NCBI GenBank assembly: GCA_043719295.1
Contig: JAYSUD010000001.1
Coordinates: 97,700-161,699 of the forward strand
DNA from: a bacterium
GTDB taxonomy: Bacteria; Patescibacteriota; Minisyncoccia; Phycocordibacterales; UBA918
Length of the DNA: 64,000 nucleotides
Direction: 5' to 3'
In this document: positions 1 through 64,000 of the stretch, piece after piece
Layout: each line of letters starts with the position of its first letter
Numbering within the stretch: position 1 is the first letter of the stretch
Position numbers and translations under genes: made by a program
Notes under the pieces: model-generated
Told to the model about the DNA's origin: nothing
What the model saw: only the letters and a program-made list of their open reading frames with translations
Databases searched by the model: none

Positions 1-172
1 AGCGCAAGTGGTAGCACAACCAAGTTCGTTTTTGTCAGACTATATGGTGTACTTGGTACTCTCAATCTCAACGGTAGCTATTGGACTTGTGCTTATATTG
101 CTCGGACTTCATTTAGACTCACGTCAACGAAAATTTGGAATACTTGAACCAAAACAAGACGTGCTTGTATGA
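1..172 (+). CDS. 3' end of an upstream membrane protein (partial; gene begins before the window)
   Basis: Open frame 2..172 with no stops and a hydrophobic stretch LVLSISTVAIGLVLILLGL; its TGA overlaps the ATG of the next gene (ATGA), suggesting translational coupling. Confidence 0.3.
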   Translation, partial: AQVVAQPSSFLSDYMVYLVLSISTVAIGLVLILLGLHLDSRQRKFGILEPKQDVLV

Positions 173-1518
173 TCTCGTTCTTATTTTCACAAATTGTCAA
201 AGGTGCCCTCTATATAAAACAGCATCCACAGCTGTTGTTCGTATTGATTCTCCTTATTGTCATGCCTTTGTTGTTTTTGTACACAGGTCAACAATTTCTT
301 GATGTAAGCAAGTCAAATCAAGACAGACTACAAAAAGACAAGGTTGGAATTATGCACGACACACTTGCTTCGTTGCTTAAAGCAACTTCGTTTGATTCAG
401 TCATAATTGATACAGAATTATCAAAAATTGTAACTCTTAATCCCGACATTGTTGACTACATTGTTGCCAAAAAGGAGAATGGAGTGATTGTGCCTTTTGT
501 CGCAAAGAACGAGAAAACACTTGGTGTCACACCAACTGATGTTGATCTCTATGTGAATTCTTCACTTCGTACTGATGAGTCAATTATTTTCGAATTCCTA
601 GAAAATGAAGCAAGAACGTGGTCTGCATATCGATATGTGCAAAGTGAGACTGGCGACTCATACTTTATTTATACAAAACTTTCGCTCTCGGCAACTGATA
701 CACTTTTTGCACAAAAAGAGCGTCAGGCGTACATGAGTTTACTCTTCGTGTATCTCTTTATTATCGCGCTTGCATATTGGCACATAAAACTTACCGACTA
801 TCGTTTTTTGTATGTACAAGCCAAACAAGCAATAGAAATGAAAGATCTGTTTACTAACATGATTGCACACGAACTTCGAGCGCCACTTACTGCAATACGT
901 GGGTATGCAAGTATCTTAGAACATAACAGTGTAAACGGAGCTCAAAAAGAACAGGCAAGTCGCATCGAACAATCTTCAGAACGACTTCTCCTTATTATCA
1001 ATGATCTACTTGATGTGGCTCGTATACAATCTGGAAAATTAACGGTAACTAAAGAACCTGTTGATGTAACACAAGTTATTGATGCTGTATTAGAAGAGTT
1101 AACAATATCTGCAGAAGAAAAACAAATAGTGTTGAAGCGAGAAGAGATACTTCATAATCCAGTTGTAATAAGTGACACTGCACGTTTGCATCAAGCTATG
1201 ACCAACTTAGTAAGTAATGCAATTAAGTACACCAAAGATGGCACAATCACAATTGGAATCGAAGAAAAACGAGCGTTTGTAGAAATACGGGTAAAAGATA
1301 CGGGTATGGGAATTTCATCGGATGATCAGAAAAAGTTATTCGCACCTTTTTTCAGAGTTGCACATGCTGACATTAGCTCGATTACCGGTACAGGCCTTGG
1401 CATGTGGATTACCAAGCAATTGATTGAACTTATGGGCGGTTCTATAGGTGTTGAATCAATTAAGAATGTTGGAACACAGATTGTGATTTTACTCCCTAAA
1501 GAACTAAAAGTGAGTTAA
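169..1518 (+). CDS. Membrane-anchored sensor histidine kinase (orphan; no cognate response regulator adjacent)
   Basis: N-terminal TM helix. HisKA H-box AHELRAPLTAIRGYASIL. HATPase_c G-boxes DTGMGI and GTGLGMWITKQLIELMGGSIGVES. Confidence 0.85.
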   Translation: MISFLFSQIVKGALYIKQHPQLLFVLILLIVMPLLFLYTGQQFLDVSKSNQDRLQKDKVGIMHDTLASLLKATSFDSVIIDTELSKIVTLNPDIVDYIVAKKENGVIVPFVAKNEKTLGVTPTDVDLYVNSSLRTDESIIFEFLENEARTWSAYRYVQSETGDSYFIYTKLSLSATDTLFAQKERQAYMSLLFVYLFIIALAYWHIKLTDYRFLYVQAKQAIEMKDLFTNMIAHELRAPLTAIRGYASILEHNSVNGAQKEQASRIEQSSERLLLIINDLLDVARIQSGKLTVTKEPVDVTQVIDAVLEELTISAEEKQIVLKREEILHNPVVISDTARLHQAMTNLVSNAIKYTKDGTITIGIEEKRAFVEIRVKDTGMGISSDDQKKLFAPFFRVAHADISSITGTGLGMWITKQLIELMGGSIGVESIKNVGTQIVILLPKELKVS

Positions 1519-1527
1519 GACGTACAC

Positions 1528-1710
1528 AAACGGCACACTTCTTCGTTGTACTGCGCAAAATACTCCTCAATGTACTATGCGTACACCTCGTCATATTTTA
1601 CTTGTTTCCTACTGAAACTGTTTAGGTTATCGCTCTTTTTCCAAAAGAGTAGGCAACCTCTTGCGAAGTGACATTAAGTCACTTCTCACGCCTCGAATTG
1701 CACTCGTTTG
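1528..1710. repeat. Copy A of the dispersed ~100-bp intergenic element (GGCACACTTCTTCGTTGTACTGCGCAAAATA...CCTCGAATTGCACTCGTTT), carrying an extra ~85-bp internal insertion
   Basis: Near-identical to the copies at 42381, 44101, 52282, 56822 and 57574. Lies between the histidine kinase stop and the uvrA start. Confidence 0.7.
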
Positions 1711-1844
1711 TGCACGTCTTATTGTAAGTTTTTTAAAATTGGTTTGTTTAAGAGAAATTAGGTATACTCTTCGTATACAACTTGTGCCCGCATGCACAAG
1801 CTATTTTAAGTGGTACAAAACATTACAATATTAAATCAATTATT

Positions 1845-4484
1845 ATGCCGGCAAAAAAAACAACAGTGAAATGGGAAGAGCCGGTTGGAGGACAAAAAAT
1901 CATTGTTCGTGGTGCACGTACACACAATCTTAAAAACATTGATGTGGAGATGCCGCGAGGAAAAATGATTGCAATCACCGGACCCTCAGGGAGCGGGAAG
2001 TCTTCGCTTGCATTTGATACTATTTTTGCTGAAGGACAACGTCGTTATGTTGAGTCACTTTCTCCATACGCACGACAGTTTCTCAATAAAATGCAAAAAC
2101 CTGATGTTGATGAGATCTCCGGCCTCTCTCCTGCAATTTCTATTGATCAAAAATCGGCAAGTCGGAACCCACGTTCAACGGTAGCAACAATTACCGAGAT
2201 TTATGACTACTTGCGTATTTTGTATGCACGTGTTGGGCAACCGTATTGCCTTGATGTTGATGTACAGATTCAAAAACTTTCACAAGATGAAATCCTCGGC
2301 ATTGTATTAAAATCAATTGAAGAAAAAGAAGTACAAAAAGCAACAAAAGAACAAACACAAAGTGTGATGGGTATTGAGCTTTCTAAAGGCAGAGTTTCCA
2401 TTTTCTCACCGGTAGTTGTAGGACGTAAAGGTGAGTACTATCAACTTCTCTATGACCTTTTAGCTAAAGGATACGAAACCGTTAAAATTGATGGAGAAAT
2501 AAAACAACTTCGAGAAAAAATTATTCTTACAAAAACAAAACGCCACGACATTGACGTGCTTGTAGATGAGATCTACGTAAGTGAATTTACCCAAGATCCT
2601 AAAAACTCACGAGAGCGACTTTCGGAAGCTGTTGAACTTGCGCTCGCACAGTCAAATGGGTTGGTAAAAATTAAAAGTCCCGACGGAGCAGAACGAACAC
2701 TTTCAGCGAAGTTCATCTGTCCTTCTGACGGATCATCATTTCCTGAGGTTGAACCACGTCTGTTCTCGTTTAACTCACCGTATGGTGCCTGTCCTGAATG
2801 TAATGGTTTAGGAGTTGTGGGGATTTTCCAAAGTGATGTGTGTACGGTGTGTAAAGGTGCTCGATTGCGTCCTGAAGCGTTGCGTGTCTACCTTGGAGGA
2901 GATGGAAAGAAAAACCTCGGAATGAATATTGTTGATTTTACAAACCTCACCGTTAAAGGTGCAACCGATTTCATTGCACAGCTACAGTTAAGTAAGCGAC
3001 AACACGACATTGCATGGCCTGCATTACGTGAAATTGTTGAACGTCTTGAGTTTATGAATAACGTCGGTATTGAGTACCTTACGTTAAATCGTCGTGCAAA
3101 CACCCTTTCAGGAGGTGAAGCACAGCGTATTCGTCTTGCGTCACAGCTTGGTTCGGGCCTTGTTGGAGCACTCTATGTACTTGATGAACCAACAATTGGG
3201 TTACATCAACGGGATAACGACAAACTCGTTAAAACACTCCGTGAACTTTGTGATCTTGGAAATACCATCATTATTGTTGAGCATGATGAAGACACTATCT
3301 ATGCGTCGGACTACCTTATTGATATCGGCCCTGGAGCAGGAACCCATGGAGGGGAAGTGGTGGTGTCGGGCTATTTAGAGCCACTGTTAACTGCTAAAAC
3401 AAATGTATCAGGCTCAATTACGCTTGACTACCTTCGAGGAGACAAAACAATTGCAATACCGGAACGACGTTCAAGTGAGAAAGGTTCAATTAAAATTAAA
3501 GGAGGAAAAGCATTCAACATTAAAAACTTAAATGTTGATATTCCGCTTGGACGTTTGATTACTGTAACCGGAGTTTCAGGAAGTGGTAAGTCAACCTTCA
3601 TGTACGAGATTCTTCATAAGAACCTCCAGTCACGACTTGAAAAAAAGTTTAGAACTCCACATACATACAACTGTACTTCCTTTAGTGGAAGCGAATACCT
3701 TGGGCGATCAATCCTCATTGATCAGTCACCAATTGGAAGAACTCCTCGCTCAAACCCCGCAACATACACGGGTGCGTTTTCACATATTCGTGACATGTTT
3801 GCAGCCTCAGGCGAAGCACGTGCCCGCGGGTGGAAGCCAGGACGATTTAGTTTCAACGTTAAAGGTGGTCGGTGTGAAGCGTGCCAAGGAAATGGTGAGA
3901 TAGCCGTTGAGATGCACTTCCTTCCAACGGTTTACGTGATGTGTGACATCTGCGATGGAAAGCGATTTACAAAAGAAACTCTAGAAGTAACCTACAAGGG
4001 TAAAAACATTTACGAGGTTTTAAACCTCACTATTGAAGAAGCAACGAAGTTCTTTAAAGATGTACCATCAATTCACGAACGTCTTGCGTCGTTGCTTGAT
4101 GTGGGACTCGGATACCTTGCTCTTGGACAAAGTGCAACCACGCTTTCAGGTGGAGAAGCACAGCGGGTTAAAATTGCCTCTGAACTGTATCGTCCGCATA
4201 CACAAAAAAGTATCTACCTCCTTGATGAGCCAACTATAGGTCTCCATTACGAAGACGTTAAAAAACTCATTGAAATTCTGCAACAACTCGTTGTTCGTGG
4301 GAATACCGTGATGGTTATTGAGCACAATCTCGACTTAATCAAGTCTTCTGACTACATTCTCGATATTGGCCCTGAAGGTGGTCTTGGAGGCGGTAATTTG
4401 GTCGCTAAAGGCACCCCTGAAGAGGTGGCACAAGTTGAAAAGTCCCATACAGGTCGGTATTTGAAGCGTGCATTAGAAAAGTAA
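1845..4484 (+). CDS. uvrA: Excinuclease ABC subunit A
   Basis: Two ABC ATPase modules: Walker [17 protein letters not shown] and GVSGSGKST; signature [12 protein letters not shown] and [12 protein letters not shown]. Zn-finger Cys pairs CPECNG...CTVC and CEAC...CDIC. True start is probably ATG 1845 (MPAKKTT); the listed ORF starts earlier at 1782. Confidence 0.95.
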
Positions 4485-4581
4485 GTGAAAGTGTTAATAG
4501 TGCATTTGTACATTCATCTTTCTGGTATACTTAATTTTTAAGAGGCAAAGTGCTTCGTAACCTTAAGCAAGGGAGTTCCTA

Positions 4582-4908
4582 ATGAACGTTCTTTCAACAA
4601 ATCGTGCTGATGCACTGTCGACAGCGTTTGGTGATGCAAAGAATAATCCACTTTCAGCAGTTTGTTGCATCAATCTCGATGTTACTTCAAGTCAAGAAGA
4701 GGTTACTTCAACCTTCACCAAAGTTTTTTTATCAAGATCAAAAAACAACCTGACTTTTGAGTGGTCCCAAAGAACACTCGCTGAAGGCATAAAGCTCTTT
4801 ATTAGGGAAAAGCAAATTCCAGATTTTGTCGCTCGGTTTATCGCCGGTGTCTCTATCGGGGAAATCGACCCAACGACAGTAGTTACCCAAACGAAGTCGC
4901 CGCCCTAA
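4582..4908 (+). CDS. Hypothetical protein
   Basis: 108-aa ORF between uvrA and uvrC, followed by a GC hairpin GTCGCCGCC...GGTGGCGAC. No recognisable motif. Confidence 0.35.
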   Translation: MNVLSTNRADALSTAFGDAKNNPLSAVCCINLDVTSSQEEVTSTFTKVFLSRSKNNLTFEWSQRTLAEGIKLFIREKQIPDFVARFIAGVSIGEIDPTTVVTQTKSPP

Positions 4909-4947
4909 CTAGGTGGCGACTGTTACGTTTGGTATAGTTGATAATCA

Positions 4948-6183
4948 ATGGAAAAAATAGCCCTGACAAAAAAGAAACTACCTGATTCGCCTGGCGTGTA
5001 TTTTTTCTTAGGGTCAAAAAAAGAAATTCTATACATAGGCAAAGCTACCTCACTTAAAAGTCGGTTACAGAGTTATTTTTCATCTGATATTGCAACAAAA
5101 CGTTCAAAGCTTATAGAACAAATGGTATCAGAAGCAAAATCAGTTGATGTAACAAAAACTGATTCGGTACTGGAGGCTCTTATCTTAGAGTGCAACCTCA
5201 TTCGAACGCACAAACCAAAGTACAACTCAATATCAAAAGACGATAAAAGTTATAACCACTTAGTAATAACCAATGAAGAATTTCCGCGGGTTCTTGTTGT
5301 TCGCGGAAAAGACCTCACGGCAAAATTCAACGAAGATGAAATTTTGTATCACTTTGGTCCGTTCACCAGTGGCACGTTGTTTAGAGAAGCACTTAACATC
5401 ATTCGGAAGTTATTTAAATTTTATGACACAAAAGTCCCTGTAGGAAAAGAAAAGTCTAAGATGGCACGAGGATTGATTGATTTTAATAAACAAATTGGAC
5501 TTTTTCCAACAGAAGATAATAAAAAACAATACAACCAAACTATTCGCTATGTTCGACTTTTTTTCCAAGGGAAGAAAAAACAAATTATTGCTGAACTGCA
5601 AAAAGAAATGATGTCGCTTGCAAAAAAGCAGTTATTTGAAGATGCGAACATCATAAAACGTAAAATATACGCGTTGCAACACATTCAAGATGTTGCACTT
5701 ATTAAAGATGAGTCTAAAAAATATACCGATGACCGAAGAGTACGTATTGAAGCGTACGACATTGCACACCTGGCTGGGGAAGACATGGTTGGTGTAATGA
5801 CAGTGGTTGAAGGTGGCGAAGCACGTTCTTTTGAATACAAAAAGTTTAAAATTAGAAGTCAAACAGGAAGCAATGACGTAGGAGCTCTTAAAGAAGTACT
5901 TACAAGAAGACTCGCGCACCCAGAGTGGACCCTGCCACAAATTATTGTTGTAGACGGAAGTACTGCACAGAAAAATGCAGCCGAACACGTGTTGCGAACA
6001 CACGATATTCTCATTCCTGTTGTTGCAGTTGTAAAAGATGAGCGCCATAAACCAATACGTGTCATTGCCTCAAAAAAACTCTTAGCTATGTATGAGAGTG
6101 ATATACTCTTGTGTAACGCAGAGTCACATAGATTTGCACTTGCATACCACCAAAAGAAACGAAATAAACGAGCCCTTTTGTAA
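4948..6183 (+). CDS. uvrC: Excinuclease ABC subunit C, short form (GIY-YIG plus RNase H-like endonuclease domain, no C-terminal (HhH)2)
   Basis: GIY-YIG motif GVYFFLGSKKEILYIGKATSLKSRLQSY. C-terminal UvrC endonuclease region RIEAYDIAHLAGEDMVGVMTV. Only 411 aa versus ~600 for a typical UvrC. Confidence 0.75.
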   Translation: MEKIALTKKKLPDSPGVYFFLGSKKEILYIGKATSLKSRLQSYFSSDIATKRSKLIEQMVSEAKSVDVTKTDSVLEALILECNLIRTHKPKYNSISKDDKSYNHLVITNEEFPRVLVVRGKDLTAKFNEDEILYHFGPFTSGTLFREALNIIRKLFKFYDTKVPVGKEKSKMARGLIDFNKQIGLFPTEDNKKQYNQTIRYVRLFFQGKKKQIIAELQKEMMSLAKKQLFEDANIIKRKIYALQHIQDVALIKDESKKYTDDRRVRIEAYDIAHLAGEDMVGVMTVVEGGEARSFEYKKFKIRSQTGSNDVGALKEVLTRRLAHPEWTLPQIIVVDGSTAQKNAAEHVLRTHDILIPVVAVVKDERHKPIRVIASKKLLAMYESDILLCNAESHRFALAYHQKKRNKRALL

Positions 6184-6325
6184 CAAAATTCGAATTGTGC
6201 TTGTTATAGCTAACGAGTATGAATCCCGTTAGAAGTTAATGGGATATCTCAAATCGAGGAAAAGAGTGTTTTTTTGTAGAGAGTGTAGAATGTAAGCATT
6301 AAATTATTAATTAACTTCTAACGGG

Positions 6326-7171
6326 ATGAAAATCGGATTTATCGGACAAGGTTGGATAGGGAAACATTACGCAGACGAATTTGAATCACGCATGTATACG
6401 GTTGTTCGCTATTCGCTTGAAGAACCATACGTACAAAATAAAGCACAAATTGCAGATTGTGAAGTGGTGTTTATTGCAGTTCCAACACCAACACATAATG
6501 GTGTTTTTGATGCATCTATTGTAAGTGATGCTTTAGCACTTGTTGGGGAGGGTCACACGGCTGTTATAAAATCAACTCTTATCCCAGGAACTACAGAAGC
6601 ATTACAAAAAAAATACCCTTCAATCTTCGTACTCCATAGTCCTGAGTTTCTCGTTGAAGCAACTGCAGCACATGATGCTGCAAAACCCCAACGTAACTTA
6701 GTAGGTATTCCAATTGATACTCCAGAATATCGAGAGAAGGCAGTTTCTATACTTCGTATTTTACCTGAAGCTCCGTATAAAAAAGTAATGTTGTCACGTG
6801 ATGCTGAGATGGTTAAGTACGCTGGTAACTGTTTTCTTTTTACAAAAGTACTCTACATGAACCTTTTGTATGACTTAGCACAAGCAAGTGGCTGTAACTG
6901 GCAGTCTCTACAAGAAGCACTTGTCCACGATCCACGTATTGGCACAAGTCATACACAACCAGCCCATGGTACAGGTCGCGGTGCAGGAGGTCATTGTCTT
7001 ATTAAAGATTTTGAAGCAATGCGGCTTCTCTATAAAGACGTGGTTGGCGATACCCAAGGCGATGACCTATTGCGTGCAATGGTAGAGACGAATAATGCAT
7101 TACTTAAAAACAGTAATAAAGATTTAGATTTACTTGAGGGAGTGTATGGAAAGGACCTCAACGTTGTGTAA
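6326..7171 (+). CDS. UDP-glucose/GDP-mannose dehydrogenase family protein, short form lacking the C-terminal sugar-nucleotide domain
   Basis: Rossmann start MKIGFIGQGWIGKHYA. Catalytic-Cys motif GAGGHCLIKD, matching GGxCFxKD of the UDPGDH family. Confidence 0.55.
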   Translation: MKIGFIGQGWIGKHYADEFESRMYTVVRYSLEEPYVQNKAQIADCEVVFIAVPTPTHNGVFDASIVSDALALVGEGHTAVIKSTLIPGTTEALQKKYPSIFVLHSPEFLVEATAAHDAAKPQRNLVGIPIDTPEYREKAVSILRILPEAPYKKVMLSRDAEMVKYAGNCFLFTKVLYMNLLYDLAQASGCNWQSLQEALVHDPRIGTSHTQPAHGTGRGAGGHCLIKDFEAMRLLYKDVVGDTQGDDLLRAMVETNNALLKNSNKDLDLLEGVYGKDLNVV

Positions 7172-7207
7172 ATTTTATTCATAAAAGCCCTGTGATAGAA
7201 TAATTGT

Positions 7208-8185
7208 ATGTTTGACGCTCCTCACAAAAACAGAATAGCAGTGTTACGAGGTGGCCCTTGTGTTGAGCATGATATCTCCATGAAAACAGGAGGTGGCGTT
7301 CTTGCAACGCTTATTGATACTCCTTTTGTTACCAAAGACATCATTATTACAAAAGGCGGTGAGTGGCTCGTGCATGGCTTTGTAAAAACACCAGAACAAG
7401 CACTTGTTGATATCGACATTGTATTTATCGCACTTCACGGAAGTTATGGCGAAGACGGTACGGTACAAAGAATTTTAGAGCGTCTTAACATGCCGTACAC
7501 GGGGAGTAATTCCTTTGCCTCATGTATTGCAATGAACAAAGTCCTTACTAAGGAATTTCTCAAAAAACAAAGTACAACCATAAAGATGGCACCACACATT
7601 AAGATTACTAAAGACGGTGTTGCTAACGTAACTCAACTTGCAACAAGTATCATGCAATTGTTTGGACCAGAGTACGTCATTAAACCCGTTTCAGGTGGTT
7701 CGTCTATTGGTACTGTCTTAGCTACCCAAGGAAGTTTGGTACGAAGCATTGTGTCTGCACTTGAAGAGAACGACGAAATAATTGTCGAACAAAGAATTAA
7801 TGGAAAAGAGGCAACCGTTGGAATCTTAGAAAACTTTAGATCACAACCGCACTATCAACTACCTGAAATTGAAATTGTACCTCCAGAAAACGCAGAGTTT
7901 TTCTCAGCAGACGTAAAATATACCGGAGAAACTCAAGAAATCTGTCCGGGTAGATTTTCAAGAGCAGAAAAAGATGAGTTACTCCAAATTGCTAAAGATG
8001 TACATATCATTCTAGGTCTTAAGCAATACTCTCGTTCCGACTTTATCGTAGCAGAAGACGGTATCTACTTCCTTGAGGTAAACACACTTCCGGGGTTAAC
8101 TTCACAATCACTATTTCCAAAATCAATGGAGGCTGTTGGAAGTAGCTATAATGAACTAGTAGTTCACTTGCTCACAACAGTTTAG
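7208..8185 (+). CDS. ddl: D-alanine--D-alanine ligase
   Basis: ATP-grasp family: IALHGSYGEDGTVQRILERLNMPYTGSN...EYVIKPVSGGSSIG...YFLEVNTLPGLT. Confidence 0.85.
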   Translation: MFDAPHKNRIAVLRGGPCVEHDISMKTGGGVLATLIDTPFVTKDIIITKGGEWLVHGFVKTPEQALVDIDIVFIALHGSYGEDGTVQRILERLNMPYTGSNSFASCIAMNKVLTKEFLKKQSTTIKMAPHIKITKDGVANVTQLATSIMQLFGPEYVIKPVSGGSSIGTVLATQGSLVRSIVSALEENDEIIVEQRINGKEATVGILENFRSQPHYQLPEIEIVPPENAEFFSADVKYTGETQEICPGRFSRAEKDELLQIAKDVHIILGLKQYSRSDFIVAEDGIYFLEVNTLPGLTSQSLFPKSMEAVGSSYNELVVHLLTTV

Positions 8186-8200
8186 TTCCTACCTATCAAT

Positions 8201-8497
8201 ATGAAAAAGAAAGTGACTCCACTAACAAAAAAAGAGATTCTTAAACTTAAAAAGTCGCTACCTTTGTGGACATTCAATAAAAAGGAAACAGAAATCTCGC
8301 GAACCTATACAACCAAAACACACATTGATGCTTTGGTGCTCATCGCTCGTATTACCGTTCATGCTCAAGTTTTAAATCATCATCCAGAAATTATTTTTTC
8401 ATACGCTAAACTTAAAATCACCCTCACCACGCACGATGTTAAAGGACTTTCTAAACTTGATCTAGAGCTAGCTACACAGATTGACTTACTTTTATAA
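8201..8497 (+). CDS. Pterin-4a-carbinolamine dehydratase (PCD/DCoH)
   Basis: Family signature [EDKH]-x-H-[HN]-P present as NHHPEIIF. Size ~98 aa. Confidence 0.7.
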   Translation: MKKKVTPLTKKEILKLKKSLPLWTFNKKETEISRTYTTKTHIDALVLIARITVHAQVLNHHPEIIFSYAKLKITLTTHDVKGLSKLDLELATQIDLLL

Positions 8498-8561
8498 GTT
8501 GTATCGAGTAAAGGGGATAATTAAATACTCACACAAACATCGAGTGCTATACTGTTTGTAT

Positions 8562-9197
8562 ATGGAAGGACATAGACATGAAAAAGTAGCAATCGTTATT
8601 TGTGCATACATTATTGGTTTTACCACCGCATTTATTGGCTTTGGGGTTAACTCACTTCAGAAGAAAGAAGTGCCCTATGTGCCCGTACAAGCAAACGCAA
8701 CAAAAGAAATTCAGAAAAACGTTGTCACGAGTATTAGTTTTGGAGATGATGGACTCTATGCAGTAACCCCTGCGGGCAATATCCTTCTCTCAGTTAACAA
8801 ATCAGCTCTTGAGGCAAGTGTTATTGGCGCAACAAGAAATTCGGGGTACTACTTTGCTATCGTTGATGCTGAAGCATCACGAGATGGTAAGTTTGTATAC
8901 TTCTGTGAACAGCTCATGGAAAATGACACAACCTGCGATCCATACGTCTACGACCTACAAGGTGATATTCTCCACAAAGTCTCACAAAATGGCGAAGCAA
9001 TAAGCTCAGATGTAAAAACACACGCTTCAGCATGGGACGAAAACGGCATGTTGTCCCTTAACGGAAACCAGAGTGTATCCAACGCAAAGCCATGGGAACT
9101 AGCTGTAGCTCAAAACGAAGTAATGGCAACTGAAGAAAACTCAGCAGAAGCACCAGATCAAGATCCCGTCCAATCAGAAGAAGTCCAAGTACAATAA
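8562..9197 (+). CDS. Hypothetical membrane-anchored protein
   Basis: Start taken at MEGHRHEK (second Met) to avoid overlap with the preceding gene. Single N-terminal TM VAIVICAYIIGFTTAFIGFGV; acidic Glu/Gln-rich tail. Confidence 0.45.
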   Translation: MEGHRHEKVAIVICAYIIGFTTAFIGFGVNSLQKKEVPYVPVQANATKEIQKNVVTSISFGDDGLYAVTPAGNILLSVNKSALEASVIGATRNSGYYFAIVDAEASRDGKFVYFCEQLMENDTTCDPYVYDLQGDILHKVSQNGEAISSDVKTHASAWDENGMLSLNGNQSVSNAKPWELAVAQNEVMATEENSAEAPDQDPVQSEEVQVQ

Positions 9198-9207
9198 GAG
9201 TTATTTG

Positions 9208-9236
9208 TTGACTTATTGGTCCCAAATACGTATTAT
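9208..9236 (+). promoter_or_regulatory. Sigma-70-type promoter for tRNA-Ala
   Basis: TTGACT, 17 nt, TATTAT. The -10 element ends ~45 nt upstream of the tRNA 5' end; a leader hairpin CTCACC...GGTGAG (9241..9275) lies between. Confidence 0.5.
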
Positions 9237-9281
9237 AGTGCTCACCTTGAATAACAAGTGTTATTAATAGGTGAGCAACAC

Positions 9282-9354
9282 GGGCCAATAGCTCATTTGG
9301 TAGAGCGCTTCACTTGCACTGAAGAGGCGGGGGGTTCGAATCCTCTTTGGTCCA
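9282..9354 (+). tRNA. tRNA-Ala (anticodon UGC)
   Basis: Manual cloverleaf fold. Acceptor GGGCCAA/TTGGTCC with the G3:U70 alanine identity pair. D-arm GCTC-ATTTGGTA-GAGC. Anticodon stem CTTCA/TGAAG with loop CTTGCAC. T-arm GGGGG-TTCGAAT-CCTCT (two G:U pairs). Discriminator A; CCA not encoded. Confidence 0.85.
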
Positions 9355-9421
9355 CAAACTGTAGGGCTCAAATGCGAATGCATTTGAGCCCTTTACAGTT
9401 TGCGACCAAAGAGGATTCGAA
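9335..9421. repeat. ~87-nt near-perfect palindrome whose left arm is the T-loop/acceptor 3' half of tRNA-Ala
   Basis: Left arm TTCGAATCCTCTTTGGTCCACAAACTGTAGGGCTCAAATGC; loop GAAT; right arm GCATTTGAGCCCTTTACAGTTTGCGACCAAAGAGGATTCGAA. About 38 bp of pairing with one small internal loop. Confidence 0.8.
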
Positions 9422-9564
9422 AGACGCAAGCCGGGGCCCCTCTGGGAGCGGCGGTAAAACAGTATCGGAATACTGTTTTACGGGTCGAGAGTACTTACTA
9501 GAATTGGAGCGAAGCGAACAATTATAGTTAAATAAAACTTTCTGGGAGATAGTTTTATCGTGAC

Positions 9565-9584
9565 CGATTCCTCTTTGGTCCACA
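9565..9584 (+). repeat. Direct repeat of the tRNA-Ala 3' end (candidate attR-like site)
   Basis: CGATTCCTCTTTGGTCCACA versus the tRNA 3' end CGAATCCTCTTTGGTCCACA (9337..9356): 19/20 identical, 228 bp apart. Region 9420..9730 is rich in GC hairpins (AAAACAGTAT-CGGA-ATACTGTTTT; GGGCTTC...GAAGCCC). Confidence 0.7.
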
Positions 9585-9805
9585 CCTTACTTCAAGTAAA
9601 AATATAAAACGATAGCCCTCAAAAGTGGGCTTCCTCAGAGGCCGAAGCCCTAATGCATTTATAATATTCTCAAGTAGATCGGAGTCAAGATATCGTACTG
9701 TGCTTAAATACCCAAAAACTCACCAATAACCGTGAAAAACTACAAAACTTCGTCTTTTTTCACGATTATCATTGACATAATCGTGAAAATTACTATAATA
9801 TTGAT

Positions 9806-10693
9806 ATGTCACGTATACCAAAAACGCATACTGCTATATTGTCGCTCCGTGAGCGGTTTTACAAAGCATTGCCTGGTAAAGAATCTTTACTCCAAATCAT
9901 TAATGAAATTGAAGTATCTGAGCATGTATACAACTCAAACGCCATAGAAAATAGTACGCTAACTTTAGAAGAAACTGAAAAAATTCTTCAGGAGATTGAT
10001 CTATCTCGATATGTGAGTGAAAGAGAATTATTTGAAGCAAAAAACTTAGCTCTGGTAATGAAGTATATAGAAAAGAAGGCTAAAGTGACTGATCCGTCAA
10101 AAGATGTGCTTCTCCTCCTTCATAAAATGTTGCTAGGTAATATTAAGGAAGATATTGCAGGTCGATTTCGGATGCCAACTGAATGGGTGAAAGTCGGAAA
10201 TTATATAGCTGCAAACCCAGCTGATGTCACAAAATTACTTGATTCGATGTTAATTTGCCTACAAACAAACAATCAGGAAAATATCATAAAACGAATTGCA
10301 GAACTTCATCTCACCTTTGAACACATTCACCCATTTTGCGACGGCAATGGTCGAATTGGACGAGTGCTCAACAACTTCATTTTGCTAAAAGAAGGGTATG
10401 TTCCAATTAATATCGCATTTGCTAATAGAGCTGATTATTATGCAGCGTTCAGAAAATTTGATGCTGATGGTGATGTAAGTCTGATGGAAGTAATTGTAGG
10501 TCGTGCATTAACAAACAGTTATCATAAACGACTTGCGTATCTTGAGGGTAAAAAAATTGTGACGTTAAATGAATTTGCAAAAAGCCACAAGCTCTCCATT
10601 TCGAATTTAATCAATAAAGCTCATCGCCAAACAGTTGAAGCTTTTATTGAAAAGGGTGTCTGGAAAATTGCTGATTCATACAAAGTAAAATAA
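9806..10693 (+). CDS. Fic family protein (AMPylation/adenylyltransferase domain)
   Basis: Canonical Fic motif HPFCDGNGRIGR (HxFx[DE]GNGRxxR). Confidence 0.85.
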   Translation: MSRIPKTHTAILSLRERFYKALPGKESLLQIINEIEVSEHVYNSNAIENSTLTLEETEKILQEIDLSRYVSERELFEAKNLALVMKYIEKKAKVTDPSKDVLLLLHKMLLGNIKEDIAGRFRMPTEWVKVGNYIAANPADVTKLLDSMLICLQTNNQENIIKRIAELHLTFEHIHPFCDGNGRIGRVLNNFILLKEGYVPINIAFANRADYYAAFRKFDADGDVSLMEVIVGRALTNSYHKRLAYLEGKKIVTLNEFAKSHKLSISNLINKAHRQTVEAFIEKGVWKIADSYKVK

Positions 10694-10722
10694 TCTTTAC
10701 CAACCTTGGTAGCTTCCATCAT

Positions 10723-11016
10723 ATGCCCCTCCAACAAACACTTATTTTCATCTTAATCCTCATAAACACTATCTCATTCTTTGTAGTAGCAAACGACAAA
10801 CGGAAGGCAATGCAGAGAGGTGACTCCGAACGCATCCCTGAAGGGCTAATCTTCTTCCTAGCTACTGCCTTCGGCAGTATTGGTGTATACGCCAGCATGC
10901 TCATATTCCGCCACAAAACCCGCAAATGGTACTTTCAGGTGGGTATTCCACTCCTAATTTTGCAAAATATAGCATTGCTGTATCTCATCAATGCTTATTT
11001 TGCATTGTATGTTTAG
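10723..11016 (+). CDS. DUF1294-like small membrane protein
   Basis: 97 aa, three TM segments. A paralogous C-terminal fragment lies at 12102..12266 (FGSIGVYASMLIFRHKTRKWYFQVGIPLLILQN). Confidence 0.55.
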   Translation: MPLQQTLIFILILINTISFFVVANDKRKAMQRGDSERIPEGLIFFLATAFGSIGVYASMLIFRHKTRKWYFQVGIPLLILQNIALLYLINAYFALYV

Positions 11017-11046
11017 TGATTATTTAACTGTAGTATACTGAGCATT

Positions 11047-12048
11047 ATGACTGATCATCCAAAAAACTCACAAATTGTAATTTACAAAACTCCTACTGGT
11101 GAGACTAAAATTGATGTCCGGTTTGATGGTGCTACTGTATGGCTCAGTCTTGAACAAATGGCTGAGTTATTCGGTAAAGCAAAATCAACTATAAACGAGC
11201 ATGTTCTCAATATTTTTACTGAAGGTGAGCTCAAAGAATCCTTAGTTTTACAGAAAATCGGAAATTCCGATTTTCTTGAAAAACCAACAAATTACTACAA
11301 TCTTGATGTCATTATTTCAGTTGGGTATAGGGTAAAGTCACTTCAAGGTACTAGATTTCGACAATGGGCGACAGAGAGACTTTCTGAGTATATTGTAAAA
11401 GGCTTTGTTATTGATAGTGAGCGATTAAAAAATCCAGATGTTCCCTTTGATTATTTCGAAGAATTAGAGCGAACAATTGCTGACATTCGTTCGAGTGAAA
11501 AGAGGTTTTATCGAAAGATAACTGATATTTATGCCACCAGCGTTGATTATGATCCAACTAATGACCATAGTCTACTTTTTTTTAAAACAGTACAAAATAA
11601 AGTTCACTTTGCTATAACTGGTAATACAGCTGCAGAAATCGTCGTCGACAGGATAGACGAGCAAAAACCAAATCTTGGTTTAACCTACACGAGAGGTGTA
11701 AAACCAACAAAAGAAGAAATTTCAATCGCAAAAAATTATTATTCGCAAGAAGAGTTGCTTCAACTCAATGCTTTAGTAGAACAATACTTAGTTTTCGCCA
11801 CAGAACAAGCTCGGCGACGGGTATCGATGACTATGCAGGATTGGATAGATAAATTACATGGTTTTCTGAATCTTAACGAACGGGACATTTTAACCGACGC
11901 TGGAAAAATCTCTCATGAAATGATGATTGAAATTACGAATGAAAAGTTTGATCATTATAAAACTAGACAATCAACTATAGATACTGAGTTTGATGATACA
12001 GTGCTTAAAGTACTAGAACAGATCGGTAAAGATGCTTCAAGTAAATAA
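11047..12048 (+). CDS. Virulence-protein RhuM family protein (COG3943/DinD-like)
   Basis: N-terminal RhuM signature: IVIYKTPTGETKIDVRFDGATVWLSLEQMAELFGK...NEHVLNIFTEGEL...NLDVIISVGYRVKSLQGTRFRQWATERL. Confidence 0.8.
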   Translation: MTDHPKNSQIVIYKTPTGETKIDVRFDGATVWLSLEQMAELFGKAKSTINEHVLNIFTEGELKESLVLQKIGNSDFLEKPTNYYNLDVIISVGYRVKSLQGTRFRQWATERLSEYIVKGFVIDSERLKNPDVPFDYFEELERTIADIRSSEKRFYRKITDIYATSVDYDPTNDHSLLFFKTVQNKVHFAITGNTAAEIVVDRIDEQKPNLGLTYTRGVKPTKEEISIAKNYYSQEELLQLNALVEQYLVFATEQARRRVSMTMQDWIDKLHGFLNLNERDILTDAGKISHEMMIEITNEKFDHYKTRQSTIDTEFDDTVLKVLEQIGKDASSK

Positions 12049-12101
12049 CAAGACAAACGCATATCTACATCCCCCAGCAGCCTAAAACGCACCTAGACAC
12101 A

Positions 12102-12266
12102 CCATTCTTCATGGCCGCCGCCTTCGGCGCCATAGGTGTCTACACCGCCATACTCTTCTTCCGCCACAAAACAAGAAAGTGGTACTTTCAAATAGGGATT
12201 CCGCTCCTTATTATCCAGAACTTAGCCGCCGCCTACACCACATGGCAATTTGTCTTTATAAATTGA
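12102..12266 (+). pseudogene. GC-rich fragment (C-terminal ~55 codons) of a second DUF1294 gene
   Basis: Translation PFFMAAAFGAIGVYTAILFFRHKTRKWYFQIGIPLLIIQNLAAAYTTWQFVFIN* aligns to the C-terminus of the 10723..11016 protein. No plausible N-terminus. Codons are strongly GC3-rich (gccgccgccttcggcgcc), unlike the AT-rich host. Confidence 0.6.
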
Positions 12267-12298
12267 GAAAACAGGGCTTAAGTGCTACTCTTTAAGTA

Positions 12299-14686
12299 AT
12301 GAATCTCTACGAAACGCTCCAGCTTGCCAAAAGTGAGGAAGATGTGAAAGATGCGTACATAAAAGCGCTTGGGCTTAAGACTTTTTCTAAAGGTCTTATT
12401 GATATTCAAACAAAAGAAATTTGGTTTGAAGCAAAAGATAAAAGCAACACTACTACATACAAGATGCTCACGCAGCTCTTGCACTATGTGAAGCAATGGA
12501 TGGAACACGGTGAAGAGATTCCGCCATTTTTGTGTGCGATTGATACCGAAAAAGCAGCAATCATGAAAACTGCAGACGCACTGCCACTGTTTGAACGGAA
12601 GGACATCAAGTGGGGAAAGTCTGCAAGTGACGTTACTCCTGAAGCGCTTGAGGCTGTCTCAACATTTATTGGTACACGTTTTGTCTCCTACCGCATCGCA
12701 ACCCACGAACAGGAGTTTATTGATGCAGTAAAAACAGCAATTAAAAACGGCGACATCATCCGTACTGAAATCAAACCAGCAAACATCAAGTCTGTTTTCG
12801 ACAAGTGGGTAGACATGATTGGAAAAGAGATTGGTGACGTTGCGCCAGAGAAGTACGCACTCCTTTTCTTTGCCGACATCATGCATGACGGCACAGTTTC
12901 AACACATAAAGACCTTCCTGCAGAACTCTTGTACAAAGACGGACAACCTGTGTTTCTTCTTGAGGGTAAACTCTATGAACTTGGGAACAAAGAAGGGTAC
13001 CGTCAGTTCTGGGCAATCTACCATAAACCACCACGAGAAGAGCACCGAAACGCAATGCTCGAACGACGTGACACACTCATTCCGTACGACGAACGGAGTT
13101 TTAAAGGTGCCTACTACACCCCACTTCACGTAGTGGATAAAGCGTACGACAAACTCACTGAAACGCTGGGTGACAATTGGCAAGATGAGTACATTGTGTG
13201 GGATATGTGTTGCGGAGTGGGGAACCTCGAAGTTAAACACTCAAACCACCGTAACCTTTACATGTCGACACTCGACCAAGCAGACATCGACGTAATGAAA
13301 GCAACAAAAACCTGCGCAGCTGCAGAACGTTTTCAATATGACTATTTAAATGATGATATTACTGACGATGGAAAGATTGACTACTCACTTACAAATAAAG
13401 TTCCTGCGGGACTTCGCAAAGCAATAGCCGATGGCAAGAAAATTCTAGTGCTCATAAACCCACCATATGCGGAAGCTGGTGAGGGTATTGGAGAAGGAAA
13501 TAAAGAAAAAGTTGCTAAGACAAAGTTCTCAGCTACTGCAATGGAAAACTGGGGGAAAGCAAGTAATGAATTATTTACGCAATTCGTAGCTCGCATTTCA
13601 CAAGAAATACCAACTGCAACTCTCGCAATGTTCAGTAAATTAAAATATGTTAATGCACCTAATTTTGAAAAATTTAGACAAGCATGGAATTCGGAATACT
13701 TAGATGGATTTATTGTCCATAGTAAAGCATTTGATGGTCTAAAAGGACTATTTCCAATTGGTTTCCTTATCTGGAAAACATATCCTGATTCAAAAGATAA
13801 ATTCGAAATAACTGAAGTTACAACTGATGTTTTAGATAAATATGCTTTACCAATTGGAGCAAAGAAATTCTATAATTTACCCAATGACGCTTTTTTAAAC
13901 AAGTGGTTAGATAGACCAAAACCAAACACTACAGAAGTAGTACCTTTAAAAAACACAGTGTCAGTATCAACTGCTCAAAACACTGTAACTCTTTCAAAAT
14001 GGTCAGATGGGGCAGTTGGGTATTTTTTCTGTGACAGCAATGACTTCCAAAATGCAGCACAGTCAACAGTATTACTTTCTTCTACATATTTTAAAGGGCA
14101 TGGCTTTTATATAACTGAAGATAACTTATGGCAGTCATCGATAATCTTTTCAGTGCGTCGCTTAATTAAACCAACTTGGCAAAACGATCGTGATCAATTC
14201 TTACAACCAACAGGTGAGCTCACTGACGAATTCAAAAATGATTGTCTTATATGGATACTATTTAATGGAAGTAACTTAACAGCAAGTGCAAATGACCTTG
14301 AATGGAACGACAAAAAGTGGTCAATTGTAAATCATTTTATTCCGTACACTGAAAGTGAAGTTGGAGCGCCAGGACGTTTTGAAAGTGACTTTATGGTGGG
14401 GTACATGAAAGACAAAGTGTTTTCAGAGAAAGCACAGGCGGTACTCGCAGATGGGAAGAAGCTTTGGAGTGCATACTTTGAACACACCGACCCACACACC
14501 GTCCGCGAAGAACTCAAGCTCAACCGCCCCGACGTCGGCTGGTACCAAATCCGCAACGCGCTGAAGCGCCGCAACGAAAGTGGCGACTACAACCCCATCT
14601 CATTCACCGAGTTTGAAACCACCTACAAACTCCTCACCGAAAAACTCCGTCCCCAAGTGTATAGTCTTGGTTTCCTAAAAGAATAA
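12299..14686 (+). CDS. Type IIG/IIL restriction-modification enzyme, MmeI-like (fused PD-(D/E)xK endonuclease, N6-adenine methyltransferase and target-recognition domain)
   Basis: N-terminal nuclease motif IDIQTKEIWFEAKDK (D...ExK). gamma-class N6-MTase motifs FKGAYYTPLHVVD (motif I/X region) and LINPPY (motif IV, NPPY). 795 aa, a single polypeptide with no separate S or R gene. Confidence 0.7.
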   Translation: MNLYETLQLAKSEEDVKDAYIKALGLKTFSKGLIDIQTKEIWFEAKDKSNTTTYKMLTQLLHYVKQWMEHGEEIPPFLCAIDTEKAAIMKTADALPLFERKDIKWGKSASDVTPEALEAVSTFIGTRFVSYRIATHEQEFIDAVKTAIKNGDIIRTEIKPANIKSVFDKWVDMIGKEIGDVAPEKYALLFFADIMHDGTVSTHKDLPAELLYKDGQPVFLLEGKLYELGNKEGYRQFWAIYHKPPREEHRNAMLERRDTLIPYDERSFKGAYYTPLHVVDKAYDKLTETLGDNWQDEYIVWDMCCGVGNLEVKHSNHRNLYMSTLDQADIDVMKATKTCAAAERFQYDYLNDDITDDGKIDYSLTNKVPAGLRKAIADGKKILVLINPPYAEAGEGIGEGNKEKVAKTKFSATAMENWGKASNELFTQFVARISQEIPTATLAMFSKLKYVNAPNFEKFRQAWNSEYLDGFIVHSKAFDGLKGLFPIGFLIWKTYPDSKDKFEITEVTTDVLDKYALPIGAKKFYNLPNDAFLNKWLDRPKPNTTEVVPLKNTVSVSTAQNTVTLSKWSDGAVGYFFCDSNDFQNAAQSTVLLSSTYFKGHGFYITEDNLWQSSIIFSVRRLIKPTWQNDRDQFLQPTGELTDEFKNDCLIWILFNGSNLTASANDLEWNDKKWSIVNHFIPYTESEVGAPGRFESDFMVGYMKDKVFSEKAQAVLADGKKLWSAYFEHTDPHTVREELKLNRPDVGWYQIRNALKRRNESGDYNPISFTEFETTYKLLTEKLRPQVYSLGFLKE

Positions 14687-14726
14687 CTTAGTTGACTGCA
14701 AAAATACTAGGCGTATATTATAGAAG

Positions 14727-15053
14727 ATGACAATCTCAAAAAATACACCTCTAAAAGGACAGTTTCGACATATTGTATTTAAAGACAAAGGTGTTTGGTA
14801 TGCAGTTGCACTTGAATTTAATATTGTCGAATCTAGTGATGATCCACGATTGGCGTACTTCAACCTACTACAAGCTGTTGACGGGTATATTGCTGCTATG
14901 CGGAAAATTAAGGGTGCTCGTAATTTCTCGCCCCTCAATCAGCCACCAGCGAAAGAGTACCAAGAGCTGTGGAATCAATTGAATTCTAATAAACCAGTAA
15001 AATCACCTTATCAAGTAAACTCTTTTGGAGTTTCTTCAACTACACATGCCTAA
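14727..15053 (+). CDS. hicB: HicB-like antitoxin (UPF0150/DUF1902 RNase H-like fold)
   Basis: 108 aa; VWYAVALEFNIVESSDDPRLAYFNLLQAVDGYIAA resembles the HicB N-domain. Overlaps the HicA gene immediately downstream. Confidence 0.45.
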   Translation: MTISKNTPLKGQFRHIVFKDKGVWYAVALEFNIVESSDDPRLAYFNLLQAVDGYIAAMRKIKGARNFSPLNQPPAKEYQELWNQLNSNKPVKSPYQVNSFGVSSTTHA

Positions 15054-15273
15054 GAAGTTGCATAATTGGAAGTTTAGAGAGGTTGAGCGTTTTTTAAAGA
15101 ATAATGACTTTGTACTCCATCACACAAATGGTAGTCATTACTATTACATTGGCAACAGTGAGCATCTTGTATGCGTTCCATATCACGGAAGTATTGCAAT
15201 TAAAACACGCACTATGAAAGGAGTAATCACACAATCAGGTATTTCACAAAATGATTGGCTAAAAGATACGTAA
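15046..15273 (+). CDS. hicA: HicA family mRNA interferase toxin
   Basis: MPKKLHNWKFREVERFLKNNDFVLHHTNGSHYYY: YcfA/HicA fold with the GSH motif. Start taken at MPKK; the listed ORF has an 8-codon upstream extension. Confidence 0.65.
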   Translation: MPKKLHNWKFREVERFLKNNDFVLHHTNGSHYYYIGNSEHLVCVPYHGSIAIKTRTMKGVITQSGISQNDWLKDT

Positions 15274-15405
15274 ACTGTACACTTTAAATATAGCTAATAA
15301 GGAAACTCGCAATGCATTTGTTGTAGGAATGTCAGAAGATGACGCAATTGCTCAGATTTCAATGAGTAAGTAGCTTATTTCTGTAAACTTACTGAACTTT
15401 GAAAT

Positions 15406-15446
15406 AATAAATCCCCTAAGTTTATGCTTCTAGGGGATTTATTTGT
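15406..15446. terminator. Bidirectional intrinsic terminator
   Basis: AAATAAATCCCCTAAG-loop-CTAGGGGATTTATTTG, a perfect stem flanked by A/T runs, between the hicA 3' end (+) and the small minus-strand gene. Confidence 0.6.
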
Positions 15447-15447
15447 T

Positions 15448-15570
15448 TTACTTCTTATCTCGTCTCTGTCGAAGAGCAGAAGCAGCTGCTGTTTTTGAGT
15501 TCTTACCAGTACTACCACTTTTCAGTACTTTTGAAGCAGCTTTACCGGCTTTCTTTGATGTTTTTGCCAT
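15448..15570 (-). CDS. Small basic 40-aa protein (unannotated short ORF)
   Basis: MAKTSKKAGKAASKVLKSGSTGKNSKTAAASALRQRRDKK; ATG 15568..15570, TAA 15448..15450. Terminator hairpin immediately 3'. Below the ORF-track size cut-off. Confidence 0.35.
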   Translation of the reverse strand: MAKTSKKAGKAASKVLKSGSTGKNSKTAAASALRQRRDKK

Positions 15571-15705
15571 TGTTTAAACACACGTTTACATCAGTCGACT
15601 TCCACCTTATGTGGCCTGATATTTTCATTATATCACACGCTGACAAGTTAACACTATACACAGTAAACTTGTAAAGATTCAAAAAAAGAGTAGTATACTG
15701 TTCTT

Positions 15706-16431
15706 ATGACTACTTGGATACAAAACAAACGTCAATCAGTAGGTTTATCTCAAACTGAAGTTGCAGAAAGTTTGGGTATTTCTCGACCGACGTATATAAA
15801 ACTTGAACGGGGGATTGCTGAACCTACAGAACACCAGAAGGCAATTCTTGCGAGTCTTTTTGATGTATCACGGGAGACTGTGACAAAAAAATCACTAGAG
15901 ACAGTGGGAGTTTCAAATGCAGTCTATGTAAAGGAAGTGCCTAAGGAGAACGTACAAAAGTTTGAGCAGGTATTACTCTATATAGTGAGTAAAGTGGGAA
16001 GTCGCCCAAATATTGGTCAGACTGCACTCTATAAACTGCTGTATTTTATTGATTTTGATTATTACGAAAAGTATCAGGAATATTTGATTGGCGCTGTGTA
16101 CATTAAAAACACTCATGGTCCAAGTCCTGTGTCGTTTGCTAAGATTGCGCGTAACCTAGAGACGTCGGGGAAACTTGTGTTGGTGCAGAGTAAATACTTT
16201 GGATTTGACCAGAAAAAGTATCTAGTAACCAGCGATACGGTAGTTTCTTATTTAAGTGCGCAGGAGCTTAAACATATTGACGATGAACTAGAACGACTTG
16301 CTTCAAAAAGCGCAAAGGAGCTTTCTGACCTATCACACATTGATACTCCATGGCGTGTTGCAAAGGAAAAGCAAGTTTTAAATTATCGTCATGCATTCTA
16401 TCGACCCGATGAAACTTCTGTAGTTGAATAA
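15706..16431 (+). CDS. XRE-family HTH / Panacea (DUF4065, SocA-like) domain antitoxin
   Basis: N-terminal HTH QSVGLSQTEVAESLGISRPTYIKLERG. C-terminal DUF4065-like core GQTALYKLLYFIDFDYYEKYQEYLIGAVYIKNTHGPSPVSF. Confidence 0.65.
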   Translation: MTTWIQNKRQSVGLSQTEVAESLGISRPTYIKLERGIAEPTEHQKAILASLFDVSRETVTKKSLETVGVSNAVYVKEVPKENVQKFEQVLLYIVSKVGSRPNIGQTALYKLLYFIDFDYYEKYQEYLIGAVYIKNTHGPSPVSFAKIARNLETSGKLVLVQSKYFGFDQKKYLVTSDTVVSYLSAQELKHIDDELERLASKSAKELSDLSHIDTPWRVAKEKQVLNYRHAFYRPDETSVVE

Positions 16432-16777
16432 ATTGTCTATGAGTATGTTTTCAGTGTTGCCAGAATTTGAGAAAGAATTAAAAAAGCTTTCAAAAAAATA
16501 TCCAACATTGCCTTCTGATATTGAAGACATTAAACCTATCCTTGAAGAGACTAAAACAGGAATTGGAAAAAATTTTACGATTATTGCAACTGCTAAAGAT
16601 GTTCAGATTGTAAAAGTGCGAATTTTGTGTGAATCACTCCGCTCAAGAACAGTGCGACTTATCTACGCGTACCATAAAAACAAAATTGAGTTTATGTATA
16701 TCGAGATATATTTTAAAGGTGATACAGAGAATGAAGATAAATCTAGAATTAAAGAATATTTAGAAGGACTCAGTTAG
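16424..16777 (+). CDS. RelE/ParE-superfamily-like toxin (putative partner of the Panacea antitoxin)
   Basis: Overlaps the upstream gene by 8 nt. FEKELKKLSKKYPTLPSDIEDI...RTVRLIYAYHKNKIEFMYIEIYFKGD resembles the RelE/StbE pattern F.K.LKKL...YRiIY...I.Il.Ig.R.D. Confidence 0.45.
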   Translation: MNKLSMSMFSVLPEFEKELKKLSKKYPTLPSDIEDIKPILEETKTGIGKNFTIIATAKDVQIVKVRILCESLRSRTVRLIYAYHKNKIEFMYIEIYFKGDTENEDKSRIKEYLEGLS

Positions 16778-16850
16778 AATGCAACAAATCAACTGCTAAA
16801 ATATAATATACAGGTCTAGTCTCTCTAAGTGTGAAGAAAATAACATAAAA

Positions 16851-17381
16851 CTATTTTTTCACCCCAACAAACTCGTTCAGCATTGCTAAGTATTGATCGG
16901 TGACTTTTTTAGGGATTTTAGGGTGAGTAAATGGTTTGATTACTCCTTTGTTCTTAATGATGGTGTCTACTTGATCAAAATAGAACCCCTGTGGTGTAGC
17001 GATAAATAATGCAGCGTTACGCCATGAACGTTCTATCTCTTTTGCTATTGCGTTCACTTTGCCGTTGGTACGAGTAGCCATGTACTTTATTTCTACAAGT
17101 GTCACATTGTGATTTTCTTCATTTACAATGGCATAGTCGGGAGCTTTACGAACAATCTCTATCATTGCCCGAGCGTCTGCACTTTGTTTCGCTTTTGCAA
17201 GTTGATGTACTACTTTTTCATACCCAAATTCTAGAACGGTATATCCTTTAGTGTTGTGAATCATTTGTTCAAATATAATTTCTGCAATTTTCCCCTTAAT
17301 AAGCTCGTGTGTAAATTTTATGTTGTTCATATACGGTAAGTATACTCCCGACTTCAGACTGGTAATGATACGAATCCCCAC
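16851..17381 (-). CDS. Hypothetical small PD-(D/E)xK nuclease-like protein
   Basis: Ordered motifs E(F)GYE ... APDYAIV ... LVEIKY (PD-x12-ExK). Divergently arranged from the RhuM-Doc gene. An alternative start MNNIKF at 17330 is possible. Confidence 0.4.
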   Translation of the reverse strand: MGIRIITSLKSGVYLPYMNNIKFTHELIKGKIAEIIFEQMIHNTKGYTVLEFGYEKVVHQLAKAKQSADARAMIEIVRKAPDYAIVNEENHNVTLVEIKYMATRTNGKVNAIAKEIERSWRNAALFIATPQGFYFDQVDTIIKNKGVIKPFTHPKIPKKVTDQYLAMLNEFVGVKK

Positions 17382-17406
17382 GTCCTTATCGTGCTACCAT
17401 TAACTC

Positions 17407-18414
17407 ATGATAAAAAAATCTACCAAAACCGAATTGGTTATTTTTAAGGGAAGTAAGGGGCAGGTTAAGCTTCGAGGAGATTTTCATAATGATACGTTGT
17501 GGGCGACACAAGCCGAGATTGCTGAATTATTCGATGTGGATGTTCGAACAATAAATGAGCACCTCAAGAATATCTACCGTACTGAAGAACTGTCAAAAAA
17601 AGCAACTATCCGGAATTTCCGGATAGTTAAAACAGAAGGAAATCGAAACGTCGAGCGTGATGTTTTTCACTATAATTTGGATGCAATAATTTCAACTGGA
17701 TATCGTGTAAATAGCAAAAAAGCTACTCAATTCCGCCAATGGGCAACAAATGTTGTAAAGTTACATATTACTGATGGCTTCACCATCAACAAAAGCCGTA
17801 TCGCCACCAACTATGAGGACTTTATGAAGGCAGTTACCCTTGTAAAGAATCTTGCTCCAAAGAGGAGTAATGTCGATACAGAATCGGTTCTTGAACTTGT
17901 ACAGCTTTTTGCTGACACGTGGTTCTCCCTTGATGCGTATGATAAAGAAGCGCTTGCTCCGGGAAAGGTTAATAAAAAGAAAGTTAAACTGACTTCTGTA
18001 GAATTCTTGGAAAATGTGACTGTACTCAAAGGCGAGCTCATACGAAAAGGAGAAGCTACAGAAAACTTTGCTTTAGAACGCAATCGTGAAGCAGTTGAGG
18101 GTATTATCGGTAACGTGATGCAGAGCTTTGGTGGGAAAGAAGTGTACCCGACAATAGAAGAGAAAGCGGCACACTTGATGTACTTTATCATCAAGAATCA
18201 TCCGTTTGTTGATGGTAACAAACGTACGGGTGCCTATGCATTAGTCTGGTTCTTGCAAAAGATGAAAGTGCTTGATATACATCGTCTATCGCCAACTGCA
18301 CTTACGGCACTCACACTCCTTGTAGCGGAAAGTAATCCAAAAGACAAAGAAAAAGTGGTAGCACTTGTGGTCTTACTGATAGCAGGACCAATACAGAAAA
18401 ATCGGAAGAAGTAA
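17407..18414 (+). CDS. RhuM N-terminal domain fused to a C-terminal Doc/Fic toxin domain
   Basis: N-terminal LWATQAEIAELFDVDVRTINEHLKNIYRTEEL...NLDAIISTGYRVNSKKATQFRQWATN aligns to the RhuM at 11047. C-terminal HPFVDGNKRTG matches the Doc motif HxFx(D/N)GNKR. Confidence 0.75.
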   Translation: MIKKSTKTELVIFKGSKGQVKLRGDFHNDTLWATQAEIAELFDVDVRTINEHLKNIYRTEELSKKATIRNFRIVKTEGNRNVERDVFHYNLDAIISTGYRVNSKKATQFRQWATNVVKLHITDGFTINKSRIATNYEDFMKAVTLVKNLAPKRSNVDTESVLELVQLFADTWFSLDAYDKEALAPGKVNKKKVKLTSVEFLENVTVLKGELIRKGEATENFALERNREAVEGIIGNVMQSFGGKEVYPTIEEKAAHLMYFIIKNHPFVDGNKRTGAYALVWFLQKMKVLDIHRLSPTALTALTLLVAESNPKDKEKVVALVVLLIAGPIQKNRKK

Positions 18415-18415
18415 C

Positions 18416-19027
18416 ATGTTCCCAAAAAGCTCAAATGAATACAAACTACTTTCTAAACTCAATACACCTCAAAAGGTGCAGACTTTCTTGGAATCTATTC
18501 CCTTTAACCATGAGGAAAATGGGATGACGTGCAGGTCGGGGTATCTCGCTTTAAAAGAGAATAAGGCACACTGTATCGAAGGAGCGTTTATTGGAGCTTT
18601 TGCATTACACTTGCAAGGCAGAGATGCAACACTTGTGAGTTTAAAAGTGAAGAAACCTGATGATGATCACGTTATTGTACTTTTTAAAGAAAACGGTTTC
18701 TACGGAGCGTTAAGCAAAACAAACCACCCCGTGCTTCGCTATCGCGATCCTGTGTACAAAACAGTTCGTGAACTCGTTATGTCGTACTTTCATGAGTATT
18801 TTTTATATACAAATGGAAAGAAAACACTTCAAGGCTACACTAAGCCCATTAACTTAAAGCGCTATGGCACAAAATGGATAACAGGAGAAGAAGATGTGTG
18901 GGAGATTGGAAACGATATTTATAATCTACCAATAATCACCATCGTTCCTGACGCAAACAAACACCTCCTTCGTAACGCAACTCAATTTGAACGTACTTCA
19001 CTTGATGTGCAAGAGTGGAAGCAATAA
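18416..19027 (+). CDS. Hypothetical protein co-transcribed with the RhuM-Doc gene (Cys/His/Asp, papain-like or transglutaminase-like?)
   Basis: ATG 2 nt after the Doc gene stop. Conserved-looking order GMTCRSGYLAL ... DDDHVIVLF ... D, compatible with a Cys-His-Asp triad. Fold is unassigned. Confidence 0.4.
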   Translation: MFPKSSNEYKLLSKLNTPQKVQTFLESIPFNHEENGMTCRSGYLALKENKAHCIEGAFIGAFALHLQGRDATLVSLKVKKPDDDHVIVLFKENGFYGALSKTNHPVLRYRDPVYKTVRELVMSYFHEYFLYTNGKKTLQGYTKPINLKRYGTKWITGEEDVWEIGNDIYNLPIITIVPDANKHLLRNATQFERTSLDVQEWKQ

Positions 19028-19154
19028 AGCAAGGTAGTATCTTTTAAATTTCATTTTCAGTATCTGGTTTAAGTTCAGAAAATCAGTTTTATTATACTTG
19101 TGTCAAAATTGTATCAATGCTTTAATTCCTGTTGGTTCAAAACAGGGGACTCCA

Positions 19155-19622
19155 ATGTTTGAGACATTCATCGACTTCTCGGTAAACGGTAGAGACTATA
19201 GTGATTGGGTCTTGTTGGTTAATCGCCTTGCTATCGGGTTGTTCTGTGCAATTTCGTGTTTTCACAAGCTCTTTGTCAAAGAAAGACAAGAACAACTTGT
19301 GCAAACACTTATCGCGTGCAAGATACCTTTTGTGAGTTTTTGCAGATGGTTTGTGCCACTGGTTGAGTTCTTTGGTGGTTTAGCTGTAATTTCTGGTGTT
19401 CTCGCACCACTTGCAGCACTTGGACTACTGATAATTTTCTTGGTCGCTTTGTATACTGAAGGACCCAAGAGAATTAAGGAGTTCAAACCCATCAACGCTG
19501 CTGACTACTTGGATGATGTTCTCTATTTGTCTGAAACAACGTACGTGGTGATGGCATTGTTCGTTATGTTCATTGGTACGGGGAAGTACACCTTTATGTG
19601 GGTTGTTATACTCCTTTTCTAA
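19155..19622 (+). CDS. DoxX family membrane protein
   Basis: Four TM helices, with DoxX-like segments LLVNRLAIGLFCAISCFHKLF and LVEFFGGLAVISGVLAPLAALGLLIIFLVALY. Start taken at MFETF. Confidence 0.55.
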   Translation: MFETFIDFSVNGRDYSDWVLLVNRLAIGLFCAISCFHKLFVKERQEQLVQTLIACKIPFVSFCRWFVPLVEFFGGLAVISGVLAPLAALGLLIIFLVALYTEGPKRIKEFKPINAADYLDDVLYLSETTYVVMALFVMFIGTGKYTFMWVVILLF

Positions 19623-19651
19623 CCAGTTTTGTTATTTATAGGTAGTGATGT

Positions 19652-19682
19652 GTGCTCCTGCAATTTGGCAGGAGCATTTTTG
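19652..19682 (+). terminator. Intrinsic terminator
   Basis: TGCTCCTGC-AATTTG-GCAGGAGCA followed by TTTTT. Confidence 0.6.
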
Positions 19683-19770
19683 ATATTTAATGTATAGATA
19701 TACACAGATCTCAACTTTATGTGTTATCAAAAAGTACATTTGTACTTGTTTGTACGTGATACCATTAAGT

Positions 19771-20331
19771 ATGGTAAAAAAAGCTACTACACAAAAGAGT
19801 GTTTTAAAAGAATTAAACGGGCAATTGAAGACGTTGCAAACTGCTCTTGTTACTGCAAATAAACTCGAAGGGAAAGATGACTACTTGCAGGTTTCTGTTA
19901 AAAAGAACCAAGCTCGTTTTGAACGGATTAAGAAGAAAGGTGTTGAGGACAAAGCAGTGGGGAAGTTTTTTATACAAATTGATGTCACCTCAAAGGCAGA
20001 GACTATTTTCATCCCAACATCAATTGCGTCAGGTAAAAAACCAACGGGTTTTATCTACCAAATTGAAGGAACCGCAAAGGGAGCTATTTCCAACGCAAGC
20101 GTAAGTTGTAGGGGCGAAGATGTGACACAGGTTACCGTTGGCACGTTAATTTATTCTAAAATACCGAAAGGGAAGACTGCGTCTTTTAAAATTCAAGTAG
20201 AAATAAGTGGAAATTTTGCTAAAACATACAAAATTATCATCAACAGAATCAACTATAAACTTGCAGTAAACGACGCCCGCTACAAGCAATACCTCAAAGA
20301 GATTGCTTCTGACAGTGTTACGTTTTCTTAG
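19771..20331 (+). CDS. Hypothetical secreted protein
   Basis: Start at MVKKATTQKS; no recognisable motif. Confidence 0.35.
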   Translation: MVKKATTQKSVLKELNGQLKTLQTALVTANKLEGKDDYLQVSVKKNQARFERIKKKGVEDKAVGKFFIQIDVTSKAETIFIPTSIASGKKPTGFIYQIEGTAKGAISNASVSCRGEDVTQVTVGTLIYSKIPKGKTASFKIQVEISGNFAKTYKIIINRINYKLAVNDARYKQYLKEIASDSVTFS

Positions 20332-20496
20332 TCTATAGAAGCATATCTAAGTTTATTGTAATGAAATATTGTTTCAGTCGGCTTAATAGTGTCGAGACAG
20401 GAGTAACGCAAATATAGAAGTCATATAGACTTTTGGAGCGCTATTAACTCAACAAATCTCAAGCTATTCAGAAATTAACTAACTAATACAAATATC

Positions 20497-20760
20497 ATGA
20501 CAAACACAATCAACTCATCAAAAGTTATCCTTGTAGCATTTATTTTCGGAGCTTTGATGCTTGTGTCAGTACCAAGCTTCGCTTCTGCTGCTTCATACGC
20601 ATATGTTGCATCAACAGGTGAAGTTAAGTCAGTAACTGCAGATGACTGGATGACAGCAATTGCAACTGCAATTGGTATTCACATCAACAGTGGAGTATTC
20701 TTGCTTAAATCAGCAGCAGACTTTGCAGTTGTTGGAGAAGACATCAACGTTTCAAAGTAA
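20497..20760 (+). CDS. Small secreted protein with signal peptide
   Basis: KVILVAFIFGALMLVSVPSFASA followed by an AxA cleavage site; 87 aa. Confidence 0.4.
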   Translation: MTNTINSSKVILVAFIFGALMLVSVPSFASAASYAYVASTGEVKSVTADDWMTAIATAIGIHINSGVFLLKSAADFAVVGEDINVSK

Positions 20761-20776
20761 TCACTGCACTACATAC

Positions 20777-20808
20777 AAAAGAAGGTGCAGTCTGCACCTT
20801 CTTTTGTT
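20777..20808 (+). terminator. Intrinsic terminator
   Basis: AAAAGAAGGTGCAG-T-CTGCACCTTCTTTTGTTGT. Confidence 0.65.
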
Positions 20809-20855
20809 GTCATAAAACATGATTAAACTAAAGAACTAATGTACTATCAAAATAT

Positions 20856-21941
20856 ATGAAAAAAAATTCTCTATCACCATTTTATCTGACGCTTGCGATG
20901 TTTGTATCTCTTTCACTATATCCATCTGTTTCATTTGGAGCTACACAAAAACCCACTTGCCAACTCACCGTTCTAACATCTCGAGGTGAAACGACAATTG
21001 ACGGAACAGAAAAAGTGCTCCTAAAAAAGAACGAAGAAATTAAAATATCTTGGGAAAGTTCAAACGCTAAAAAAGCATTTACCGACAATATACAAAAAAT
21101 CGATCTTGACGGATCTGCCACCTCTTCACCATCAAAAGATCAGACATTCACTTACTTATTTGAAAATGGTACTAAAAAAGTAACATGTGAAGTTGATGTT
21201 GTTGTTGTGCAAGGCACGATTTCAAGTCCACTTACTTTTACTGAGTCAGCAAAACCGAAAATTACGGGTACTGCTAAGGGCCTTAAAACAGTACAAGTGA
21301 ACGTTATCAAGAAAGACGGGACAAAGCCGGTTTTTGTCAAAAAGAATGTGAAGGTTACTAATGGTAAATGGAGTGTGACTCTTTCAAATAAGCTTAAGAA
21401 AGGTGAGTACACTGTTACTTTGTTAGGGTCACAAATTTTACTCTTAAATACAATCAGTACAAGTACACTCCGTATTGGAACACAAGTACAAAAGAAAGGC
21501 ACTACCTTTGTAGCTGAACTTGTGCCGCTTTTGGTTGGAGGGCAAGCTGAACGTAACGCTACAATGCCGGTTATGTACCTGCAAGTAATAAACATTGGTA
21601 AAACGGAAGGGACAATTAAAAGTTTTGAAGTAAAACAAAATGGGTCAGCACAAGCTGACACGGTAGTTGGTCTTACTATTAACAATGAGTTAATGACAAC
21701 AGGTTCAATCAAAGCAGAGAAAGGGAAGTCTGTGTTTAAAAACAATATTGCATCAATTCCTGTTTCTGTAACAATCAAGCCTCAGCAAATGCAACTGTTT
21801 ACACTCAAAGCTATAGTGGGCACAACGCCACTTACTCAAATTGGAAAGCAATTAAAGCTTGATATGGTTTCAATTACAACTGATGGCACTATGCAAAGCA
21901 CATTCCCTGTACGGGGCACTACGTGGACATTGGTAAATTAA
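20856..21941 (+). CDS. Secreted beta-rich (Ig-like repeat) surface protein
   Basis: Signal peptide LTLAMFVSLSLYPSVSFGA. Repeated TxTVTL/KVTxxV beta-strand patterns. Confidence 0.45.
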   Translation: MKKNSLSPFYLTLAMFVSLSLYPSVSFGATQKPTCQLTVLTSRGETTIDGTEKVLLKKNEEIKISWESSNAKKAFTDNIQKIDLDGSATSSPSKDQTFTYLFENGTKKVTCEVDVVVVQGTISSPLTFTESAKPKITGTAKGLKTVQVNVIKKDGTKPVFVKKNVKVTNGKWSVTLSNKLKKGEYTVTLLGSQILLLNTISTSTLRIGTQVQKKGTTFVAELVPLLVGGQAERNATMPVMYLQVINIGKTEGTIKSFEVKQNGSAQADTVVGLTINNELMTTGSIKAEKGKSVFKNNIASIPVSVTIKPQQMQLFTLKAIVGTTPLTQIGKQLKLDMVSITTDGTMQSTFPVRGTTWTLVN

Positions 21942-22007
21942 AGCTACATACACATACAACAAAAGAAAACCACCATTTGATGGTTTTCTTTTGATATAAA
22001 AATTACA

Positions 22008-22421
22008 CTACCGTGCAGCAAGTTTTTGTCGTACTTGCTCAACCACATTACTGATACTTAAGTTAGACTTGAGCACGTAAAACGTATAGATGTCTTTTGA
22101 AATGGTTGCGAGCATTTTTTCGTCATCGCTTCCTACGTTGGTAAGCAAAATAACAGGTACTGTTTCTGCCCAAAAATCGACAGTCCGTAATTCTTGAAGC
22201 ATTTGTAGGCCATCTTTTTTGGGCATTACTTTATCAAGGAGAATGATGTGTGGACGTACTTCTAAGGCCTGTTTTAGACCTTCAGTACCATCTTTAGCTT
22301 CAAACACAGTAAATCCTTCACGATTGAATTTATCGCATAGCGCGTGGCGAATTGAGGTTTCATCCTCAACAATTAGTATGGTTTTTACTATTGGTACCCC
22401 TACAGTCATACTGTTATACAC
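22008..22421 (-). CDS. Single-domain response regulator (REC only)
   Basis: ILIVEDETSIRHALCDKF...HIILLDKVMPKKDG...: phospho-acceptor Asp and conserved Lys context present; no output domain. Confidence 0.75.
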   Translation of the reverse strand: MYNSMTVGVPIVKTILIVEDETSIRHALCDKFNREGFTVFEAKDGTEGLKQALEVRPHIILLDKVMPKKDGLQMLQELRTVDFWAETVPVILLTNVGSDDEKMLATISKDIYTFYVLKSNLSISNVVEQVRQKLAAR

Positions 22422-22881
22422 TAAGTACTACTTTGAGATCATCAATTATGTCTGCCAACTTGTGTTCTGCTTTAAGATAGTATTTTGTTACGCCGAGTTC
22501 AGTATAGGTTTTAATAAGTTCTGTATCAGCAGAATTTGATACAACTAGAATTGGTAACGATGACCATCTACCACCGTTTGCTTTAAACTTTACAACGAAA
22601 TCTATACCGTCTTCTCTTCCAATAAGGTTATGATCAAGCCATATTGCATCAACATTCTCTAATGTTTCTAAATAGGCAAGTTCTGCTTCAATGTCATTTT
22701 TTGTAAGTGCTTGATTTTTGCTTAAAATTTGAGAAAATTCTGTTGAAAAAGCTCGCGCTACGCTTGTAGATACTACAACCGTAAAAAACGAAAGTTCAAG
22801 TTTTGTCTTGATTACTTCTAACAATGCTGCATCATCTTCAATAACTAGTATCGTTTTATTCTTTTTAATATTTTGATTCAT
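22414..22881 (-). CDS. Single-domain response regulator (REC only), second copy
   Basis: ILVIEDDAALLEVIKTKL...AIWLDHNL...: receiver fold. Overlaps the downstream REC gene by 8 nt. Confidence 0.65.
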   Translation of the reverse strand: MNQNIKKNKTILVIEDDAALLEVIKTKLELSFFTVVVSTSVARAFSTEFSQILSKNQALTKNDIEAELAYLETLENVDAIWLDHNLIGREDGIDFVVKFKANGGRWSSLPILVVSNSADTELIKTYTELGVTKYYLKAEHKLADIIDDLKVVLSV

Positions 22882-22911
22882 AGAGTAATTTTTGCTAATA
22901 GAGGATCACAT

Positions 22912-24222
22912 TTAGGACATTACTATGGGTAGCTCAACATAGAACGTGGTTCCAATATTTTCTTTAGAGGTAAACCAGACCGTGCCCCCTGAGTTATCGA
23001 CAATTGCTTTGACGAGATAGAGTCCAAGTCCTGTGCCTTCTGTATCTTTTTCTCGTACATTGTCTGCTCTAAAGAGCTTATTGAATATTTGTGGTTGTTG
23101 ATCTTCTGGTATGCCGTACCCAGTGTCAGTAAGTGTGAGAAGTAACTTTGACATGTCACTTGATACTCCAAGTTTTAGGTCGATACTGCCGTTACTGTCG
23201 GTGTATTTGATGGCGTTAGACAACAGGTTTTCAACAACCATACGCATAAGGTTTGGATCGGCTTGTATAAAAGGTATTTTGGTATCAGGTGTGTATGAAA
23301 ATAATATATCTTTTTTATCGATTTCAGGTCGTTGTTCATTAGCTACATTTTGAACTAAAAGAGCAATGTCTGTTTTTTCTGTCTCCACAGTAAAGGTTCC
23401 CAAGCTCATACGCGATACGTTCAAAAGCGCATTAACGAGAGTTATCATGCGCTGGTTGCCTTTGTACACTTCTTTTAGGTATTTTTCTTGGGCTTGGTTT
23501 ATTTCTCCGACATCCCCTGATAGAAGCATTTCGGTATACCAATTGATTGCAGACAAGGGAGTCCGTAGTTGATGCGAAGCAAGAGAGACAAATTCTGTTT
23601 TAGCTTTATCAATATCTTTCTCTTTTGAAATATCGTGGAATGTCTTAACAAGGCCAACAACGTTACCGTTTAAACGAATAGGGGTAAAGATTGCTCTTGT
23701 AGGGAAAGTAGATTTATTTTTCCTTATGGTATACAAAGTGTTATCAACTCCAGAAGAAAAGCTTTTACCATCAAGTACATAGTTGAGAACCTCATCAGTG
23801 CTAGAAGTTTTACCTTTAGTTTCAGTATCTATAGGAAGAACCTCGGAAATTTTCTTTTGCAGTACTTCACTGGATACCCAGCCAGTGAGGCTTTCAAATG
23901 CATCATTCACATAGGTGATTTTACCTTTAACATCAGTTACCACCAAACCATCACCAATACTACTTAAAATAGCATGATTAAGCGCATTTTGCTGTTGGGT
24001 TTCTTTAAGTGTAGCAGCAATTTGTTCTTCACTTTCTTTCAATTTTGCAACAGTAGCTTCAAGTTCTTGGTTACTGAGCTCTAAATCTTTAAGTACATTT
24101 AAGACTGCCTTTCGAGATTGTGCTACATCTTTTGCATCATATTTAAAATCCTCACGAATATTTAAAATCGCAGTTTGGATATCTTCATTTGAAATATTTT
24201 TCTGTGGATCAACTTTTTTCAT
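22912..24222 (-). CDS. PAS-domain sensor histidine kinase
   Basis: PAS ILSSIGDGLVVTDVKGKITYVNDAFESLTGW. H-box LASHQLRTPLSAINWYTEMLL. G-boxes DTGYGIPE and GTGLGLYLVKAIVDNSGGTVW. Confidence 0.85.
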   Translation of the reverse strand: MKKVDPQKNISNEDIQTAILNIREDFKYDAKDVAQSRKAVLNVLKDLELSNQELEATVAKLKESEEQIAATLKETQQQNALNHAILSSIGDGLVVTDVKGKITYVNDAFESLTGWVSSEVLQKKISEVLPIDTETKGKTSSTDEVLNYVLDGKSFSSGVDNTLYTIRKNKSTFPTRAIFTPIRLNGNVVGLVKTFHDISKEKDIDKAKTEFVSLASHQLRTPLSAINWYTEMLLSGDVGEINQAQEKYLKEVYKGNQRMITLVNALLNVSRMSLGTFTVETEKTDIALLVQNVANEQRPEIDKKDILFSYTPDTKIPFIQADPNLMRMVVENLLSNAIKYTDSNGSIDLKLGVSSDMSKLLLTLTDTGYGIPEDQQPQIFNKLFRADNVREKDTEGTGLGLYLVKAIVDNSGGTVWFTSKENIGTTFYVELPIVMS

Positions 24223-24259
24223 AACAACTGAAGATTTTAGAGTTATAGAGATATGCTAC

Positions 24260-24853
24260 TTAAGAAGTAGGATTCTTTAGTAATTCTATTTCTTTCTTTA
24301 ATTCTATCATCTTTAGCTCTCTTCCAACCATAATCTTATTAAGTGCTTCAAGATCTTTGATTCGATCTGCAATTTCAAGAGTACGCTCTTCTACTTTTAG
24401 TTCAAGTCCATTAGTATACTCAGCAAGCTTTTGTTCTAGTTGTTTTCGTACTGTTATATCTTCCATGGCGAGAACAATCATGTGTGTACTATCAATATCA
24501 ATTTCACGGGCGTTAAGTAAAATAGTCTTTTGGCCTATTGTTTGAAAGGTATGGGTCACTTCGTAATCTTTGACTACGTTATTTTGAGGCAAAATCTCTT
24601 CAAGAAGGCTTTTTAAAATTGGAATATCCCACTGGCCATTGCCAAGCTCATAGAGGAGTACTTTCTCTGTTTGTAGTGGTTCAACTTGAAAATTTTCGTA
24701 AAAGGTAGGATTTGCCTGTACTACACGAAGATCAGAATCTAGAATAAGAAAAGACTCACGAGCTACTTCAACCAATGTTTTCATGTAGTGCAATGCGAGT
24801 TCTTTTGAGCCCTCTTGAGTAGATTTTACAGTGTTATTAGATAATTTTGTCAT
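24260..24853 (-). CDS. PAS domain / coiled-coil protein (sensor module without a kinase domain)
   Basis: PAS core ESFLILDSDLRVVQANPTFYENF...; C-terminal heptad-rich region EQKLAEYTNGLELKVEERTLEIADRIKDLEALNK. Confidence 0.55.
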   Translation of the reverse strand: MTKLSNNTVKSTQEGSKELALHYMKTLVEVARESFLILDSDLRVVQANPTFYENFQVEPLQTEKVLLYELGNGQWDIPILKSLLEEILPQNNVVKDYEVTHTFQTIGQKTILLNAREIDIDSTHMIVLAMEDITVRKQLEQKLAEYTNGLELKVEERTLEIADRIKDLEALNKIMVGRELKMIELKKEIELLKNPTS

Positions 24854-25043
24854 TAGATTGCTTTTTTATAGTATATGTCCCTCTTACTCAATAGAACAAT
24901 TGGACTATTGCTACGAGTAAGCCGTATTACTATAAAAGATATTACATAAACGTCCTAACCTGCACATACTTGTTTGAAATCAAGGTTGTTATTTAAAAGC
25001 CACCTGTCAAAGTGGCTTTTAAATGATTTCTCATCCTACATGG

Positions 25044-25283
25044 CTATTGTGCTTCAACTGAGCCTGAGGTTTGGTTAGTATTCTGTGCAGGCTCATTTAT
25101 TTTTGGTACCGTTACATTGATTTCAGTTGTGTTTTCCTTCGGCGCTTCTTGCGACCTTAGTTGTGGTAATCCATAGAACATAAAGAGTGCTGCAAGTAAG
25201 ATAAATACGAGAATGCTGAGAATAACACCAAGTGCACTACCATCACTTCCTTCCCTTTGTGGCGTATTAATTATTGTAGTCAT
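25044..25283 (-). CDS. Small membrane protein
   Basis: One TM ALGVILSILVFILLAALFMFY; 79 aa. Confidence 0.3.
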   Translation of the reverse strand: MTTIINTPQREGSDGSALGVILSILVFILLAALFMFYGLPQLRSQEAPKENTTEINVTVPKINEPAQNTNQTSGSVEAQ

Positions 25284-25293
25284 ATTGTTAAAA

Positions 25294-25545
25294 TTATGAA
25301 CGCTGTACCATTCGTACTAGAGCTATAAGTACTACTGCTCCTACGATTGCAACAACGAAACTATAGATATTAAAACCAGTTACTCCAGTACTTCCAACAA
25401 CACTCATTAGCCATCCCCCTAATACTGCACCGACAATTCCTACTACAATATTCATTCCAATTCCTTGTTGTGCGTCAGTATTCATAATCATTGATGCAAT
25501 CCAGCCTGCAATACCTCCAAAGATGATCCAAAGTACTATACCCAT
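25294..25545 (-). CDS. GlsB/YeaQ/YmgE (transglycosylase-associated) family membrane protein
   Basis: MGIVLWIIFGGIAGWIASMIM...GIVGAVLGGWL: typical glycine-zipper family pattern. Confidence 0.7.
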   Translation of the reverse strand: MGIVLWIIFGGIAGWIASMIMNTDAQQGIGMNIVVGIVGAVLGGWLMSVVGSTGVTGFNIYSFVVAIVGAVVLIALVRMVQRS

Positions 25546-25565
25546 ATATTTATATATTATTGTAA

Positions 25566-25922
25566 TTAATTTTCTTGATTTTGTAGTTCACTTGCTGCTT
25601 CAGGTGTTGATACTGTCTTACTCATAAGAAATATTCTTATGATTCCTAATGCGACAATGTAGTACACCAACATTGCAAGCAGTGTAGTCCATTCAAAAAC
25701 ACTCCCACTAACTCTGACGACACTAAACACATTGAGAAACGGTGAAGCTAAGAAGTAACTTATTGTGTAAATAAATGATGAAAATCCTGCTTCGGGGTTT
25801 GCTCCAAGTAGTTTAAGGACAAATCTGAAGAGTAATAGTGTTTCTATTATTCCTAAGATGTACCAAACCACCTGTGTGCCTTTGTATAACGACTTTGTTG
25901 TTGGTGAATTGTATGAGTCCAT
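25566..25922 (-). CDS. YggT-like membrane protein
   Basis: WYILGIIETLLLFRFVLKLLGANP...FIYTISYFLASPFL pattern. Confidence 0.45.
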   Translation of the reverse strand: MDSYNSPTTKSLYKGTQVVWYILGIIETLLLFRFVLKLLGANPEAGFSSFIYTISYFLASPFLNVFSVVRVSGSVFEWTTLLAMLVYYIVALGIIRIFLMSKTVSTPEAASELQNQEN

Positions 25923-26122
25923 ATATTTTGTATTACTAAACTGCTTACATATTAAGCCGACTATCTTTTAAAAATATTACACTCAAACGTATTGGTATAT
26001 GTGATATACTTATTCAATTGAAAGATACTCAAATTGAAGGCAATGCTCAGTACACCTGAGATTGTGAAGACCATACAGATTGTAGTATACGGTCGATACA
26101 TTGTTAGTAGGTTGTAATAAGA

Positions 26123-26671
26123 ATGCTAAGAACACGGCTTGGTAATGAAATGAAGTTAGACAAAAAGGCACAGGAAGATGCTTTTGCTAAAGCCCACAGT
26201 GAATTTCACAAAGGGTTACATTCGTATGCTTCTTTTAAAGTCAGTAGTCCAAGCTTAAGTGAAGACTTGGTTCAAGATACGTTTATTAAAACGTGGGGGT
26301 ATCTTGTAAAAGGAGGTGAGATAACACGAATGAAAGCGTTTTTATATCACGTGTTAAACGGTTTAATTATTGATGAGTATCGTAAAAAGAAAGCAACCTC
26401 GCTTGATGTGCTCTTAGAAAAAGGTTTTGAGCCAGCATCTGACACTTCAAAACAACTTGAAAATCTGTTTGATGGTGAAGTTGCTATAGTTTTAATAAAG
26501 AAGTTACCAAAAACATACCAAAGAGTTATACATATGCGGTATGTAGAAGATTTATCACTTGAAGAGATGGCGGAGATTACAGGGAAAACTAAAAACACCA
26601 TGGCAGTTCATGCACACCGTGGTATGGAAAAACTGCGAGAGTTATATAATCAACAACACGGACTGAAGTAA
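26123..26671 (+). CDS. ECF-type RNA polymerase sigma-70 factor
   Basis: Region 2 LVQDTFIKTWGYL. Region 4 HTH LSLEEMAEITGKTKNTMAVHAHRGMEKLRE. Confidence 0.8.
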   Translation: MLRTRLGNEMKLDKKAQEDAFAKAHSEFHKGLHSYASFKVSSPSLSEDLVQDTFIKTWGYLVKGGEITRMKAFLYHVLNGLIIDEYRKKKATSLDVLLEKGFEPASDTSKQLENLFDGEVAIVLIKKLPKTYQRVIHMRYVEDLSLEEMAEITGKTKNTMAVHAHRGMEKLRELYNQQHGLK

Positions 26672-26673
26672 AC

Positions 26674-28023
26674 TCATTCAGCTCTAATAAGAGAAAGAAG
26701 TAAGTCTCTTTTTTCCTCCATTAAACTTTCTGTGTTTGCTTCAAGGTTGAGTCGCATTACGGGGTCGTTTGCAGATGGCCGAATGTTACACCACCATGTT
26801 TCATATGAAAGTGTGAGGCCGTCAGTTTTGTCAACAATGGCATCAGGGAACGTTTCGATAATTGTGTTGAATATATCTTCTTTTTCTTTTGTGACAGTGC
26901 TATTTACCTCACCAGACTGATAATATTTTTTAACGTCCGCAACAAGTTGAGATAATGGCTTCTTTTCAGCAATTAAAAGTTCCATTATTAAAAATGCAGG
27001 TAGTGCACCACCTTCAGAGAAGAATGTGTCTTTGAAGAAGAAGTGACCTGAGAGCTCTACACCTAACACAGCATCATGCTTTCGCATACTTGTTTTTATA
27101 TAGGTGTGGCCAACTTTTTCTCGAATCGCTGTACCGCCGAGTTTTTCGATTTCTTCAATAAGTGCACGAGATGAACGAATATCACAAATGACAGTGCTGT
27201 TTGGATATTTTTGTAATACTTGTTTAACCAAAAGTGCACCGATCATGTCTGATGCAATAGGAGCTCCGTTTTCATCAACAAATCCTACTCTGTCAGCATC
27301 TCCATCAAAGGCTATGCCTAAGCTTGCACTTTTTTTGACTACTTCAGCTCCCAAACTTGTAAGTGTGTCATGTTTCATTGGGTTCGCCTCATGATTGGGA
27401 GCCGTGTGGTCGTACGTATCGAAAATGGTATGGACTGTAATATCGGGTTCAAAAGCTTTGAATGTATCAATTTCGAGAATCCCAATCATGTTTGCGGGAT
27501 CAATAACAATTGAAAGATTAGAGCCTGAAAGATCATGATTTTTCTTAAACTTTGCTATCCAATCAGGCAAGAGTGCATGTGTGGTGATATTTCCGTGTGT
27601 AGTTTCCTCCGAAAACGTGTGCGTACCGACAATTTCTTTTATCTTTTGTAATAAGTCTCCAGTAACTGGTTTTGCGTCTTCAATAGAGATTTTTAACCCG
27701 TTGTACTCTGATGGCATGTGTGATGCAGTAATCATTACCGTTGCGTCAACGTCAGTAGTACCACAGATGAAATACGTCATCGGGGTAGTACAAAGCCCAA
27801 GATCAACAACTTCTGCACCCATTTCTGTCACCCCTCGTGACAAAGCTTCAAAAAGCACATCAGCTGAGGGTCGAATATCGCGTCCAATAGCTACCTTCTT
27901 AAGGTTGAAGTGCAATACGGTAGCTTTACCTATTTTGTATACCTCTTCGGCGGTGATTTCTTCTCCAAATTTCCCTCGAATGTCAAAATCGCGGTATATT
28001 GTCTTTAAATGTTCGTATATCAT
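26674..28023 (-). CDS. Phosphoglucomutase/phosphomannomutase (alpha-D-phosphohexomutase superfamily)
   Basis: Active-site loop TASHMPSEYNG (TASHNP). Metal loop FDGDADR. Sugar loop GVELSGHFF (GEMSGH-type). Confidence 0.85.
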   Translation of the reverse strand: MIYEHLKTIYRDFDIRGKFGEEITAEEVYKIGKATVLHFNLKKVAIGRDIRPSADVLFEALSRGVTEMGAEVVDLGLCTTPMTYFICGTTDVDATVMITASHMPSEYNGLKISIEDAKPVTGDLLQKIKEIVGTHTFSEETTHGNITTHALLPDWIAKFKKNHDLSGSNLSIVIDPANMIGILEIDTFKAFEPDITVHTIFDTYDHTAPNHEANPMKHDTLTSLGAEVVKKSASLGIAFDGDADRVGFVDENGAPIASDMIGALLVKQVLQKYPNSTVICDIRSSRALIEEIEKLGGTAIREKVGHTYIKTSMRKHDAVLGVELSGHFFFKDTFFSEGGALPAFLIMELLIAEKKPLSQLVADVKKYYQSGEVNSTVTKEKEDIFNTIIETFPDAIVDKTDGLTLSYETWWCNIRPSANDPVMRLNLEANTESLMEEKRDLLLSLIRAE

Positions 28024-28268
28024 CTCTCTATAGTACTACATGAGCTTCGGGTGCAACAAATCCACAGAAGATTGCGATTATATAGGGTTTTGTGGTATCA
28101 TACCGGCGCAAATAGATGTCGGTTTAGTCTATGTTTGCGAGGATACAGTAATGAGACAATTTTAGACAATAGAGACTTTACAGTGCATATGCATTATAAA
28201 TCTTCATTTGTCTCGAATTGCTCCTTGTATTTGTAGACGAAAAGCTACATTGAGCATTTGCATACATT

Positions 28269-29156
28269 ATGCTTACTTTTGTTCAAACAGCACACGCTGC
28301 AAGCGAAAATGGAATTTCAATTCACCTCGCCCCTGAGGTCATTGGAACACTTTTTGGTATCCCGATAACAAGCACACTCATGACGGTATGGCTTACCATG
28401 GCGATTTTGATATGTGTCGCACTCTTAATTCATTTCAGATTAAGCCCTGTCCCAAATAAACTACAGAGTATTTTTGAAACTATAATTGGTGGAGTGTTTA
28501 ACTACATGGCTGATGTTCTTGAAAGTAAAGCACTTGCAAAACGTTTCTTCCCATTGGTGATGACTATTTTCATTTTTGTACTCAGTATGAACTGGGTAGG
28601 ACTCTTGCCAGGGATCGATTCTATTGGGTTCTATGGAGAATCAGAATCGCATGAGAAAGTAGAAGGTGCATCCGAATTACACAGTGAAACTTCGTCTAAG
28701 TCAGACGTCAAAGAAACTACAATGATTGGACAAGAGGAGTCTGCAGTGGTTGTGAGCAAATTTATACCTTTTTTCCATCCACCTGCAACTGACTTAAACA
28801 TCACAATTGGGTTTGCAATTGTTGCGTTTGTTTCAATTGAACTTGCGGGAGTGTTTATGCTTGGGTTGTTCAAGTACGGGGGTAAGTTTATAAACTTTAA
28901 GTCTCCATTAGCCTTTGTTATTGGGCTTATTGAGCTTTTAAGTGAACTTGCAAGACTCATTTCGTTTTCATTCCGTCTTTTTGGAAACATTTTTGCGGGG
29001 AAAACACTTATCTTAGTGATTATGTTCTTGACGACTCCATACATTGTTCCCGTACCACTTATAGCGTATGAGTTCTTTGTTGGGTTCATCCAGGCCTTCA
29101 TTTTTGCTATTTTGACGTTATACTTCATTAAGTTAGCCATCGAAGAGCCACACTAG
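28269..29156 (+). CDS. atpB: F-type ATP synthase F0 subunit a
   Basis: Signature LISFSFRLFGNIFAGKTLIL (essential Arg of subunit a). Carries an unusual ~60-aa acidic insertion (ESESHEKVEGASELHSETSSKSDVKETT). Confidence 0.85.
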   Translation: MLTFVQTAHAASENGISIHLAPEVIGTLFGIPITSTLMTVWLTMAILICVALLIHFRLSPVPNKLQSIFETIIGGVFNYMADVLESKALAKRFFPLVMTIFIFVLSMNWVGLLPGIDSIGFYGESESHEKVEGASELHSETSSKSDVKETTMIGQEESAVVVSKFIPFFHPPATDLNITIGFAIVAFVSIELAGVFMLGLFKYGGKFINFKSPLAFVIGLIELLSELARLISFSFRLFGNIFAGKTLILVIMFLTTPYIVPVPLIAYEFFVGFIQAFIFAILTLYFIKLAIEEPH

Positions 29157-29186
29157 TCAGTAGATAATCACGAGTTTCGTAAATAA

Positions 29187-29516
<330 letters not shown>

Positions 29517-29537
29517 GGAATCCCAATATCGCCCAAT

Positions 29538-29625
29538 CTACTTCGTTGTACTGCAGCAAATTTTTACTCACCATACAGAGGTATGGCTCGTCAAAATTTC
29601 TTTGTACGCCTCGTATCTCGGGCAA
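29538..29625. repeat. Degenerate copy G of the dispersed intergenic element
   Basis: CTTCGTTGTACTGCAGCAAATTTTTACTCA...GTACGCCTCGTATCTCGGG lies between atpE and atpF. Confidence 0.5.
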
Positions 29626-29693
29626 TCTTGAAATTTCTTATATGCTTCGCATATAAAATTAAAGAACTAATAGCTGTAAGCTAAAAACTAACA

Positions 29694-30134
29694 ATGGAAC
29701 AACTTATTCACGCATTCGGAATTGATGGAAAACTCATCATAATCCAGATCATAAACTTTGCAGTGCTTGCCGGCCTGTTGACGTATTTTCTCTATACGCC
29801 ACTCCTCCGAATCTTAAACGAACGAGAAGAAAAGATTAAGCAAGGTATCACTGATGCTGAAGATGCAGCAAAAGCAAATGCTGATGCTCAAAAAGAAAAG
29901 CAAGCAATCTTAACTGAAGCTCAAAAAGATGCGCAAGCTATCGATGCGCGCGCACAAGCATTCGGAAAAGAAAAAGAAACAGAGATGATCGCTGTAGCAC
30001 AAGCTAAAGCACAAGAAGTACTTGCTGATGCAGAAGTAAAAAGTGTGTTACTTAAAGAAAAGGCTTTGAAAGATAGTGAAGCAGAGATCGCTAAAGTTGC
30101 TGTCTTAGCAGCACAAAAAGTACTTCAGGGGTAA
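29694..30134 (+). CDS. atpF: F-type ATP synthase F0 subunit b
   Basis: N-terminal TM helix, then a long Ala/Lys/Glu-rich helix typical of subunit b. Confidence 0.7.
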   Translation: MEQLIHAFGIDGKLIIIQIINFAVLAGLLTYFLYTPLLRILNEREEKIKQGITDAEDAAKANADAQKEKQAILTEAQKDAQAIDARAQAFGKEKETEMIAVAQAKAQEVLADAEVKSVLLKEKALKDSEAEIAKVAVLAAQKVLQG

Positions 30135-30153
30135 CGTAAGCAATAACAACAGT

Positions 30154-30540
30154 ATGAAACAACACTATGTAGATGCGGTAACAGAATTACTCTTAAACGG
30201 GAGTGATGTTTCATTTGTGCTTAAAGGCTTAGAGGCAACACTCAAAGCAAAAGGATATATCTCGTTACATGCACAGATACTAAAAGGAGTTCAAAAGAAA
30301 CTTGAAGCCTCAAGTATACAAGCGCTTTCACACGTTGTTGTTACAAAAGAAAGTGACATGAAGCACTTTCATGCACAAATTGAAGCTTCACTTAAAGCGT
30401 TAGGAGGCAAGGTTGACACTTCAAACGTAACTATCGACACGACGTTAATTGGTGGATACATTGCTTCACACCAAGGTAAAAGTATCGATGCTTCATACAA
30501 GAACAAACTCGTATCACTCTATCGCGCAATCACCACATAA
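30154..30540 (+). CDS. atpH: F-type ATP synthase subunit delta (short form)
   Basis: C-terminal OSCP-like IDTTLIGGYIASHQGKSIDASYKNKL; operon position between b and alpha. Confidence 0.55.
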   Translation: MKQHYVDAVTELLLNGSDVSFVLKGLEATLKAKGYISLHAQILKGVQKKLEASSIQALSHVVVTKESDMKHFHAQIEASLKALGGKVDTSNVTIDTTLIGGYIASHQGKSIDASYKNKLVSLYRAITT

Positions 30541-30576
30541 TTATCAAACAGTTTACTAAACTAATCACCAAAAACT

Positions 30577-32145
30577 ATGAGCACTGCAATTATTGAAAAA
30601 ATTAAAAAGGAGATTGAAAATCTTGATGGAGCATCACAAACAGCAACAGAAGTTGGAGTTGTGTCTGCTGTTGGAGATGGAATTGCTGAAATTCAAGGTT
30701 TATCTTCTGCACAGATGATGGAGATGGTTATCTTCGATAGTGCACAAGGGAAGACACTTGAAGAGACTCTGCAAAGCAGTGATGCTTTGTTTGGTCTTGT
30801 ATTGAACCTTGAAGAAGACATGGTGAAGGTGGTTGTGCTTGGTGAGCAAAGTTTGGTAAAAGAAGGGATGCGGGTAACGCGTACAGGAAAGTTGCTTTCA
30901 ATCCCCGTTGGAGAGGCTATTGTGGGGCGAGTGGTAAACGCGCTTGGTGAAATGATTGATGGTAAAGGTGCAATCAAAACTGACAAAGATATGCCTATTG
31001 AGCGCGTTGCATACGGAGTGATGGAGCGATCTGCGGTTAATGAACCTATTCACACAGGCATTAAGGCTATTGACTCAATGATCCCAATTGGCCGTGGACA
31101 ACGAGAACTCATCATTGGGGATAGAGGTACAGGCAAGACAACTATTGCAATTGACACTATCATCAACCAGAAGTTTGAACCAAAAGAAAAACGTCCAATT
31201 TGTATTTACGTTGCAATCGGCCAGAAACGGTCAAAGACTGCAAGTATTATGGCGAAGTTAGAAGAACAAGGTGCAATGGAATACACTACAATTCTAGCCA
31301 CGTCCGCATCAGAAGCTTCACCAATGCTTTTCTTGGCACCATTTGCAGGAATGGCTATTGGAGAATACTTTATGGAGCAAGGTAAAGATGTACTCATCAT
31401 TCTTGATGACTTAAGTAAGCACGCGAACGCATACCGACAGATGTCGCTTCTACTCCGTCGACCACCAGGACGAGAGGCGTATCCAGGAGACATTTTCTAT
31501 CTTCACTCACGACTTCTAGAGAGATCTGCAAAACTTTCAAAAGAACTTGGTGGAGGATCAATTACCGCACTTCCAATTATTGAAACGCAAGAAGGTGACG
31601 TTTCAGCGTACATTCCTACAAACGTGATTTCTATTACTGACGGACAGATTTTCCTTGAGGGGGACTTGTTTAACAAAGGAATCCGTCCTGCACTTAACGT
31701 TGGTATCTCGGTATCGCGGGTTGGTTCTTCTGCACAAACAAAAGCAATGAAGAAAGTTGCTGGTAAGATTCGTCTTGAGCTTGCACAGTTCCGTGAACTT
31801 GAAGCGTTCATGCAGTTTGCGTCTGATTTGGACGATGACACAAAAGCGCGTATTGAATCAGGACGTAAGTATGTTGAACTTCTTAAGCAGAAGCAAAACA
31901 ACCCAATGCCATTTTACAAACAAGTAGTTTCAATCTACGCTGCTAACAACGGAATGTTTAATGCGGCACCGGTAGAAAATACTCAGAAAATTGAAGATGC
32001 ATTCTTGTCGTTTATTGAACGAGAACACGGAACTATGCTTAAGACCATTGAATCGGGTCGTGAGTTTACGGATCCTATCTTGGAAGAACTTAACAAAGCA
32101 ATAGAAAACTTTAAAGAATCACACACAAATTTATTCACTGTCTAA
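30577..32145 (+). CDS. atpA: F-type ATP synthase subunit alpha
   Basis: P-loop [18 protein letters not shown]; conserved [22 protein letters not shown]. Confidence 0.95.
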
Positions 32146-32256
32146 TGCAATTATTTGAATTAAGTTTTGAATTAATGGTGATGCTTCATAAAGACATTAA
32201 GAATAGTCTTTATAAAGAAAAATTCAGAATAATCGCTACGCTCATTTCTTCATTTT

Positions 32257-33159
32257 ATGGCACTCAAGCAAATTAAAAACAAAATAATCGCAACCCACAA
32301 AACGGGAAAAGTTACCAAGGCGATGGAGGCTGTTTCTGCGGTAAAGATGCGTAAGAGTCAGCAAAAAGCCTTCGTTGGACGTCCGTACGTACACTCTGCA
32401 ATGCGTATACTTTCTCGCCTCTCTGAGTCAAACGAAGGACTTTCACATCCATTCGCACAAAAAAAAGAAGTTGGTAAAGACTTACTGGTGATTGTAACAA
32501 GTGACAAGGGTCTTGCGGGAAGTGTAAACAGTGCTGTTTTGAAAAAAGCAGAAGCATTATTTTCTAAAGAAAATCAAATCGATACAATTTGTATTGGAAG
32601 AAAGGCAACAGAATTTGCTGCACGACAAAAGAAAGAAGTTCTTGCATCATTTGTTAACGTCAGTGACGATGTGTCACTTAGAGATGTGAACAAAATGGCA
32701 TCACTTATTATGGAAACCTTTACCACTTCGTCGTACAGTCATGTGTATGTTTTGTATCAAAACTTTATTTCAACTTTTGAACAAGAGCCAACACAACGAC
32801 AGATTCTTCCACTTGATCCTGCTGAAATCGGGTTCATTATGGAAGGGATTAAACCAAAAGAAGGAAAATGGAGTGATGATAAAGTGACTGCTGATTCAAA
32901 AATTATCTACACCATCGAGCCATCAACTGAAGAGGTTCTCAATACACTTATTCCCCAATTAGTGCAGATTATGTTGTACCATGCCCTTATTGAAAGTAAG
33001 GCATGTGAACATTCGGCTCGTATGGTTGCCATGAAGAATGCAACTGACAACTCAAAAGAGCTAGCAAAGTCACTAACCTTAAAGTTCAACAAAGCCCGAC
33101 AGGCGGCGATTACAGCTGAGGTAGCTGAAATAACCGGCGGAATGGAAGCAATGAAGTAA
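32257..33159 (+). CDS. atpG: F-type ATP synthase subunit gamma
   Basis: IKNKIIATHKTGKVTKAMEAVSAVKMRK N-terminal helix and C-terminal QAAITAEVAEITGG helix. Confidence 0.85.
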   Translation: MALKQIKNKIIATHKTGKVTKAMEAVSAVKMRKSQQKAFVGRPYVHSAMRILSRLSESNEGLSHPFAQKKEVGKDLLVIVTSDKGLAGSVNSAVLKKAEALFSKENQIDTICIGRKATEFAARQKKEVLASFVNVSDDVSLRDVNKMASLIMETFTTSSYSHVYVLYQNFISTFEQEPTQRQILPLDPAEIGFIMEGIKPKEGKWSDDKVTADSKIIYTIEPSTEEVLNTLIPQLVQIMLYHALIESKACEHSARMVAMKNATDNSKELAKSLTLKFNKARQAAITAEVAEITGGMEAMK

Positions 33160-33161
33160 AT

Positions 33162-33479
33162 ATGAAAAAAACTCTTAAAACAATAGTATTAGTTCTGAAC
33201 TCACTACTTATTGTTTTTTGCGTTTCTAGAGCAACTGATTCTATTAGATACTGGGGTACTGGAGGTGAAGATGTTGTTGGTGGTACATTCTATCAAATGA
33301 TAATTGTGTTATTAATATGGTTTTTACCAGCAACTATACTTGCATTCTATACATATAAATTTATTAGATCAGATTTAAGTAATAAAATGTACTTAAAATT
33401 TTTTGCTGTGCTGACACCACTATTTATCGTACTTTTTTTATCCATAAAATTTATGTTTTCTATGTCGGATACCTTTTAG
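33162..33479 (+). CDS. Small polytopic membrane protein inserted in the atp operon
   Basis: 105 aa, 3 TM. Very AT-rich codon usage compared with the flanking atp genes. Confidence 0.4.
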   Translation: MKKTLKTIVLVLNSLLIVFCVSRATDSIRYWGTGGEDVVGGTFYQMIIVLLIWFLPATILAFYTYKFIRSDLSNKMYLKFFAVLTPLFIVLFLSIKFMFSMSDTF

Positions 33480-33480
33480 T

Positions 33481-33535
33481 AGTACTTTTAAGTAATAAGT
33501 TTCTAAAGGAAATTTATTACTCAGTGGTACTGAGT
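33481..33535. repeat. REP-like double-hairpin repeat (copy 1)
   Basis: AGTACTTTTAAGTAATAAGTTTCTAAAGGAAATTTATTACTCAGTGGTACTGAGT: hairpins GTAATAAGTTT/AAATTTATTAC and ACTCAGT-GGT-ACTGAGT. Confidence 0.7.
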
Positions 33536-33542
33536 AAAATAC

Positions 33543-33890
33543 ATGGAATCGAAAATTAAATTTAAAAATGTGGACTATAACAAGACTTCTCAAAGTTTTT
33601 TAAATAATCCTATTTTGACATATCATTTTATTGCTCTTTCAGTAGCAAATTTAATTATATTTTTCTTGCTTTTCACTAGTATACTTGGATTAGTTATATT
33701 TTTCTTGTCAGGTATATTTTTAACCGTACTAGCACTGTCGTTATTGATTACAGTTGTAAGTTTGTCATTAATTTATTGTCAAAGAAAAAAATATATTCTT
33801 GGTTATATAACTTCAGGATCAATAATGGTTTTAGTTAATATATACATACTAATATTAATAATTAGGACTATTATCGAGTTATTTAAATAA
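33543..33890 (+). CDS. Small polytopic membrane protein inserted in the atp operon (second)
   Basis: 115 aa, 3 TM; flanked on both sides by the 55-bp REP-like repeat. Confidence 0.4.
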   Translation: MESKIKFKNVDYNKTSQSFLNNPILTYHFIALSVANLIIFFLLFTSILGLVIFFLSGIFLTVLALSLLITVVSLSLIYCQRKKYILGYITSGSIMVLVNIYILILIIRTIIELFK

Positions 33891-33897
33891 TGCATGT

Positions 33898-33955
33898 AGT
33901 ACTTAGTAATAAGTTCCTAAAGGGAATTTATTACTCAGTGGTACTGAGTTTCAAA
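33898..33955. repeat. REP-like double-hairpin repeat (copy 2)
   Basis: AGTACTTAGTAATAAGTTCCTAAAGGGAATTTATTACTCAGTGGTACTGAGTTTCAAAC; ~90% identical to copy 1. Confidence 0.7.
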
Positions 33956-33997
33956 CAAAAAATTATTAACGACTATTTACTAACAGCTAATTACTAA

Positions 33998-35371
<1,374 letters not shown>

Positions 35372-35377
35372 TTGTTT

Positions 35378-35587
35378 ATGGTTACGCGTAAAAAGGCTGT
35401 AGTGTGTCTATTTAGCATTAGTATTATATATCTCATTGTGTTGGTGTTAAGTAACTACAGTGGATGTGGCTTTTGTTTTTCTGGAAACTGCACATGTAAA
35501 TGTTACGGTATTGATGTTGAATCAGGCTTTCTTGGATTCCAAAGTGGATGTATAGGACCTAGTGAAAGTATTGAACAGAAAATCTAA
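35378..35587 (+). CDS. Small TM plus Cys-rich protein inserted between atpD and atpC
   Basis: MVTRKKAVVCLFSISIIYLIVLVLSNYSGCGFCFSGNCTCKCYGID...: 9 Cys in 69 aa. The listed ORF uses an upstream TTG. Confidence 0.3.
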   Translation: MVTRKKAVVCLFSISIIYLIVLVLSNYSGCGFCFSGNCTCKCYGIDVESGFLGFQSGCIGPSESIEQKI

Positions 35588-35611
35588 TAGTTCTCACTCA
35601 TTAATAAATTT

Positions 35612-35857
35612 ATGACAAAACAACTCAAACTAACAATCTCACGCGTATACGGACCTATTTTTGATGGGGAAGTTATTTCTGTAACTGTCCCCGGAATTGC
35701 AGGCGAAATGACTATTCTTGCAAACCACAGTGCTCTCATCTCTCCGCTTAAAAATGGACTAATTACTATTAGAAAAGAAGGTTCAGAGATTGAAGAGGTA
35801 GAAATAGAATCAGGTACGCTCGAAATCAGTCAAAACCACGCAACAATTCTAATTTAG
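35612..35857 (+). CDS. atpC: F-type ATP synthase subunit epsilon (beta-sandwich domain only)
   Basis: LTISRVYGPIFDGEVISVTVPGIAGEMTILANHSALISPLKNGLITIRK. Confidence 0.75.
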   Translation: MTKQLKLTISRVYGPIFDGEVISVTVPGIAGEMTILANHSALISPLKNGLITIRKEGSEIEEVEIESGTLEISQNHATILI

Positions 35858-35899
35858 TGATTGATTTTTTGAAACAAAGTATGTTGCTCTTTTTACACA

Positions 35900-36559
35900 G
35901 TTTGAAACTCAGTCCGAGGTCGGACCTCGTACTGAGTTCGTCAATCAAACGATAATCTTAGTTCCTTAATGATCTCAACAATTTCTGACATGTCATTATA
36001 GGTCATGTTATCCGAGGTCCAACCTCGGATTATGTCTGATTCTTGGTTTAATTTACTTCTATACAATTTTGAATCTGAGATATTGTGTATTTGAAAGTTA
36101 TTTGTAACATAAGAAACGACTTGTCTTAGGTCTTGGTCACTTGGAATGTATTTTGATTTAAATTTACCCTGGAATAACACTCCTGAGCGTTTGTACTTTT
36201 TATTGAAATACATTGTATAACCAACTCCGACGCGTTTCATGAAATATGAAATGCCATTTTCGACTAATTCTTTTAAAACTAAATGATAATGATTTGGTAA
36301 TATGCAATATGAAACTATCTCGACAACTTTCTCGTCGCTCATATCAGCTGGATATAGATGAAGCTTCCCTCGTATTATCTTTGAATTGTATGCTCTAAGT
36401 GAGCTTAAAAAATAACTGTAGTCTTGAGGGTCGTTGAAAATAACCCTCTTCTCAGTACCTCTGTTGTAGCAGTGATAGTACTCATCAATTTCAAACGCAT
36501 GGTTTCTGCTTGCCATATAGTAAATATACAATAAGTCCGAGGTCGGATCTCGGACTTAT
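35900..36559. mobile_element. RAYT-REP unit: IS200/IS605-like HuH Y1 transposase gene flanked by REP-like palindromes
   Basis: 3' flank GTTTGAAACTCAGT-CCGAGGTCGGACCTCG-TACTGAGTT (35900..35938). 5' flank ATAAGTCCGAG-GTCGGAT-CTCGGACTTAT (36531..36559). A third CCGAGGTCCAACCTCGG hairpin lies inside the coding region at 36006..36030. Confidence 0.7.
35941..36516 (-). CDS. REP-associated tyrosine transposase (RAYT; IS200-like TnpA, HuH Y1 family)
   Basis: HuH motif ILPNHYHLVL. YTMYFNKKYKRSGVLFQGKFKSKYIPSDQDLRQVVSYVTNN aligns with TnpA_REP-type YVRYINRKYGRTGHLWEGRYKS...Y-I-NP. Start taken at ATG 36514; the listed ORF starts at a TTG. Confidence 0.7.
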   Translation of the reverse strand: MASRNHAFEIDEYYHCYNRGTEKRVIFNDPQDYSYFLSSLRAYNSKIIRGKLHLYPADMSDEKVVEIVSYCILPNHYHLVLKELVENGISYFMKRVGVGYTMYFNKKYKRSGVLFQGKFKSKYIPSDQDLRQVVSYVTNNFQIHNISDSKLYRSKLNQESDIIRGWTSDNMTYNDMSEIVEIIKELRLSFD

Positions 36560-36617
36560 CAACTGTCTTTTGTATGAAAGGATGCGCTAAATTGCAACTA
36601 GCAGGTAAACTGTTTGT

Positions 36618-37127
36618 ATGGAAATGATTTTTGTTTTGGTTTCGGTGTTGCAATCAGTTGCAATATCATTAGGGGTTGGGTGTTCAACAGTTGCTATTGT
36701 TAATTTTTTTGTAGCAATAAGTGACGGCAAGATTGATGAACAGGAGCGTAAGATGATGGGGGTTGTATATATACTTCTTCGTGTCGCGATGGTTTTGATT
36801 TTAACAACTACTTTTTTAATAACGTTCTTAATGTTCAGTTCAGTAAGTAGTCAGTATCTAAGTCCTTTTGTTTACGGCACTTGGACACTCATTGGTGTAC
36901 TTTTCTTTAATGCTGTTTTGATGACAAAAAGAATTATGCCATCAAACATTGGACCTGCACTTCAAGCAGCTACTTGGTACACACTTGGAGTTTTGACAGC
37001 CCTTGTACCACTTGGTCTATCACGTTTTTCGTACTTTGAATTCCTCCTTGGTTATGCTGCTGCTATTGCGCTCGGATTAACTATAGTAAACGGGATGATG
37101 GGGCACTTAAAGCACCGAAAGAAATAA
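36618..37127 (+). CDS. Polytopic membrane protein (5 TM), hypothetical
   Basis: Hydrophobic segments throughout; no motif. Confidence 0.45.
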   Translation: MEMIFVLVSVLQSVAISLGVGCSTVAIVNFFVAISDGKIDEQERKMMGVVYILLRVAMVLILTTTFLITFLMFSSVSSQYLSPFVYGTWTLIGVLFFNAVLMTKRIMPSNIGPALQAATWYTLGVLTALVPLGLSRFSYFEFLLGYAAAIALGLTIVNGMMGHLKHRKK

Positions 37128-37152
37128 CAGAAGCAGAAAGTGGTGAGCACAA

Positions 37153-37181
37153 AAAAAGAAGACATACGTCTTCTTTTTTTT
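37153..37181. terminator. Bidirectional intrinsic terminator between convergent genes
   Basis: AAAGAAGAC-ATAC-GTCTTCTTT flanked by an A7 run and a T8 run. Confidence 0.65.
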
Positions 37182-37218
37182 GATTCGCCAATACATTACG
37201 TATTGTTTAAAGGTTTAC

Positions 37219-40200
37219 CTAGTTCCAACTGAGCGTTCGAAACCAAGACAAAATTCTTTTAACAAACCTTGAAATACTAAATCCTACATACGTTCCTGCT
37301 CTTTTTTCAATGAGTTTCTTTTCATTTCGGTAGTAGAGCGTTGGTACGAGTACTAGCGTCAGAATCATAGCGAACGTAAGTCCAAACATGATTGCAAACG
37401 CAAGAGGACTCCAAAAGTCCGAGATACGTGAGAGAGGAATCATACCAATCACTGTTGTGATGGTTGTTAACATAATCGGACGGAACCGTGATACTGAGGC
37501 ATCGGCAACCTGATCAATTAAAGACTCATCTTCTGACCTAATGCCTTTATGTGTAATCATAGAATCCATAAGGATAATATTATGATTGATGATAACTCCA
37601 GCTAACGCAATTACTCCAAGAAGTGAGGTAAAGGAAAGAGCGAGTCCAGTAACTGAAAGTCCGAAGAATACTCCAATAAGAGAATAGGGAACTACCAAGA
37701 GTAAGTAGAGCGAGTATCGTACAGAGTTAAACGAGAGAACCAATATAGCAAGCATGAGAAGTAATCCAACAATAAGCGCGATAAACATTTCGGTAAACGA
37801 TTGATTAACGTTCTCAGCTTCACCTCCGTAACTGACTTCAACGCCCACAGGTGCTTGTAGTTCACCAACACGCTCCTTGAACTTAGCTACAACGTCGCCT
37901 GCGACTACACCTTCAACCGTAAAGGCTGAAACAGTTACTTGGCGAATTTTGTCTTCATGATTTATTGCAGCGTTTGCAGAAGCAAGTGTCTCATTTGTAA
38001 TGCTGCTTAACGGCACGCTAGTACCATTAATTGAAGTAACGGTGAGGTTACGAAGTGTATCAAGCGTGATTTTAGGAGTAGCTGAAATATCAAGCGTGTT
38101 TTTATCAACTCCTAAACGGACAACAACATCAATATCTTCACCACTTTGGTTAATAGTTGTAGCCTCTACCCCAAACACTGCACTCCGGAGCACACCTCCT
38201 ACAGCACTTGGCGGGACTCCAAGCGTACTTGCCTTAGCCTTATCAATAGTAAGTACAAACTCGGTTGCATTACTTTTACTGCTTGCTTCAATATCACGTG
38301 TTCCTTCAATCTCGTTTAACAGTTTTTCAGCTCTATCTGAAACCAAAAGCAAATCAGCTAAACTATCTCCACTTAGTTTTATAAACACAGGAGCTCCTGT
38401 TGGAGGTCCATTTTGTTGTTCTGTGATTTTGACGACACCTCCTTTAATTTCACTAAACTCTGTTCGTAACTCTGAAGCTAAATCAATACTTGATTGTGAA
38501 CGTTCTGGTTTGAGATCAACTGTTATGTTGGCAAACTTTCCTCCGGCTGCAGTACTTCCAGTAAACGCTGAACCTGATCCTGCGGTAGTAGTAAATGATT
38601 CAATATAGTCTTTGTCGTACAGAATTTCTTCAACTTCACGAACTACTAAATCGGTCTCTGCTACCGGTGTTCCTTGTGCAGTTTCAATTTCGATATAAAT
38701 TGCATCTACGTTTTCAGGCGGGAAGAAGATAACTTTAAGCAAACCAGTAGCAGGAAGTACAAACGCTAAAATAAGTCCGGCAAACAAACTATAAAGGAGC
38801 ACTCGTTGCTTAGTTTTACTTTCAAGAAATTGTACTAATTTTGTTCGATACCATAATTGTGCCTTTTGTGTATACACCTCCTGCATTTCTTCAAATTTGT
38901 TTGAGTGGCCGTTTGTTGTGAGGTAGATTGCAATAAGTGGAACCATTCCGAGTGCAACAAAAACTGACGCAAGTAACACAAAGATAATGGTAAATGGAAT
39001 TGAAGAAATAAATTCACCAGTTACTCCTGAAAGAAAAAATAGCGGAGCAAATACTGCAACAGTCGTCATTGTTCCTGCAATCAAAGGCCATGCGTATTCA
39101 CGGATTGATTTTTCAGCAGCTTCAACTGCATTACCTGATTTCCGTAAACGAGTGTGGATTGCTTCTGTTACTACAATCCCCGAGTCTACCAAGATTCCAA
39201 CAGATAGGATCAGTGCGAACAACGATATAAAGTTTATGGTATTGCCTGACACATAGAGTCCAATGAATGCGATAACAAATGAAAGTGGAATAGAAAGTGC
39301 AGCTACAAGAGACTCACGCCATCCGATGGTAAGCAAAAGTACCAAAACAACTAGAAATACTGTTTCTAAACCAGCAGTAACGAGCTCTGATAAGTCTTTG
39401 CGAACTTGAACACCTTGATCGAAAACAATGAGCACTTGTGACTCACTAAGTAATGCATCAGGTTTTTTTAGTTCATCTAGTTTAGCATGTACAAGGTCAG
39501 TAACATCAGTTACGTCTCCTCCAGCTTTTTTAAATATTGAGACGGTCATTGATGACTCTGAAGGTATCCCATCAACAGATACTCGAGAAATTGTTGATTC
39601 TCTTGCTACACCGTCAGTAACAGACGCAAGATCACGAATGTATACCACCTGACCATTGTTTGATTTTAGGGGTACGTTTTCAATATCTTCTACAGTATTT
39701 ATTGTTCCTTCAAAACGCACAGAGTACTCAATTCCATCAGTTGCAACAGTTCCAACAGGAACGGTGAGATTTGCTTGGCTTAAAGCCGTAATCACGTCAT
39801 TAATCCCAATAGAAAAGCTCGATAGTGATTCCTCGCGAACTAGAACTTGGATTTGGCGTGCACGCGTTCCGGAAATAATCACTTCAGATACGCCAGGTAT
39901 AGAAGCCATTTCATCTTTAATTTGTTCTCCAAGTGCAGTAAATGCTGTAGGTGAGACGTTAGAGGAAATTGCAATAATGTTTATTGGTTGCTTAGAGAAA
40001 TCAACTGCAGAGACTATTGGGTCACTTGCATCTGAAGGAAGTTTGCTTTTTGCACTATCAACCGCATCTTTGAGTTTTTGAATTGACTCATCAATATCAG
40101 CATTTGCAGTAAACTCAACGGTAATTGTAGACACATCATCAACAGACGTTGAGGTAAGATTCTCGATGTTTTCCACATTTGCAACAGCATCTTCAATTTT

Positions 40201-40398
40201 GTTTGTTATGAGCTCCTCGATATCAGAAGCCCCAGCTCCAGGATAAATAGTTCGTACGACTCCAACTGGTACTATAACTTCAGGGAATGACTCTTTAGGA
40301 ATAATTAACACCGCATAAGTACCCAAGCCTATAAGGGTGAGCATGAGTAAAACACTGAATTCCCGCTTATGGAGAAAAAATAGCCAAAGTGAATGCAT
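37219..40398 (-). CDS. RND-superfamily efflux transporter permease (AcrB/HAE1-like)
   Basis: 1059 aa, 12 TM with two large periplasmic loops. Family stretches such as SIPLSFVIAFIGLY and TTITTVIGMIPLS. Confidence 0.85.
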   Translation of the reverse strand: MHSLWLFFLHKREFSVLLMLTLIGLGTYAVLIIPKESFPEVIVPVGVVRTIYPGAGASDIEELITNKIEDAVANVENIENLTSTSVDDVSTITVEFTANADIDESIQKLKDAVDSAKSKLPSDASDPIVSAVDFSKQPINIIAISSNVSPTAFTALGEQIKDEMASIPGVSEVIISGTRARQIQVLVREESLSSFSIGINDVITALSQANLTVPVGTVATDGIEYSVRFEGTINTVEDIENVPLKSNNGQVVYIRDLASVTDGVARESTISRVSVDGIPSESSMTVSIFKKAGGDVTDVTDLVHAKLDELKKPDALLSESQVLIVFDQGVQVRKDLSELVTAGLETVFLVVLVLLLTIGWRESLVAALSIPLSFVIAFIGLYVSGNTINFISLFALILSVGILVDSGIVVTEAIHTRLRKSGNAVEAAEKSIREYAWPLIAGTMTTVAVFAPLFFLSGVTGEFISSIPFTIIFVLLASVFVALGMVPLIAIYLTTNGHSNKFEEMQEVYTQKAQLWYRTKLVQFLESKTKQRVLLYSLFAGLILAFVLPATGLLKVIFFPPENVDAIYIEIETAQGTPVAETDLVVREVEEILYDKDYIESFTTTAGSGSAFTGSTAAGGKFANITVDLKPERSQSSIDLASELRTEFSEIKGGVVKITEQQNGPPTGAPVFIKLSGDSLADLLLVSDRAEKLLNEIEGTRDIEASSKSNATEFVLTIDKAKASTLGVPPSAVGGVLRSAVFGVEATTINQSGEDIDVVVRLGVDKNTLDISATPKITLDTLRNLTVTSINGTSVPLSSITNETLASANAAINHEDKIRQVTVSAFTVEGVVAGDVVAKFKERVGELQAPVGVEVSYGGEAENVNQSFTEMFIALIVGLLLMLAILVLSFNSVRYSLYLLLVVPYSLIGVFFGLSVTGLALSFTSLLGVIALAGVIINHNIILMDSMITHKGIRSEDESLIDQVADASVSRFRPIMLTTITTVIGMIPLSRISDFWSPLAFAIMFGLTFAMILTLVLVPTLYYRNEKKLIEKRAGTYVGFSISRFVKRILSWFRTLSWN

Positions 40399-40399
40399 A

Positions 40400-41956
40400 T
40401 TATTTTATTTCAACTGTTACTTCAGTACCTTCCTTAAGTCCACGTCCGTCTTGAACAATCATTGTGTCACCAGTTATACCTTCTGTTACAACAACAACGT
40501 CTCCCTTGATATTTCCGAGGGTAACAGGATTCGCTTTAAGGATGTTTGTTTGTGAATCAACAGTAAATACAATTGGTCCACTTCCAGTCATTTTTATTGC
40601 TGACAACGGGATGTTAATTTCTGTTTGTACTGAAGGGTCCTTTGCTTTTGTGACAAAAGTAATGGAGACAGTTGAACCATTTTGAAGCGCAAGATTTTCA
40701 TCAACACTGATTTTTACAGCCACCTTTCCGGTTGTTGGATCAATTGATCCACCAATTGCTGCAACAGTTCCTGTTGCGACTTTATTAACACTCACTTCAT
40801 CTCCAACTTCAATTAACACACTTTCTTCTTGACTAATTGATGTAGAAACTTCAAGACCACCGTTATTATTTGCAATAATAGCAGCAGCGGTTGAAGGTTG
40901 AGCATATTCTCCAGCTTTTAAGTACAAAGCATTAACCACCCCCGAGATAGGAGTTCGAACAAGTGTTTTTTCATAATTTGCTTGTGCACCTCGAAGTGAT
41001 CCAAGTGCGATTTTTACTTGTGCTGAAGATGCAGAAGGCATAACAGAAGAACCTGCAATTTGTGCCTGTTCCAATCCTTTAGCAGCTCCATCAATTGCAA
41101 TTGAAGCCCTTTCAATTTGCTGTAACGCACCATTAAGAGCAACACGCACCCCTTGTAACTGTGCTTGTAAAGCTTTTTTTTCTACTTCAGTAAATGACTC
41201 GTTTGTATCTTGATTTATAACAAGTGTATTAAGTGTGTCTACTAATGAAACAACTCTAAGTACATCTGTTCGTGCATCTTTTAACTCTTTTGAGATTTGA
41301 TCTTTAGAAACTGTATTCTTCTTTTCTGCCCATCTTTGTATAACGTTCTCAAGTGCAGTACGTTCTGCATTTAATGTTGTTGCCTGACCACCACCATCTA
41401 ACTTAAACCCCGTTGCAACTCCATTTGAAATAGTAAACAAATCATCAATATCATTGTGGAGGACACTATCAACAGTTATATATGTGTTTTGAAATGTAGT
41501 GATTCCACTTGTTTGTGCTGAGGAAAGAGAAGTTAACGCACCTTCAACACTTACACCACTTGCTTGTGCTCCCGCGAGTGCAGCTTCGTACGCTCCTTGT
41601 GCTTGAAGTAACTGTGCACTCTCTGAAGCACCCTCAAGACGAGCAATGATAGATCCAGCTCGTACAGTTGCACCAAGTTCAGTATTTACCGCAACGATTC
41701 GTCCACCTGATTCTGTCTGTAACTTAGCTTCTGTAACTGCAAGAAGTGTTCCAACTGCAGTAAATGAACTACCTCCATTCTGACTTGAAGCACTTGAAAC
41801 AATAACGCTCGGAATTTTAACTGCAGTTTCTACATCTTCTTTTTTAGAAGATCCAGAAAAAAAGACTAAGTATAGAGCTAAAGCTACTAATACGAAGAAA
41901 ATCGCTCGAACAACGGTCTTTCCATACCACATGTATAATTTGTCTACAATTTTCAT
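40400..41956 (-). CDS. Efflux periplasmic adaptor (membrane-fusion, HlyD-like) protein, long coiled-coil form
   Basis: N-terminal TM; extended Ala/Gln-rich coiled-coil; C-terminal beta-barrel (GDVVVVTEGITGDTMIV). Stop overlaps the RND gene start. Confidence 0.7.
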   Translation of the reverse strand: MKIVDKLYMWYGKTVVRAIFFVLVALALYLVFFSGSSKKEDVETAVKIPSVIVSSASSQNGGSSFTAVGTLLAVTEAKLQTESGGRIVAVNTELGATVRAGSIIARLEGASESAQLLQAQGAYEAALAGAQASGVSVEGALTSLSSAQTSGITTFQNTYITVDSVLHNDIDDLFTISNGVATGFKLDGGGQATTLNAERTALENVIQRWAEKKNTVSKDQISKELKDARTDVLRVVSLVDTLNTLVINQDTNESFTEVEKKALQAQLQGVRVALNGALQQIERASIAIDGAAKGLEQAQIAGSSVMPSASSAQVKIALGSLRGAQANYEKTLVRTPISGVVNALYLKAGEYAQPSTAAAIIANNNGGLEVSTSISQEESVLIEVGDEVSVNKVATGTVAAIGGSIDPTTGKVAVKISVDENLALQNGSTVSITFVTKAKDPSVQTEINIPLSAIKMTGSGPIVFTVDSQTNILKANPVTLGNIKGDVVVVTEGITGDTMIVQDGRGLKEGTEVTVEIK

Positions 41957-42057
41957 AATATTATAATTTAGTTCGATACAATACCACGAATTAACAAGAT
42001 TGTCTATATCATTCTGCTGTGAATCACCAACTTTGAGTATGATACTATTGTCGTTAT

Positions 42058-42372
42058 ATGTTTGGAAAAATAAAAAATTACGCAGTTAAAAAGTTACTTG
42101 ATTCACAGCTTAAGAACGTACCCGCTGATCAAAAAGAGCTCATTATGGCCTTGGTTGAAAAAGACCCAGCGATGTTCGAGAAAATTGCTAAAGAATTGCA
42201 AGAGGAGATGAAAAATAACGGTAATAACCAGATGCAAGCTGCAATGAAGGTGCTTCCACGATACCAAAAAGAAATTATGGCGGTGATGCCACAAGAGATG
42301 AAAGAAAAGATGATGAAACAGCAGATGGGGACACAGGGACAGTTTAACCCCAACGGCACAATCCGAAGGTAA
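42058..42372 (+). CDS. Hypothetical Met/Lys/Gln-rich small protein
   Basis: 104 aa; no motif. Confidence 0.35.
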   Translation: MFGKIKNYAVKKLLDSQLKNVPADQKELIMALVEKDPAMFEKIAKELQEEMKNNGNNQMQAAMKVLPRYQKEIMAVMPQEMKEKMMKQQMGTQGQFNPNGTIRR

Positions 42373-42380
42373 AACTTACA

Positions 42381-42483
42381 GAAACGGCACACTTCTTCGT
42401 TGTACTGCACAAAATATTCCTCACTGTACTATGCGTACACCTCGTCATATTCTACTTGTACGCCTCGAATTGCACTCGTTTCT
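42381..42483. repeat. Copy B of the dispersed ~100-bp intergenic element
   Basis: GAAACGGCACACTTCTTCGTTGTACTGCACAAAATATTCCTCACTGTACTATGCGTACACCTCGTCATATTCTACTTGTACGCCTCGAATTGCACTCGTTTC. Confidence 0.75.
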
Positions 42484-42577
42484 AAAAGTTCTACAGTAAT
42501 TCATAAAAATAGAAACCTTCGAATGATATCAACAGAACAAGCGAGCCTTAGGCTCGCTTGTTCTGTATAATCTATCC

Positions 42578-43156
42578 ATGCCTAAAAAAATAGTTATTCT
42601 CCTTGGGAATCCTGACACAGAGACATTTACTGGAGCAATCGCTGACGCGTACCAAAAGGGTGCCGAAGACGCAGGTCACGAAGTGGTTCGATACAACATT
42701 GGAGACATGAAGTTCGATCCAATTCTACATAAAGGATACAAAGTTATTCAGCCACTTGAACCAGACTTGCTTTCATTACAAGAAACAATTAACTGGGCAG
42801 ATCATATTGTTATCGTGTACCCAAACTGGTGGTGTACGATGCCCGCAATCTTAAAAGGTTTGTTTGATCGTATGTGGATTCCCGGGTTCGCATTTAACTT
42901 CGATAAAGTAACCCATAAGTGTATTAAACGTCTAAAAGGTAAAACGGGACGTACTATTGTTGTAGCAGGAACAAATAGTCCATTTAAAACATGGTGGTTA
43001 TATGGTGACTACACAAATGAAATACAACACGGAATCCTTGGTTTTGCTGGAATAAACGCAAATGTCTGTACATTTGGCCCTTCTGAAAAGGTATCAGACG
43101 CCAAAAAGGCAAGTTGGCTCAAGACGGTTGGGAAACTTGGCAAGAGTGCGAATTAG
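42578..43156 (+). CDS. Flavodoxin-like fold NAD(P)H-dependent oxidoreductase (NQO/KefG-like)
   Basis: MPKKIVILLGNPDTETFTGAIADAY...ADHIVIVYPNWWCTMPAILKGLFDRMW. Confidence 0.7.
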   Translation: MPKKIVILLGNPDTETFTGAIADAYQKGAEDAGHEVVRYNIGDMKFDPILHKGYKVIQPLEPDLLSLQETINWADHIVIVYPNWWCTMPAILKGLFDRMWIPGFAFNFDKVTHKCIKRLKGKTGRTIVVAGTNSPFKTWWLYGDYTNEIQHGILGFAGINANVCTFGPSEKVSDAKKASWLKTVGKLGKSAN

Positions 43157-43191
43157 TAGACAAAGTTGTACGCTCTTCTAAAACGTGAAGA

Positions 43192-44085
43192 GTGAGTGTA
43201 CACTTAACTATCATGAATACGCAAACAATCAAAATAGTGTTTATCACGCTCATTGTTGTATTTTGTGTTATTTTCACCGTAACAGTGTATTGGTTTATAT
43301 TTTCAACACTAGTTTCAGAACAAGAAGATGAAGCAGGTCTTTTTGCTTCAAACTACACAAACTATGTAAATGCTGATTGTAATATTGCTGTTATACCGAT
43401 TCTTGGAGATATCATTCCGTATAGAGGAGCTGATATGGATGGTACAACCTATATTGAAAACATGCCCCCTTCAGTTAATATGGAGGATACACTCACCGCA
43501 ATAGAAATCGCTGAATCTGATCCCAACATACAAGGGATTATGCTCCGCATTGATTCAACAGGTGGAACTCCTGTAAGTTCTGAGATGATTGCAAGAGCAT
43601 TGAAGAAAAGTACACTTCCTGTCGCATCATTTATTACTGAAACGGGAGTATCGGGTGCCTACCTTATTGCAACAGGAGCTGATACCATCATTGCCTCACC
43701 ATTTTCTGACATTGGGTCTATTGGAGTGAGCATGTCGTATCTTGATAACTCAGCACAGAATAAAGATGCCGGCTTAGAATTTGTTTCTTTAGCATCAGGT
43801 AAGTTCAAAGACTCAGGAATTGGAGACAAGCCATTAAGTATCGAAGAACGCGCACTATTCGAGAGAGATTTAGCTATGTATCATGACGAATTTGTGTCAC
43901 AAGTGGCTTCAAATCGAAACCTTCCAGTTGAAGCTGTTGCAAAGCTTGCAGATGGTTCAACACAACCTGGAAAGCTAGCACTTGAAATTAAACTTATTGA
44001 TAGTCTCGGAGATATTGAAACCGTGCGAGATTGGTTTGCTCAAACTACTGGGGTAGAATCAGAGGATGTCGTTTTCTGTCAGTAA
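43192..44085 (+). CDS. sppA: Signal peptide peptidase SppA (S49 family, 36K type)
   Basis: N-terminal TM; S49 core LPVASFITETGVSGAYLIATGADTIIASPFSDIGSIGV with catalytic Ser/Lys context. Confidence 0.8.
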   Translation: MSVHLTIMNTQTIKIVFITLIVVFCVIFTVTVYWFIFSTLVSEQEDEAGLFASNYTNYVNADCNIAVIPILGDIIPYRGADMDGTTYIENMPPSVNMEDTLTAIEIAESDPNIQGIMLRIDSTGGTPVSSEMIARALKKSTLPVASFITETGVSGAYLIATGADTIIASPFSDIGSIGVSMSYLDNSAQNKDAGLEFVSLASGKFKDSGIGDKPLSIEERALFERDLAMYHDEFVSQVASNRNLPVEAVAKLADGSTQPGKLALEIKLIDSLGDIETVRDWFAQTTGVESEDVVFCQ

Positions 44086-44100
44086 CATTAGGACTTGCAT

Positions 44101-44200
44101 AAACGGCACACTTCTTCGTTGTACTGCGCAAAATATTCCTCAACGTACAAAAAGTACGTCTCGCCATATTTTACTTGTCCGCCTCGAATTGCACTCATTT
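44101..44200. repeat. Copy C of the dispersed intergenic element
   Basis: AAACGGCACACTTCTTCGTTGTACTGCGCAAAATATTCCTCAACGTAC...CCGCCTCGAATTGCACTCATTT. Confidence 0.75.
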
Positions 44201-44231
44201 ATGTAAGTCCTAGTGAATATATTTAAGCTTT

Positions 44232-44747
44232 ATGAAATCAATTTTAATATTATTTTGTATCCTAGTGCTACTCGCAGGGTTCTTTGCCACTTTTTGGTAT
44301 GTTCAAAATTCAAAGATCAAATCTGAAGTCGAAACAAAACCAATTGAAATAGGTACGGAAGTAAAAACTCCTGAAATACCTCTAGATATCGCAAACCATA
44401 TCAAAGAAAAAAATGACAAAATTGTTCTTGAAAGTCCACTTCCACTTTCAAAAATTACATCACCAGTAACAATCAAAGGAAAAGCAAGAGGATTTTGGTT
44501 TTTTGAAGCCTCGTTTCCAATTTATATTGTAAATTGGGACGGTCTTATCATTGGTGAAGGTATCGCTACAGCAGATGGTGAGTGGATGACTACAGACTTT
44601 GTACCTTTTACTGCATCCATTAACTTCAATCTAGACAAAAACACATACAGTAATAAAGGAGCTTTAATTCTTAAAAAGGACAACCCGTCAGGCCTACCCG
44701 AAAACGACGACGCCCTAGAAATTCCTGTAGTCTTAGAGGTGAATTAA
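44232..44747 (+). CDS. Membrane-anchored Gmad2-like immunoglobulin-like domain protein
   Basis: N-terminal TM; ITSPVTIKGKARGFWFFEASFPIYIVNWDGLIIGEGIATADGEWMTTDFVPFTASINF resembles the Gmad2/GerMN-associated Ig-like pattern. Confidence 0.5.
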   Translation: MKSILILFCILVLLAGFFATFWYVQNSKIKSEVETKPIEIGTEVKTPEIPLDIANHIKEKNDKIVLESPLPLSKITSPVTIKGKARGFWFFEASFPIYIVNWDGLIIGEGIATADGEWMTTDFVPFTASINFNLDKNTYSNKGALILKKDNPSGLPENDDALEIPVVLEVN

Positions 44748-44785
44748 TTTCATAAATCGCTGTTTATCTGGTAAGCTAGCGTTCT

Positions 44786-45883
44786 ATGAGTTTATCTGTT
44801 GGAATTGTTGGGTTACCAAACGTTGGAAAATCGACGTTATTTAATGCACTTACTAAAAGTTCTGTACCAATGGAAAACTACCCATTTTGCACTATTGATC
44901 CCTCAGTTGGAGTAGTTGCAGTACCCGATGGACGCCTTGAATCACTTGCAAAGGTATCAAATACAGCGAAAATCATCCCTGCGGTTGTAGAGTTTGTTGA
45001 TATTGCGGGACTTGTTAAAGGTGCGTCAAGTGGAGAAGGTCTTGGAAACAAGTTCCTTTCAAATATCCGAGAAACTAACATGATTGCTGAAGTAATCCGA
45101 ATCTTTGATGATGAAGATATTCATCATGTGCAAGGCGCGGTTGACCCATTAAGTGACATTGAGGTTATCAACCTCGAGCTTATAATGGCCGACATTGAGA
45201 CGGTAACAAAACGACTTGGTAACGTTGGAAGAGACTCAAAGAAAGGAGACAAAGAAGCGCTCGCCGAAGAAGAACTACTTGAAGTTTTATTGCCACACCT
45301 TGAACTTGGAAAACTGGCAAACTCGTTTGCCTTTACTGATGTACAAAAGAAAATTGTCAAAAACTTGCACCTCCTTACCATGAAGCCATTTTTATATGTG
45401 TGTAACAAAAAGCATGGCGCATATAACTTTGATGAAAACAATGATGACCGATGGACTGAACTACTTGAATTCTTTGAAGTCAACAATGCAGAATACGTAC
45501 TTGTTGATGCAGGAGTAGAACACGACCTCAAAGACTTAGAGGAAGATGAGAAAAATGAATTCAGACGAGAATACGGGACACAAGACTCTGGTATCGCCTC
45601 ACTCGTGCGGGCTTGTTATAATCGCCTTGGTTTGATGTCATACTTTACAACCGGTGAAAAAGAAACACGAGCATGGACAGTGCCTATTGGAAGTACCGGA
45701 CCTGTTGCTGCAGGAGCTATTCATACTGACTTTGAAAAAAAATACATTCGAGCGCAAGTGGTGACGTTTGAAGACTTGGTAACAACAGGTTCGTTTGTTA
45801 AGGCTAAAGAAGCAGGGAAACTTCGAACAGAAGGTAAAGATTATATCGTTAAAGATGGCGATGTGATTGAGTTTTTGATATAA
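44786..45883 (+). CDS. ychF: Ribosome-binding ATPase YchF (Obg-family GTPase)
   Basis: G1 GIVGLPNVGKSTLFNALT; G-domain, coiled-coil insert and C-terminal TGS domain (VKDGDVIEFL). Confidence 0.95.
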   Translation: MSLSVGIVGLPNVGKSTLFNALTKSSVPMENYPFCTIDPSVGVVAVPDGRLESLAKVSNTAKIIPAVVEFVDIAGLVKGASSGEGLGNKFLSNIRETNMIAEVIRIFDDEDIHHVQGAVDPLSDIEVINLELIMADIETVTKRLGNVGRDSKKGDKEALAEEELLEVLLPHLELGKLANSFAFTDVQKKIVKNLHLLTMKPFLYVCNKKHGAYNFDENNDDRWTELLEFFEVNNAEYVLVDAGVEHDLKDLEEDEKNEFRREYGTQDSGIASLVRACYNRLGLMSYFTTGEKETRAWTVPIGSTGPVAAGAIHTDFEKKYIRAQVVTFEDLVTTGSFVKAKEAGKLRTEGKDYIVKDGDVIEFLI

Positions 45884-45920
45884 TCACTACAAATAACTTG
45901 TTCCTGAAGGGAGAATTGCT

Positions 45921-46052
45921 ATGCTGAAGAGGTTTTTAGGCTTTGTTGCACTTATGATATACGCTACGATATTGCTTTCGGAGCTATATCCAAAAAAGAG
46001 CGTCGAGACTTTCTTCTACCTCTTTCCTGGTTTGAGCGAAATGAATAACTAA
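45921..46052 (+). CDS. 43-aa hydrophobic peptide (paralog 1)
   Basis: MLKRFLGFVALMIYATILLSELYPKKSVETFFYLFPGLSEMNN; SD GAAGGGAGAA 8 nt upstream. Confidence 0.4.
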   Translation: MLKRFLGFVALMIYATILLSELYPKKSVETFFYLFPGLSEMNN

Positions 46053-46072
46053 ATTCTGCAAAGGAGAATGCT

Positions 46073-46204
46073 ATGTGGGTCAAAGTATTTACACTGCTAA
46101 TGTTTATACTGCTTATTGTATCGGTATCTATAGTTTTTTATACTGAAGAAAGTGTTGCTATTTTCTTCTATCTGCTTTCTGGGTTATCAGGAATCAAAGG
46201 ATGA
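46073..46204 (+). CDS. 43-aa hydrophobic peptide (paralog 2)
   Basis: MWVKVFTLLMFILLIVSVSIVFYTEESVAIFFYLLSGLSGIKG; SD AAAGGAGAA. Shares the motif (S/E)xxxFFYL(F/L)(P/S)GLS with paralog 1. Confidence 0.4.
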   Translation: MWVKVFTLLMFILLIVSVSIVFYTEESVAIFFYLLSGLSGIKG

Positions 46205-46212
46205 TGTGCAAC

Positions 46213-46248
46213 GAAAAAGGGCGGAAGCATATTTGCAATCGCCCTTTG
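46213..46248. terminator. Bidirectional intrinsic terminator
   Basis: AAAAAGGGCG-GAAGCATATTTGCAAT-CGCCCTTTGC between convergent genes. Confidence 0.55.
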
Positions 46249-46257
46249 CTATTTAGA

Positions 46258-46536
46258 TCAACTTTGTTGTGTTGGAGGATTTGCCCGCTGTACTGGACTT
46301 ACTACGTGAGGAACCCAAGTACCTTCAATTTCTCCATGTACCTTTTCATATTCTGCTACCTCGTAGGTAAGGTATTGTAAAAGCCGTTTTGTATGTTGCG
46401 GTGTGAGAGAGAAAATGTGCGCTTGGCTTCCAGAACTCAATCCGATTGCAAAATACTCAGGAGATTGGCCGATTTTTATGCTTTCACAGAAGAGTTTTGG
46501 TGCTTTTTGTAAGTCGTCTTGTTTCATAGATTGCAA
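46258..46536 (-). CDS. DUF3467-like small protein
   Basis: YFAIGLSSGSQAHIFSLTPQHTKRLLQYLTYEVAEYEKVHGEI matches a family pattern remembered for DUF3467 (..SPxEFxxDF......A....R......AKRLL..L...I..YE..FGEI). Confidence 0.45.
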   Translation of the reverse strand: MQSMKQDDLQKAPKLFCESIKIGQSPEYFAIGLSSGSQAHIFSLTPQHTKRLLQYLTYEVAEYEKVHGEIEGTWVPHVVSPVQRANPPTQQS

Positions 46537-46571
46537 CTATAAGGTTTAGTAGTAGTGTTATAGTTATATAT

Positions 46572-47240
46572 ATGATAACAAAAATTGCAATTGTATGTGC
46601 TGTTTTAGCGGTCGGGGCGTTTATCTATTTGACAGGGTATATTGATCTTGGAAATAGAGCAGATCAAAACTCGGTAGAAAAAATTACTGAAGGTGCTTTT
46701 GCACCAAATGGTGAAAATAGTATGCGTGGCTCTGGTTCGTTTAAAAACGTACTGGGCCTTAAGAAAAATGTTGTGTGTGATGTATCGTATATCCAAGAAG
46801 GTGCACCGTCTCCCATTAGTGGCAAGGTGTATACAAACGGAGAAAAGATGCGAGCAAACTTCATGATGAATATGGAAGGAACAGCAACAGAGACAAACGT
46901 AATCAATGATGGCAAAGAAATGTACATTTGGGGTAAAGGGGCTTCAGGTGACATGGCAATGAAATTTACTATTGATGAATCAACAAATTCAAAAACAGAA
47001 CAGGGGCAATTTGATATGAACACTGATGTTGATTATTCATGTCAAAACTGGAATGTTGATGCATCCGTTTTTATCCCACCAAGTAATTTAAACTTTATGG
47101 ATACAAGCTCAATGATGAAACAAGGTGCAAATGGACAACCAAGTGCACCCGATATGAAAGCGATGCAATGTTCGATGTGTGACCAGGTTGATGGTGGAGA
47201 TGCTAAAGTGGAATGTAGAGCAACATTCGCTTGTATCTAA
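46572..47240 (+). CDS. Secreted Cys-containing hypothetical protein
   Basis: N-terminal TM/signal IAIVCAVLAVGAFIYL; 8 Cys including a CSMCDQ...C cluster. Confidence 0.4.
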   Translation: MITKIAIVCAVLAVGAFIYLTGYIDLGNRADQNSVEKITEGAFAPNGENSMRGSGSFKNVLGLKKNVVCDVSYIQEGAPSPISGKVYTNGEKMRANFMMNMEGTATETNVINDGKEMYIWGKGASGDMAMKFTIDESTNSKTEQGQFDMNTDVDYSCQNWNVDASVFIPPSNLNFMDTSSMMKQGANGQPSAPDMKAMQCSMCDQVDGGDAKVECRATFACI

Positions 47241-48202
47241 ATGAAAATCTATATAAACAACAATCATTAATTAAATTGTGTAATAATAAATATATGAATA
47301 ACACTGCAAAAAACTTCGCAATACAACTCGGATCACTCATTTGTCTCTATGTATCACTAACCGCAATAATATGGCTTGCGTTTGGCGTCATTAACGCAAT
47401 GTATCCCGACCTGAGCTTTGGATATTATCAATATGAAAGTGCACAACAGGGAATTAGAATCGGTATCGCACTCTTAATTGTATTCTTCCCCGTATACATT
47501 CTCTTAACGCGACTTGTTAATACCGTCAGACGCAAAGAAACAGGTACGTACATGTCACTAACAAAGTGGCTTACCTACCTATCGCTCATTGTCGCTGGGC
47601 TCTTTTTGCTTGGCGACCTTGTAACGGTCATTCTTACGTACCTCAACGGAGAAGTAACTATGCGCTTCATACTCAAAGCACTTACTATCTTTGTCGTTAT
47701 AGGAGCAGCATTCTACTATTACATTCAAGACGCAAAAGAATACTGGAACACACATGAAAAAGAATCAAAAATCTACGGTGGCGCTGTTTCGCTTGTAGCA
47801 CTTTGTCTTTTGGTACTTGGATTTATGTACAGTGATACACCAGATAAGGTACGACAAATGCGCATTGATGAAGAACAGGTTATGAACTTAAATGATATTC
47901 AATATCGTGTAGAAGACCACTATCGGATTAACAAATCATTACCAACAGAGATTGATGGACTATTCATTGGAACAGAAGCACCAAAAGCACAAGAAGGACG
48001 AAAAGCGTATGCCTACAAAACAGTTGATGAAGACACGTTTGAACTTTGTGCATCATTCGCGTACCCGTCACAAAATGGAACAACTGCTGTAGAGCCAATA
48101 CAAAGTGAAGCAATGATGAAAAATCCATACAACAATTGGGATCATGGAGTTGGAGAAACCTGCTTTGAAAGGACAGTAGTTAAAGAACCACAAATACAAT
48201 AA
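47231..48202 (+). CDS. Polytopic membrane protein, hypothetical
   Basis: 4 TM in the N-terminal half; C-terminal soluble domain. Possible true start at MNNTAKN (47294). Confidence 0.4.
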   Translation: MYLNENLYKQQSLIKLCNNKYMNNTAKNFAIQLGSLICLYVSLTAIIWLAFGVINAMYPDLSFGYYQYESAQQGIRIGIALLIVFFPVYILLTRLVNTVRRKETGTYMSLTKWLTYLSLIVAGLFLLGDLVTVILTYLNGEVTMRFILKALTIFVVIGAAFYYYIQDAKEYWNTHEKESKIYGGAVSLVALCLLVLGFMYSDTPDKVRQMRIDEEQVMNLNDIQYRVEDHYRINKSLPTEIDGLFIGTEAPKAQEGRKAYAYKTVDEDTFELCASFAYPSQNGTTAVEPIQSEAMMKNPYNNWDHGVGETCFERTVVKEPQIQ

Positions 48203-48220
48203 GAACTAAGTATCAGATCT

Positions 48221-48246
48221 AAAAGCTCTCTTAACGAGAGCTTTTT
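48221..48246 (+). terminator. Intrinsic terminator
   Basis: AAAAGCTCTC-TTAAC-GAGAGCTTTTT. Confidence 0.65.
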
Positions 48247-48324
48247 AAGTGCCCAGCACTTTACAGTCACCAAAAATACAGCATACTATCTTCTATCGTT
48301 TATAAATTTGAAGCCAGATTAGTC

Positions 48325-51135
48325 ATGCATAAAAAATTTGATAATAAGGAGATTGAAGCTCGATGGCAGGAGATCTGGAAAGAAAGTGGTATCTATGATG
48401 TGGGAGAACGCGATACCAAAAAAGAGAAGGAATATATCCTTGTTGAGTGGCCATACCCCTCTGGTAACCTCCATATTGGTCACTGGCATGCGTTTGCAGT
48501 GCCTGACATCTATGCGCGCTTCCGCCGCATGAACGGGGTGCAAGTACTCTATCCAATGGGTTTTGACGCATTTGGGCTTCCTGCTGAGAACGCTGCAATC
48601 AAAAGAAATACAAGTCCAAAAGAATGGACAGAAGGCAATATTGTGTTTATGCGCAACCAGCTTAACAGTATGGGTGCCTCATTCTCGTGGGACAAAACAA
48701 CAAGTTCAACAGACCCAAGTTACTACAAATGGACACAGTGGATGTTTACCGAATTCTTTAAGAAAGATATTGCCTACCGTGGTAAGGGAATTGTAAATTG
48801 GTGCCCTGGATGCAATACCGTTATCGCAAATGAGCAGGTTCTTGCCGATGGAACCTGCGAACGTTCAGGAGACATGATTGAGAAGAAAGAAATGCCTCAG
48901 TGGATGTTACGGATTACGCAATATGCAGACAGACTTATTGATGACCTTGATGGACTCAATTGGCCAGAGCAAATTAAAGACGCACAACGAAACTGGATAG
49001 GGCGGTCACAAGGTGCAGAACTAACCTTTAAAATTTCAACAGGAGACGAAGTAACAGTCTTCACAACAAGACCCGACACACTCTATGGAGCTACCTACCT
49101 TGTCCTTGCCCCGGAACACCCCCTCATAGAAAAGGTATGGGGTGGGACCTCGAACAATGAAGAGATTGGAGTCTATGTGCATGCTTCAAAACAAAAGGCG
49201 GAGCAAGATAGACTTGATGCAACCAAAGAGAAGACAGGGGTGAAACTTGAGGGGATTACTGCGATTAACCCAGCATCAGGGGAAGAAATCCCGGTCTATA
49301 TTGCAGACTACGTACTTGGAGGATATGGAACAGGAGCAATTATGGCAGTACCAGCGCACGACGAACGAGATTTTGCATTTGCTACAAAGTTTGGACTACC
49401 GATAACACAAGTTGTACGTAAGGTATTTGGAACACCACTTTCGAATCCTGTGACAAGAAAAGCAGTAGGTTCGATAGTACATAATCCAAAAACAAATTTA
49501 TATTTAATTCAGCATAGTCACGAATTTAAAAATCATTCTTTCATATTCGGAGGTCTTGAAGCAAACGAAACGTATGAAGAAGCGGCAATTCGTGAGACAA
49601 AAGAAGAGACCGGATACGACACGAAGTTCGTTAAGTTTATAACTCAAGAAACCGAAGCACATTTTTATCACCCTGGAAAAAATGAAAATAGGACACTCAC
49701 TAGTCGACGAGTACTCTTAGAACTTGTTTCTGATGCTTCGTCTACTGTTGGTGTAGAAGAACTTAAAAAACAAGAACCGGTTTGGTTGACCTATGATGAA
49801 ATTTGTAAAAAATTCACTATAGAAGAAGATCTGTACGCAATTGCACAACTTCGTGAATCAAAACTATACACAGGAGTAGGAACACTCTATAACTCAGGAG
49901 AATTTGATGGGATGGATTCAGAAGAAGCTAAAGAAAAAATTGTTGCTAAGGTTGGAGGGAAGATGACTAATACGTATCGACTTCGTGACTGGTCTATTGG
50001 ACGTCAGCGATACTGGGGCGTACCAATTCCAATTGTGTATGACCCGCAAGGTGTTGCACATCCTGTCCCAAAAGAACACTTACCTTGGTTGTTGCCTGAG
50101 GATGTTGATTTTAGACCTACAGGTGTTGCTCCTCTTACAAAAAGTGAAGAGCTCAAAAAGAGAACAGTAGAAATCTTTGGAGAAGGATGGACACCTGAAG
50201 TTGAAACTATGGATACGTTTGTAGATTCCTCATGGTACTTTTTGCGCTACTTAGACAACCAAAACAATGGTGAACTTTCCTCGTCTATGAAACAAAAAGA
50301 ATGGATGCCTGTTGACATCTACTTTGGAGGCGCTGAACACACAACAATGCACCTTCTCTATTCACGTTTCTGGCAGAAAGCGCTATTTGACCTCGGTTTA
50401 GTTCAAGATAGCGAACCATACAAGAAGCGCATCAATCGTGGGCTCATCTTGGGCCCTGACGGTAACAAGATGAGTAAGAGTAAAGGGAACGTTATTGATC
50501 CTGATGATCACGTTAAAACAGTGGGTGCTGATTGTGTAAAAATGTACCTCTCGTTTATGGGGCCATACGGAGAGACAGCAAACTATCCATGGGATATGGG
50601 AGGTATTGTTGGTGTCCGCCGATTCCTCGAGCGTGTATACGGACTTGATACGCATATCACAGAATCTGAGAGTGAAGAAGTAACGCGTCAACTCCACAAA
50701 ACTATCTCGAAGTTAGAGAACGATGTCCCACTCTATAAATTCAACACCGCGATAAGTGCGATGATGATTTATATTAATCTTGTTGAAAAAGACGGATTAA
50801 CACTTGAATCGTATCTAGTATTCTTGCGTCTACTTGCGCCATTTGCTCCACACCTTACAGAAGAACTGTGGGCCATTCAAGGTAAAATAACTTCAATTCA
50901 TCTTGAATCGTATCCAAAATCAAATCCACTTTATGTTGTAGATACAAAGGTGACTATTGCTGTCCAAGTTAATGGAAAAATGCGTGGAAGTATTGTTGTG
51001 CAAAAAGATGCAGATGAATCTTTTATCTTGAATAGAGCTACAGAAACAGAAACGATAGCAAAATACCTCACAAACGGAGTTACGCGACACATTTACGTCC
51101 CAAACAAAATTATCAACATTATGACTAACGTATAA
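48325..51135 (+). CDS. leuS: Leucyl-tRNA synthetase with an inserted Nudix hydrolase domain
   Basis: HIGH: YPSGNLHIGHWHAF. Editing-domain markers TTRPDTLYGATYLVLAPEHP and GTGAIMAVPAHDERDFAFATKFGLPI. KMSKS: KMSKSKGN. Residues ~365-515 hold the Nudix box GGLEANETYEEAAIRETKEETGY. Confidence 0.9.
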   Translation: MHKKFDNKEIEARWQEIWKESGIYDVGERDTKKEKEYILVEWPYPSGNLHIGHWHAFAVPDIYARFRRMNGVQVLYPMGFDAFGLPAENAAIKRNTSPKEWTEGNIVFMRNQLNSMGASFSWDKTTSSTDPSYYKWTQWMFTEFFKKDIAYRGKGIVNWCPGCNTVIANEQVLADGTCERSGDMIEKKEMPQWMLRITQYADRLIDDLDGLNWPEQIKDAQRNWIGRSQGAELTFKISTGDEVTVFTTRPDTLYGATYLVLAPEHPLIEKVWGGTSNNEEIGVYVHASKQKAEQDRLDATKEKTGVKLEGITAINPASGEEIPVYIADYVLGGYGTGAIMAVPAHDERDFAFATKFGLPITQVVRKVFGTPLSNPVTRKAVGSIVHNPKTNLYLIQHSHEFKNHSFIFGGLEANETYEEAAIRETKEETGYDTKFVKFITQETEAHFYHPGKNENRTLTSRRVLLELVSDASSTVGVEELKKQEPVWLTYDEICKKFTIEEDLYAIAQLRESKLYTGVGTLYNSGEFDGMDSEEAKEKIVAKVGGKMTNTYRLRDWSIGRQRYWGVPIPIVYDPQGVAHPVPKEHLPWLLPEDVDFRPTGVAPLTKSEELKKRTVEIFGEGWTPEVETMDTFVDSSWYFLRYLDNQNNGELSSSMKQKEWMPVDIYFGGAEHTTMHLLYSRFWQKALFDLGLVQDSEPYKKRINRGLILGPDGNKMSKSKGNVIDPDDHVKTVGADCVKMYLSFMGPYGETANYPWDMGGIVGVRRFLERVYGLDTHITESESEEVTRQLHKTISKLENDVPLYKFNTAISAMMIYINLVEKDGLTLESYLVFLRLLAPFAPHLTEELWAIQGKITSIHLESYPKSNPLYVVDTKVTIAVQVNGKMRGSIVVQKDADESFILNRATETETIAKYLTNGVTRHIYVPNKIINIMTNV

Positions 51136-51241
51136 CACAAATATGACTATTGACGATTGTCAATAGTCGTGATAAAATCACGAGTAACAAGAAGGGTGGT
51201 ACAGAAGATATGAAGACAGTATTAACATTTTTTACTCAAAC

Positions 51242-52267
51242 ATGATTTCGTTTAAACCAAAACAGGTAACAAAAAAACTCCTCGGAGCCCTTCCACCACG
51301 AGCTAAAGATGTGCTCGAAAAGCGCTACGGCATCGGAACTGAAGGAGAAAGTAGTACGCTTGAGTCCATTGGACAAACGTACGGTATTACTCGTGAGCGA
51401 GTACGGCAAATTGAAAACTACGGTATTACATCAATCCAGAAATCAGCTGAATACAAAGAATTTGAGGCAATTTTTGTAGAACTCCAAGAAATCATAACGA
51501 GCTTAGGCGGTGGACTTATTGCTGAACACGTACTCCTTGAAGAGATAACCAGTGACATAACACTTCGAAATCACATCTATTTTCTCCTTGTAGTTGGTAT
51601 TCCATTCTTCAGAAGTAAAGAAAATACTACGTACGAACATCGATGGTATACCGAGAAGAAAATTGCTGACATTGTCGAAAAGGCACTGACAAAACTCTAC
51701 AGCAATCTCAATCGAGAAGACTTGATTACCGAAGAAGAAATGATTAAACGATTCCGTGACGAACTTATTGAAATTACTGATAAACACGACGAAGTAATAC
51801 TCAAACGTTGGCTACAAATCTCAAAAGACATCAGTGCAAACCCACTTGGTGAATGGGGACAGTCATCAAGTCCAAACGTTAAGGTTAAGGGAATTCGCGA
51901 TTACGCATATTTGGTAGTAAAACGTCACGGATCTCCAATGCACTTTAAAGAAGTGGCAGAAGCAATTCAAGAACTCTTTGACAAAAAAGCGCATACTGCA
52001 ACCTGTCACAATGAACTCATTAAAGATGACCGATTTGTATTGGTAGGACGCGGACTCTATGCACTTACTGAATGGGGATACTCAGCGGGAGTTGTAAAAG
52101 ACGTACTTCGAGATATCCTTGAAGAACATGGTCCACTTTCAAAAGAAGAAATTATCGACAAGGTACGCAAAGAGCGGTACGTAAAAGACAATACCATTGT
52201 AGTAAACCTCCAAGATACAGTTTTGTTCAAAAAACTTTCTAATGGGATGTATTCAATCGCAGAATAA
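51242..52267 (+). CDS. Sigma-70 region-4-like HTH protein with C-terminal HARE-HTH (RNAP delta-like) domain
   Basis: N-terminal LPPRAKDVLEKRYGIGTEGESSTLESIGQTYGITRERVRQIENYG (sigma region 4.2-like). C-terminal MHFKEVAEAIQELF...DDRFVLVGRGLYALTEWGY (HARE-HTH). Confidence 0.55.
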   Translation: MISFKPKQVTKKLLGALPPRAKDVLEKRYGIGTEGESSTLESIGQTYGITRERVRQIENYGITSIQKSAEYKEFEAIFVELQEIITSLGGGLIAEHVLLEEITSDITLRNHIYFLLVVGIPFFRSKENTTYEHRWYTEKKIADIVEKALTKLYSNLNREDLITEEEMIKRFRDELIEITDKHDEVILKRWLQISKDISANPLGEWGQSSSPNVKVKGIRDYAYLVVKRHGSPMHFKEVAEAIQELFDKKAHTATCHNELIKDDRFVLVGRGLYALTEWGYSAGVVKDVLRDILEEHGPLSKEEIIDKVRKERYVKDNTIVVNLQDTVLFKKLSNGMYSIAE

Positions 52268-52281
52268 AGTAGAACTTACGC

Positions 52282-52382
52282 AAATGGCACACTCCTTCGT
52301 TATGCTTCGCAAAATACTCCTCAACGTACTAAATGTACGCCTCGTCGTTTTTTGTTTGCACGCCTCGAATTGCACTCATTTC
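52282..52382. repeat. Copy D of the dispersed intergenic element
   Basis: AAATGGCACACTCCTTCGTTATGCTTCGCAAAATACTCCTCAACGTACTAAATGTACGCCTCGTCG...CACGCCTCGAATTGCACTCATTTCC. Confidence 0.7.
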
Positions 52383-52451
52383 CATAAGTCCTAATAAATA
52401 ATTTTTATATACATAAACGGGGTATTTTGAAAACAAAATACCCCGTTTGTA

Positions 52452-53819
52452 ATGTACAATAGAATACACATGGCACACGATAAAAAAGGGATTCCTATAA
52501 TCGGAGGAATGATAGGCTTTCTTGATACTGAGGATATTAACTATGCAATACCTGCACTGGTCATAGGACTTTTTATTGTTGTAGTTGTACTTAGCTTCAT
52601 CGGGGTCTCACAGTCAAAGATGATTACCTTCATCTTTATTTTATCTCCTTTGTGGTTACCATATTTAACCTTTCACTTGTTCTTTGAAAAATGGCTTGAA
52701 ATGGTAGGAAAAAAATTCAGACTTAAAAGCGGGCGTACAATATTTGAAATAAAACTTCCACCTGAAGTATTTAAGTCACCTGAAGCAATGGAGTTTGTGT
52801 TTACTCAGATTTGGAATCAAGCAAGTCCTGATAACTTGTGGGAAACCTATATTGACGGCAAACGTCCGCCAAACTATACCTTTGAACTAGTATCACGAGG
52901 AGGTGATGTACATTTTTACGCGACCATTCCAAACAAATTCACCGGTGGGTTTGTAGACAACATGTATGCCCAGTATCCAGGGGTTGAAGTCATTAAACAG
53001 GAAGTAGACTACACGGCAGAAGTCCCAAGTGACTTTGGTGATTTTAAAGAGTGGTCAGCTATTTGTTTCCATTTCAATAAAAAAAATGACGAAGAACTTC
53101 CGATTAAAACATACATCGACTTTGGAATGGACAAATTGCCAAAAGAGGAACAGAAAGTTGACCCCATGACACCTATGCTTGAAATGCTTGGTGCTATAGA
53201 TCCACATCGACAGATTTGGATTCAGTTTATTGTTCGTGGACACAGAAAACGCAATTTTAAGAACGGACAATTACATGCAGAAGGAACCTGGGAAAAACGA
53301 ATCCAAGCAAAAATTGATAAACTAATGGGAAGAGATAAAGACAAGAAAGCTGAAATTGAGTTTGAGGGAATGGTAAAACTAACAACTGGTGAACGTGACC
53401 TTGTTGACTCAATGGAACGACAAGCAGGGAAAGCGCCATTTGAGTTTGCATGTCGACTGTTTTATCTCTCAAAGAAACCAGGAGATTATGATGGGGGATT
53501 GTACAGTAAGTTTATTCGTAACTTTGCAGCAACCGAAAATCGTATTGGAAATGGCCTTGGAGTAAACTGGCGAACAGACTTTAACTATAACTGGTTTTCA
53601 GATCCTTTTGCTAAAATTCGACCAAAGCTCAAAAAAGAAGAATTACACCTTTATAAAACTCGTCAGTGGTTTAAACATTTTAAAGTAATGTCTGCTGAAG
53701 AGATGGCAACAATCTTTCACTTACCTGGTACTGTTGCGTTTACCCCAACTTTAAATCGTGTTCCATCAACACGAGGTGAGGCGCCGAATAATTTACCAAC
53801 AGGCAATCTACCAACCTAA
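52452..53819 (+). CDS. Large hypothetical membrane protein (2 N-terminal TM plus ~380-aa soluble domain)
   Basis: No motif recognised; immediately precedes mltG. Confidence 0.4.
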   Translation: MYNRIHMAHDKKGIPIIGGMIGFLDTEDINYAIPALVIGLFIVVVVLSFIGVSQSKMITFIFILSPLWLPYLTFHLFFEKWLEMVGKKFRLKSGRTIFEIKLPPEVFKSPEAMEFVFTQIWNQASPDNLWETYIDGKRPPNYTFELVSRGGDVHFYATIPNKFTGGFVDNMYAQYPGVEVIKQEVDYTAEVPSDFGDFKEWSAICFHFNKKNDEELPIKTYIDFGMDKLPKEEQKVDPMTPMLEMLGAIDPHRQIWIQFIVRGHRKRNFKNGQLHAEGTWEKRIQAKIDKLMGRDKDKKAEIEFEGMVKLTTGERDLVDSMERQAGKAPFEFACRLFYLSKKPGDYDGGLYSKFIRNFAATENRIGNGLGVNWRTDFNYNWFSDPFAKIRPKLKKEELHLYKTRQWFKHFKVMSAEEMATIFHLPGTVAFTPTLNRVPSTRGEAPNNLPTGNLPT

Positions 53820-53821
53820 AC

Positions 53822-54823
53822 ATGGAATTTGATCTAACAGAAAGAAATTACAAAAGTATGAATAAGAGCAAATCAATTTTACTCTTTATTATAATTTCGC
53901 TCATAATTCTCTTTGGTATAGGTGGATTTTCATTTTTCCAAACCACTCCACCTGACTATGCTCTAGAACAAGACGGAGTTACACTGCAAATTGATAAGGG
54001 GATGTCGGTTCAGGCAATTGCAAATCGTGCCGAGGAAGTAGGCTTAGTTCGTTCTTCATTTTTTCTCTATGCACTTCTAACCTATTCGTACGACCCAACT
54101 TCAATTTATGCGGGAATCTATCACTTTGAAGAACCAAAAAATGTATTTGAGGTTGCAAAGAAACTTGCTTCAAACGATATTGATGCTTCGTTACAGAGAA
54201 TTACGTTACCTGAAGGAATTACAAGAAAAGCTATTGCAGAAATTGCACAATCAAAAATTAAAGATTTTGACACTATACTTTTCCTGCAACTATCAAAAAA
54301 CAATGAGGGGTACTTATTCCCTGACACTTATTTTGTATCAATTGATTCAACTGCAGAGCAATTTGTAACCGTACTTATGGATACATTTTCTTTAAAAGTA
54401 GCTCCTTATAAAGAAAAAATTGCACAGTCACAATTTTCTGAATATGAAGTACTCATATTGGCTTCTATTTTAGAACGAGAAGCAAATGACGAAGTTTCTA
54501 TGAAAATGGTCTCAGGAATCCTTCAAAATCGACTCAAAATCGGCATGGCACTTCAAACCGATGCATCTATTGAGTATGTTCTTAATAAAACGTTACAGGA
54601 ACTGAAACCAGAAGATTTAAAAATTGATACACCCTACAATACGTACTTGTATCGCGGATTACCTCCAACACCAATTGGGAACCCTGGACTTCAGGCTATT
54701 GAAGCAGTCCTTGAACCGACACCGTCAAAATACATGTTTTACATTACAGGGGACGATGGCCAATTTTATTACGCAGAGACATTTGAAGCACACAAGAGGA
54801 ACATCTCAAAGCACCTCAAATAG
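53822..54823 (+). CDS. mltG: Endolytic murein transglycosylase MltG (YceG-like)
   Basis: N-terminal TM; YceG core LILASILEREANDEVSMKMVSGILQNRLKIGMALQTDASIEYV...YNTYLYRGLPPTPIGNPG. Confidence 0.8.
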   Translation: MEFDLTERNYKSMNKSKSILLFIIISLIILFGIGGFSFFQTTPPDYALEQDGVTLQIDKGMSVQAIANRAEEVGLVRSSFFLYALLTYSYDPTSIYAGIYHFEEPKNVFEVAKKLASNDIDASLQRITLPEGITRKAIAEIAQSKIKDFDTILFLQLSKNNEGYLFPDTYFVSIDSTAEQFVTVLMDTFSLKVAPYKEKIAQSQFSEYEVLILASILEREANDEVSMKMVSGILQNRLKIGMALQTDASIEYVLNKTLQELKPEDLKIDTPYNTYLYRGLPPTPIGNPGLQAIEAVLEPTPSKYMFYITGDDGQFYYAETFEAHKRNISKHLK

Positions 54824-54900
54824 TACGATATATCGTACTATTTGAGGTGCTTCTGTAAATTTTGCACACAAAGACTCTGTGTGATAGCGTACGTACACAA

Positions 54901-55974
54901 ATGACTACACAAACTACAAAAACTGTGTTTGTTGGACTCTCAGGAGGAGTTGACTCTTCAGTGTGTGCGTTACGTCTTATTAAGCAAGGATATAATGTTG
55001 TCGGAGTTTTTATTAAAGTCTGGCATCCTGATTTTTTAGAATGTAATTGGGAGCAAGAGCGACTTGATGCAATGCGTGTTGCTGCAAAACTCCGCATTCC
55101 ATTTCTTACCTGTGATGCAGAAAAAGCGTATAAGGATGACGTGGCAGATTATTTTATTGGTGAATATAAAATGGGTCGCACACCAAACCCCGATGTTATG
55201 TGTAACAAATACGTAAAGTTCGGTGCATTTTTAGATTTTGCAAAATCTCATAATGCAGACTTTGTTGCAACAGGACACTATGCAATACGAAATGAAAATG
55301 AAGGCTCTTATACGCTCCACAGAGGGGTTGATGGCACAAAAGATCAGTCGTATTTTTTATGGACACTAACGCAAGCACAACTGAAGTACATACTGCTACC
55401 TGTAGGTGATTCAGAAAAGACAATCATTCGAAAAGAAGCAGAGGATGCTGACCTTATAACTGCAGAAAAAAAAGATAGTCAAGGTATCTGTTTTTTAGGT
55501 GCCGTAGATATACCAGAATTTCTTTCGCACTATATTGAACTCAAGGAGGGTGCCGTTCTAAATGAGGAAGGTGTCACTATTGGTACACACAAAGGTGCGC
55601 TCGTATACACAAATGGACAACGACAAGGTTTTACCATTACAACATCAAATCCGGTTCGAAAGCCGTATTACGTGTGTGACAGAAACATTGAAGAGAATAC
55701 GATTACTGTTACAACCAATAAGATTGTTACAGAAATAAAAAGCCTCATTACACTAACTGAATTAAACTACATTGCCTTCGAACCTAAAGTTGGAAACATG
55801 CTTTCAATACAAACTCGGTATCGTCAAAAACCGTCGCTCTGTGAAATTGTTTCTATAGACGAAAAATCGCTTACACTTACGTATACGGAGGTAGGTGAAA
55901 CAGTAAGCTACGGTCAGTCATGTGTATTATATGATGATGAAGTCTGCTGTGGGGGTGGTATTATTACGGAATGA
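54901..55974 (+). CDS. mnmA: tRNA-specific 2-thiouridylase MnmA
   Basis: PP-loop VFVGLSGGVDSSV; catalytic Cys regions NPDVMCNKYVKFG and GICFLG. Start taken at MTTQTTK; the listed ORF starts 13 codons upstream. Confidence 0.9.
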   Translation: MTTQTTKTVFVGLSGGVDSSVCALRLIKQGYNVVGVFIKVWHPDFLECNWEQERLDAMRVAAKLRIPFLTCDAEKAYKDDVADYFIGEYKMGRTPNPDVMCNKYVKFGAFLDFAKSHNADFVATGHYAIRNENEGSYTLHRGVDGTKDQSYFLWTLTQAQLKYILLPVGDSEKTIIRKEAEDADLITAEKKDSQGICFLGAVDIPEFLSHYIELKEGAVLNEEGVTIGTHKGALVYTNGQRQGFTITTSNPVRKPYYVCDRNIEENTITVTTNKIVTEIKSLITLTELNYIAFEPKVGNMLSIQTRYRQKPSLCEIVSIDEKSLTLTYTEVGETVSYGQSCVLYDDEVCCGGGIITE

Positions 55975-56813
55975 GTTTTTCTGTAGCGAAAGCAGACGGT
56001 AACTTCGAGCCATTTAATGCTCAAAAGTTACGGCAGTCTTTACAACAATCTGGCGCAACCTCTGCTGAAATTAGCGCGATTGTAGCTGAAATTGAATCAA
56101 TAATGTATGACGGTATTCATACCCAAGAAATATACAAGTATGCATTTGAACTCCTCCAAAAAAGTGAAGTGACCGTTGCTGCACGATACTCCTTACGAAG
56201 AGCACTTTTTAATCTCGGCCCAACTGGTTTTCCGTTCGAAGACTTTTTAGCTCGATTGTTTGCCTATGAAGGCTACATAACAAAGACGCGTGTATTGTTA
56301 CAGGGTAATTGTGTTGAACATGAACTTGATGTTGCTGCATATAAAAGTGACCATAGTTTTGTTTGCGAAGCGAAATTTCACTCACATCCAGGGATGAAGT
56401 CTGATCTCCAAGTTGCACTCTATTGTCACTCGCGCCTTCTTGATCTTAAGGATACTAAAATCTGTAACGAGGACATTTGCGGTATAAAGGAACTTATGAT
56501 TGTGACTAATACAAAATTTACCACTTCAGCAGAAAAGTATGGTGTTTGTAGCGGACTCACCCTTCTCAGTTGGGATTTTCCTAAAAAGAATAACCTCCAT
56601 GACCGTATTCAAAAATCAGGAATGTATCCCGTTACCGTTTTGCAAACATTGAGTGTTTCTCAAAAAAGAGCATTGATTGAACGCGGGATTGTCGTTTGTG
56701 CTGATTTGTTAGTAAAGCCCGAGTTATTGCGACATGCCCACATCTCACAAACACGAATGCAGTTGGTTCTTGAAGAGGCAAAGAAGCTCAGTCAAACAAC
56801 AGTAGGTCAATAG
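55971..56813 (+). CDS. ATP-cone domain fused to a restriction-endonuclease-like (PD-(D/E)xK, Mrr-like) domain
   Basis: N-terminal ATP-cone pattern FSVAKADGNFEPFNAQKLRQSLQQSGAT. C-terminal EHELDVAAYKSDHSFVCEAKFH (E..D....x10..CEAK). ATG overlaps the mnmA stop (ATGA). Confidence 0.55.
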   Translation: MSFSVAKADGNFEPFNAQKLRQSLQQSGATSAEISAIVAEIESIMYDGIHTQEIYKYAFELLQKSEVTVAARYSLRRALFNLGPTGFPFEDFLARLFAYEGYITKTRVLLQGNCVEHELDVAAYKSDHSFVCEAKFHSHPGMKSDLQVALYCHSRLLDLKDTKICNEDICGIKELMIVTNTKFTTSAEKYGVCSGLTLLSWDFPKKNNLHDRIQKSGMYPVTVLQTLSVSQKRALIERGIVVCADLLVKPELLRHAHISQTRMQLVLEEAKKLSQTTVGQ

Positions 56814-56821
56814 GAACCTCA

Positions 56822-56923
56822 AAAGACGGCGCACTTCTTCGTTGTGCTACGTGAAATATTACTCAATGTACTATACGTACACCTCGCCATATTTTACTTG
56901 CACGTCTCGAATTGCAATCGTTT
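56822..56923. repeat. Copy E of the dispersed intergenic element
   Basis: AGACGGCGCACTTCTTCGTTGTGCTACGTGAAATATTACTCAATGTACTATACGTACACCTCGCCATATTTTACTTGCACGTCTCGAATTGCAATCGTTTT. Confidence 0.7.
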
Positions 56924-57022
56924 TTGAGATTCCTACAAAACTAGACTAGGTTTTGTCAAGACTTTTCTTATTTTTAGCTATGATATAATTGGCGTATATA
57001 AGCATTATCACAGAATTATTGT

Positions 57023-57559
57023 ATGTCAGAACAAGAGAAGCAAGAAAGCCAGAAGACTGTAGTTGCATTTGCTGCAGGACTTCTTATTGGAGGATTGCTC
57101 GTATGGATTTTTGGAGGTTCACCTAAGACAGAGGAGGTTGCACAAGAAAAAACAGATACAACAACTACAGAAGAAGTAACTACAACAACAGGTGAAGAAG
57201 TCAAGCCGGAAGAAGTAAAAACTGATGCAAAACCAGTCCTCGTTACTGGAGAAGGAAAGATTGAAGTTGATGAAGTTAAAGCAGGTAAGGAAGTAAAACT
57301 TTCAAGTGCAACATTCCCAACTGATGAAGGATGGATTGGAGTACGTGATTACGCAAACGGACAACCTGCAGGATTACTTGGAGTTGCGCGATACAGTAAA
57401 GAACAAGGGCTTGTTCCAGAATCAGTTGTATTACAACGTTCAACAGTTGCAGGTAACTCTTACGCTATTGTTTTCTATAGTGAAAGTGGAGACCGTGTGT
57501 TCAGTTTAGCTGATGATAAGCAGATTGAGGGGGCTTTTGCAACATTTACCGCAAAATAG
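57023..57559 (+). CDS. Membrane-anchored Thr/Glu-rich hypothetical protein
   Basis: N-terminal TM VVAFAAGLLIGGLLVWIFGG; low-complexity TTTTEEVTTTTGEEVKPEEVK linker; C-terminal beta domain. Confidence 0.4.
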   Translation: MSEQEKQESQKTVVAFAAGLLIGGLLVWIFGGSPKTEEVAQEKTDTTTTEEVTTTTGEEVKPEEVKTDAKPVLVTGEGKIEVDEVKAGKEVKLSSATFPTDEGWIGVRDYANGQPAGLLGVARYSKEQGLVPESVVLQRSTVAGNSYAIVFYSESGDRVFSLADDKQIEGAFATFTAK

Positions 57560-57573
57560 TTTTTAGCCTCCAC

Positions 57574-57673
57574 AAGCGGCACACTTCTTCATTGTCCTGC
57601 AGAAAATATTTCTCATCGTACTTCATGTACGACTCGTCACATTTTCTTTGTACAATTCGAATTGCACTCGCTT
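57574..57673. repeat. Copy F of the dispersed intergenic element
   Basis: AAGCGGCACACTTCTTCATTGTCCTGCAGAAAATATTTCTCATCGTACTTCATGTACGACTCGTCACATTTTCTTTGTACAATTCGAATTGCACTCGCTTC. Confidence 0.7.
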
Positions 57674-57753
57674 CTGAAGCCTAAAACAGATCAAAAATCA
57701 TAGAAAAAAGCGCGATTTTCGGGCTTTTTTCTATGATGGTATACTAAGTACCT

Positions 57754-58533
57754 ATGTCAACGTACGTAAAAAAATATAATCCAAACCGGTCATCAGAATG
57801 GAACTATGGCGGAGCAAAGTGGAAACTATCTCGTTCAAAAATTGATTTTTTTATTGAGTGTCCTCGTTGCTTTTATATTGACAACAAACTTGGAACAAAA
57901 CGACCTGGAATGCCATCGTTTAACTTAAACATTGCAGTTGATGAGTTATTTAAAAAAGAATTCGATACGTATCGTGAAAAAGGTGAATCACATCCAATCA
58001 TGAAAGAGTATAAAGTTGATGCAGTGCCTTTTGTACACAAAGAACTTAACGTATGGCGTGACCCCTTTGAAGGAATACAATTTGTACATAAATCTACAGG
58101 ATTAACCGTCTCAGGTGGAATTGATGATGTATGGCAAAACAAAGATGAATCATTGATTGTTGTTGACTACAAAGCAACTTCTAAAGACGGAAAAATTGAA
58201 ACACTTGCCGATTCTTCATGGGAAGATCAGTACAAACGACAAATTGGTGTGTATCAGTGGCTCTTTACTCAAAATGGATTTAACGTCCAGAAAACAGGGT
58301 TTTTTGTCTATGCCAACGCACTTAAAAGTGGAGAGGCCTTTAACGACACATTAACCTTTGATACCACACTTGTTCCGTGCGAAGGTGATCAAAGCTGGAT
58401 AGAACCAACGTTAGAAAAAATTAAAGTCTGCCTTGAGAACGATACCTACCCAGAATCAGGTCCAAATTGTGAGTACTGTCCGTATCGAGAAGCCTGCGGT
58501 AAAAAACTACAGGCAATTCACAAGAAATCATAA
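57754..58533 (+). CDS. PD-(D/E)xK nuclease with Cas4/AddB-type Fe-S Cys cluster (DUF83/Cas4-like), not CRISPR-associated here
   Basis: N-terminal CPRC; nuclease motif IDDVWQNKDESLIVVDYKATSK (D...DYK); C-terminal CLEND...CEYCPYREAC. Confidence 0.6.
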   Translation: MSTYVKKYNPNRSSEWNYGGAKWKLSRSKIDFFIECPRCFYIDNKLGTKRPGMPSFNLNIAVDELFKKEFDTYREKGESHPIMKEYKVDAVPFVHKELNVWRDPFEGIQFVHKSTGLTVSGGIDDVWQNKDESLIVVDYKATSKDGKIETLADSSWEDQYKRQIGVYQWLFTQNGFNVQKTGFFVYANALKSGEAFNDTLTFDTTLVPCEGDQSWIEPTLEKIKVCLENDTYPESGPNCEYCPYREACGKKLQAIHKKS

Positions 58534-58537
58534 ATGT

Positions 58538-58798
58538 ATGACTGAATTTACCGAACTCGTTCGTGATGTAGTCCGAAATATCCCAAAGGGTAGTGTTATG
58601 ACGTATAAGGAGGTTGCCAAAAAAGCAGGTAATGAAAAAGCTTCACGAGCTGTAGCAAACGTTATGGCAGCAAACTATGACCTTGAAGTGCCTTGCCACC
58701 GTGTTATTCGGGCCGACGGTACTTTAGGAGGCTATAATCGTGGTGGAATTGAAAAAAAGCGTGAACTATTAACTGAAGAAGGTGTACAATTATCATAA
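58538..58798 (+). CDS. MGMT-family DNA-binding domain protein (O6-alkylguanine-DNA alkyltransferase C-domain only)
   Basis: Active-site motif PCHRVI with the Cys acceptor; HTH MTYKEVAKKAGNEKASRAVANV. ~86 aa. The listed ORF 58433.. is an upstream extension overlapping the previous gene. Confidence 0.6.
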   Translation: MTEFTELVRDVVRNIPKGSVMTYKEVAKKAGNEKASRAVANVMAANYDLEVPCHRVIRADGTLGGYNRGGIEKKRELLTEEGVQLS

Positions 58799-58799
58799 T

Positions 58800-59309
58800 A
58801 TGCAAAACTCTGATAACCAAAGGAAATTAGATGCTTCACGGCAACTACAAGATTTACATCAACAGAATCGTCGTACGTTAGATAATCACTTGCAACAGCT
58901 GACACAGAAACAGTATCAAGTAAGTACGAACGCACAATCAAAAATGCAACAAGTTTCAACACTTGAAGCACAAGCTTTAAATACATATAAAAAAGCTCAA
59001 GAAACATTTAAGCAGGCAGAGCAACAAATGCAAAGATCACAAGAAAACTATACAAGCGCACAAATGCGTGCACAAAAAGTACGTCTGGACATTGAAAAAA
59101 ACGCAACAAGTGAACAAGTAAAAATAATCAACGAAATTAAAGCGAAGGAACGAGAAATCGCGGTCACTCAAGCGAAAGCTGAAACTGAGACGAGAAACGT
59201 TGAAGAGTATACAAAACGTGTTCAAGATGATACGCGAAAAGAAATGGACCTCATGAGAAAGAACGCGGCTAATGTAAATAGTAGACCAGAAATGCGTAGA
59301 AGAGCATAA
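58800..59309 (+). CDS. Gln-rich coiled-coil hypothetical protein
   Basis: Continuous heptad/Q-rich sequence (QQLQDLHQQNRRTLDNHLQQLTQKQYQ...). Confidence 0.35.
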   Translation: MQNSDNQRKLDASRQLQDLHQQNRRTLDNHLQQLTQKQYQVSTNAQSKMQQVSTLEAQALNTYKKAQETFKQAEQQMQRSQENYTSAQMRAQKVRLDIEKNATSEQVKIINEIKAKEREIAVTQAKAETETRNVEEYTKRVQDDTRKEMDLMRKNAANVNSRPEMRRRA

Positions 59310-59333
59310 TGTTTAATAAGTAATCCATCACAT

Positions 59334-59936
59334 ATGTATTCCTACCGCATTGAACAAGCACTTCGCGCTGCGACAATTCTTCACAAAGACCAAGTTCGTA
59401 AGGGATCAATAGCAATTCCTTATGTAAGTCATCTTGTTGCAGTCTCATTCATTGCGCTTGACTATACGGACAATGAAGATGTTATTATTGCATGCCTTCT
59501 TCACGACACACTTGAAGACACTGACTACACAAAAGCTGAGCTTGAAGATGATTTTGGAGGGGTCGTTCGCGAGATAGTCGAAGCAGTCTCAGAACCACAA
59601 ACCGAAGAATTCAAAAAATTACCTTGGCGAGAACAAAAGCTACACTATGTTAAAAACCTTAAAGGAGCTCAAGAAGAAGCTTTGATTGTTTCGGCTGCAG
59701 ATAAGATACACAACATGCGAACGGTCATAGAAGAGTATTATGATGATCATTCACGATTTGTTGCGGACTTTAAAGGAAGTTTAGAAGACAGACTCTTTGC
59801 ATACGAAGAGATAAGTACTGTTTTAAACAAAAAACTGCACAATGGAATTATTGAAGAATTTAATATAGTATTTGGAGAATATAAAAATTTTATTTCAGAT
59901 GTCAAAAAATCTAAAGAAGAACAAGAACGTTTCTAA
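59334..59936 (+). CDS. HD-domain phosphohydrolase ((p)ppGpp hydrolase SpoT/Mesh1-like small HD protein)
   Basis: SHLVAVSFIA...ACLLHDTLEDTDYT: HD motif with the RelA/SpoT-type EDT signature. Confidence 0.65.
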   Translation: MYSYRIEQALRAATILHKDQVRKGSIAIPYVSHLVAVSFIALDYTDNEDVIIACLLHDTLEDTDYTKAELEDDFGGVVREIVEAVSEPQTEEFKKLPWREQKLHYVKNLKGAQEEALIVSAADKIHNMRTVIEEYYDDHSRFVADFKGSLEDRLFAYEEISTVLNKKLHNGIIEEFNIVFGEYKNFISDVKKSKEEQERF

Positions 59937-61218
59937 AACCAAAGAGTACACCTTTGTAAAGAAGTATAAAACAATTTCAGAATACAGACTTAAAAATGGT
60001 CTTACGCTGTTGTATATGGAAGTCAAAGGAACCGGAGTTGTAACAAGCAACATCGTATACAAAGTCGGAGCACGTGATGAAAGAGCTGGCGAAACAGGTT
60101 TAGCACACATGCTTGAACATATGCTTTTTAAACCAACAGAGGCGGATCTTAAAATGAAAATCGATTCAGGAGCAATGCAATTTGAACGCGAGACTGGATG
60201 TATTTTGAATGCAAATACTTGGAAAGATCGAACAACTTATTTTTTTAGTTACCCAAAATCTCATTTTAAACGTGCGCTCATCATCGAAGCAGAACGTATG
60301 CATGGGGTTGTTATAAGTGACAAAGAATTTCTTCCTGAACGTAACAATGTGCTGTCAGAGTTTGATATGTACTTTGGTGATCCATATTTTGCATTGAGTG
60401 TTGAAATGGTTTGTTGTACCTACCACAATCATCCATACGGTCACGAAACAATTGGTTTTAGAGAAGACATAGAGCGGTACACCACACCAATGCTTAAATC
60501 ATTTTATAATCGTTTCTATGACCCTAAAAATGCTACCCTTACGGTTGTAGGAGACATAGACGAACAAACGTGTCTTGAAGAAGTAACAAAAGCCTTTGGT
60601 GTACTTACTTCAAATTCTGAAATTATTAGAAATATACCTGCTTGTGAACCAAAACAAGAAGGGTTGCGTCGTATCACTATTGAGCGTGAATCTTCTACGA
60701 ACATCGTTGCATTTGGAGTTAAACATGGTGGGTTTCCAGCTAAAGAATGGACACAAACACAATTACTTGCATCAATTTTGACCGAAGGCCCTGACAGTAT
60801 TTTATACACAAAGCTCATTGATAAAGGTTTAGCATCAAAAGTAGAAATGAGTGTTGAGCCAACACAAGAAGAAAATGTTGGCATTCTCTACGTTACTCTT
60901 ACAAAAAAAGCTACACATTCACAAATTGAAAAAATTGTGTTTGATGTTGTACTTTCTCTCACTTCAAAAGATATAGCGCTTCTGTACAAAAAAGTTCAAC
61001 AAAAGATACTTACTTCAGAAATACTTGGACGCGAAAGTTCACTTGCTATCACGCGAGAGCTTACTGAATATGTCGGAGCAGGAGCATGGGAGGAATATTT
61101 TACTACTGAAGCAACGTTAAAAAGCATTACCGCAAAAGACATTATACAAACGGCACAAAAGATATTCGCTCAAAAACAAATGATTATTGGGCACTTTGTT
61201 GGCAAAATAGCTAAATAA
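59899..61218 (+). CDS. M16 family zinc metallopeptidase (pitrilysin-like, catalytic subunit)
   Basis: Inverted zinc motif HMLEHMLFK (HxxEH); downstream Glu region. Start uncertain: ATG 59899 overlaps the previous gene by 38 nt. Confidence 0.75.
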   Translation: MSKNLKKNKNVSKTKEYTFVKKYKTISEYRLKNGLTLLYMEVKGTGVVTSNIVYKVGARDERAGETGLAHMLEHMLFKPTEADLKMKIDSGAMQFERETGCILNANTWKDRTTYFFSYPKSHFKRALIIEAERMHGVVISDKEFLPERNNVLSEFDMYFGDPYFALSVEMVCCTYHNHPYGHETIGFREDIERYTTPMLKSFYNRFYDPKNATLTVVGDIDEQTCLEEVTKAFGVLTSNSEIIRNIPACEPKQEGLRRITIERESSTNIVAFGVKHGGFPAKEWTQTQLLASILTEGPDSILYTKLIDKGLASKVEMSVEPTQEENVGILYVTLTKKATHSQIEKIVFDVVLSLTSKDIALLYKKVQQKILTSEILGRESSLAITRELTEYVGAGAWEEYFTTEATLKSITAKDIIQTAQKIFAQKQMIIGHFVGKIAK

Positions 61219-61222
61219 TACT

Positions 61223-62533
61223 ATGGATTTCAAAGAATATTTAAACGCTGATACTAACAGTATAAGTATCACTCGAAATAATGAGCGAACTTTTTCTGTC
61301 TTAGTCTCAATGCCATACTCAAGAAGTAACCATGATGTGAAATGCGAGGCAATTTCGTATGTATATACTCACGCACTTCTTTCTGGATGTGGTACGTACA
61401 CACGTACACAGTTTCTTGACGCTGTAAGCTTAATTGGGGCAAGCATCAACGTCACTGCAAGCGATGGTATGGTTACCATTTCTTTTTCTTCACTTGATAC
61501 ACATCAGATGAAGCTACAGGCTTTGGTAAAGACAATGATTGGTTCACCTACATTTACATCAACCGAAATCAAGCGTATTAAAGAGTTAGTTACAAACGAA
61601 CTTATAGAATCAAAAGAAGATGCAAAAATGCGTTCACTTGAAGCACTTGAAAATGTACTCTACACACAGAATGATAGCCGATATACCTTTAATACTGATG
61701 TGTTGATCAAAGAGATTGAAAATGTAGAGAAAAAGAGTCTTCAAGAGTTTCATATAAATGTTCTAAACTCAAAATGGATATCTACATTTATCTCTGATAC
61801 TAAGTACAAACAAAAAATACAAAATTTCATAAATACATTGCAAAAACTATCTTCAAGGGAGAACAGTATGGGCAGTAATTTTCCAATGAATATTGAAGCA
61901 CGTATACTTACAAAAAAAGTTGTAGAACTTGTTTCTATTCCAAGTAAACAGAATATAGAAATTAATATCGGGAATTCACTACCATTAACTCAAGATGATA
62001 AAAATTATTATGCTTTTGTATTTGGCCTCAATGTGCTTGGAAAATGGGGAGGTTTTGCAGGACGTCTAATGAGCACTGTACGGGAAAAAGAAGGCCTCAC
62101 ATACGGTATTTATGCAAAGACAGAAACGACATCTCGAAAACGTAGTGGGTATTGGCGCATTATGACTTTTTTTGCGCCAGATAAAGTACTCCAAGGTATT
62201 GCTTCAACGCTTCGTGAGATTGAACTCATTAGAACCAAAGGTATTACGCAATCTGAATTTGATCGTTTTAAAACTATTCTAGAAACTGGAGAGGCCATGC
62301 GCGGAGATTCACTCCAAAGCACGTTACGCTACCATCACGGCCTACAATTAGCTGGATTTGACCTTGAAGGAATTACTGTACGAAGGACTAAATTCAGTAC
62401 CCTTACCAGAATTGAGATAAACCAAGCACTCAAAAAGTATCTTGATACCTCAAAGCTTGTGATTTCGTGCGCTGGACCGACTGCTTCAAAAACAAAAGAA
62501 CTCATGAAACTTCAACTTCATAAAAGTACATAG
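61223..62533 (+). CDS. M16 family peptidase, second (non-catalytic/beta-like) subunit
   Basis: M16 fold pattern (GMVTISFSSLDTH, LNVLGKWGGFAGRLMSTVREKEGLTYGIY) but no HxxEH motif; adjacent to the catalytic M16 gene. Confidence 0.65.
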   Translation: MDFKEYLNADTNSISITRNNERTFSVLVSMPYSRSNHDVKCEAISYVYTHALLSGCGTYTRTQFLDAVSLIGASINVTASDGMVTISFSSLDTHQMKLQALVKTMIGSPTFTSTEIKRIKELVTNELIESKEDAKMRSLEALENVLYTQNDSRYTFNTDVLIKEIENVEKKSLQEFHINVLNSKWISTFISDTKYKQKIQNFINTLQKLSSRENSMGSNFPMNIEARILTKKVVELVSIPSKQNIEINIGNSLPLTQDDKNYYAFVFGLNVLGKWGGFAGRLMSTVREKEGLTYGIYAKTETTSRKRSGYWRIMTFFAPDKVLQGIASTLREIELIRTKGITQSEFDRFKTILETGEAMRGDSLQSTLRYHHGLQLAGFDLEGITVRRTKFSTLTRIEINQALKKYLDTSKLVISCAGPTASKTKELMKLQLHKST

Positions 62534-62588
62534 AAACACAAAGACCTTTAATAAATCTGAGTATTTGGTATAGTCTTCATACAAATAT

Positions 62589-64000
62589 ATGACTGGAAAT
62601 GAAATTAGAGCTAAATACCTCAAGTTTATGGAGGATAGGGGACATGCTATTGTTCCTTCCTCTGGATTAGTACCTGAAAACGACCCAACAACACTTTTCA
62701 CAGGAAGTGGTATGCAACCAATGGTGCCGTACCTCCTTGGAGAAAAGCACCCAAAGGGAACACGTATTGCAGACAGTCAAAAGTCATTTCGTGCTGACGA
62801 TATTGAGGAAGTGGGCGACAATCGTCATACAACGTTTTTTGAAATGCTTGGAAACTGGTCTTTTGGTGACTATTTCAAAAAAGAACAAATAGAATGGATG
62901 TTTGAATTTCTCACGGTTGAAATAGGCCTTGATCCAAACAAACTCTACATTTCTGCGTTTGGAGGTGATATTGCTAACAATCTACCCAAAGATGAAGAAG
63001 CACCAAAAATTTGGCAAGAACTTTTTAAAGTTGTGCGAATTGATGCACATATTGCGTACATGGGAAGTGAGGCAGATGGATATAAGCGAGGAATGAAAGA
63101 CGGTGAACGAATCTTTTATTTTGAAGCGAAGAAAAATTGGTGGAGTAGAGCTGGCGTGCCACAAAACATGCCTGTAGGTGAACCGGGAGGGCCGGATTCT
63201 GAGATGTTTTATGATTTTGGAACACCCCACGATACAAAGTACGGAGAACACTGTCATCCAAATTGTGACTGTGGTCGTTTTCTTGAAATTGGAAATAACG
63301 TATTCATGCAATACGTGAAAACAGGCGACAATGAATATACTGAACTTGCAAGTAAGAATATTGACTTTGGTGGAGGACTAGAACGTATTGTTGCAGCGTA
63401 CAATAATAACCCAGACGTTTTCAAAACGGACTTACTTTGGAATGTAGTTCTCCAAATACAAGATATCTCAGGTAAAAAGTATGAAGACAACCTCGTTGCA
63501 TTTCGTGTTATAACCGATCACATACGAGGTGCAGTATTCATGATTGGTGATGGAATCTTTCCTTCAAATACTGACCAAGGATATTTCACACGAAGACTTT
63601 TGCGAAGAGCTGTACGGTATGCCGACGTTCTTGGTATCAAGGAAGGTGAATTAAAAAGTCTAGCGTTAAGTGTTATCGCGACCTACAAAGATCACTACAT
63701 AAACTTAGAGGAGAAGAAGCAAAGTATAATCGATACTATTGCACAAGAAGAAACTCAGTTTAGAAAGACCCTTGAACACGGTTTGAAGCAATTTAACAAA
63801 GTTTCACTTAAAATATTTGCTACAACACATATTGACGAAGAAACAGGAAAGAAAGTATTTAATAAAGAAACAGATGTAGAACGATACATGGCTGGGAAAA
63901 GTGCATTTGAACTTTTCACGACGTATGGATTTCCTATCGAGTTAACACAAGAAATTGCTCAGGAGCGTGGACTTGAGGTTGATATGACTGGTTTCCATAA
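62589..64000 (+). CDS. alaS: Alanyl-tRNA synthetase (N-terminal ~470 aa; continues beyond the window)
   Basis: MTGNEIRAKYLKFMEDRGHAIVPSSGLVPENDPTTLFTGSGMQPMVPY...FEMLGNWSFGDYFKKEQIEW: class II AlaRS catalytic core. No stop before 64000. Confidence 0.9.
   Translation, partial: MTGNEIRAKYLKFMEDRGHAIVPSSGLVPENDPTTLFTGSGMQPMVPYLLGEKHPKGTRIADSQKSFRADDIEEVGDNRHTTFFEMLGNWSFGDYFKKEQIEWMFEFLTVEIGLDPNKLYISAFGGDIANNLPKDEEAPKIWQELFKVVRIDAHIAYMGSEADGYKRGMKDGERIFYFEAKKNWWSRAGVPQNMPVGEPGGPDSEMFYDFGTPHDTKYGEHCHPNCDCGRFLEIGNNVFMQYVKTGDNEYTELASKNIDFGGGLERIVAAYNNNPDVFKTDLLWNVVLQIQDISGKKYEDNLVAFRVITDHIRGAVFMIGDGIFPSNTDQGYFTRRLLRRAVRYADVLGIKEGELKSLALSVIATYKDHYINLEEKKQSIIDTIAQEETQFRKTLEHGLKQFNKVSLKIFATTHIDEETGKKVFNKETDVERYMAGKSAFELFTTYGFPIELTQEIAQERGLEVDMTGFH

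Follow-up and report, generated by a model that had tools for sequence, protein, structure and literature searches.

Bacterial MITEs measure 100-200 bp, have TA termini and give rise to long stem-loop transcripts (PMC2229807). Among them, ERIC acts on the upstream mRNA in a way that varies with its orientation and with whether the ribosome gets to the end of the preceding gene (PMC2229807). The neisserial Correia/NEMIS elements and the RUP elements of Streptococcus pneumoniae are gene-adjacent, co-transcribed IS630-type MITEs, for whose hairpins cleavage by RNase III has been proposed (PMC2229807). The repeat described here, found in a 64-kb window (the whole stretch of DNA that was analysed), resembles ERIC/IRU (127 bp) in its near-equal size, its imperfect palindrome forming one long stem-loop, its TA termini, its occurrence in transcribed intergenic regions and also inside operons, and its spread across many genera with filled and empty sites varying. 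The two are likened by form, with no similarity expected at the sequence level, and they differ in host (CPR bacteria instead of Enterobacteria). Unlike ERIC, the element is also nearly fixed in orientation (39/43 classifiable copies), abuts or overlaps the stop codon, and has an internal core that is more conserved than its ends.

Correia/NEMIS and RUP share with the element a length of 100-155 bp, a non-coding inverted repeat and TA ends. However, they occur in either orientation, and their terminal inverted repeats are well conserved and fit a known transposase (IS630-Spn1 for RUP), whereas the element has variable termini, a biased orientation and no parent IS in the 600 kb searched. Integron attC sites lie immediately 3' of a cassette ORF, and their ORF-complementary strand folds preferentially; the element likewise lies directly 3' of ORFs and its better-folding strand is the ORF complement. 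REP, BIME and REPIN sequences are extragenic palindromes found mostly 3' of genes, where the flanking ORFs are co-directional or convergent, with clusters, tandem units and a TAG tag at the hairpin foot (PMC3733652, PMC3116915). All of these features recur in the element, both are thought to fold single-stranded, and a RAYT-like gene is present in this genome. In contrast, REPs are 20-40 nt long and REPINs are doublets of such hairpins, while GTAG is rare in the element and the palindromes on either side of the RAYT-like gene are different ones.

Copies in the window and architecture of the repeat

The repeat finder returned one family with six copies at 1516, 42370, 44089, 52270, 56812 and 57562, which were 65-80% identical to the reference copy. 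The nhmmer search added a degenerate copy at 29538-29617 (E 6e-12) and split the first copy into 1520-1605 and 1687-1718, while the covariance model identified seven full-length copies. The dispersed repeat proposed in the first-pass annotation was thus recovered at all seven positions, although the unit is ~125 nt in the covariance model and extends ~12 nt further on each side than the ~100 bp first given. The copies are 20-35% divergent from one another and hence do not stem from assembly duplication, a possibility that had also been raised. The 13-mer box occurred nine times in the window with up to two mismatches, compared to 1.2 expected. One of these boxes (28211-28223), formerly read as a solitary 3' box upstream of atpB, has two mismatches and was found by neither nhmmer nor the covariance model; equally good matches occur on the other strand at 24788 and 61337, as chance predicts, and the box is a chance match and not a copy.

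According to fold prediction and the covariance model, the unit is a single imperfect palindrome folding into one long hairpin. The GTAC cores and one inverted repeat had been seen earlier, while the palindrome spanning the whole element had been overlooked. The termini read TAG...CTA and the outer stem is variable in sequence. It is followed by a strongly conserved, irregular core, in which 5' TGCAATTCGAGGCG pairs with CAACGAAGAAGTGYGCC on the 3' side of the folding strand, then by a middle stem of variable sequence, two tandem G-A loops and, at the tip, a conserved GTAC-N5-GTAC. The terminal 10-13 bp are the most variable portion and covary, while the internal part is the most conserved. TA was present at both ends in 7/7 window copies and in 37/80 overall, TAG at the stem base in 33/80 and GTAG in just 5/80. 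No target duplication longer than TA was visible, and since TA...TA is itself palindromic, it is indistinguishable from the stem base. The 5' arm alone folds at -10.2 kcal/mol, equal to shuffled sequence, and the arms are therefore without structure of their own. A T-run 3' of the hairpin was found in only 6/79 copies.

All seven copies fold best on the minus strand. Copy 1 (1514..1724; model score 71.6 bits) sits between a histidine-kinase gene (stop 1516-1518) and uvrA. The internal insertion noted there earlier was located at 1606..1686 (~81 nt) and has its own hairpin, GAAGTGAC-ATTAA-GTCACTTC; the interrupted copy as a whole nevertheless forms a branched hairpin (minus strand -82 kcal/mol, plus strand -60). 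The insertion represents a second small repeat family, the module of which was matched by blastn in loci L041 (4133-4183, 86% over 51 nt) and L030 (1765-1796); visual inspection also placed it in the insert of L084. Copy 7 (29513..29642; 82.3 bits) is diverged, has a variant core and lies inside the atp operon, between atpE (ATP synthase subunit c, stop 29514-29516, matching Pfam ATP-synt_C) and atpF. Homologues resembling atpE in L020 and L034 also have a variant-core copy 3' of them.

Copy 2 (42368..42496; 134.4 bits) holds the TAA stop codon (42370-42372) of a 104-aa gene within its stem base and folds at -39 kcal/mol on the minus strand (z -5.4) vs -19.8 on the plus strand (z -1.7). Between it and the next gene, a perfect 16-bp hairpin (42533..42565) aligns with L078 and L080 and, from its sequence, reads as the native terminator of the gene, kept in element-less relatives. 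Copy 3 (44087..44215; 137.4 bits; -40.5 kcal/mol minus, -26.1 plus) begins 2 nt past the stop of an S49 peptidase gene and ends 17 nt ahead of a Gmad2 gene, both assigned by Pfam. Copy 4 (52268..52396; 132.3 bits) lies 3' of a sigma-70-region-4/HARE-HTH gene (stop 52265-52267) and is followed by a terminator-like hairpin, AAACGGGGTATTTTG-AAAA-CAAAATACCCCGTTT (52415..52448), then by TGTACAAT and the next gene. Copy 5 (56809..56938; 129.1 bits; -40.5 kcal/mol minus, -31.3 plus) lies 3' of an ATP-cone/AF1548-like gene (stop 56811-56813). Copy 6 (57560..57688; 132.4 bits; -48.5 kcal/mol minus with z -7.7, -23.3 plus) starts 1 nt past the stop (57557-57559) of a 178-aa gene; a terminator-like hairpin with an A-run and a T-run (57699..57735) separates it from a PD-(D/E)XK nuclease gene. 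The upstream ORFs end at 1518, 29516, 42372, 44085, 52267, 56813 and 57559, all at -4 to +2 nt relative to the edge of the model, in agreement with the placement relative to genes reported before.

Family census, gene context and strand asymmetry

In genomes and metagenomes of Paceibacteria (Parcubacteria/Kaiserbacteria), the covariance-model search detected 86 distinct copies, spread over 12 genome loci and 65 metagenome loci, and all named ones were CPR MAGs. The core was conserved across hosts of 32-62% G+C. Double changes occurred in 46 of 48 pairs, and 90.4% of cells paired compared to 66.5% in shuffles and 34-48% in slid controls; the covariation, a check suggested in the first-pass annotation, is very strong and persists in old, diverged copies.

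An upstream stop codon lay within -15 to +12 nt of the element edge in 50/79 copies, compared to 5/75 for the opposite orientation, and the suspected orientation bias is therefore present. Among the 43 classifiable copies, 32 co-directional and 7 convergent contexts fit the rule, while 2 and 2 break it. The adjoining stops were TAA (26), TAG (19) and TGA (2). The 51 abutting upstream proteins formed 45 clusters and include L27, RNase III, a KhpA-like KH protein, NusB-NUDIX, ATP synthase c, YbeY, EF-P, LemA and histidine kinase. Both the site after atpE and the site after the KH-protein gene were occupied in three genomes, which suggests long residence or a host function. Terminator-like hairpins followed the element in 21/79 copies vs 10/79 in a control stretch, and several of these are clear bidirectional intrinsic terminators. 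Where the upstream gene has its own terminator, the element sits 5' of it. Its spacing from the start of the downstream gene varies. Taken together, the tie to the stop codon, the convergent copies and the terminators 3' of the element place it in the upstream 3' UTR and not in a downstream leader or promoter; a 3'-UTR role, initially listed as possible, gains support from the stop-codon tie.

The strand complementary to the mRNA folded better in 78/79 copies, by a mean of 13 kcal/mol (RNA parameters), and with DNA parameters, applied to five window copies, the minus strand was more stable in 5/5. G-U pairs outnumbered A-C (170 vs 80), and purine-purine mismatches dominated. In window copies the mRNA-sense hairpin is weaker, at about -20 to -31 kcal/mol, and z-scores ranged from -5.4 to -7.7 on the minus strand vs -1.7 to -4.3 on the plus strand. 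The better folding of the mRNA-complementary strand hints at a single-strand intermediate or ligand. Such a strong asymmetry is unusual for a MITE, and a mobile-element reading accounts for it by inference alone.

Probable mobility and alternative readings

The orthologous site of copy 2 (after the 104-aa gene) was empty in L080, and that of copy 4 (after the sigma-like gene) was empty in both L078 and L080, with the native spacer and terminator kept in each case. At the latter site, the equivalent hairpin plus TGTACAAT was present in both relatives. While the 64-kb window holds seven copies, none occurred across 159 kb of relatives' loci, and four copies are arranged head-to-tail in L054. Empty sites, tandem arrays and the nested insertion bear out the MITE/REP-like mobile reading offered at first, and the repeats probably constitute a family of non-autonomous, ~125-bp palindromic mobile elements, a Paceibacteria MITE like ERIC, Correia/NEMIS and RUP, with a mechanism that is partly inferred. 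Against this reading count the variable terminal 10-13 bp, where a DDE transposase would bind, and the 20-35% differences among copies within the genome, which indicate no recent burst. In addition, no full-length insertion sequence sharing the ends and no cognate transposase were found in the 600 kb searched.

The strict placement and orientation of the element with respect to the stop codon, the strong covariation in old copies, the core conserved across G+C contents and the repeatedly occupied sites would also fit a host-selected, cis-acting 3'-UTR structure, perhaps once mobile and now domesticated. With its base opened by the terminating ribosome, the hairpin would tune how the upstream message decays, is processed (by RNase III or RNase E) or is read through, and would set differential expression within operons such as atpE/atpF; the ribosome- and orientation-dependent effect of ERIC on upstream mRNA is a precedent (PMC2229807). 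We consider this doubtful, as the same sites are empty in close relatives that kept their own terminator, the relatives' 159 kb hold no copies, tandem arrays and nested insertions look selfish, and the structurally selected strand is the one absent from the mRNA.

REPIN-like mobilisation as ssDNA by an HUH (Y1) tyrosine transposase, for example the RAYT-like gene at 35941-36531, is an unlikely explanation, although the folded bottom strand as substrate would explain the G-T pairs, conserved bulges and TAG foot. It draws on the strand-specific folding, on the conserved and irregular hairpin (bulged A, mismatches, TAG at the 5' foot), on clusters and tandem copies as in BIMEs, on the location 3' of genes as in REPs (PMC3733652), and on a single-copy, syntenic Y1_Tnp gene in the same genome. 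However, the 23-nt palindromes that flank this gene are its own: they bear no relation to the element and are present nowhere else. No element lay within 10 kb at six Y1-homologue loci. The unstructured arms are not REP hairpins, GTAG is scarce, and opposite orientations at convergent pairs (L038, L061) show that orientation follows the gene and not the replication fork, as it would for an IS608-type element.

It is very unlikely that each copy is a small structured RNA gene on the minus strand, antisense to the neighbouring gene at its 3' end. While the minus-strand stability, with its G-U pairs and tandem G-A loops, and the covariation would suit such a gene, no conserved promoter was found at a fixed distance. 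In many copies there is also no room for one, as a T-run terminator hairpin lies 5-15 nt upstream on the folding strand or the next gene begins 3-20 nt away. The near lack of a T-run after the hairpin, the empty sites in relatives and the lack of an Rfam match argue against it as well.

The initial promoter, leader, operator or regulon reading, in which the 3' box serves as a -35 element or as an operator and the repeat as a portable promoter or leader defining a downstream regulon, is contradicted by the position relative to genes and is highly improbable. TTGCAC does precede A/T-rich hexamers by 16-17 nt in some copies, but a consensus scan found no promoter-like site at the 3' box of any copy. 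The element tracks the upstream stop and not the downstream start, the convergent copies have no downstream gene to drive, a terminator-like hairpin intervenes in a subset, and the neighbours are unrelated housekeeping genes that form no regulon. At the 52.3-kb site, the two element-less relatives share the -10-like TGTACAAT that lies 3' of the terminator, and the downstream gene may, judging by this motif, have its own promoter signal. The idea of attC-like recombination sites bounding gene cassettes, despite the bottom-strand folding directly after stops, is scarcely tenable given that core housekeeping genes within operons (atpE, rpmA, rnc, efp, nusB) precede the element, RYYYAAC/GTTRRRY boxes and cassettes are absent, no integrase was seen in the annotated part of the window, and the outermost 10-13 bp show pairing and covariation that would be lost if recombination took place inside the site.

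As a mobile element, the repeat would insert at a TA at or adjoining the stop codon, in some cases contributing the gene's terminal TAG, and would be co-transcribed within the 3' UTR of the upstream gene, where the mRNA-sense strand would form the weaker hairpin. Folding of the complementary strand may reflect a constraint on propagation, with a single-stranded intermediate recognised by the element's transposase, or, alternatively or additionally, selection that keeps the very stable purine-loop orientation out of mRNAs. The element would be dispensable for the expression of either neighbour but, by analogy with ERIC and Correia, could influence how the upstream message is processed or decays. 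No family in Rfam matched and no description of the element turned up in the literature; the element represents a new family within a known class of small bacterial repeats, and is new for CPR bacteria.

Copies and distribution of the repeat

The dispersed intergenic element described in the first-pass annotation was confirmed as a multicopy repeat by a repeat finder, a profile, and a covariance model. The repeat finder grouped six window copies into a single family, at 65–80% identity to the reference copy. A profile built from these six recovered all of them and a degenerate copy at 29538-29617, splitting the first copy around an insertion at 1606-1686. The 13-mer box of the element, with up to two mismatches, occurred 9 times vs 1.2 expected. 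The seven copies found in 64 kb (approximately one per 9 kb) lie at 1514-1724, 42368-42496, 44087-44215, 52268-52396, 56809-56938, and 57560-57688 (copies 1 to 6) and at 29513-29642 (the degenerate copy 7), with a unit length of approximately 125–129 nt. The positions annotated initially were retained and the boundaries were moved, as similarity and complementarity reach about 12 nt further on both sides when the copies are aligned with their flanks. A solitary 3' box at 28211 was dropped as a copy: the opposite strand has two matches of equal quality, and the box was missed by both the profile and the covariance model and is treated as a chance match.

Overall, 86 distinct copies were identified with the covariance model, which was built from five window copies and whose E-values are rough. 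Scanning one genome per species for exact patterns located the element on 12 contigs from 8 MAGs, labeled as Kaiserbacteria, Paceibacterota, Taylorbacteria, one “Saccharibacteria”, and one unnamed bacterium, and a metagenome scan added 65 contigs with the element; retrieval by exact patterns in the conserved core leaves diverged subfamilies under-sampled in these counts. The element is common to several Paceibacteria lineages, and the G+C of the recovered copies ranges from 32 to 62%. Viral contigs contained no match to the element, and a phage origin was rejected on this ground. The single gathering-score match of Rfam 15 in the window was a tRNA, and a search at E-values up to 10 over 42300-44300 returned nothing overlapping the two copies there. 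The element is non-coding. The sole ATG-led frame on its folding strand, which in the window is the minus strand and complementary to the mRNA of the upstream gene, is missing or stopped in copies 4 and 6; a small minus-strand peptide gene with its ATG after GAGG was rejected, with copy 4 lacking the ATG and copy 6 carrying a stop after it. A literature search on repeats, MITEs, or palindromes of CPR, Patescibacteria, or Kaiserbacteria found nothing relevant, and to our knowledge no small palindromic repeat family has been described in CPR bacteria.

Hairpin architecture and strand preference

Folding of the six alignable copies showed that the whole element is one imperfect palindrome, which forms the same long hairpin on either strand. 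On the folding strand, a TAG...CTA foot leads into a variable outer stem of 10–13 bp. The core that comes next is irregular and highly conserved: TGCAATTCGAGGCG stands opposite CAACGAAGAAGTGYGCC, the irregularities being a bulged A, a U-G/G-U step, an A-G mismatch, and purine loops. Inward from the core, a variable middle stem leads to two tandem G-A loops with a C-G pair between them, and the tip is a conserved GTAC-N5-GTAC. The consensus end of the element is TAGGACTTACGCAAACG; outside the model matches, TAGGACTTACGCAAACG occurs only as the ends of larger variants or of duplicate loci. Both ends carry TA in all 7 window copies and in 37 of 80 copies overall; this could be the target-site duplication of a MITE, but TA pairs with TA and may just form the stem base. 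Taken by itself, the 5' arm folds at -10.2 kcal/mol, equal to shuffled sequence (-10.2 kcal/mol), and has no structure of its own.

Covariation upheld a conserved structure. Across 81 distinct aligned rows, standard pairs filled 90.4% of cells vs 66.5% after shuffling, and both-sided changes were present in 46 of 48 pairs, while sliding the partners by 1–3 columns lowered pairing to 34–48%. The outer helix comprises 26 pairs, which are 90.9% paired and show double changes in 25. Although the alignment was fitted to the covariance model, which favors the pairing score, the effect size and the slid controls place the maintenance of the hairpin beyond doubt, and its covariation signal is among the cleanest obtainable for a hairpin.

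The two strands of the element differ in stability. In the six alignable copies, the minus strand folds at -39 to -48.5 kcal/mol (z -5.4 to -7.7) vs -19.5 to -31.3 kcal/mol (z -1.7 to -4.3) for the plus strand, and the minus strand was also stabler with DNA parameters in the five window copies tested. The folding strand beats its complement in 78 of 79 copies by a mean of 13.3 kcal/mol, a result independent of the alignment. With three G-U-consensus positions left out, G-U cells number 170 vs 80 A-C cells, the majority of the latter coming from two ambiguous columns; non-standard cells are chiefly purine-purine. The mRNA-sense strand of the element is pyrimidine- and C-rich, with a GC skew of -0.19 to -0.35 vs +0.03 for the window plus strand.

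Mutational bias was rejected as the source of the G-U excess because deamination of the non-template or leading strand would place G-U on the mRNA-sense strand; as the usual deamination biases act in the opposite direction, mutation is thought not to explain the asymmetry. The folding of the non-mRNA strand could be preserved via a single-stranded intermediate that is recognized through the irregular core, and mobilization as single-stranded DNA would explain the asymmetry. Alternatively, the asymmetry could reflect selection against a very stable GAGG-rich hairpin right after the stop codon.

Placement behind genes and presence among relatives

The initial question of a bias in position and orientation was answered by a strong one. 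Open frames of at least 70 codons were examined on the flank next to the element's 3' end, as read on the folding strand. For 50 of 79 copies, such a frame stops between -15 and +12 nt from the model edge, most often at -4 to +4; in the control, run with the opposite side and strand, 5 of 75 do. Stop codons comprise TAA (26), TAG (19), and TGA (2) and are often the TAG or TAA at the stem base, where TAG occurs in 33 of 80 copies. Among 43 copies with clear neighbors, 32 lie between co-directional genes running antisense to the folding strand, followed by 7 in convergent, 2 in divergent, and 2 in reverse arrangement. The ORF calls are crude longest-frame calls, which add noise to these counts and cannot create the orientation bias. 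Each of two convergent gene pairs on other contigs (L038 and L061) holds two copies, and as each copy follows its own gene, orientation tracks the gene and not the replication fork.

The 51 abutting proteins fell into 45 similarity clusters. Those checked are housekeeping proteins (L27, RNase III, a KhpA-like KH protein, NusB-NUDIX, ATP synthase c, YbeY, EF-P, LemA, and a histidine kinase), and the upstream proteins in the window include an S49 peptidase, a sigma-70-region-4 protein, and an ATP-cone protein.

A terminator-like hairpin follows within 90 nt downstream (mRNA sense) in 21 of 79 copies vs 10 of 79 in a control stretch. Approximately 12 of the 21 are clear terminators with A-run, stem, and T-run, some only 5–15 nt from the element. 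The element itself was rejected as an intrinsic (Rho-independent) terminator, in which a G+C-rich hairpin runs straight into a U-tract, as a U-tract borders its 3' edge in only 4 of 79 copies in mRNA sense or 6 of 79 on the other strand. A terminator/anti-terminator switch was likewise rejected, since no U-tract and no complementarity of the 3' arm to the downstream terminators were seen. Because a terminator follows and the element lacks a T-run, the order in those copies is gene, stop, element, terminator, and next gene, which puts the element within the upstream gene's 3' UTR. In these terminator-followed copies, no space is left for a promoter of a folding-strand RNA.

The first-pass annotation had also likened the 3' box in several copies to a -35/-10 pair and considered the element as promoter-carrying or as a shared leader or operator defining a regulon. 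A sigma-70 promoter of this kind would have its -35 and -10 hexamers 16–18 nt apart and serve a downstream gene. This idea is contradicted by the position of the element, by the convergent contexts, and by a consensus promoter scan, which found no promoter-like site at any 3' box; a promoter for the downstream gene is further contradicted by the terminator-like hairpins that intervene in a subset of copies. Hexamers resembling a -10 box (TATAAT, TACAAT, TATACT) were observed directly after terminators at 42566-42580, 52449-52470, and 57736-57756, with the downstream genes starting only 7–20 nt after them. This spacing suggests very short or absent 5' leaders in the window organism.

Syntenic regions were fetched around YchF homologues of 84–97% identity, the YchF protein of the window, which lies on a 269-kb contig, being closest to Parcubacteria-group proteins, and none of these regions contained the element. 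At the copy 2 site of one relative (L080), about 25 nt separate the stop codon from the conserved terminator hairpin, and at the copy 4 site of two relatives (L078 and L080), stop and terminator are 22–30 nt apart, with the element absent in each case. The window has matching flanks at both sites with the 125-nt unit inserted beside the stop. Filled and empty orthologous sites are thus seen after a 104-aa gene and after a sigma-like gene, with flanking genes and terminators conserved; the empty sites have diverged too far to define the junction of element and target. The spacer after the 104-aa gene is a hot spot for insertions: L080, L083, and L085 have it empty, the window (42373-42577) carries the 125-nt element there, L078 (6541-6819) and L082 (1510-1773) have in common a different structured insert of about 200 nt, and in L084 (3776-4176) about 400 nt are present that contain five near-perfect hairpins.

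Variant copies were also found. Directly after a KH-domain protein gene, the contig L054 (10618-11131) carries the unit four times head to tail, at a period of about 128 nt; in the second unit, a terminator-like hairpin takes the place of the tip. In L055 (9156-9388), an enlarged variant of 233 nt has TAGGACTTACGCAAACG as its perfect outer arms and a truncated core surrounded by additional paired segments. A second small repeat, with the hairpin GAAGTGAC-N5-GTCACTTC, is nested in copy 1 (1606-1686), and its module recurs in L030 (1765-1796), L041 (4133-4183), and L084 (about 3960-3990). Variant-core copies occur after atpE in three genomes and after the KH-protein gene in three genomes, so some copies are old or recurrent. 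Filled and empty sites, the tandem array, and the nested repeat bear out the MITE part of the MITE- or REP-like mobile reading proposed initially. A search of 600 kb found no ORF-bearing element with matching ends.

The window holds a single Y1_Tnp/RAYT-like HUH transposase gene (35941-36531, minus strand, 196 aa). Copies of a 23-nt palindrome, AGTCCGAGGTCGGAYCTCGGACT, bracket the gene within the region 35906-36559 (35911-35933 and 36534-36556), and another one lies inside the gene's 3' end (36009-36031). These palindromes were found nowhere else in the data examined, and the flanking repeat of the gene differs from the element. Homologues are single-copy and syntenic across Paceibacteria, occurring next to atpC in L078, L084, and L085 and between uvrB and tgt in L086 and L087, and the gene is absent from the corresponding site in L083. 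None of six homologue loci, including L078/L079, has the element within 10 kb, while the window has both. A link between the element and the RAYT-like gene is supported neither by the flanking repeats nor by co-occurrence in the loci compared.

Two further repeat-associated features were observed in the window. The atpG-atpD interval (33160-34000) contains two small ORFs at 33162-33479 and 33543-33890. The second has no Pfam match and is flanked by two direct repeats of 54 nt (33482-33535 and 33896-33949), which share 89% identity and are both hairpins. In L083 and L085, atpG is directly adjacent to atpD, which suggests that the two-ORF interval was inserted into the atp operon. The two copies of a 122-nt direct repeat (75% identity) lie at 10852-10973, within the ORF 10723-11016, and at 12105-12226, in a stretch without a listed ORF.

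Relation to known elements and meaning

The best-supported reading is that of a palindromic mobile element that is non-autonomous and belongs to the ERIC/Correia/RUP kind. It builds on the family, its hairpin, position, orientation, and presence or absence among relatives, all of which were observed directly. The element shares with bacterial MITEs the small size, the non-coding and multicopy nature, terminal inverted repeats with a predicted long stem-loop in which both strands form one hairpin, and filled vs empty orthologous sites. Elements of the ERIC/Correia/RUP kind are 100–200 bp long with TA termini, give long stem-loop transcripts, and are inserted next to genes, and the effect of ERIC on the upstream mRNA depends on orientation and the ribosome (PMC2229807).

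REP and REPIN sequences, whose genomic context has been described (PMC3733652, PMC3116915), are built of 20–40-nt palindromes, in doublets for REPINs, with a GTAG tag, whereas the arms of the element lack such hairpins and GTAG occurs in only 5 of 80 copies, against TAG in 33 of 80. RAYT genes are flanked by a matching repeat, while the Y1 gene here is flanked by unrelated palindromes. The element was not filed as a REPIN since the Y1 palindromes differ and its arms are not REP-like hairpins. Integron attC sites carry R''/R' boxes (RYYYAAC ... GTTRRRY) in a cassette array with an integrase; in contrast, the element consensus lacks these boxes and the preceding genes are housekeeping genes. A guide RNA of the box C/D or K-turn type, as in the TIGR-Tas stem-loop array (PMC12045711), was rejected: AUGACGA and UUGA are similar to boxes C and D, but no 3-nt bulge separates the stem from the tandem G-A pairs stacked on it, the would-be spacers pair together, and the copies are dispersed after housekeeping genes.

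As a mobile element of the ERIC/Correia/RUP kind, the repeat would insert at TA at the stop codon, would be co-transcribed with the upstream gene, and may affect mRNA processing or stability. A more specific proposal, which we consider improbable, is that the folded bottom strand is the functional molecule, with a Paceibacteria-specific protein recognizing the conserved, irregular 125-nt hairpin as ssDNA or RNA, and that the element homes to stop codons in a gene-oriented way. If true, transposition or recombination would read the gene end, coupled to terminating ribosomes or RNA polymerase, and would not be a random insertion at TA on which selection then acts.

The genomes of CPR bacteria are tiny and streamlined. 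In these genomes, the element can seed the annotation of 3' UTRs and terminators, is an assembly-breaking marker, and offers strain-level presence/absence polymorphisms. Together, stop-codon insertion, near-fixed orientation, and selection on the non-mRNA strand would provide a handle on how small mobile elements choose site and strand in unculturable organisms.

Follow-up and report, generated by a model that had tools for sequence, protein, structure and literature searches.

The stretch of DNA analysed here, called the window, is a 64-kb (64,000-nucleotide) part of a bacterial genome, and its features are collected in Table 1. Upstream of a tRNA-Ala(UGC) gene lie uvrA, uvrC, a UDP-glucose dehydrogenase fragment, ddl, a pterin dehydratase gene and a gene for a small protein of unknown family, as assigned by Pfam. 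The homologues of the window Ddl are named Pacebacteria, which places the genome in the CPR/Patescibacteria. One upstream protein of 238 residues is not on record in exactly this form, and its start codon was probably called differently. The tRNA gene, described as canonical in the earlier note, was recognised by both ARAGORN and Rfam and gives a normal cloverleaf with a G3:U70 pair; CCA is not encoded. The promoter-like site ahead of it was the sole sigma-70-like site that a consensus scan found upstream of the structured segment following the tRNA (hereafter the module), and the same promoter motif is kept ahead of tRNA-Ala in relatives.

The tail of the tRNA gene, from C56 of the T-loop to 2 nt beyond the discriminator, recurs downstream. 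With up to three mismatches allowed, the 20-mer was found three times in the 64 kb (two direct copies and one inverted) against an expectation of 0.00, and a 15-mer of the tail gave two matches against 0.09 expected. The direct copy downstream and a stem of about 38 bp starting in the T-loop had both been seen in the earlier note, and every detail could be reproduced. The inverted repeat 9335-9352/9404-9421 is perfect (18/18), as is the inner inverted pair 9363-9375/9380-9392 (13/13), and 9335-9421 folds into a 38-bp hairpin of -63 kcal/mol as RNA and -43 as DNA. Positions 9404-9421 are the exact Watson-Crick complement of tRNA positions 54-71 and place an A opposite U70, where the tRNA itself has G3; the inverted tail makes 11 of 12 Watson-Crick pairs with the tRNA 3' strand. 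An independent assembly (L001) is identical from window position 9501 onwards and spans the direct tail copy, not the palindrome. Searching the GTDB species-representative genomes with a tail 17-mer returned 70 matches, all of them chance or tRNA-Val of other taxa, and thus none of these genomes has the tail.

The segment between the direct copies is GC-rich and dense in hairpins, as had been noted: the GC content is 45% over 9357-9564 and 58% over 9422-9492, compared with 34% in the flanking intergenic DNA. The unit 9400-9586 folds with -66.1 kcal/mol (z = -4.5). The centre of the long hairpin, AAATGCGAATGCATTT, also occurs in the related locus L163. The window hairpin 9363-9392, with its weak T-run, was not called as a terminator, whereas the equivalent GC hairpins with T-runs in L195 and L087 were called as intrinsic terminators on the + strand. 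The first of the two extra core hairpins (9454-9481) comprises 12 bp, and a GGGGCCCC run is also present. The earlier note had named an Rfam match to a known ncRNA over the whole segment as an outcome that would refute its interpretation; Rfam 15 at E<=10 gave no match to the core within 9357-9564 and only miRNA-hairpin look-alikes on the palindrome, and a permissive Rfam search of six relatives returned tRNA only.

Table 1. Features at and around the tRNA-Ala(UGC) locus, numbered from the first position of the window
Feature	Position	Strand	Basis or remark
tRNA-Ala(UGC)	9282..9354	+	ARAGORN (9282-9354/5); Rfam RF00005, 64.7 bits
tRNA T-loop	9335-9341	+	
tRNA T-stem, 3' strand	9342-9346	+	
tRNA acceptor, 3' strand	9347-9353	+	
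tRNA discriminator A	9354	+	
Promoter-like site of the tRNA gene, TTGACT-17-TATTAT	9208..9236	+	Consensus scan
Tail copy 1, CGAATCCTCTTTGGTCCACA	9337..9356	+	Repeat search; belongs to the working tRNA
Trailer and long hairpin	9357..9401	+	At the terminator position of relatives; arms 9363-9375/9380-9392, loop GAAT
Inverted tail segment	9402..9421	+	Tail complement GACCAAAGAGGATTCGAA at 9404-9421
Class I structured core	9422..9564	+	Motifs common to relatives; separate MFE folds
Core motif AAGCCGG	9428-9434	+	
Core motif GGGTCGAG	9482-9489	+	Pairs with CGTGACC, 9559-9565
Core motif CTTACTA	9494-9500	+	
Core hairpin	9498-9506/9519-9527	+	Loop holds GCGAAGC mini-hairpin, 9509-9515
Extra hairpins in core (two)	9454-9481, 9532-9558	+	Lineage-specific
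Tail copy 2, CGATTCCTCTTTGGTCCACA	9565..9584	+	Direct repeat closing the module; 19/20 to copy 1
Variable region	9585..20330	.	Lineage-specific, context and not module; Pfam, right flank by tblastn
Y1_Tnp (IS200-like) transposase gene	35941-36531		Pfam; sole Y1 transposase in the window
Possible degenerate orphan class II core	1604..1662	-	Covariance model R1, weak: 28.7 bits, rough E = 2e-4

We compared the window with relatives, defined as fetched contigs encoding Ddl homologues, among which 28 tRNA-Ala(UGC) loci are syntenic with ddl. At least one module is present in 18 of the 28. Fourteen of the 28 repeat their own 12-mer tail (T-stem plus acceptor 3' strand, at most one mismatch) 130-220 nt downstream, for which we estimate a chance of ~0.003 per locus from the 12-mer frequency in 1.3 kb, and four further loci have recognisable cores without the tail repeat. 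A plain terminator only is found in about a third of the related loci (L085, L091, L100, L102 and L104). The contigs of one Logan lineage all end inside the tRNA and contribute no downstream sequence. The modules follow a fixed order: the tRNA tail leads into a trailer with a GC hairpin and T-run, then the complement of the acceptor 3' strand, an optional small hairpin, the T-stem/T-loop complement, the structured core and finally the direct tail. The window contains all five segments in this order over 9337-9584 together with class I core motifs, and aligns with 12 other class I members (see below). The palindrome belongs regularly to the module, being composed of the terminator hairpin and the inverted tail, rather than serving as the core site of a recombinase. 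Terminators after the direct tails have GNRA or UUCG loops. Downstream of the tRNA terminator, no promoter was found ahead of the modules.

The tails vary by lineage (TTGGTCC, CGAGTCC, CTGGTCC, ACGGTCC, AAGGTCC and others, with eight different 12-mers), and the inverted and direct copies both track the tRNA tail of their own lineage. For example, the inverted copy pairs at 10.35 of 12 positions with its own tRNA, compared with 6.93 of 12 with the tRNAs of other lineages. All curated modules whose inverted copy covers the acceptor (15/17) have an A opposite U70, and the inverted copy has no G.U where the tRNA has them. Because the inverted copy exactly complements the 3' strand, it is not a duplicate of the tRNA 5' half. 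In L159 the T-stem copies, inverted and direct, agree with one another (ATGGA/TCCAT) and differ from the tRNA. Many distal repeats have degenerated or been lost, and the L086 GGC unit, L088B, L157 and L075u2 combine a perfect inverted tail with a lost direct tail; such distal decay is expected if new modules enter beside the tRNA body.

The cores fall into two classes. The core motifs of the window are common to L073, L075, L077, L086, L088, L089, L092, L103, L157 and L195, which together with the window represent class I; the feature in the window is a class I member of this family of tRNA-tail insertion modules. The class I motifs are AAGCCGG, GAGGCGG, GGTCGAG, which pairs with CGTGACC, and CTTAGTA on the flanks of a hairpin that has a C-GAA-G or C-GTA-G mini-hairpin in its loop. 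When folded separately by MFE, 13 of 13 members gave a three-way junction, and its short helices change by compensation (GCC/GGC, GAC/GTC, CGGC/GCCG; GGTC/GACC versus GTCC/GGAC), as judged by eye on the separate folds, because the variable hairpins misalign in MAFFT and make RNAalifold unusable. In class II the junction is different and the GTA triloop invariant; neither class matches an Rfam family. When class II was aligned with MAFFT without regard to structure and analysed with RNAalifold, 24 of 30 pairs showed compensatory changes, and the covariance model R1 derived from the class II alignment found 22 matches in 1.0 Mb. Over 21 distinct class II sequences, 92.2% of the cells are paired in the alignment fitted to the covariance model, compared with 66.9% in shuffles (0/500 reach the observed value) and 36-44% with slid partners. 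The + strand stems of class II contain 17 G.T pairs versus 6 A.C pairs, indicating that the + strand is the folding strand. The core loops are GNA triloops, which (as GTA and C-GAA-G) are especially stable in DNA, and the terminator loops are of the GNRA/UUCG type.

Several comparisons bear on the movement of the modules. L075 corresponds to L157 plus a clean insertion of 158 nt, which comprises a terminator, the inverted T-loop and a class II core and lies between the copies of a 22-nt tail repeat; the Ddl proteins of these two loci are 66.5% identical, and their common class I segment of ~190 nt is 77% identical. Nucleotide identities of module versus adjacent ddl are 91% versus 69% for L089/L092, 88% versus 64% for L195/L089 and 90% versus 68% for L077/L079, and these module identities of 88-91% include the terminator parts. 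Module identity far above that of the flanking gene points to horizontal spread. The modules also stack in tandem arrays, and lineages sharing a tRNA differ in how many modules an array contains and in the order and class of these (II; II+I; I+II+...; I-cargo-I); the arrays of L089 and L092 contain small cargo ORFs. L163, for instance, has a tRNA identical to that of the window and a near-identical palindrome centre, and in place of the class I core of the window it has two cores of class II. Left parts, either of the long-palindrome or of the terminator-plus-hairpin type, combine freely with either core class.

The modules are found behind four different tRNAs, Ala(UGC), Ala(GGC), Pro(CGG) and Arg(CCG), with tails matching each. 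On one contig carrying both tRNA-Ala(GGC) and UGC modules, the class I cores are 82% identical and the GGC inverted arm matches its own tRNA at 19/19 positions. The core behind tRNA-Pro(CGG), of class II, has 85% identity to an Ala-linked core and is accompanied by a 21-nt direct repeat, and the module after tRNA-Arg(CCG) is of class I. Re-targeting of this kind needs both tail copies changed, and we know of no recombination mechanism that explains this simply. One lineage is represented by four contigs from different samples, all with the same array of two modules. Neither an empty/occupied polymorphism within one population nor an excised form was seen. Viral contigs scanned with the tail 20-mer, the class I motif and the class II motif gave zero or chance matches in coding DNA, and no viral or plasmid carrier was seen. 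The tyrosine-recombinase box II pattern, searched across 1.09 Mb of related loci, gave no relevant match, and no integrase was found near any array.

On balance, we consider 9335-9584 to be a single member of a family of insertion modules that are small (~130-230 nt), non-coding and non-autonomous and sit at the tRNA 3' ends of Pacebacteria-like CPR bacteria, a family that is previously undescribed as far as Rfam and a non-exhaustive literature search show. Mobility of the modules is well supported by the sequence comparisons above, from which we infer the following mechanism. Formally, a module would have been inserted in the T-loop at ~C56/R57. The inserted parts would be a replacement tRNA tail, which keeps the tRNA intact, the terminator hairpin, the inverted tail and the three-way-junction core; the displaced original tail would then be the direct repeat, with the sequence fitting either copy as the incoming one. 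New modules would enter beside the tRNA body and push older ones downstream, generating tandem arrays with decaying distal repeats. The + strand may fold as a single strand, either RNA or single-stranded DNA, in which the inverted and direct tails would rebuild a perfect duplex of the 3' part of the tRNA gene. Such a rebuilt duplex could be used by a trans-acting enzyme, possibly a tyrosine recombinase by analogy with CTX-phage attP or integron attC. A Y1/HUH transposase could act instead, as on the miniature elements of IS200/IS605, with the inverted tail as the stem of an end hairpin. An enzyme-free alternative would be natural transformation followed by homologous recombination, for which the identical 73-nt tRNA and the 20-nt repeat would be the anchors; this could explain module identities well above those of ddl without a dedicated enzyme. 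We lean toward a role at the DNA level, favoured by the perfect Watson-Crick inverted copy, the GNA triloops and the missing promoter. A role as RNA stays plausible in view of the conserved nucleotides at the junction and of the terminators that follow each tail, and the strong sequence conservation of junction and loops would fit a functional RNA as well.

Known systems resemble the modules in part. Like the T-loop class of tyrosine-integrase att sites in tRNA genes, the modules have a repeat from the T-loop to just past the 3' end, a proximal copy that keeps the tRNA intact and a hotspot of foreign genes. Unlike those sites, they are 130-230 nt long, contain no integrase or other gene, carry an inverted tail and a covarying fold, and occur at four tRNAs; in addition, their repeats do not enclose the island. 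CIMEs are non-autonomous, att-flanked elements that form accretion arrays beside ICEs, such as ICESt1/ICESt3 in Streptococcus thermophilus. The modules, too, are non-autonomous, tandem at one site and presumably mobilised in trans; however, CIMEs are kilobase-sized and decayed, without a single-strand fold or an inverted att, and we know of no partner element for the modules. Integron attC and CTX-phage attP(+) sites share with the modules a stem that rebuilds a double-stranded target, a variable structured tip, an extra hairpin on one strand and one active strand, and attC cassettes likewise form tandem arrays and are sometimes tiny or ORF-less. However, the T-loop part of the modules (GTTCGAA/GTTCAAG) has C where GTTRRRY needs R, the base of the stem is acceptor sequence, the repeat is ~20 nt rather than 7, and folding of the modules as single-stranded DNA is presumed. 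Neither IntI nor attI was found beside the window module, where ddl, pterin dehydratase and the unknown-family protein lie upstream, and no link to Xer was seen.

Miniature elements of IS200/IS605 (PATEs) and REPIN/RAYT are also small, hairpin-rich, strand-specific, non-coding and mobilised in trans, and the window encodes a Y1 transposase. Insertion would be 3' of a short motif, the GTTC of the T-loop, and no target duplication would arise if the left end carries the tail; the module junction at T-loop C56/R57 is compatible with insertion in this style. However, the Y1 gene is flanked by three copies of its own palindrome, AGTCCGAGGTCGGAYCTCGGACT, which bears no resemblance to the modules, and no cleavage motif could be recognised in the latter. 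This palindrome is absent from the module, from elsewhere in the 64-kb window and from all fetched relative loci. Among tRNA-like ncRNAs (tmRNA, YrlA, viral tRNA-like structures), a closing helix with the sequence of the acceptor/T-arm stack and a position beside a tRNA are shared features; the modules differ in having no T-loop, A:U rather than G:U at 3:70, negative ARAGORN and Rfam results and no promoter.

Other candidates were discarded. A tmRNA or alanine-accepting mimic does not agree with A3:U70, with the lack of a tag frame kept across members or with the negative ARAGORN result. The inverted copy complements the genomic trailer and not a CCA end, as a retrovirus-style primer-binding site would. 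A casposon or a MITE with terminal inverted repeats was rejected because the ends of the inserted segment are not mutual inverted repeats, and a riboswitch because there is no consistent downstream gene, the next gene in L195 being convergent. A promoter inside the class I hairpin would have a hexamer spacing of 13 nt, and the hexamers form the hairpin stem.

tRNA genes are classic landing sites for foreign DNA, and the occupants known to us are kilobase-sized and bring their own integrase. CPR bacteria have tiny genomes and few known mobile elements. The occupant described here is gene-less and ~200 nt long, with two conserved folds, an inverted copy of the target and tails matching four tRNAs. 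If mobilised in trans, it would be a new minimal substrate for site-specific insertion and could hint at a recombinase or transposase activity not yet recognised in CPR bacteria; if it acts as RNA instead, two new classes of structured RNA would be tied to tRNA genes. Either way, the module marks, and may organise, a hotspot of defence genes, and two covariance models would be a practical marker for such hotspots in metagenomes. A more far-reaching model, which we offer tentatively and regard as possible rather than probable, is a new class of CPR mobile element: a gene-less single-stranded fold of ~150 nt (DNA or RNA) that would carry both a copy and the complement of the last 20 nt of its target as a re-writable T-loop address. 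An enzyme encoded elsewhere would insert it without harm to the tRNA, the tails would be re-templated for each target, and the element would seed the defence-gene hotspot downstream.

The insertion-module reading has to be weighed against three others. The strongest of them, to which we assign an appreciable but distinctly lower probability, is that the inverted tail, core and direct tail form a structured, tRNA-framed ncRNA gene of two classes. Its closing helix would copy the acceptor/T-arm stack, it would have its own terminators, arrays would arise by unequal crossing-over between the 20-nt tails, and mobility would be secondary. The covarying stems, the conserved junction and loop nucleotides, the + strand sense given by the excess of G.T over A.C, and the good fold of the unit (z = -4.5) all agree with such a gene, as do the RNA-type terminators with GNRA/UUCG loops behind every direct tail and the T-stem copies of L159, which match each other and not the tRNA. 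However, the stretch from the tRNA terminator to the unit contains no promoter, and no Rfam family matches the unit. Its 5' strand exactly complements the 3' strand, with A3:U70 and no G.U where the tRNA has them, so the unit is neither a tRNA duplicate nor an AlaRS substrate. The units that lack the direct tail (L086 GGC, L088B, L157 and L075u2) cannot form the closing helix, the cross-lineage identity of 88-91% extends into the terminator parts, and the GNA triloops of the core are of the kind especially stable in DNA.

It is considerably less probable that the segment is a vertically inherited structure for processing or termination of the tRNA-Ala transcript, in which the hairpin would keep the 3' tail sequestered, serving regulated maturation or strong termination, without any mobility. 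The hairpin does stand at the terminator position of relatives, and the layout is widespread at the same locus. Such inheritance, however, contrasts with the plain terminators at about a third of the related loci, the variable copy number and order, the occurrence of modules at other tRNAs, module identity far above that of flanking genes and the clean 158-nt indel between relatives. Moreover, co-transcription of a 38-bp hairpin that competes with folding of the tRNA would be harmful.

The remaining alternative concerns the genes to the right of the tRNA. The earlier note had interpreted the locus as the scar or the active site of a tRNA-targeting element with the adjacent Fic/RhuM/RM/TA genes as its cargo. 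An insertion footprint is indeed present, and such insertions do occur, as L075 compared with L157 demonstrates, but the segment is not a decayed scar. As the note had proposed, we compared relatives, and the same palindrome and repeat layout stands at tRNA-Ala whatever lies downstream: no island in L157, a restriction-modification island in L163 and housekeeping-type genes in L195. This is the outcome that the note itself had named as refuting its interpretation. Because this layout is kept regardless of the downstream genes, the 208-bp segment is not a decayed scar. The region right of the tRNA is a variable hotspot that differs in every relative; in the window it encodes Fic, DUF1294, RhuM, a 795-aa protein of unknown family, HicA, HTH-SocA, a RhuM-Fic fusion and DoxX. 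L157, L159 and L163 share a right flank of two small proteins, Transgly_assoc, a HAD hydrolase and the ATP synthase operon, which follows the tRNA after very different inserts. The right flank kept in relatives begins at 20497 in the window (tblastn), which delimits the window-specific island to ~9585-20330. No tail copy was found at the far (right) edge of this island, even at 3-4 mismatches, and the search for a true attR, suggested in the earlier note, yielded no further tail copy within the 64 kb. The absence of an integrase, already stated there, was confirmed by Pfam scans of the ORFs over 1.8-62 kb. The palindrome and repeats are not an att scar of the Fic/RhuM island, which is a separate acquisition in the same hotspot.

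Thus, the idea that the repeats are attL/attR or the scar of an integrase-borne island with Fic/RhuM/RM/TA as cargo, which the T-loop-to-3'-end repeat of classical tRNA att sites (the T-loop class of integrases) and the variable hotspot downstream had favoured, is very improbable and largely refuted by the present evidence: the repeats bracket 208 bp and leave the island outside, no third copy lies at the far edge of the island, neither Pfam nor the box II pattern gave an integrase, L157 and L195 have the same layout without any island, and the bracketed DNA is a conserved structured family rather than decayed island DNA.

Modules were seen only beside tRNA genes, barring one weak match to model R1 on the opposite strand of the window. 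This match covers model positions 38-108 only, is not beside a tRNA, and may represent a degenerate orphan class II core.

The lineage-specific island to the right of the tRNA-Ala module (window 9806-20331) carries two Fic-related genes together with genes for a full RhuM, a HicA toxin and an HTH-SocA (Panacea) antitoxin. The same hotspot in relatives contains defence genes very unlike those of the window, namely a type I/IIG restriction-modification system at one locus (L163) and GmrSD at another (L159). At the latter locus, the variable region also includes a tRNA-Pro gene with its own module, flanked by a 362-aa ORF on one side and the GmrSD gene on the other. The position of this tRNA and its class II module inside the variable region suggests that the hotspot can also take up tRNA-plus-module units. 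The coordinates of these and the other features are listed in the table.

Features in the window and in fetched loci, with their coordinates
Feature	Location	Strand	Remarks
RhuM N-terminus and Fic domain fusion gene	window 17407-18414		one of the two Fic-related island genes
795-aa protein	window 12299-14686		no Pfam match; inside island
tRNA-Pro(CGG) with own class II module	L159 4706-4906		inside variable region
Class II core match, inner part only	window 1604-1662	minus	28.7 bits, weak
IS200-like Y1 (HUH) transposase gene	window 35941-36531	minus	PF01797, E = 3e-8
Leucyl-tRNA synthetase with inserted NUDIX domain	window 48325-51135		NUDIX at residues 377-500
Module-like segment upstream of intact tRNA-Ala	L075 12084-12268		class II core, 47.9 bits
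tRNA-Ser(GGA) with 13-nt copy of its own 3' end (CTCTCGCCTCCGC) 158 nt downstream	L140 148-400		distant taxon

Two module arrays enclose small cargo ORFs. In L089 (tRNA +1..+790) the encoded product is a P-loop kinase-like protein of 176 aa; in L092 (tRNA +212..+790) it is an 84-aa protein. The two inserts have in common a 60-nt terminal sequence, which contains a hairpin and the degenerate tail AATCGACGCAAAGTCCAC. Among Logan contigs of one lineage (L186-L194), all nine listed, each from a different sequencing run, break near tRNA-Ala, ending in the upstream gene, in the tRNA-Ala gene or slightly past it. These ends likely mark a branch point between co-occurring strains, formed by the identical tRNA and the shared module sequences.

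The L075 segment consists, in order, of a copy of the first 24 nt of the tRNA, a hairpin, the class II core and an anticodon-loop-like CTTGCAC followed by its own complement. It looks like a module tied to a different part of a tRNA, within a decayed duplicate gene. The weak core match in the window, which has a histidine kinase gene on one side, uvrA on the other and no adjoining tRNA, may be a decayed orphan module. The repeat behind tRNA-Ser(GGA) at L140, where neither a class I or class II core nor an inverted tail copy was found, may represent an unrelated small insertion.

Elsewhere in the window, within 35906-36559, a 23-nt palindrome, AGTCCGAGGTCGGAYCTCGGACT, occurs three times around and inside the Y1 transposase gene, an arrangement resembling RAYT/REP systems; neither the remaining window sequence nor any of the 200 fetched loci contains a further copy. 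This gene and its palindromes directly follow the ATP synthase epsilon gene. The NUDIX domain of the leucyl-tRNA synthetase is inserted immediately C-terminal of the editing domain, which is an unusual fusion.

What the first reader, a model, noticed from the sequence alone, without database searches (positions are those of the whole stretch)
9600..19100. Accessory island next to tRNA-Ala: recurrent RhuM-Fic/Doc linkage plus RM and three TA modules
Seen in sequence: between the tRNA-Ala att-like site and the DoxX gene lie, in order:
- Fic (HPFCDGNGRIGR), a DUF1294 membrane protein and RhuM (11047..12048);
- a GC-rich DUF1294 gene fragment;
- an MmeI-like type IIG RM enzyme;
- HicB/HicA;
- an XRE-Panacea antitoxin with a RelE-like toxin;
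- a divergent small PD-(D/E)xK-like protein;
- a second RhuM N-domain covalently fused to a Doc toxin domain (HPFVDGNKRTG), whose stop is 2 nt from the ATG of a 203-aa Cys/His/Asp protein.

The RhuM N-domain therefore meets a Fic-fold domain twice in 8 kb, once as a neighbour and once as a fusion. This is a Rosetta-stone pattern, and the second case has a tightly coupled downstream partner.

Established knowledge: Fic/Doc domains are AMPylating or phosphorylating toxins normally held in check by an antitoxin. RhuM (COG3943, DinD-like) has no assigned function.

Inference: RhuM may be the regulatory or sensor partner of a Fic/Doc effector in an abortive-infection/TA-like module. In that reading the 203-aa protein would be a third component (protease-like activator or antitoxin). 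The whole segment is a defence island.
Basis: partly seen in the sequence, partly recalled or inferred. Interest (0 to 1): 0.75.

Follow-up and report, generated by a model that had tools for sequence, protein, structure and literature searches.

The report
Known RhuM–Doc defence fusion in CPR
Next to a tRNA gene, this small-genome (CPR) bacterium carries a patchwork of independent defence and toxin–antitoxin genes; the RhuM–Doc fusion is real but belongs to a family already described, and its supposed 203-aa partner is an unrelated, conserved protease (CPR-C4).

Summary

1. The RhuM–Doc fusion is not new. It was noted in 2013 (PMC3710099). It matches PADLOC's single-gene candidate PDC-S23 over its full length (E 1e-106). 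The same domain pair was studied experimentally in BifA (PMC6529018). About 500 clusters at 50% identity exist, and 16 of 80 sampled RhuM-N loci are Doc fusions.
2. The Fic gene near RhuM looks like island co-location. Only 2 of 64 non-fusion RhuM loci have a separate Fic gene within 10 kb. This Fic also carries its own inhibitory motif. A stand-alone RhuM gene is reported to protect by itself.
3. The 203-aa "third component" is CPR-C4, a solved and conserved CPR cysteine protease. It has no RhuM, Doc or Fic neighbour in 80 surveyed loci plus 6 examined contexts, and it is absent from all 80 RhuM loci.
4. The "MmeI-like", "HicB" and "RelE-like" labels have no database support.

Most likely the fusion is a self-contained defence or toxin protein: a DNA-binding-type N-module, a helical linker and a Doc kinase. 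That mechanism is inferred, not shown. Interest is low.

The parts
9282..9355 (+). tRNA-Ala (TGC); left flank of the gene cluster
   Evidence: ARAGORN; Rfam tRNA, 64.7 bits
9335..9422 (.). 88-nt near-perfect hairpin whose left arm is the 3' end of the tRNA; possible terminator or relic of an att site
   Evidence: Sequence; RNA fold -65.4 kcal/mol, z -13.4; the miRNA-like Rfam hits are below threshold and reflect only the long hairpin
9565..9584 (+). Direct repeat of the tRNA 3' end (19 of 20 bases); att-like, but only 228 bp from the tRNA copy
   Evidence: the repeat finder family D2; no further copy in the window
9806..10693 (+). Fic protein with canonical HPFCDGNGRIGR and an N-terminal inhibitory-helix motif SNAIEN (class II type); matches PADLOC PDC-S04 and SoFic models
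   Evidence: PF02661 1.7e-18; PDC-S04 1.6e-30 and SoFic 6e-28; motifs read in the translation
10723..11016 (+). DUF1294 small membrane protein
   Evidence: PF06961 7e-18
11047..12048 (+). Full-length RhuM (N-module plus RhuM C-region); PADLOC single-gene candidate PDC-S05
   Evidence: PF13310 9e-97, profile 17-249 of 252; PDC-S05 3.6e-123
12105..12266 (+). 5'-truncated DUF1294 paralogue (gene fragment); a sign of rearrangement
   Evidence: PF06961 profile 31-55 only; 75% DNA identity to 10852-10973
12299..14686 (+). 795-aa orphan protein with invariant N6-adenine methyltransferase motifs (NPPY); horizontally spread; type IIG-like at best and not an MmeI-family member
   Evidence: No Pfam hit; sub-threshold N6_Mtase; no PDB relative; 66% identity on an Acinetobacter plasmid; more than 5,000 homologue clusters at 70-81% identity; invariant motifs; GC 0.41-0.47 against about 0.35 nearby
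14727..15053 (+). 108-aa protein overlapping the start of HicA; antitoxin by position, family unrecognised
   Evidence: No hit in any library; the pair with HicA recurs at 83% and 80% identity on contig L173
15025..15273 (+). HicA toxin
   Evidence: PF07927 2e-10
15706..16431 (+). XRE-HTH plus SocA/Panacea antitoxin
   Evidence: PF13274 9.6e-14 and PF01381 1.1e-11
16424..16777 (+). 117-aa protein overlapping the Panacea gene by 8 nt; presumed cognate toxin, family unknown
   Evidence: Coordinates; no hit in any library
16851..17381 (-). 176-aa protein with a PD...EIK motif; no family match
   Evidence: Translation; no hits; absent from the 80 RhuM loci
17407..17811 (+). RhuM N-module of the fusion (aa 1-135): beta-strands plus a winged-HTH-like core, probably binds nucleic acid
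17812..18015 (+). Helical linker of the fusion (aa 136-203), modelled with lower confidence
   Evidence: AF2 helices 125-149, 158-179 and 197-213, pLDDT 61-71; L175 nearly invariant and D179 invariant across 79 homologues
18016..18414 (+). Doc-type Fic-fold domain of the fusion (aa 204-335) with intact K-x-HPFVDGNKR (nt 18199-18225)
18416..19027 (+). CPR-C4 cysteine protease orthologue (vasohibin-like); conserved CPR gene; right flank, not part of the module
   Evidence: phmmer 9.6e-47 to 7OB6; Foldseek E 2e-21, TM 0.90, 42% identity; AF2 pLDDT 93.8; C53, H85 and L107 invariant; contexts
19098..19622 (+). DoxX membrane protein; flank
   Evidence: PF07681 3.9e-10

Best explanation
Window 9.6-18.4 kb is a mosaic cluster of independently acquired defence-type and toxin-antitoxin genes in a Paceibacteria-type (CPR) genome. 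It sits between tRNA-Ala and the conserved CPR-C4 protease gene.

The 'RhuM-Fic/Doc linkage' is two unrelated things.
(a) A Fic protein that carries its own inhibitory-helix motif (PADLOC PDC-S04/SoFic-like) lies two genes upstream of a full-length RhuM (PDC-S05). Each belongs to a single-gene defence candidate family, and the two are neighbours only because such genes cluster.
(b) The fusion is one member of a widespread, already catalogued single-gene family (PDC-S23). In this family the ~135-aa RhuM N-module is joined through a helical linker to a catalytically intact Doc domain.

Proposed mechanism for the fusion (inferred): it works as a self-contained, single-chain toxin or defence protein. 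The N-module has a winged-HTH-like fold and would bind nucleic acid. Together with the linker it would hold or target the Doc domain. On a trigger such as phage infection, the Doc domain would act like P1 Doc and phosphorylate EF-Tu, stopping translation (abortive infection).

Shown here: the domain identities, the intact catalytic motif, the absence of any conserved partner gene, and the swapping of C-terminal modules (RhuM-C, Doc, and a third unannotated one) on a constant N-module.
Inferred: DNA binding, cis-inhibition, the target, and the anti-phage role.
For: - Domain calls pass curated cut-offs.
- Full-length matches to PADLOC PDC-S23 (1.2e-106), PDC-S05 (3.6e-123) and PDC-S04/SoFic.
- The HxFxDGNKR motif is nearly invariant in 79 family representatives.
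- 497 representatives at E<=1e-30, mostly aligning end to end.
- Among 84 RhuM-N ORFs in 80 genomic loci, about 60 carry RhuM-C, 16 carry Doc and 5 carry another C-terminal module.
- No family recurs among 51 genes flanking the 16 fusions.
- The 203-aa gene is CPR-C4. It is never near RhuM, Doc or Fic elsewhere and never in RhuM loci.
- The CPR-C4 paper states that gene position is uninformative and that no partner is needed.
- A single RhuM-domain gene gave about 1,000-fold protection against T7 and T5.
- The fusion and the positional equivalence of RhuM and Doc in R-M loci were published earlier.
- Mosaic history: a GC range of 0.32-0.47, a truncated DUF1294 copy, and a 795-aa gene 66% identical to one on an Acinetobacter plasmid.
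Against: - No experiment bears on this protein or on PDC-S23. PDC classes are described by their authors as untested candidates.
- The one studied protein with this domain pair, BifA, was characterised as a virulence factor acting on a eukaryotic protein, with its RhuM part dispensable for the effects tested.
- The inter-domain geometry of the model is uncertain (pTM 0.60, linker pLDDT 61-71), so cis-inhibition cannot be read from it.
- The 1-nt spacing to CPR-C4 makes co-transcription in this genome likely, so a local functional tie cannot be strictly excluded.
- The survey of neighbouring Fic genes covers only 64 loci and has no matched control.
- The segment has no integrase and no clear distal att site, so 'island' rests on gene content and composition.
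Confidence: 0.7

Rival explanations
1. RhuM is the sensor or regulatory partner of a Fic/Doc effector, both in trans (the Fic ... RhuM neighbours) and in cis (the fusion). The tightly coupled 203-aa Cys/His protein is a third component, a protease-type activator or antitoxin, of an abortive-infection module.
For: The fusion is real and recurrent. The 203-aa gene starts 1 nt after the fusion's stop codon and is a cysteine protease. One other locus, L052, has a Fic gene directly upstream of a RhuM gene.
Against: - The 203-aa protein is CPR-C4. It has no RhuM, Doc or Fic neighbour in 80 surveyed loci (55 with at least 1 kb upstream) or in six other contexts.
- It is absent from all 80 RhuM loci, including six CPR fusion loci.
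- The genes downstream of the fusions vary in size, strand and family.
- Separate Fic genes occur near only 2 of 64 non-fusion RhuM loci.
- This Fic has its own inhibitory motif.
- Stand-alone RhuM is reported to defend alone.
- Stand-alone RhuM-N genes are not followed by Doc or Fic genes in 3 of 3 cases.
Confidence: 0.04
2. The fusion is a fused toxin-antitoxin addiction module that stabilises the gene cluster or the genome and has no role against phage. The N-module acts as a DNA-binding autorepressor and cis-antitoxin, as Phd does for Doc.
For: The layout of an N-terminal DNA-binding-type domain, a helical segment and Doc mirrors Phd-Doc joined into one chain. No separate antitoxin gene is conserved nearby. 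The fusion sits among other TA pairs.
Against: The family was catalogued because members are embedded in R-M, BREX or DISARM loci. Two of the 16 sampled fusions sit within type I R-M genes. The sister architecture, RhuM, gave phage protection. A single-chain toxin-antitoxin has no labile antitoxin to drive post-segregational killing unless a protease processes it.
Confidence: 0.12
3. The RhuM module is itself a toxin or effector domain (the 2013 proposal), so the fusion is a two-effector protein rather than a sensor joined to an effector.
For: Proposed in PMC3710099 from the positional equivalence of RhuM and Doc in R-M/PrrC loci. Stand-alone RhuM is sufficient for defence, so some part of it must act as an effector.
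Against: Only the N-terminal ~135 aa of RhuM is present in the fusion. That part resembles small DNA-binding winged-HTH domains rather than an enzyme. The RhuM C-region, which is the better effector candidate, is exactly what Doc replaces.
Confidence: 0.08
4. The fusion is a host-directed effector. CPR bacteria live attached to host cells, and BifA, which has the same domain pair, acts on host proteins. The Doc domain would then modify a host protein rather than the bacterium's own EF-Tu.
For: BifA (RhuM plus Fic) promotes phosphorylation of host moesin in a manner dependent on the Fic histidine. The genome is of CPR type: CPR-C4 is present and its homologues come from Paceibacteria.
Against: The reading frame shows no obvious secretion signal, and there are no secretion genes nearby. 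The family is spread across free-living phyla and sits in R-M contexts. Orthology to BifA was not tested.
Confidence: 0.05

Closest known systems
PADLOC PDC-S23 (single-gene phage defence candidate; RhuM N-module plus Doc)
   Same: Matches three PDC-S23 models over their full length (E 1.2e-106, residues 7-326 on model positions 4-324 of 327). It has the same two-domain layout and, like the class, no conserved partner gene.
   Different: The class was defined from genes embedded in R-M, BREX or DISARM systems. Here the gene is not embedded in such a system; it lies between a divergent 176-aa gene and CPR-C4. The class has not been tested experimentally.
P1 Doc toxin of the Phd-Doc system (PDB 3DD7, 3K33)
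   Different: There is no Phd-type antitoxin gene. Doc is instead the C-terminal third of a 335-aa protein, preceded by a RhuM N-module and a helical linker. Only about 20% sequence identity to P1 Doc.
RhuM family (PF13310; PADLOC PDC-S05)
   Same: Shares the N-terminal ~135 aa (37% identity to the window's own RhuM; invariant W32, H52, Y89, G98, Y99, F109 and others in the N-module alignment).
   Different: The fusion lacks the RhuM C-region (profile positions 70-252). Doc takes its place.
BifA of Streptococcus equi subsp. zooepidemicus (PMC6529018)
   Same: [quoted passage not shown] Its activity depends on the Fic-motif histidine.
   Different: It was characterised as a virulence factor acting on host moesin. 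Sequence relatedness to the window protein was not tested here.
CPR-C4 cysteine protease (PDB 7OB6, 7OB7, 7PJO; PMC9108980)
   Same: The 203-aa protein is an orthologue: 42% identity, TM 0.90, phmmer 1e-46, and a conserved Cys-His-Leu(carbonyl) triad at C53, H85 and L107.
   Different: Nothing of note. The adjacency to RhuM-Doc is particular to this genome.
SoFic / class II Fic AMP-transferases
   Same: Canonical HPFxDGNGRxxR motif and an N-terminal (S/T)xxxE(G/N) inhibitory motif. PADLOC SoFic model E 6e-28 and PDC-S04 1.6e-30.
   Different: Far below the NCBIfam SoFic equivalog cut-off (42.7 bits against 550). It is a Fic relative, not a SoFic orthologue.

Membership tests
Fic/Doc superfamily, Doc subfamily (PF02661; TIGR01550) | HMM score above the curated cut-off | tested here: met
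   PF02661 50.8 bits (cut-off 24); TIGR01550 43.6 bits (cut-off 38.65)
Fic/Doc superfamily, Doc subfamily (PF02661; TIGR01550) | Doc-type catalytic motif HxFx(D/N)(A/G)NKR | tested here: met
   HPFVDGNKR at aa 265-273; nearly invariant in 79 homologues
Fic/Doc superfamily, Doc subfamily (PF02661; TIGR01550) | Doc fold | tested here: met
Phd-Doc type II toxin-antitoxin system | Adjacent cognate Phd-type antitoxin gene | tested here: not met
   The upstream gene is a divergent 176-aa ORF with no family match and the downstream gene is CPR-C4; no partner family recurs in 16 fusion loci
Phd-Doc type II toxin-antitoxin system | Phosphorylation of EF-Tu and arrest of translation | not testable with these tools
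   Requires biochemistry
Virulence_RhuM (PF13310) | Match over the whole profile | tested here: met
   For 11047-12048: profile positions 17-249 of 252, 323.7 bits
Virulence_RhuM (PF13310) | Match over the whole profile (fusion protein 17407-18414) | tested here: not met
   Only profile positions 1-69 of 252 match; similarity to the window's RhuM ends at aa 132. It shares the N-module only
PADLOC PDC-S23 | Full-length match to the class HMMs | tested here: met
   E 1.2e-106, 7.3e-99 and 2.8e-92, each over nearly the whole model
PADLOC PDC-S23 | Acts as a single gene (no conserved partner) | tested here: met
   No family recurs among 51 genes flanking 16 fusions
PADLOC PDC-S23 | Anti-phage activity | not testable with these tools
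   The class is listed as an untested candidate; no paper mentions PDC-S23
   None of 80 CPR-C4 loci, none of 6 other contexts, and none of 80 RhuM loci
CPR-C4 protease family | Sequence and fold match to the solved structure, with the Cys-His-Leu triad conserved | tested here: met
   phmmer 9.6e-47; Foldseek E 2e-21, TM 0.90; C53, H85 and L107 invariant; triad as given in PMC9108980
Class II Fic (self-inhibited AMP-transferase) | HxFx(D/E)GNGRxxR motif plus an N-terminal (S/T)xxxE(G/N) inhibitory motif | tested here: met
   HPFCDGNGRIGR and S44-N-A-I-E48-N49 in the translation. The meaning of the motifs comes from established knowledge of Fic classes, not from a test here
SoFic equivalog (NF046030) | Score above the equivalog cut-off | tested here: not met
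   42.7 bits against a cut-off of 550
MmeI-like type IIG/IIL restriction-modification enzymes | Match to MmeI domain models or to the MmeI structure sequence | tested here: not met
   No Pfam family at E<=0.01 and none at E<=10 for the N- and C-terminal thirds; no PDB hit by sequence or by profile
MmeI-like type IIG/IIL restriction-modification enzymes | N6-adenine methyltransferase motifs I and IV | tested here: inconclusive
   D302, G306 and N387-P-P-Y390 are invariant, but N6_Mtase scores 16.2 bits, below its 20.4 cut-off
HicAB | HicA and HicB HMM matches | tested here: inconclusive
   HicA is met (41 bits). The upstream 108-aa protein matches no HicB model, but the pair is conserved on L173
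Panacea-type toxin-antitoxin pair | SocA_Panacea antitoxin next to an identifiable toxin | tested here: inconclusive
   The Panacea domain is met (52.7 bits). The overlapping 117-aa ORF has no family match
tRNA-integrated genomic island | Integrase gene and att repeats bracketing the island | tested here: not met
   No integrase among the ORFs. The only repeat of the tRNA 3' end lies 228 bp from the tRNA, and there is none at the far end

The most novel reading that the evidence does not exclude
The ~135-aa RhuM N-module may be a portable nucleic-acid-sensing or targeting module that gates interchangeable C-terminal effectors in cis. Three such C-terminal modules were seen here: the RhuM C-region, a Doc kinase, and an unannotated ~150-aa module found mostly in Campylobacterota. 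RhuM, RhuM-Doc and their relatives would then form one modular family of single-chain immune proteins, analogous to fused toxin-antitoxin sensors such as CapRel. That would give the long-unexplained RhuM family a mechanism.
Probability: 0.3. Interest if true: 0.5.

Novelty: new member of a known kind. Interest (0 to 1): 0.2.

Why it matters
As it stands, little. The window adds CPR (Paceibacteria) examples of defence-candidate families that are already catalogued, and it removes a tempting but wrong three-gene model.

The question that remains open is how RhuM-family proteins work. They are very common in defence islands, one member has been reported to protect strongly against phage, and no mechanism is known. 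The architecture survey here shows a constant N-module with a DNA-binding-type fold and at least three alternative C-terminal modules. That gives a concrete hypothesis that domain-swap and point-mutant experiments can test.

It also shows that a tight gene junction in a compact CPR genome is weak evidence of functional coupling.

Tried and rejected
1. The 203-aa protein as a partner of RhuM-Doc. Rejected after the homologue search, six gene contexts, an 80-locus metagenome survey and the structure match to CPR-C4.
2. A split two-gene version, with a short RhuM-N gene followed by Doc or Fic. Three long-contig cases showed none. On L173 the short gene aligns to aa 4-162 of the fusion and no Doc remnant follows it.
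3. A more sensitive search for Fic genes near stand-alone RhuM genes, using a custom HMM and a relaxed motif. It added nothing beyond L052 and L085.
4. An 'empty site' in relatives, sought through the upstream 238-aa gene. The metagenome scan found no relative, so the island's boundaries could not be fixed by comparison.
5. Classifying the RhuM N-module through Pfam at relaxed thresholds. Only weak generic HTH hits appeared, and no ORF6N, KilA-N or Bro-N match for the window proteins. A weak Bro-N-like N-terminal extension occurs only in Bacteroidales variants.
7. MmeI or type IIG identity of the 795-aa protein. Pfam on the whole protein and in thirds, PADLOC, NCBIfam, PDB sequence and PDB profile searches all failed to place it.
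8. Sequence-only PDB searches for the 108-, 117- and 176-aa proteins returned chance-level hits.
9. The Rfam scan found only the tRNA. The miRNA-like hits are an artefact of the long hairpin.
10. Searches for papers naming PDC-S23 found none.

Full report
**1. What is in the sequence**

Curated HMMs confirm the following genes.

| Coordinates | Call | Evidence |
|---|---|---|
| 9806-10693 | Fic | PF02661, 67.7 bits |
| 10723-11016 | DUF1294 | PF06961, 65 bits |
| 11047-12048 | Full-length RhuM | PF13310, 323.7 bits, profile 17-249 of 252 |
| 12111-12266 | DUF1294 fragment | Profile 31-55 only |
| 15025-15273 | HicA | PF07927, 41 bits |
| 15706-16431 | XRE-HTH + SocA_Panacea | PF01381, PF13274 |
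| 17407-18414 | RhuM N-module + Doc | PF13310 profile 1-69 only, 82 bits; PF02661, 50.8 bits; TIGR01550, 43.6 bits against 38.65 |
| 19098-19622 | DoxX | PF07681 |

The fusion's stop codon (18412-18414) and the next ATG (18416) are one base apart.

Four labels have no database support:
- The 795-aa 'MmeI-like' protein matches no Pfam model. Its middle third gives only a sub-threshold N6_Mtase hit. It has no PDB relative by sequence or by profile.
- The 'HicB', 'RelE-like' and 'PD-(D/E)xK-like' ORFs match nothing in five libraries.

**2. The fusion is a known family**

PADLOC models give full-length matches. The fusion is PDC-S23 (E 1.2e-106, model positions 4-324 of 327), the stand-alone RhuM is PDC-S05 (3.6e-123), and the Fic matches PDC-S04 and SoFic models. 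PDC classes are candidate defence genes found embedded in R-M, BREX or DISARM systems and added to PADLOC untested (bioRxiv 10.1101/2024.01.29.577857).

Earlier literature already covers the linkage:
- Anantharaman et al. [quoted passage not shown] - A single RhuM-domain gene (PDC-S05) is reported to reduce plating of T7 and T5 about 1,000-fold (bioRxiv 10.1101/2024.09.26.614923).

**3. How common the linkage is**

An exhaustive HMMER search with the fusion found 22,653 representatives at E<=0.001 and 497 at E<=1e-30. Most of the top 150 are 320-340 aa and align end to end.

A scan of one genome per species with an N-module alignment found at least 597 loci. The best 80 loci contain 84 ORFs with the N-module:

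| C-terminal part | Count |
|---|---|
| RhuM C-region | about 60 |
| Doc (Gammaproteobacteria, Bacteroidota, Omnitrophota, several CPR lineages) | 16 |
| Unannotated region of about 150 aa | 5 |
| Short forms | a few |

The neighbour half is not. In 879 kb around the 64 non-fusion loci, only two separate Fic genes were found (L052, L085). This count used phmmer, a custom HMM and motif scans.

The window's two RhuM-type proteins share 37% identity over residues 1-132 only, so they were acquired separately.

**4. No partner for the fusion**

The 51 genes within two positions of the 16 genomic fusions show no recurrent Pfam family. Two loci have type I R-M pieces, and the rest are unrelated.

Three stand-alone short N-module genes on long contigs are not followed by Doc or Fic genes.

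**5. The 203-aa gene**

It has more than 3,100 homologue clusters. The top 120 are about 200 aa long and 56-81% identical, and those with names come from Paceibacteria-type assemblies.

An AlphaFold model (pLDDT 93.8) matches CPR-C4, 'a conserved novel protease from the Candidate Phyla Radiation', with E 2e-21, TM 0.90 and 42% identity. phmmer gives 9.6e-47 to 7OB6. The published Cys-His-Leu(carbonyl) triad (PMC9108980) corresponds to the invariant C53, H85 and L107. That paper also states that gene position offers no functional clue and that no binding partner is indicated.

The context survey agrees:
- Six contexts examined here are all different and lack RhuM, Doc and Fic.
- In 80 further metagenomic loci (495 kb; 55 have at least 1 kb upstream), no island gene of this window appears.
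- The family is absent from all 80 RhuM loci.

The tight junction is therefore particular to this genome. The same arrangement is seen in a second assembly, probably of the same organism. The gene is best read as the conserved right flank of the cluster.

**6. Structure and likely mechanism of the fusion**

The AlphaFold model (pLDDT 83.4, pTM 0.60) has three parts:
- A confident N-domain (aa ~30-120), with beta-strands flanking a helix-turn-helix.
- Two long helices modelled with lower confidence (aa 125-179).
- A confident C-domain.

From established knowledge of P1 Doc, which is a kinase that inactivates EF-Tu and is blocked by the C-terminal helix of Phd, I infer the following. The fusion is a single-chain toxin or defence protein whose N-module and linker bind nucleic acid and restrain or direct the Doc domain. 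None of this was tested, and the inter-domain geometry is not reliable enough to show occlusion of the active site.

The Fic gene needs no external regulator. It carries S44-x-x-x-E48-N49 upstream of HPFCDGNGRIGR, which is the class II inhibitory-helix motif known from work on Fic proteins.

**7. The 'island'**

Evidence for a mosaic, horizontally acquired cluster:
- GC content ranges from 0.32 to 0.47.
- A 5'-truncated DUF1294 paralogue sits just after RhuM.
- The 795-aa gene is 66% identical over its full length to a gene on a 9.8-kb Acinetobacter plasmid.
- The 108-aa/HicA pair recurs at 83% and 80% identity on another contig, next to a truncated RhuM-N gene.

Evidence against a classical tRNA-integrated element:
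- There is no integrase.
- The only direct repeat of the tRNA 3' end lies 228 bp from the tRNA.

An empty-site comparison failed.

**8. Verdict**

The central inference, a RhuM-Fic/Doc functional link, is true for the fusion but was already published and catalogued. The neighbour instance and the three-component model are not supported.

The window provides new CPR members of known kinds. The open question is the mechanism of the RhuM family, for which the constant-N-module, swappable-C-module pattern gives a testable lead.

Noticed in passing
window 12299-14686 (+): The 795-aa protein belongs to a very large orphan family: more than 5,000 clusters of about 795-aa proteins, all annotated 'hypothetical' and none with a Pfam domain. 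Members are 70-81% identical over their full length across CPR, Bacteroidota and proteobacterial plasmids (66% on a 9.8-kb Acinetobacter plasmid). The methyltransferase motifs, including NPPY, are invariant. Such uniform conservation, including the C-terminal third, is unusual for a type IIG enzyme. This may be the least understood gene in the segment.
   Followed up: partly
window 9335-9422: An 88-nt near-perfect hairpin (-65 kcal/mol, z -13) uses the last ~20 nt of tRNA-Ala as its left arm, with an inverted copy of the tRNA 3' end at about 9404-9422. Together with the direct copy at 9565-9584, this suggests relics of past integration events or an unusual terminator.
   Followed up: partly
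window 12105-12266 and 10852-10973: A 5'-truncated DUF1294 paralogue (75% DNA identity to the intact copy) lies immediately after RhuM. RhuM is therefore bracketed by DUF1294 sequence, a footprint of insertion or recombination.
   Followed up: partly
L173:585-1134 and L173:4001-4510; window 14727-15273 and 17407-17900: Another Paceibacteria-type contig shares the 108-aa/HicA pair (83% and 80% amino-acid identity, 76% DNA identity). About 3 kb away it has a 169-aa RhuM-N-only gene that is 66% identical to aa 4-162 of the fusion, with no Doc remnant. This could be a related cluster that has lost Doc, or a genuine short form.
   Followed up: partly
one search hit list (P0121-P0240): The closest relatives of the fusion's N-module are mostly short RhuM-N-only proteins of 130-240 aa. 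Many sit on long contigs, so they are not contig-end truncations. They are common in CPR. Whether they function or are decaying is unknown.
   Followed up: partly
L009, L025, L047, L062 (Campylobacterota) and L017 (Myxococcaceae): These are RhuM N-modules joined to an unannotated C-terminal region of about 150 aa that is neither RhuM-C nor Doc. It may be a third effector module. I did not test whether these regions are related to one another.
   Followed up: no
L033, L079, L085 (Bacteroidales): Full-length RhuM proteins here carry an extra ~125-aa N-terminal extension with weak, sub-threshold Bro-N similarity (E about 1e-3).
   Followed up: no
L052:9111-12157: A Cytophagales locus has a Fic gene immediately upstream of two tandem RhuM genes, with a third RhuM gene 7 kb away. 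It is the only sampled locus that resembles the window's Fic-RhuM neighbourhood.
   Followed up: no
window 16851-17381 (-): The 176-aa ORF contains a textbook PD...(14 aa)...E-I-K motif but matches no family in any library, and it is not found near RhuM genes elsewhere.
   Followed up: partly
L176:8607-9377: On a Ligilactobacillus salivarius megaplasmid, a distant (25%) homologue of the 795-aa protein lies about 2 kb from an annotated Fic family protein. This is a single case and probably reflects clustering of defence genes.
   Followed up: no
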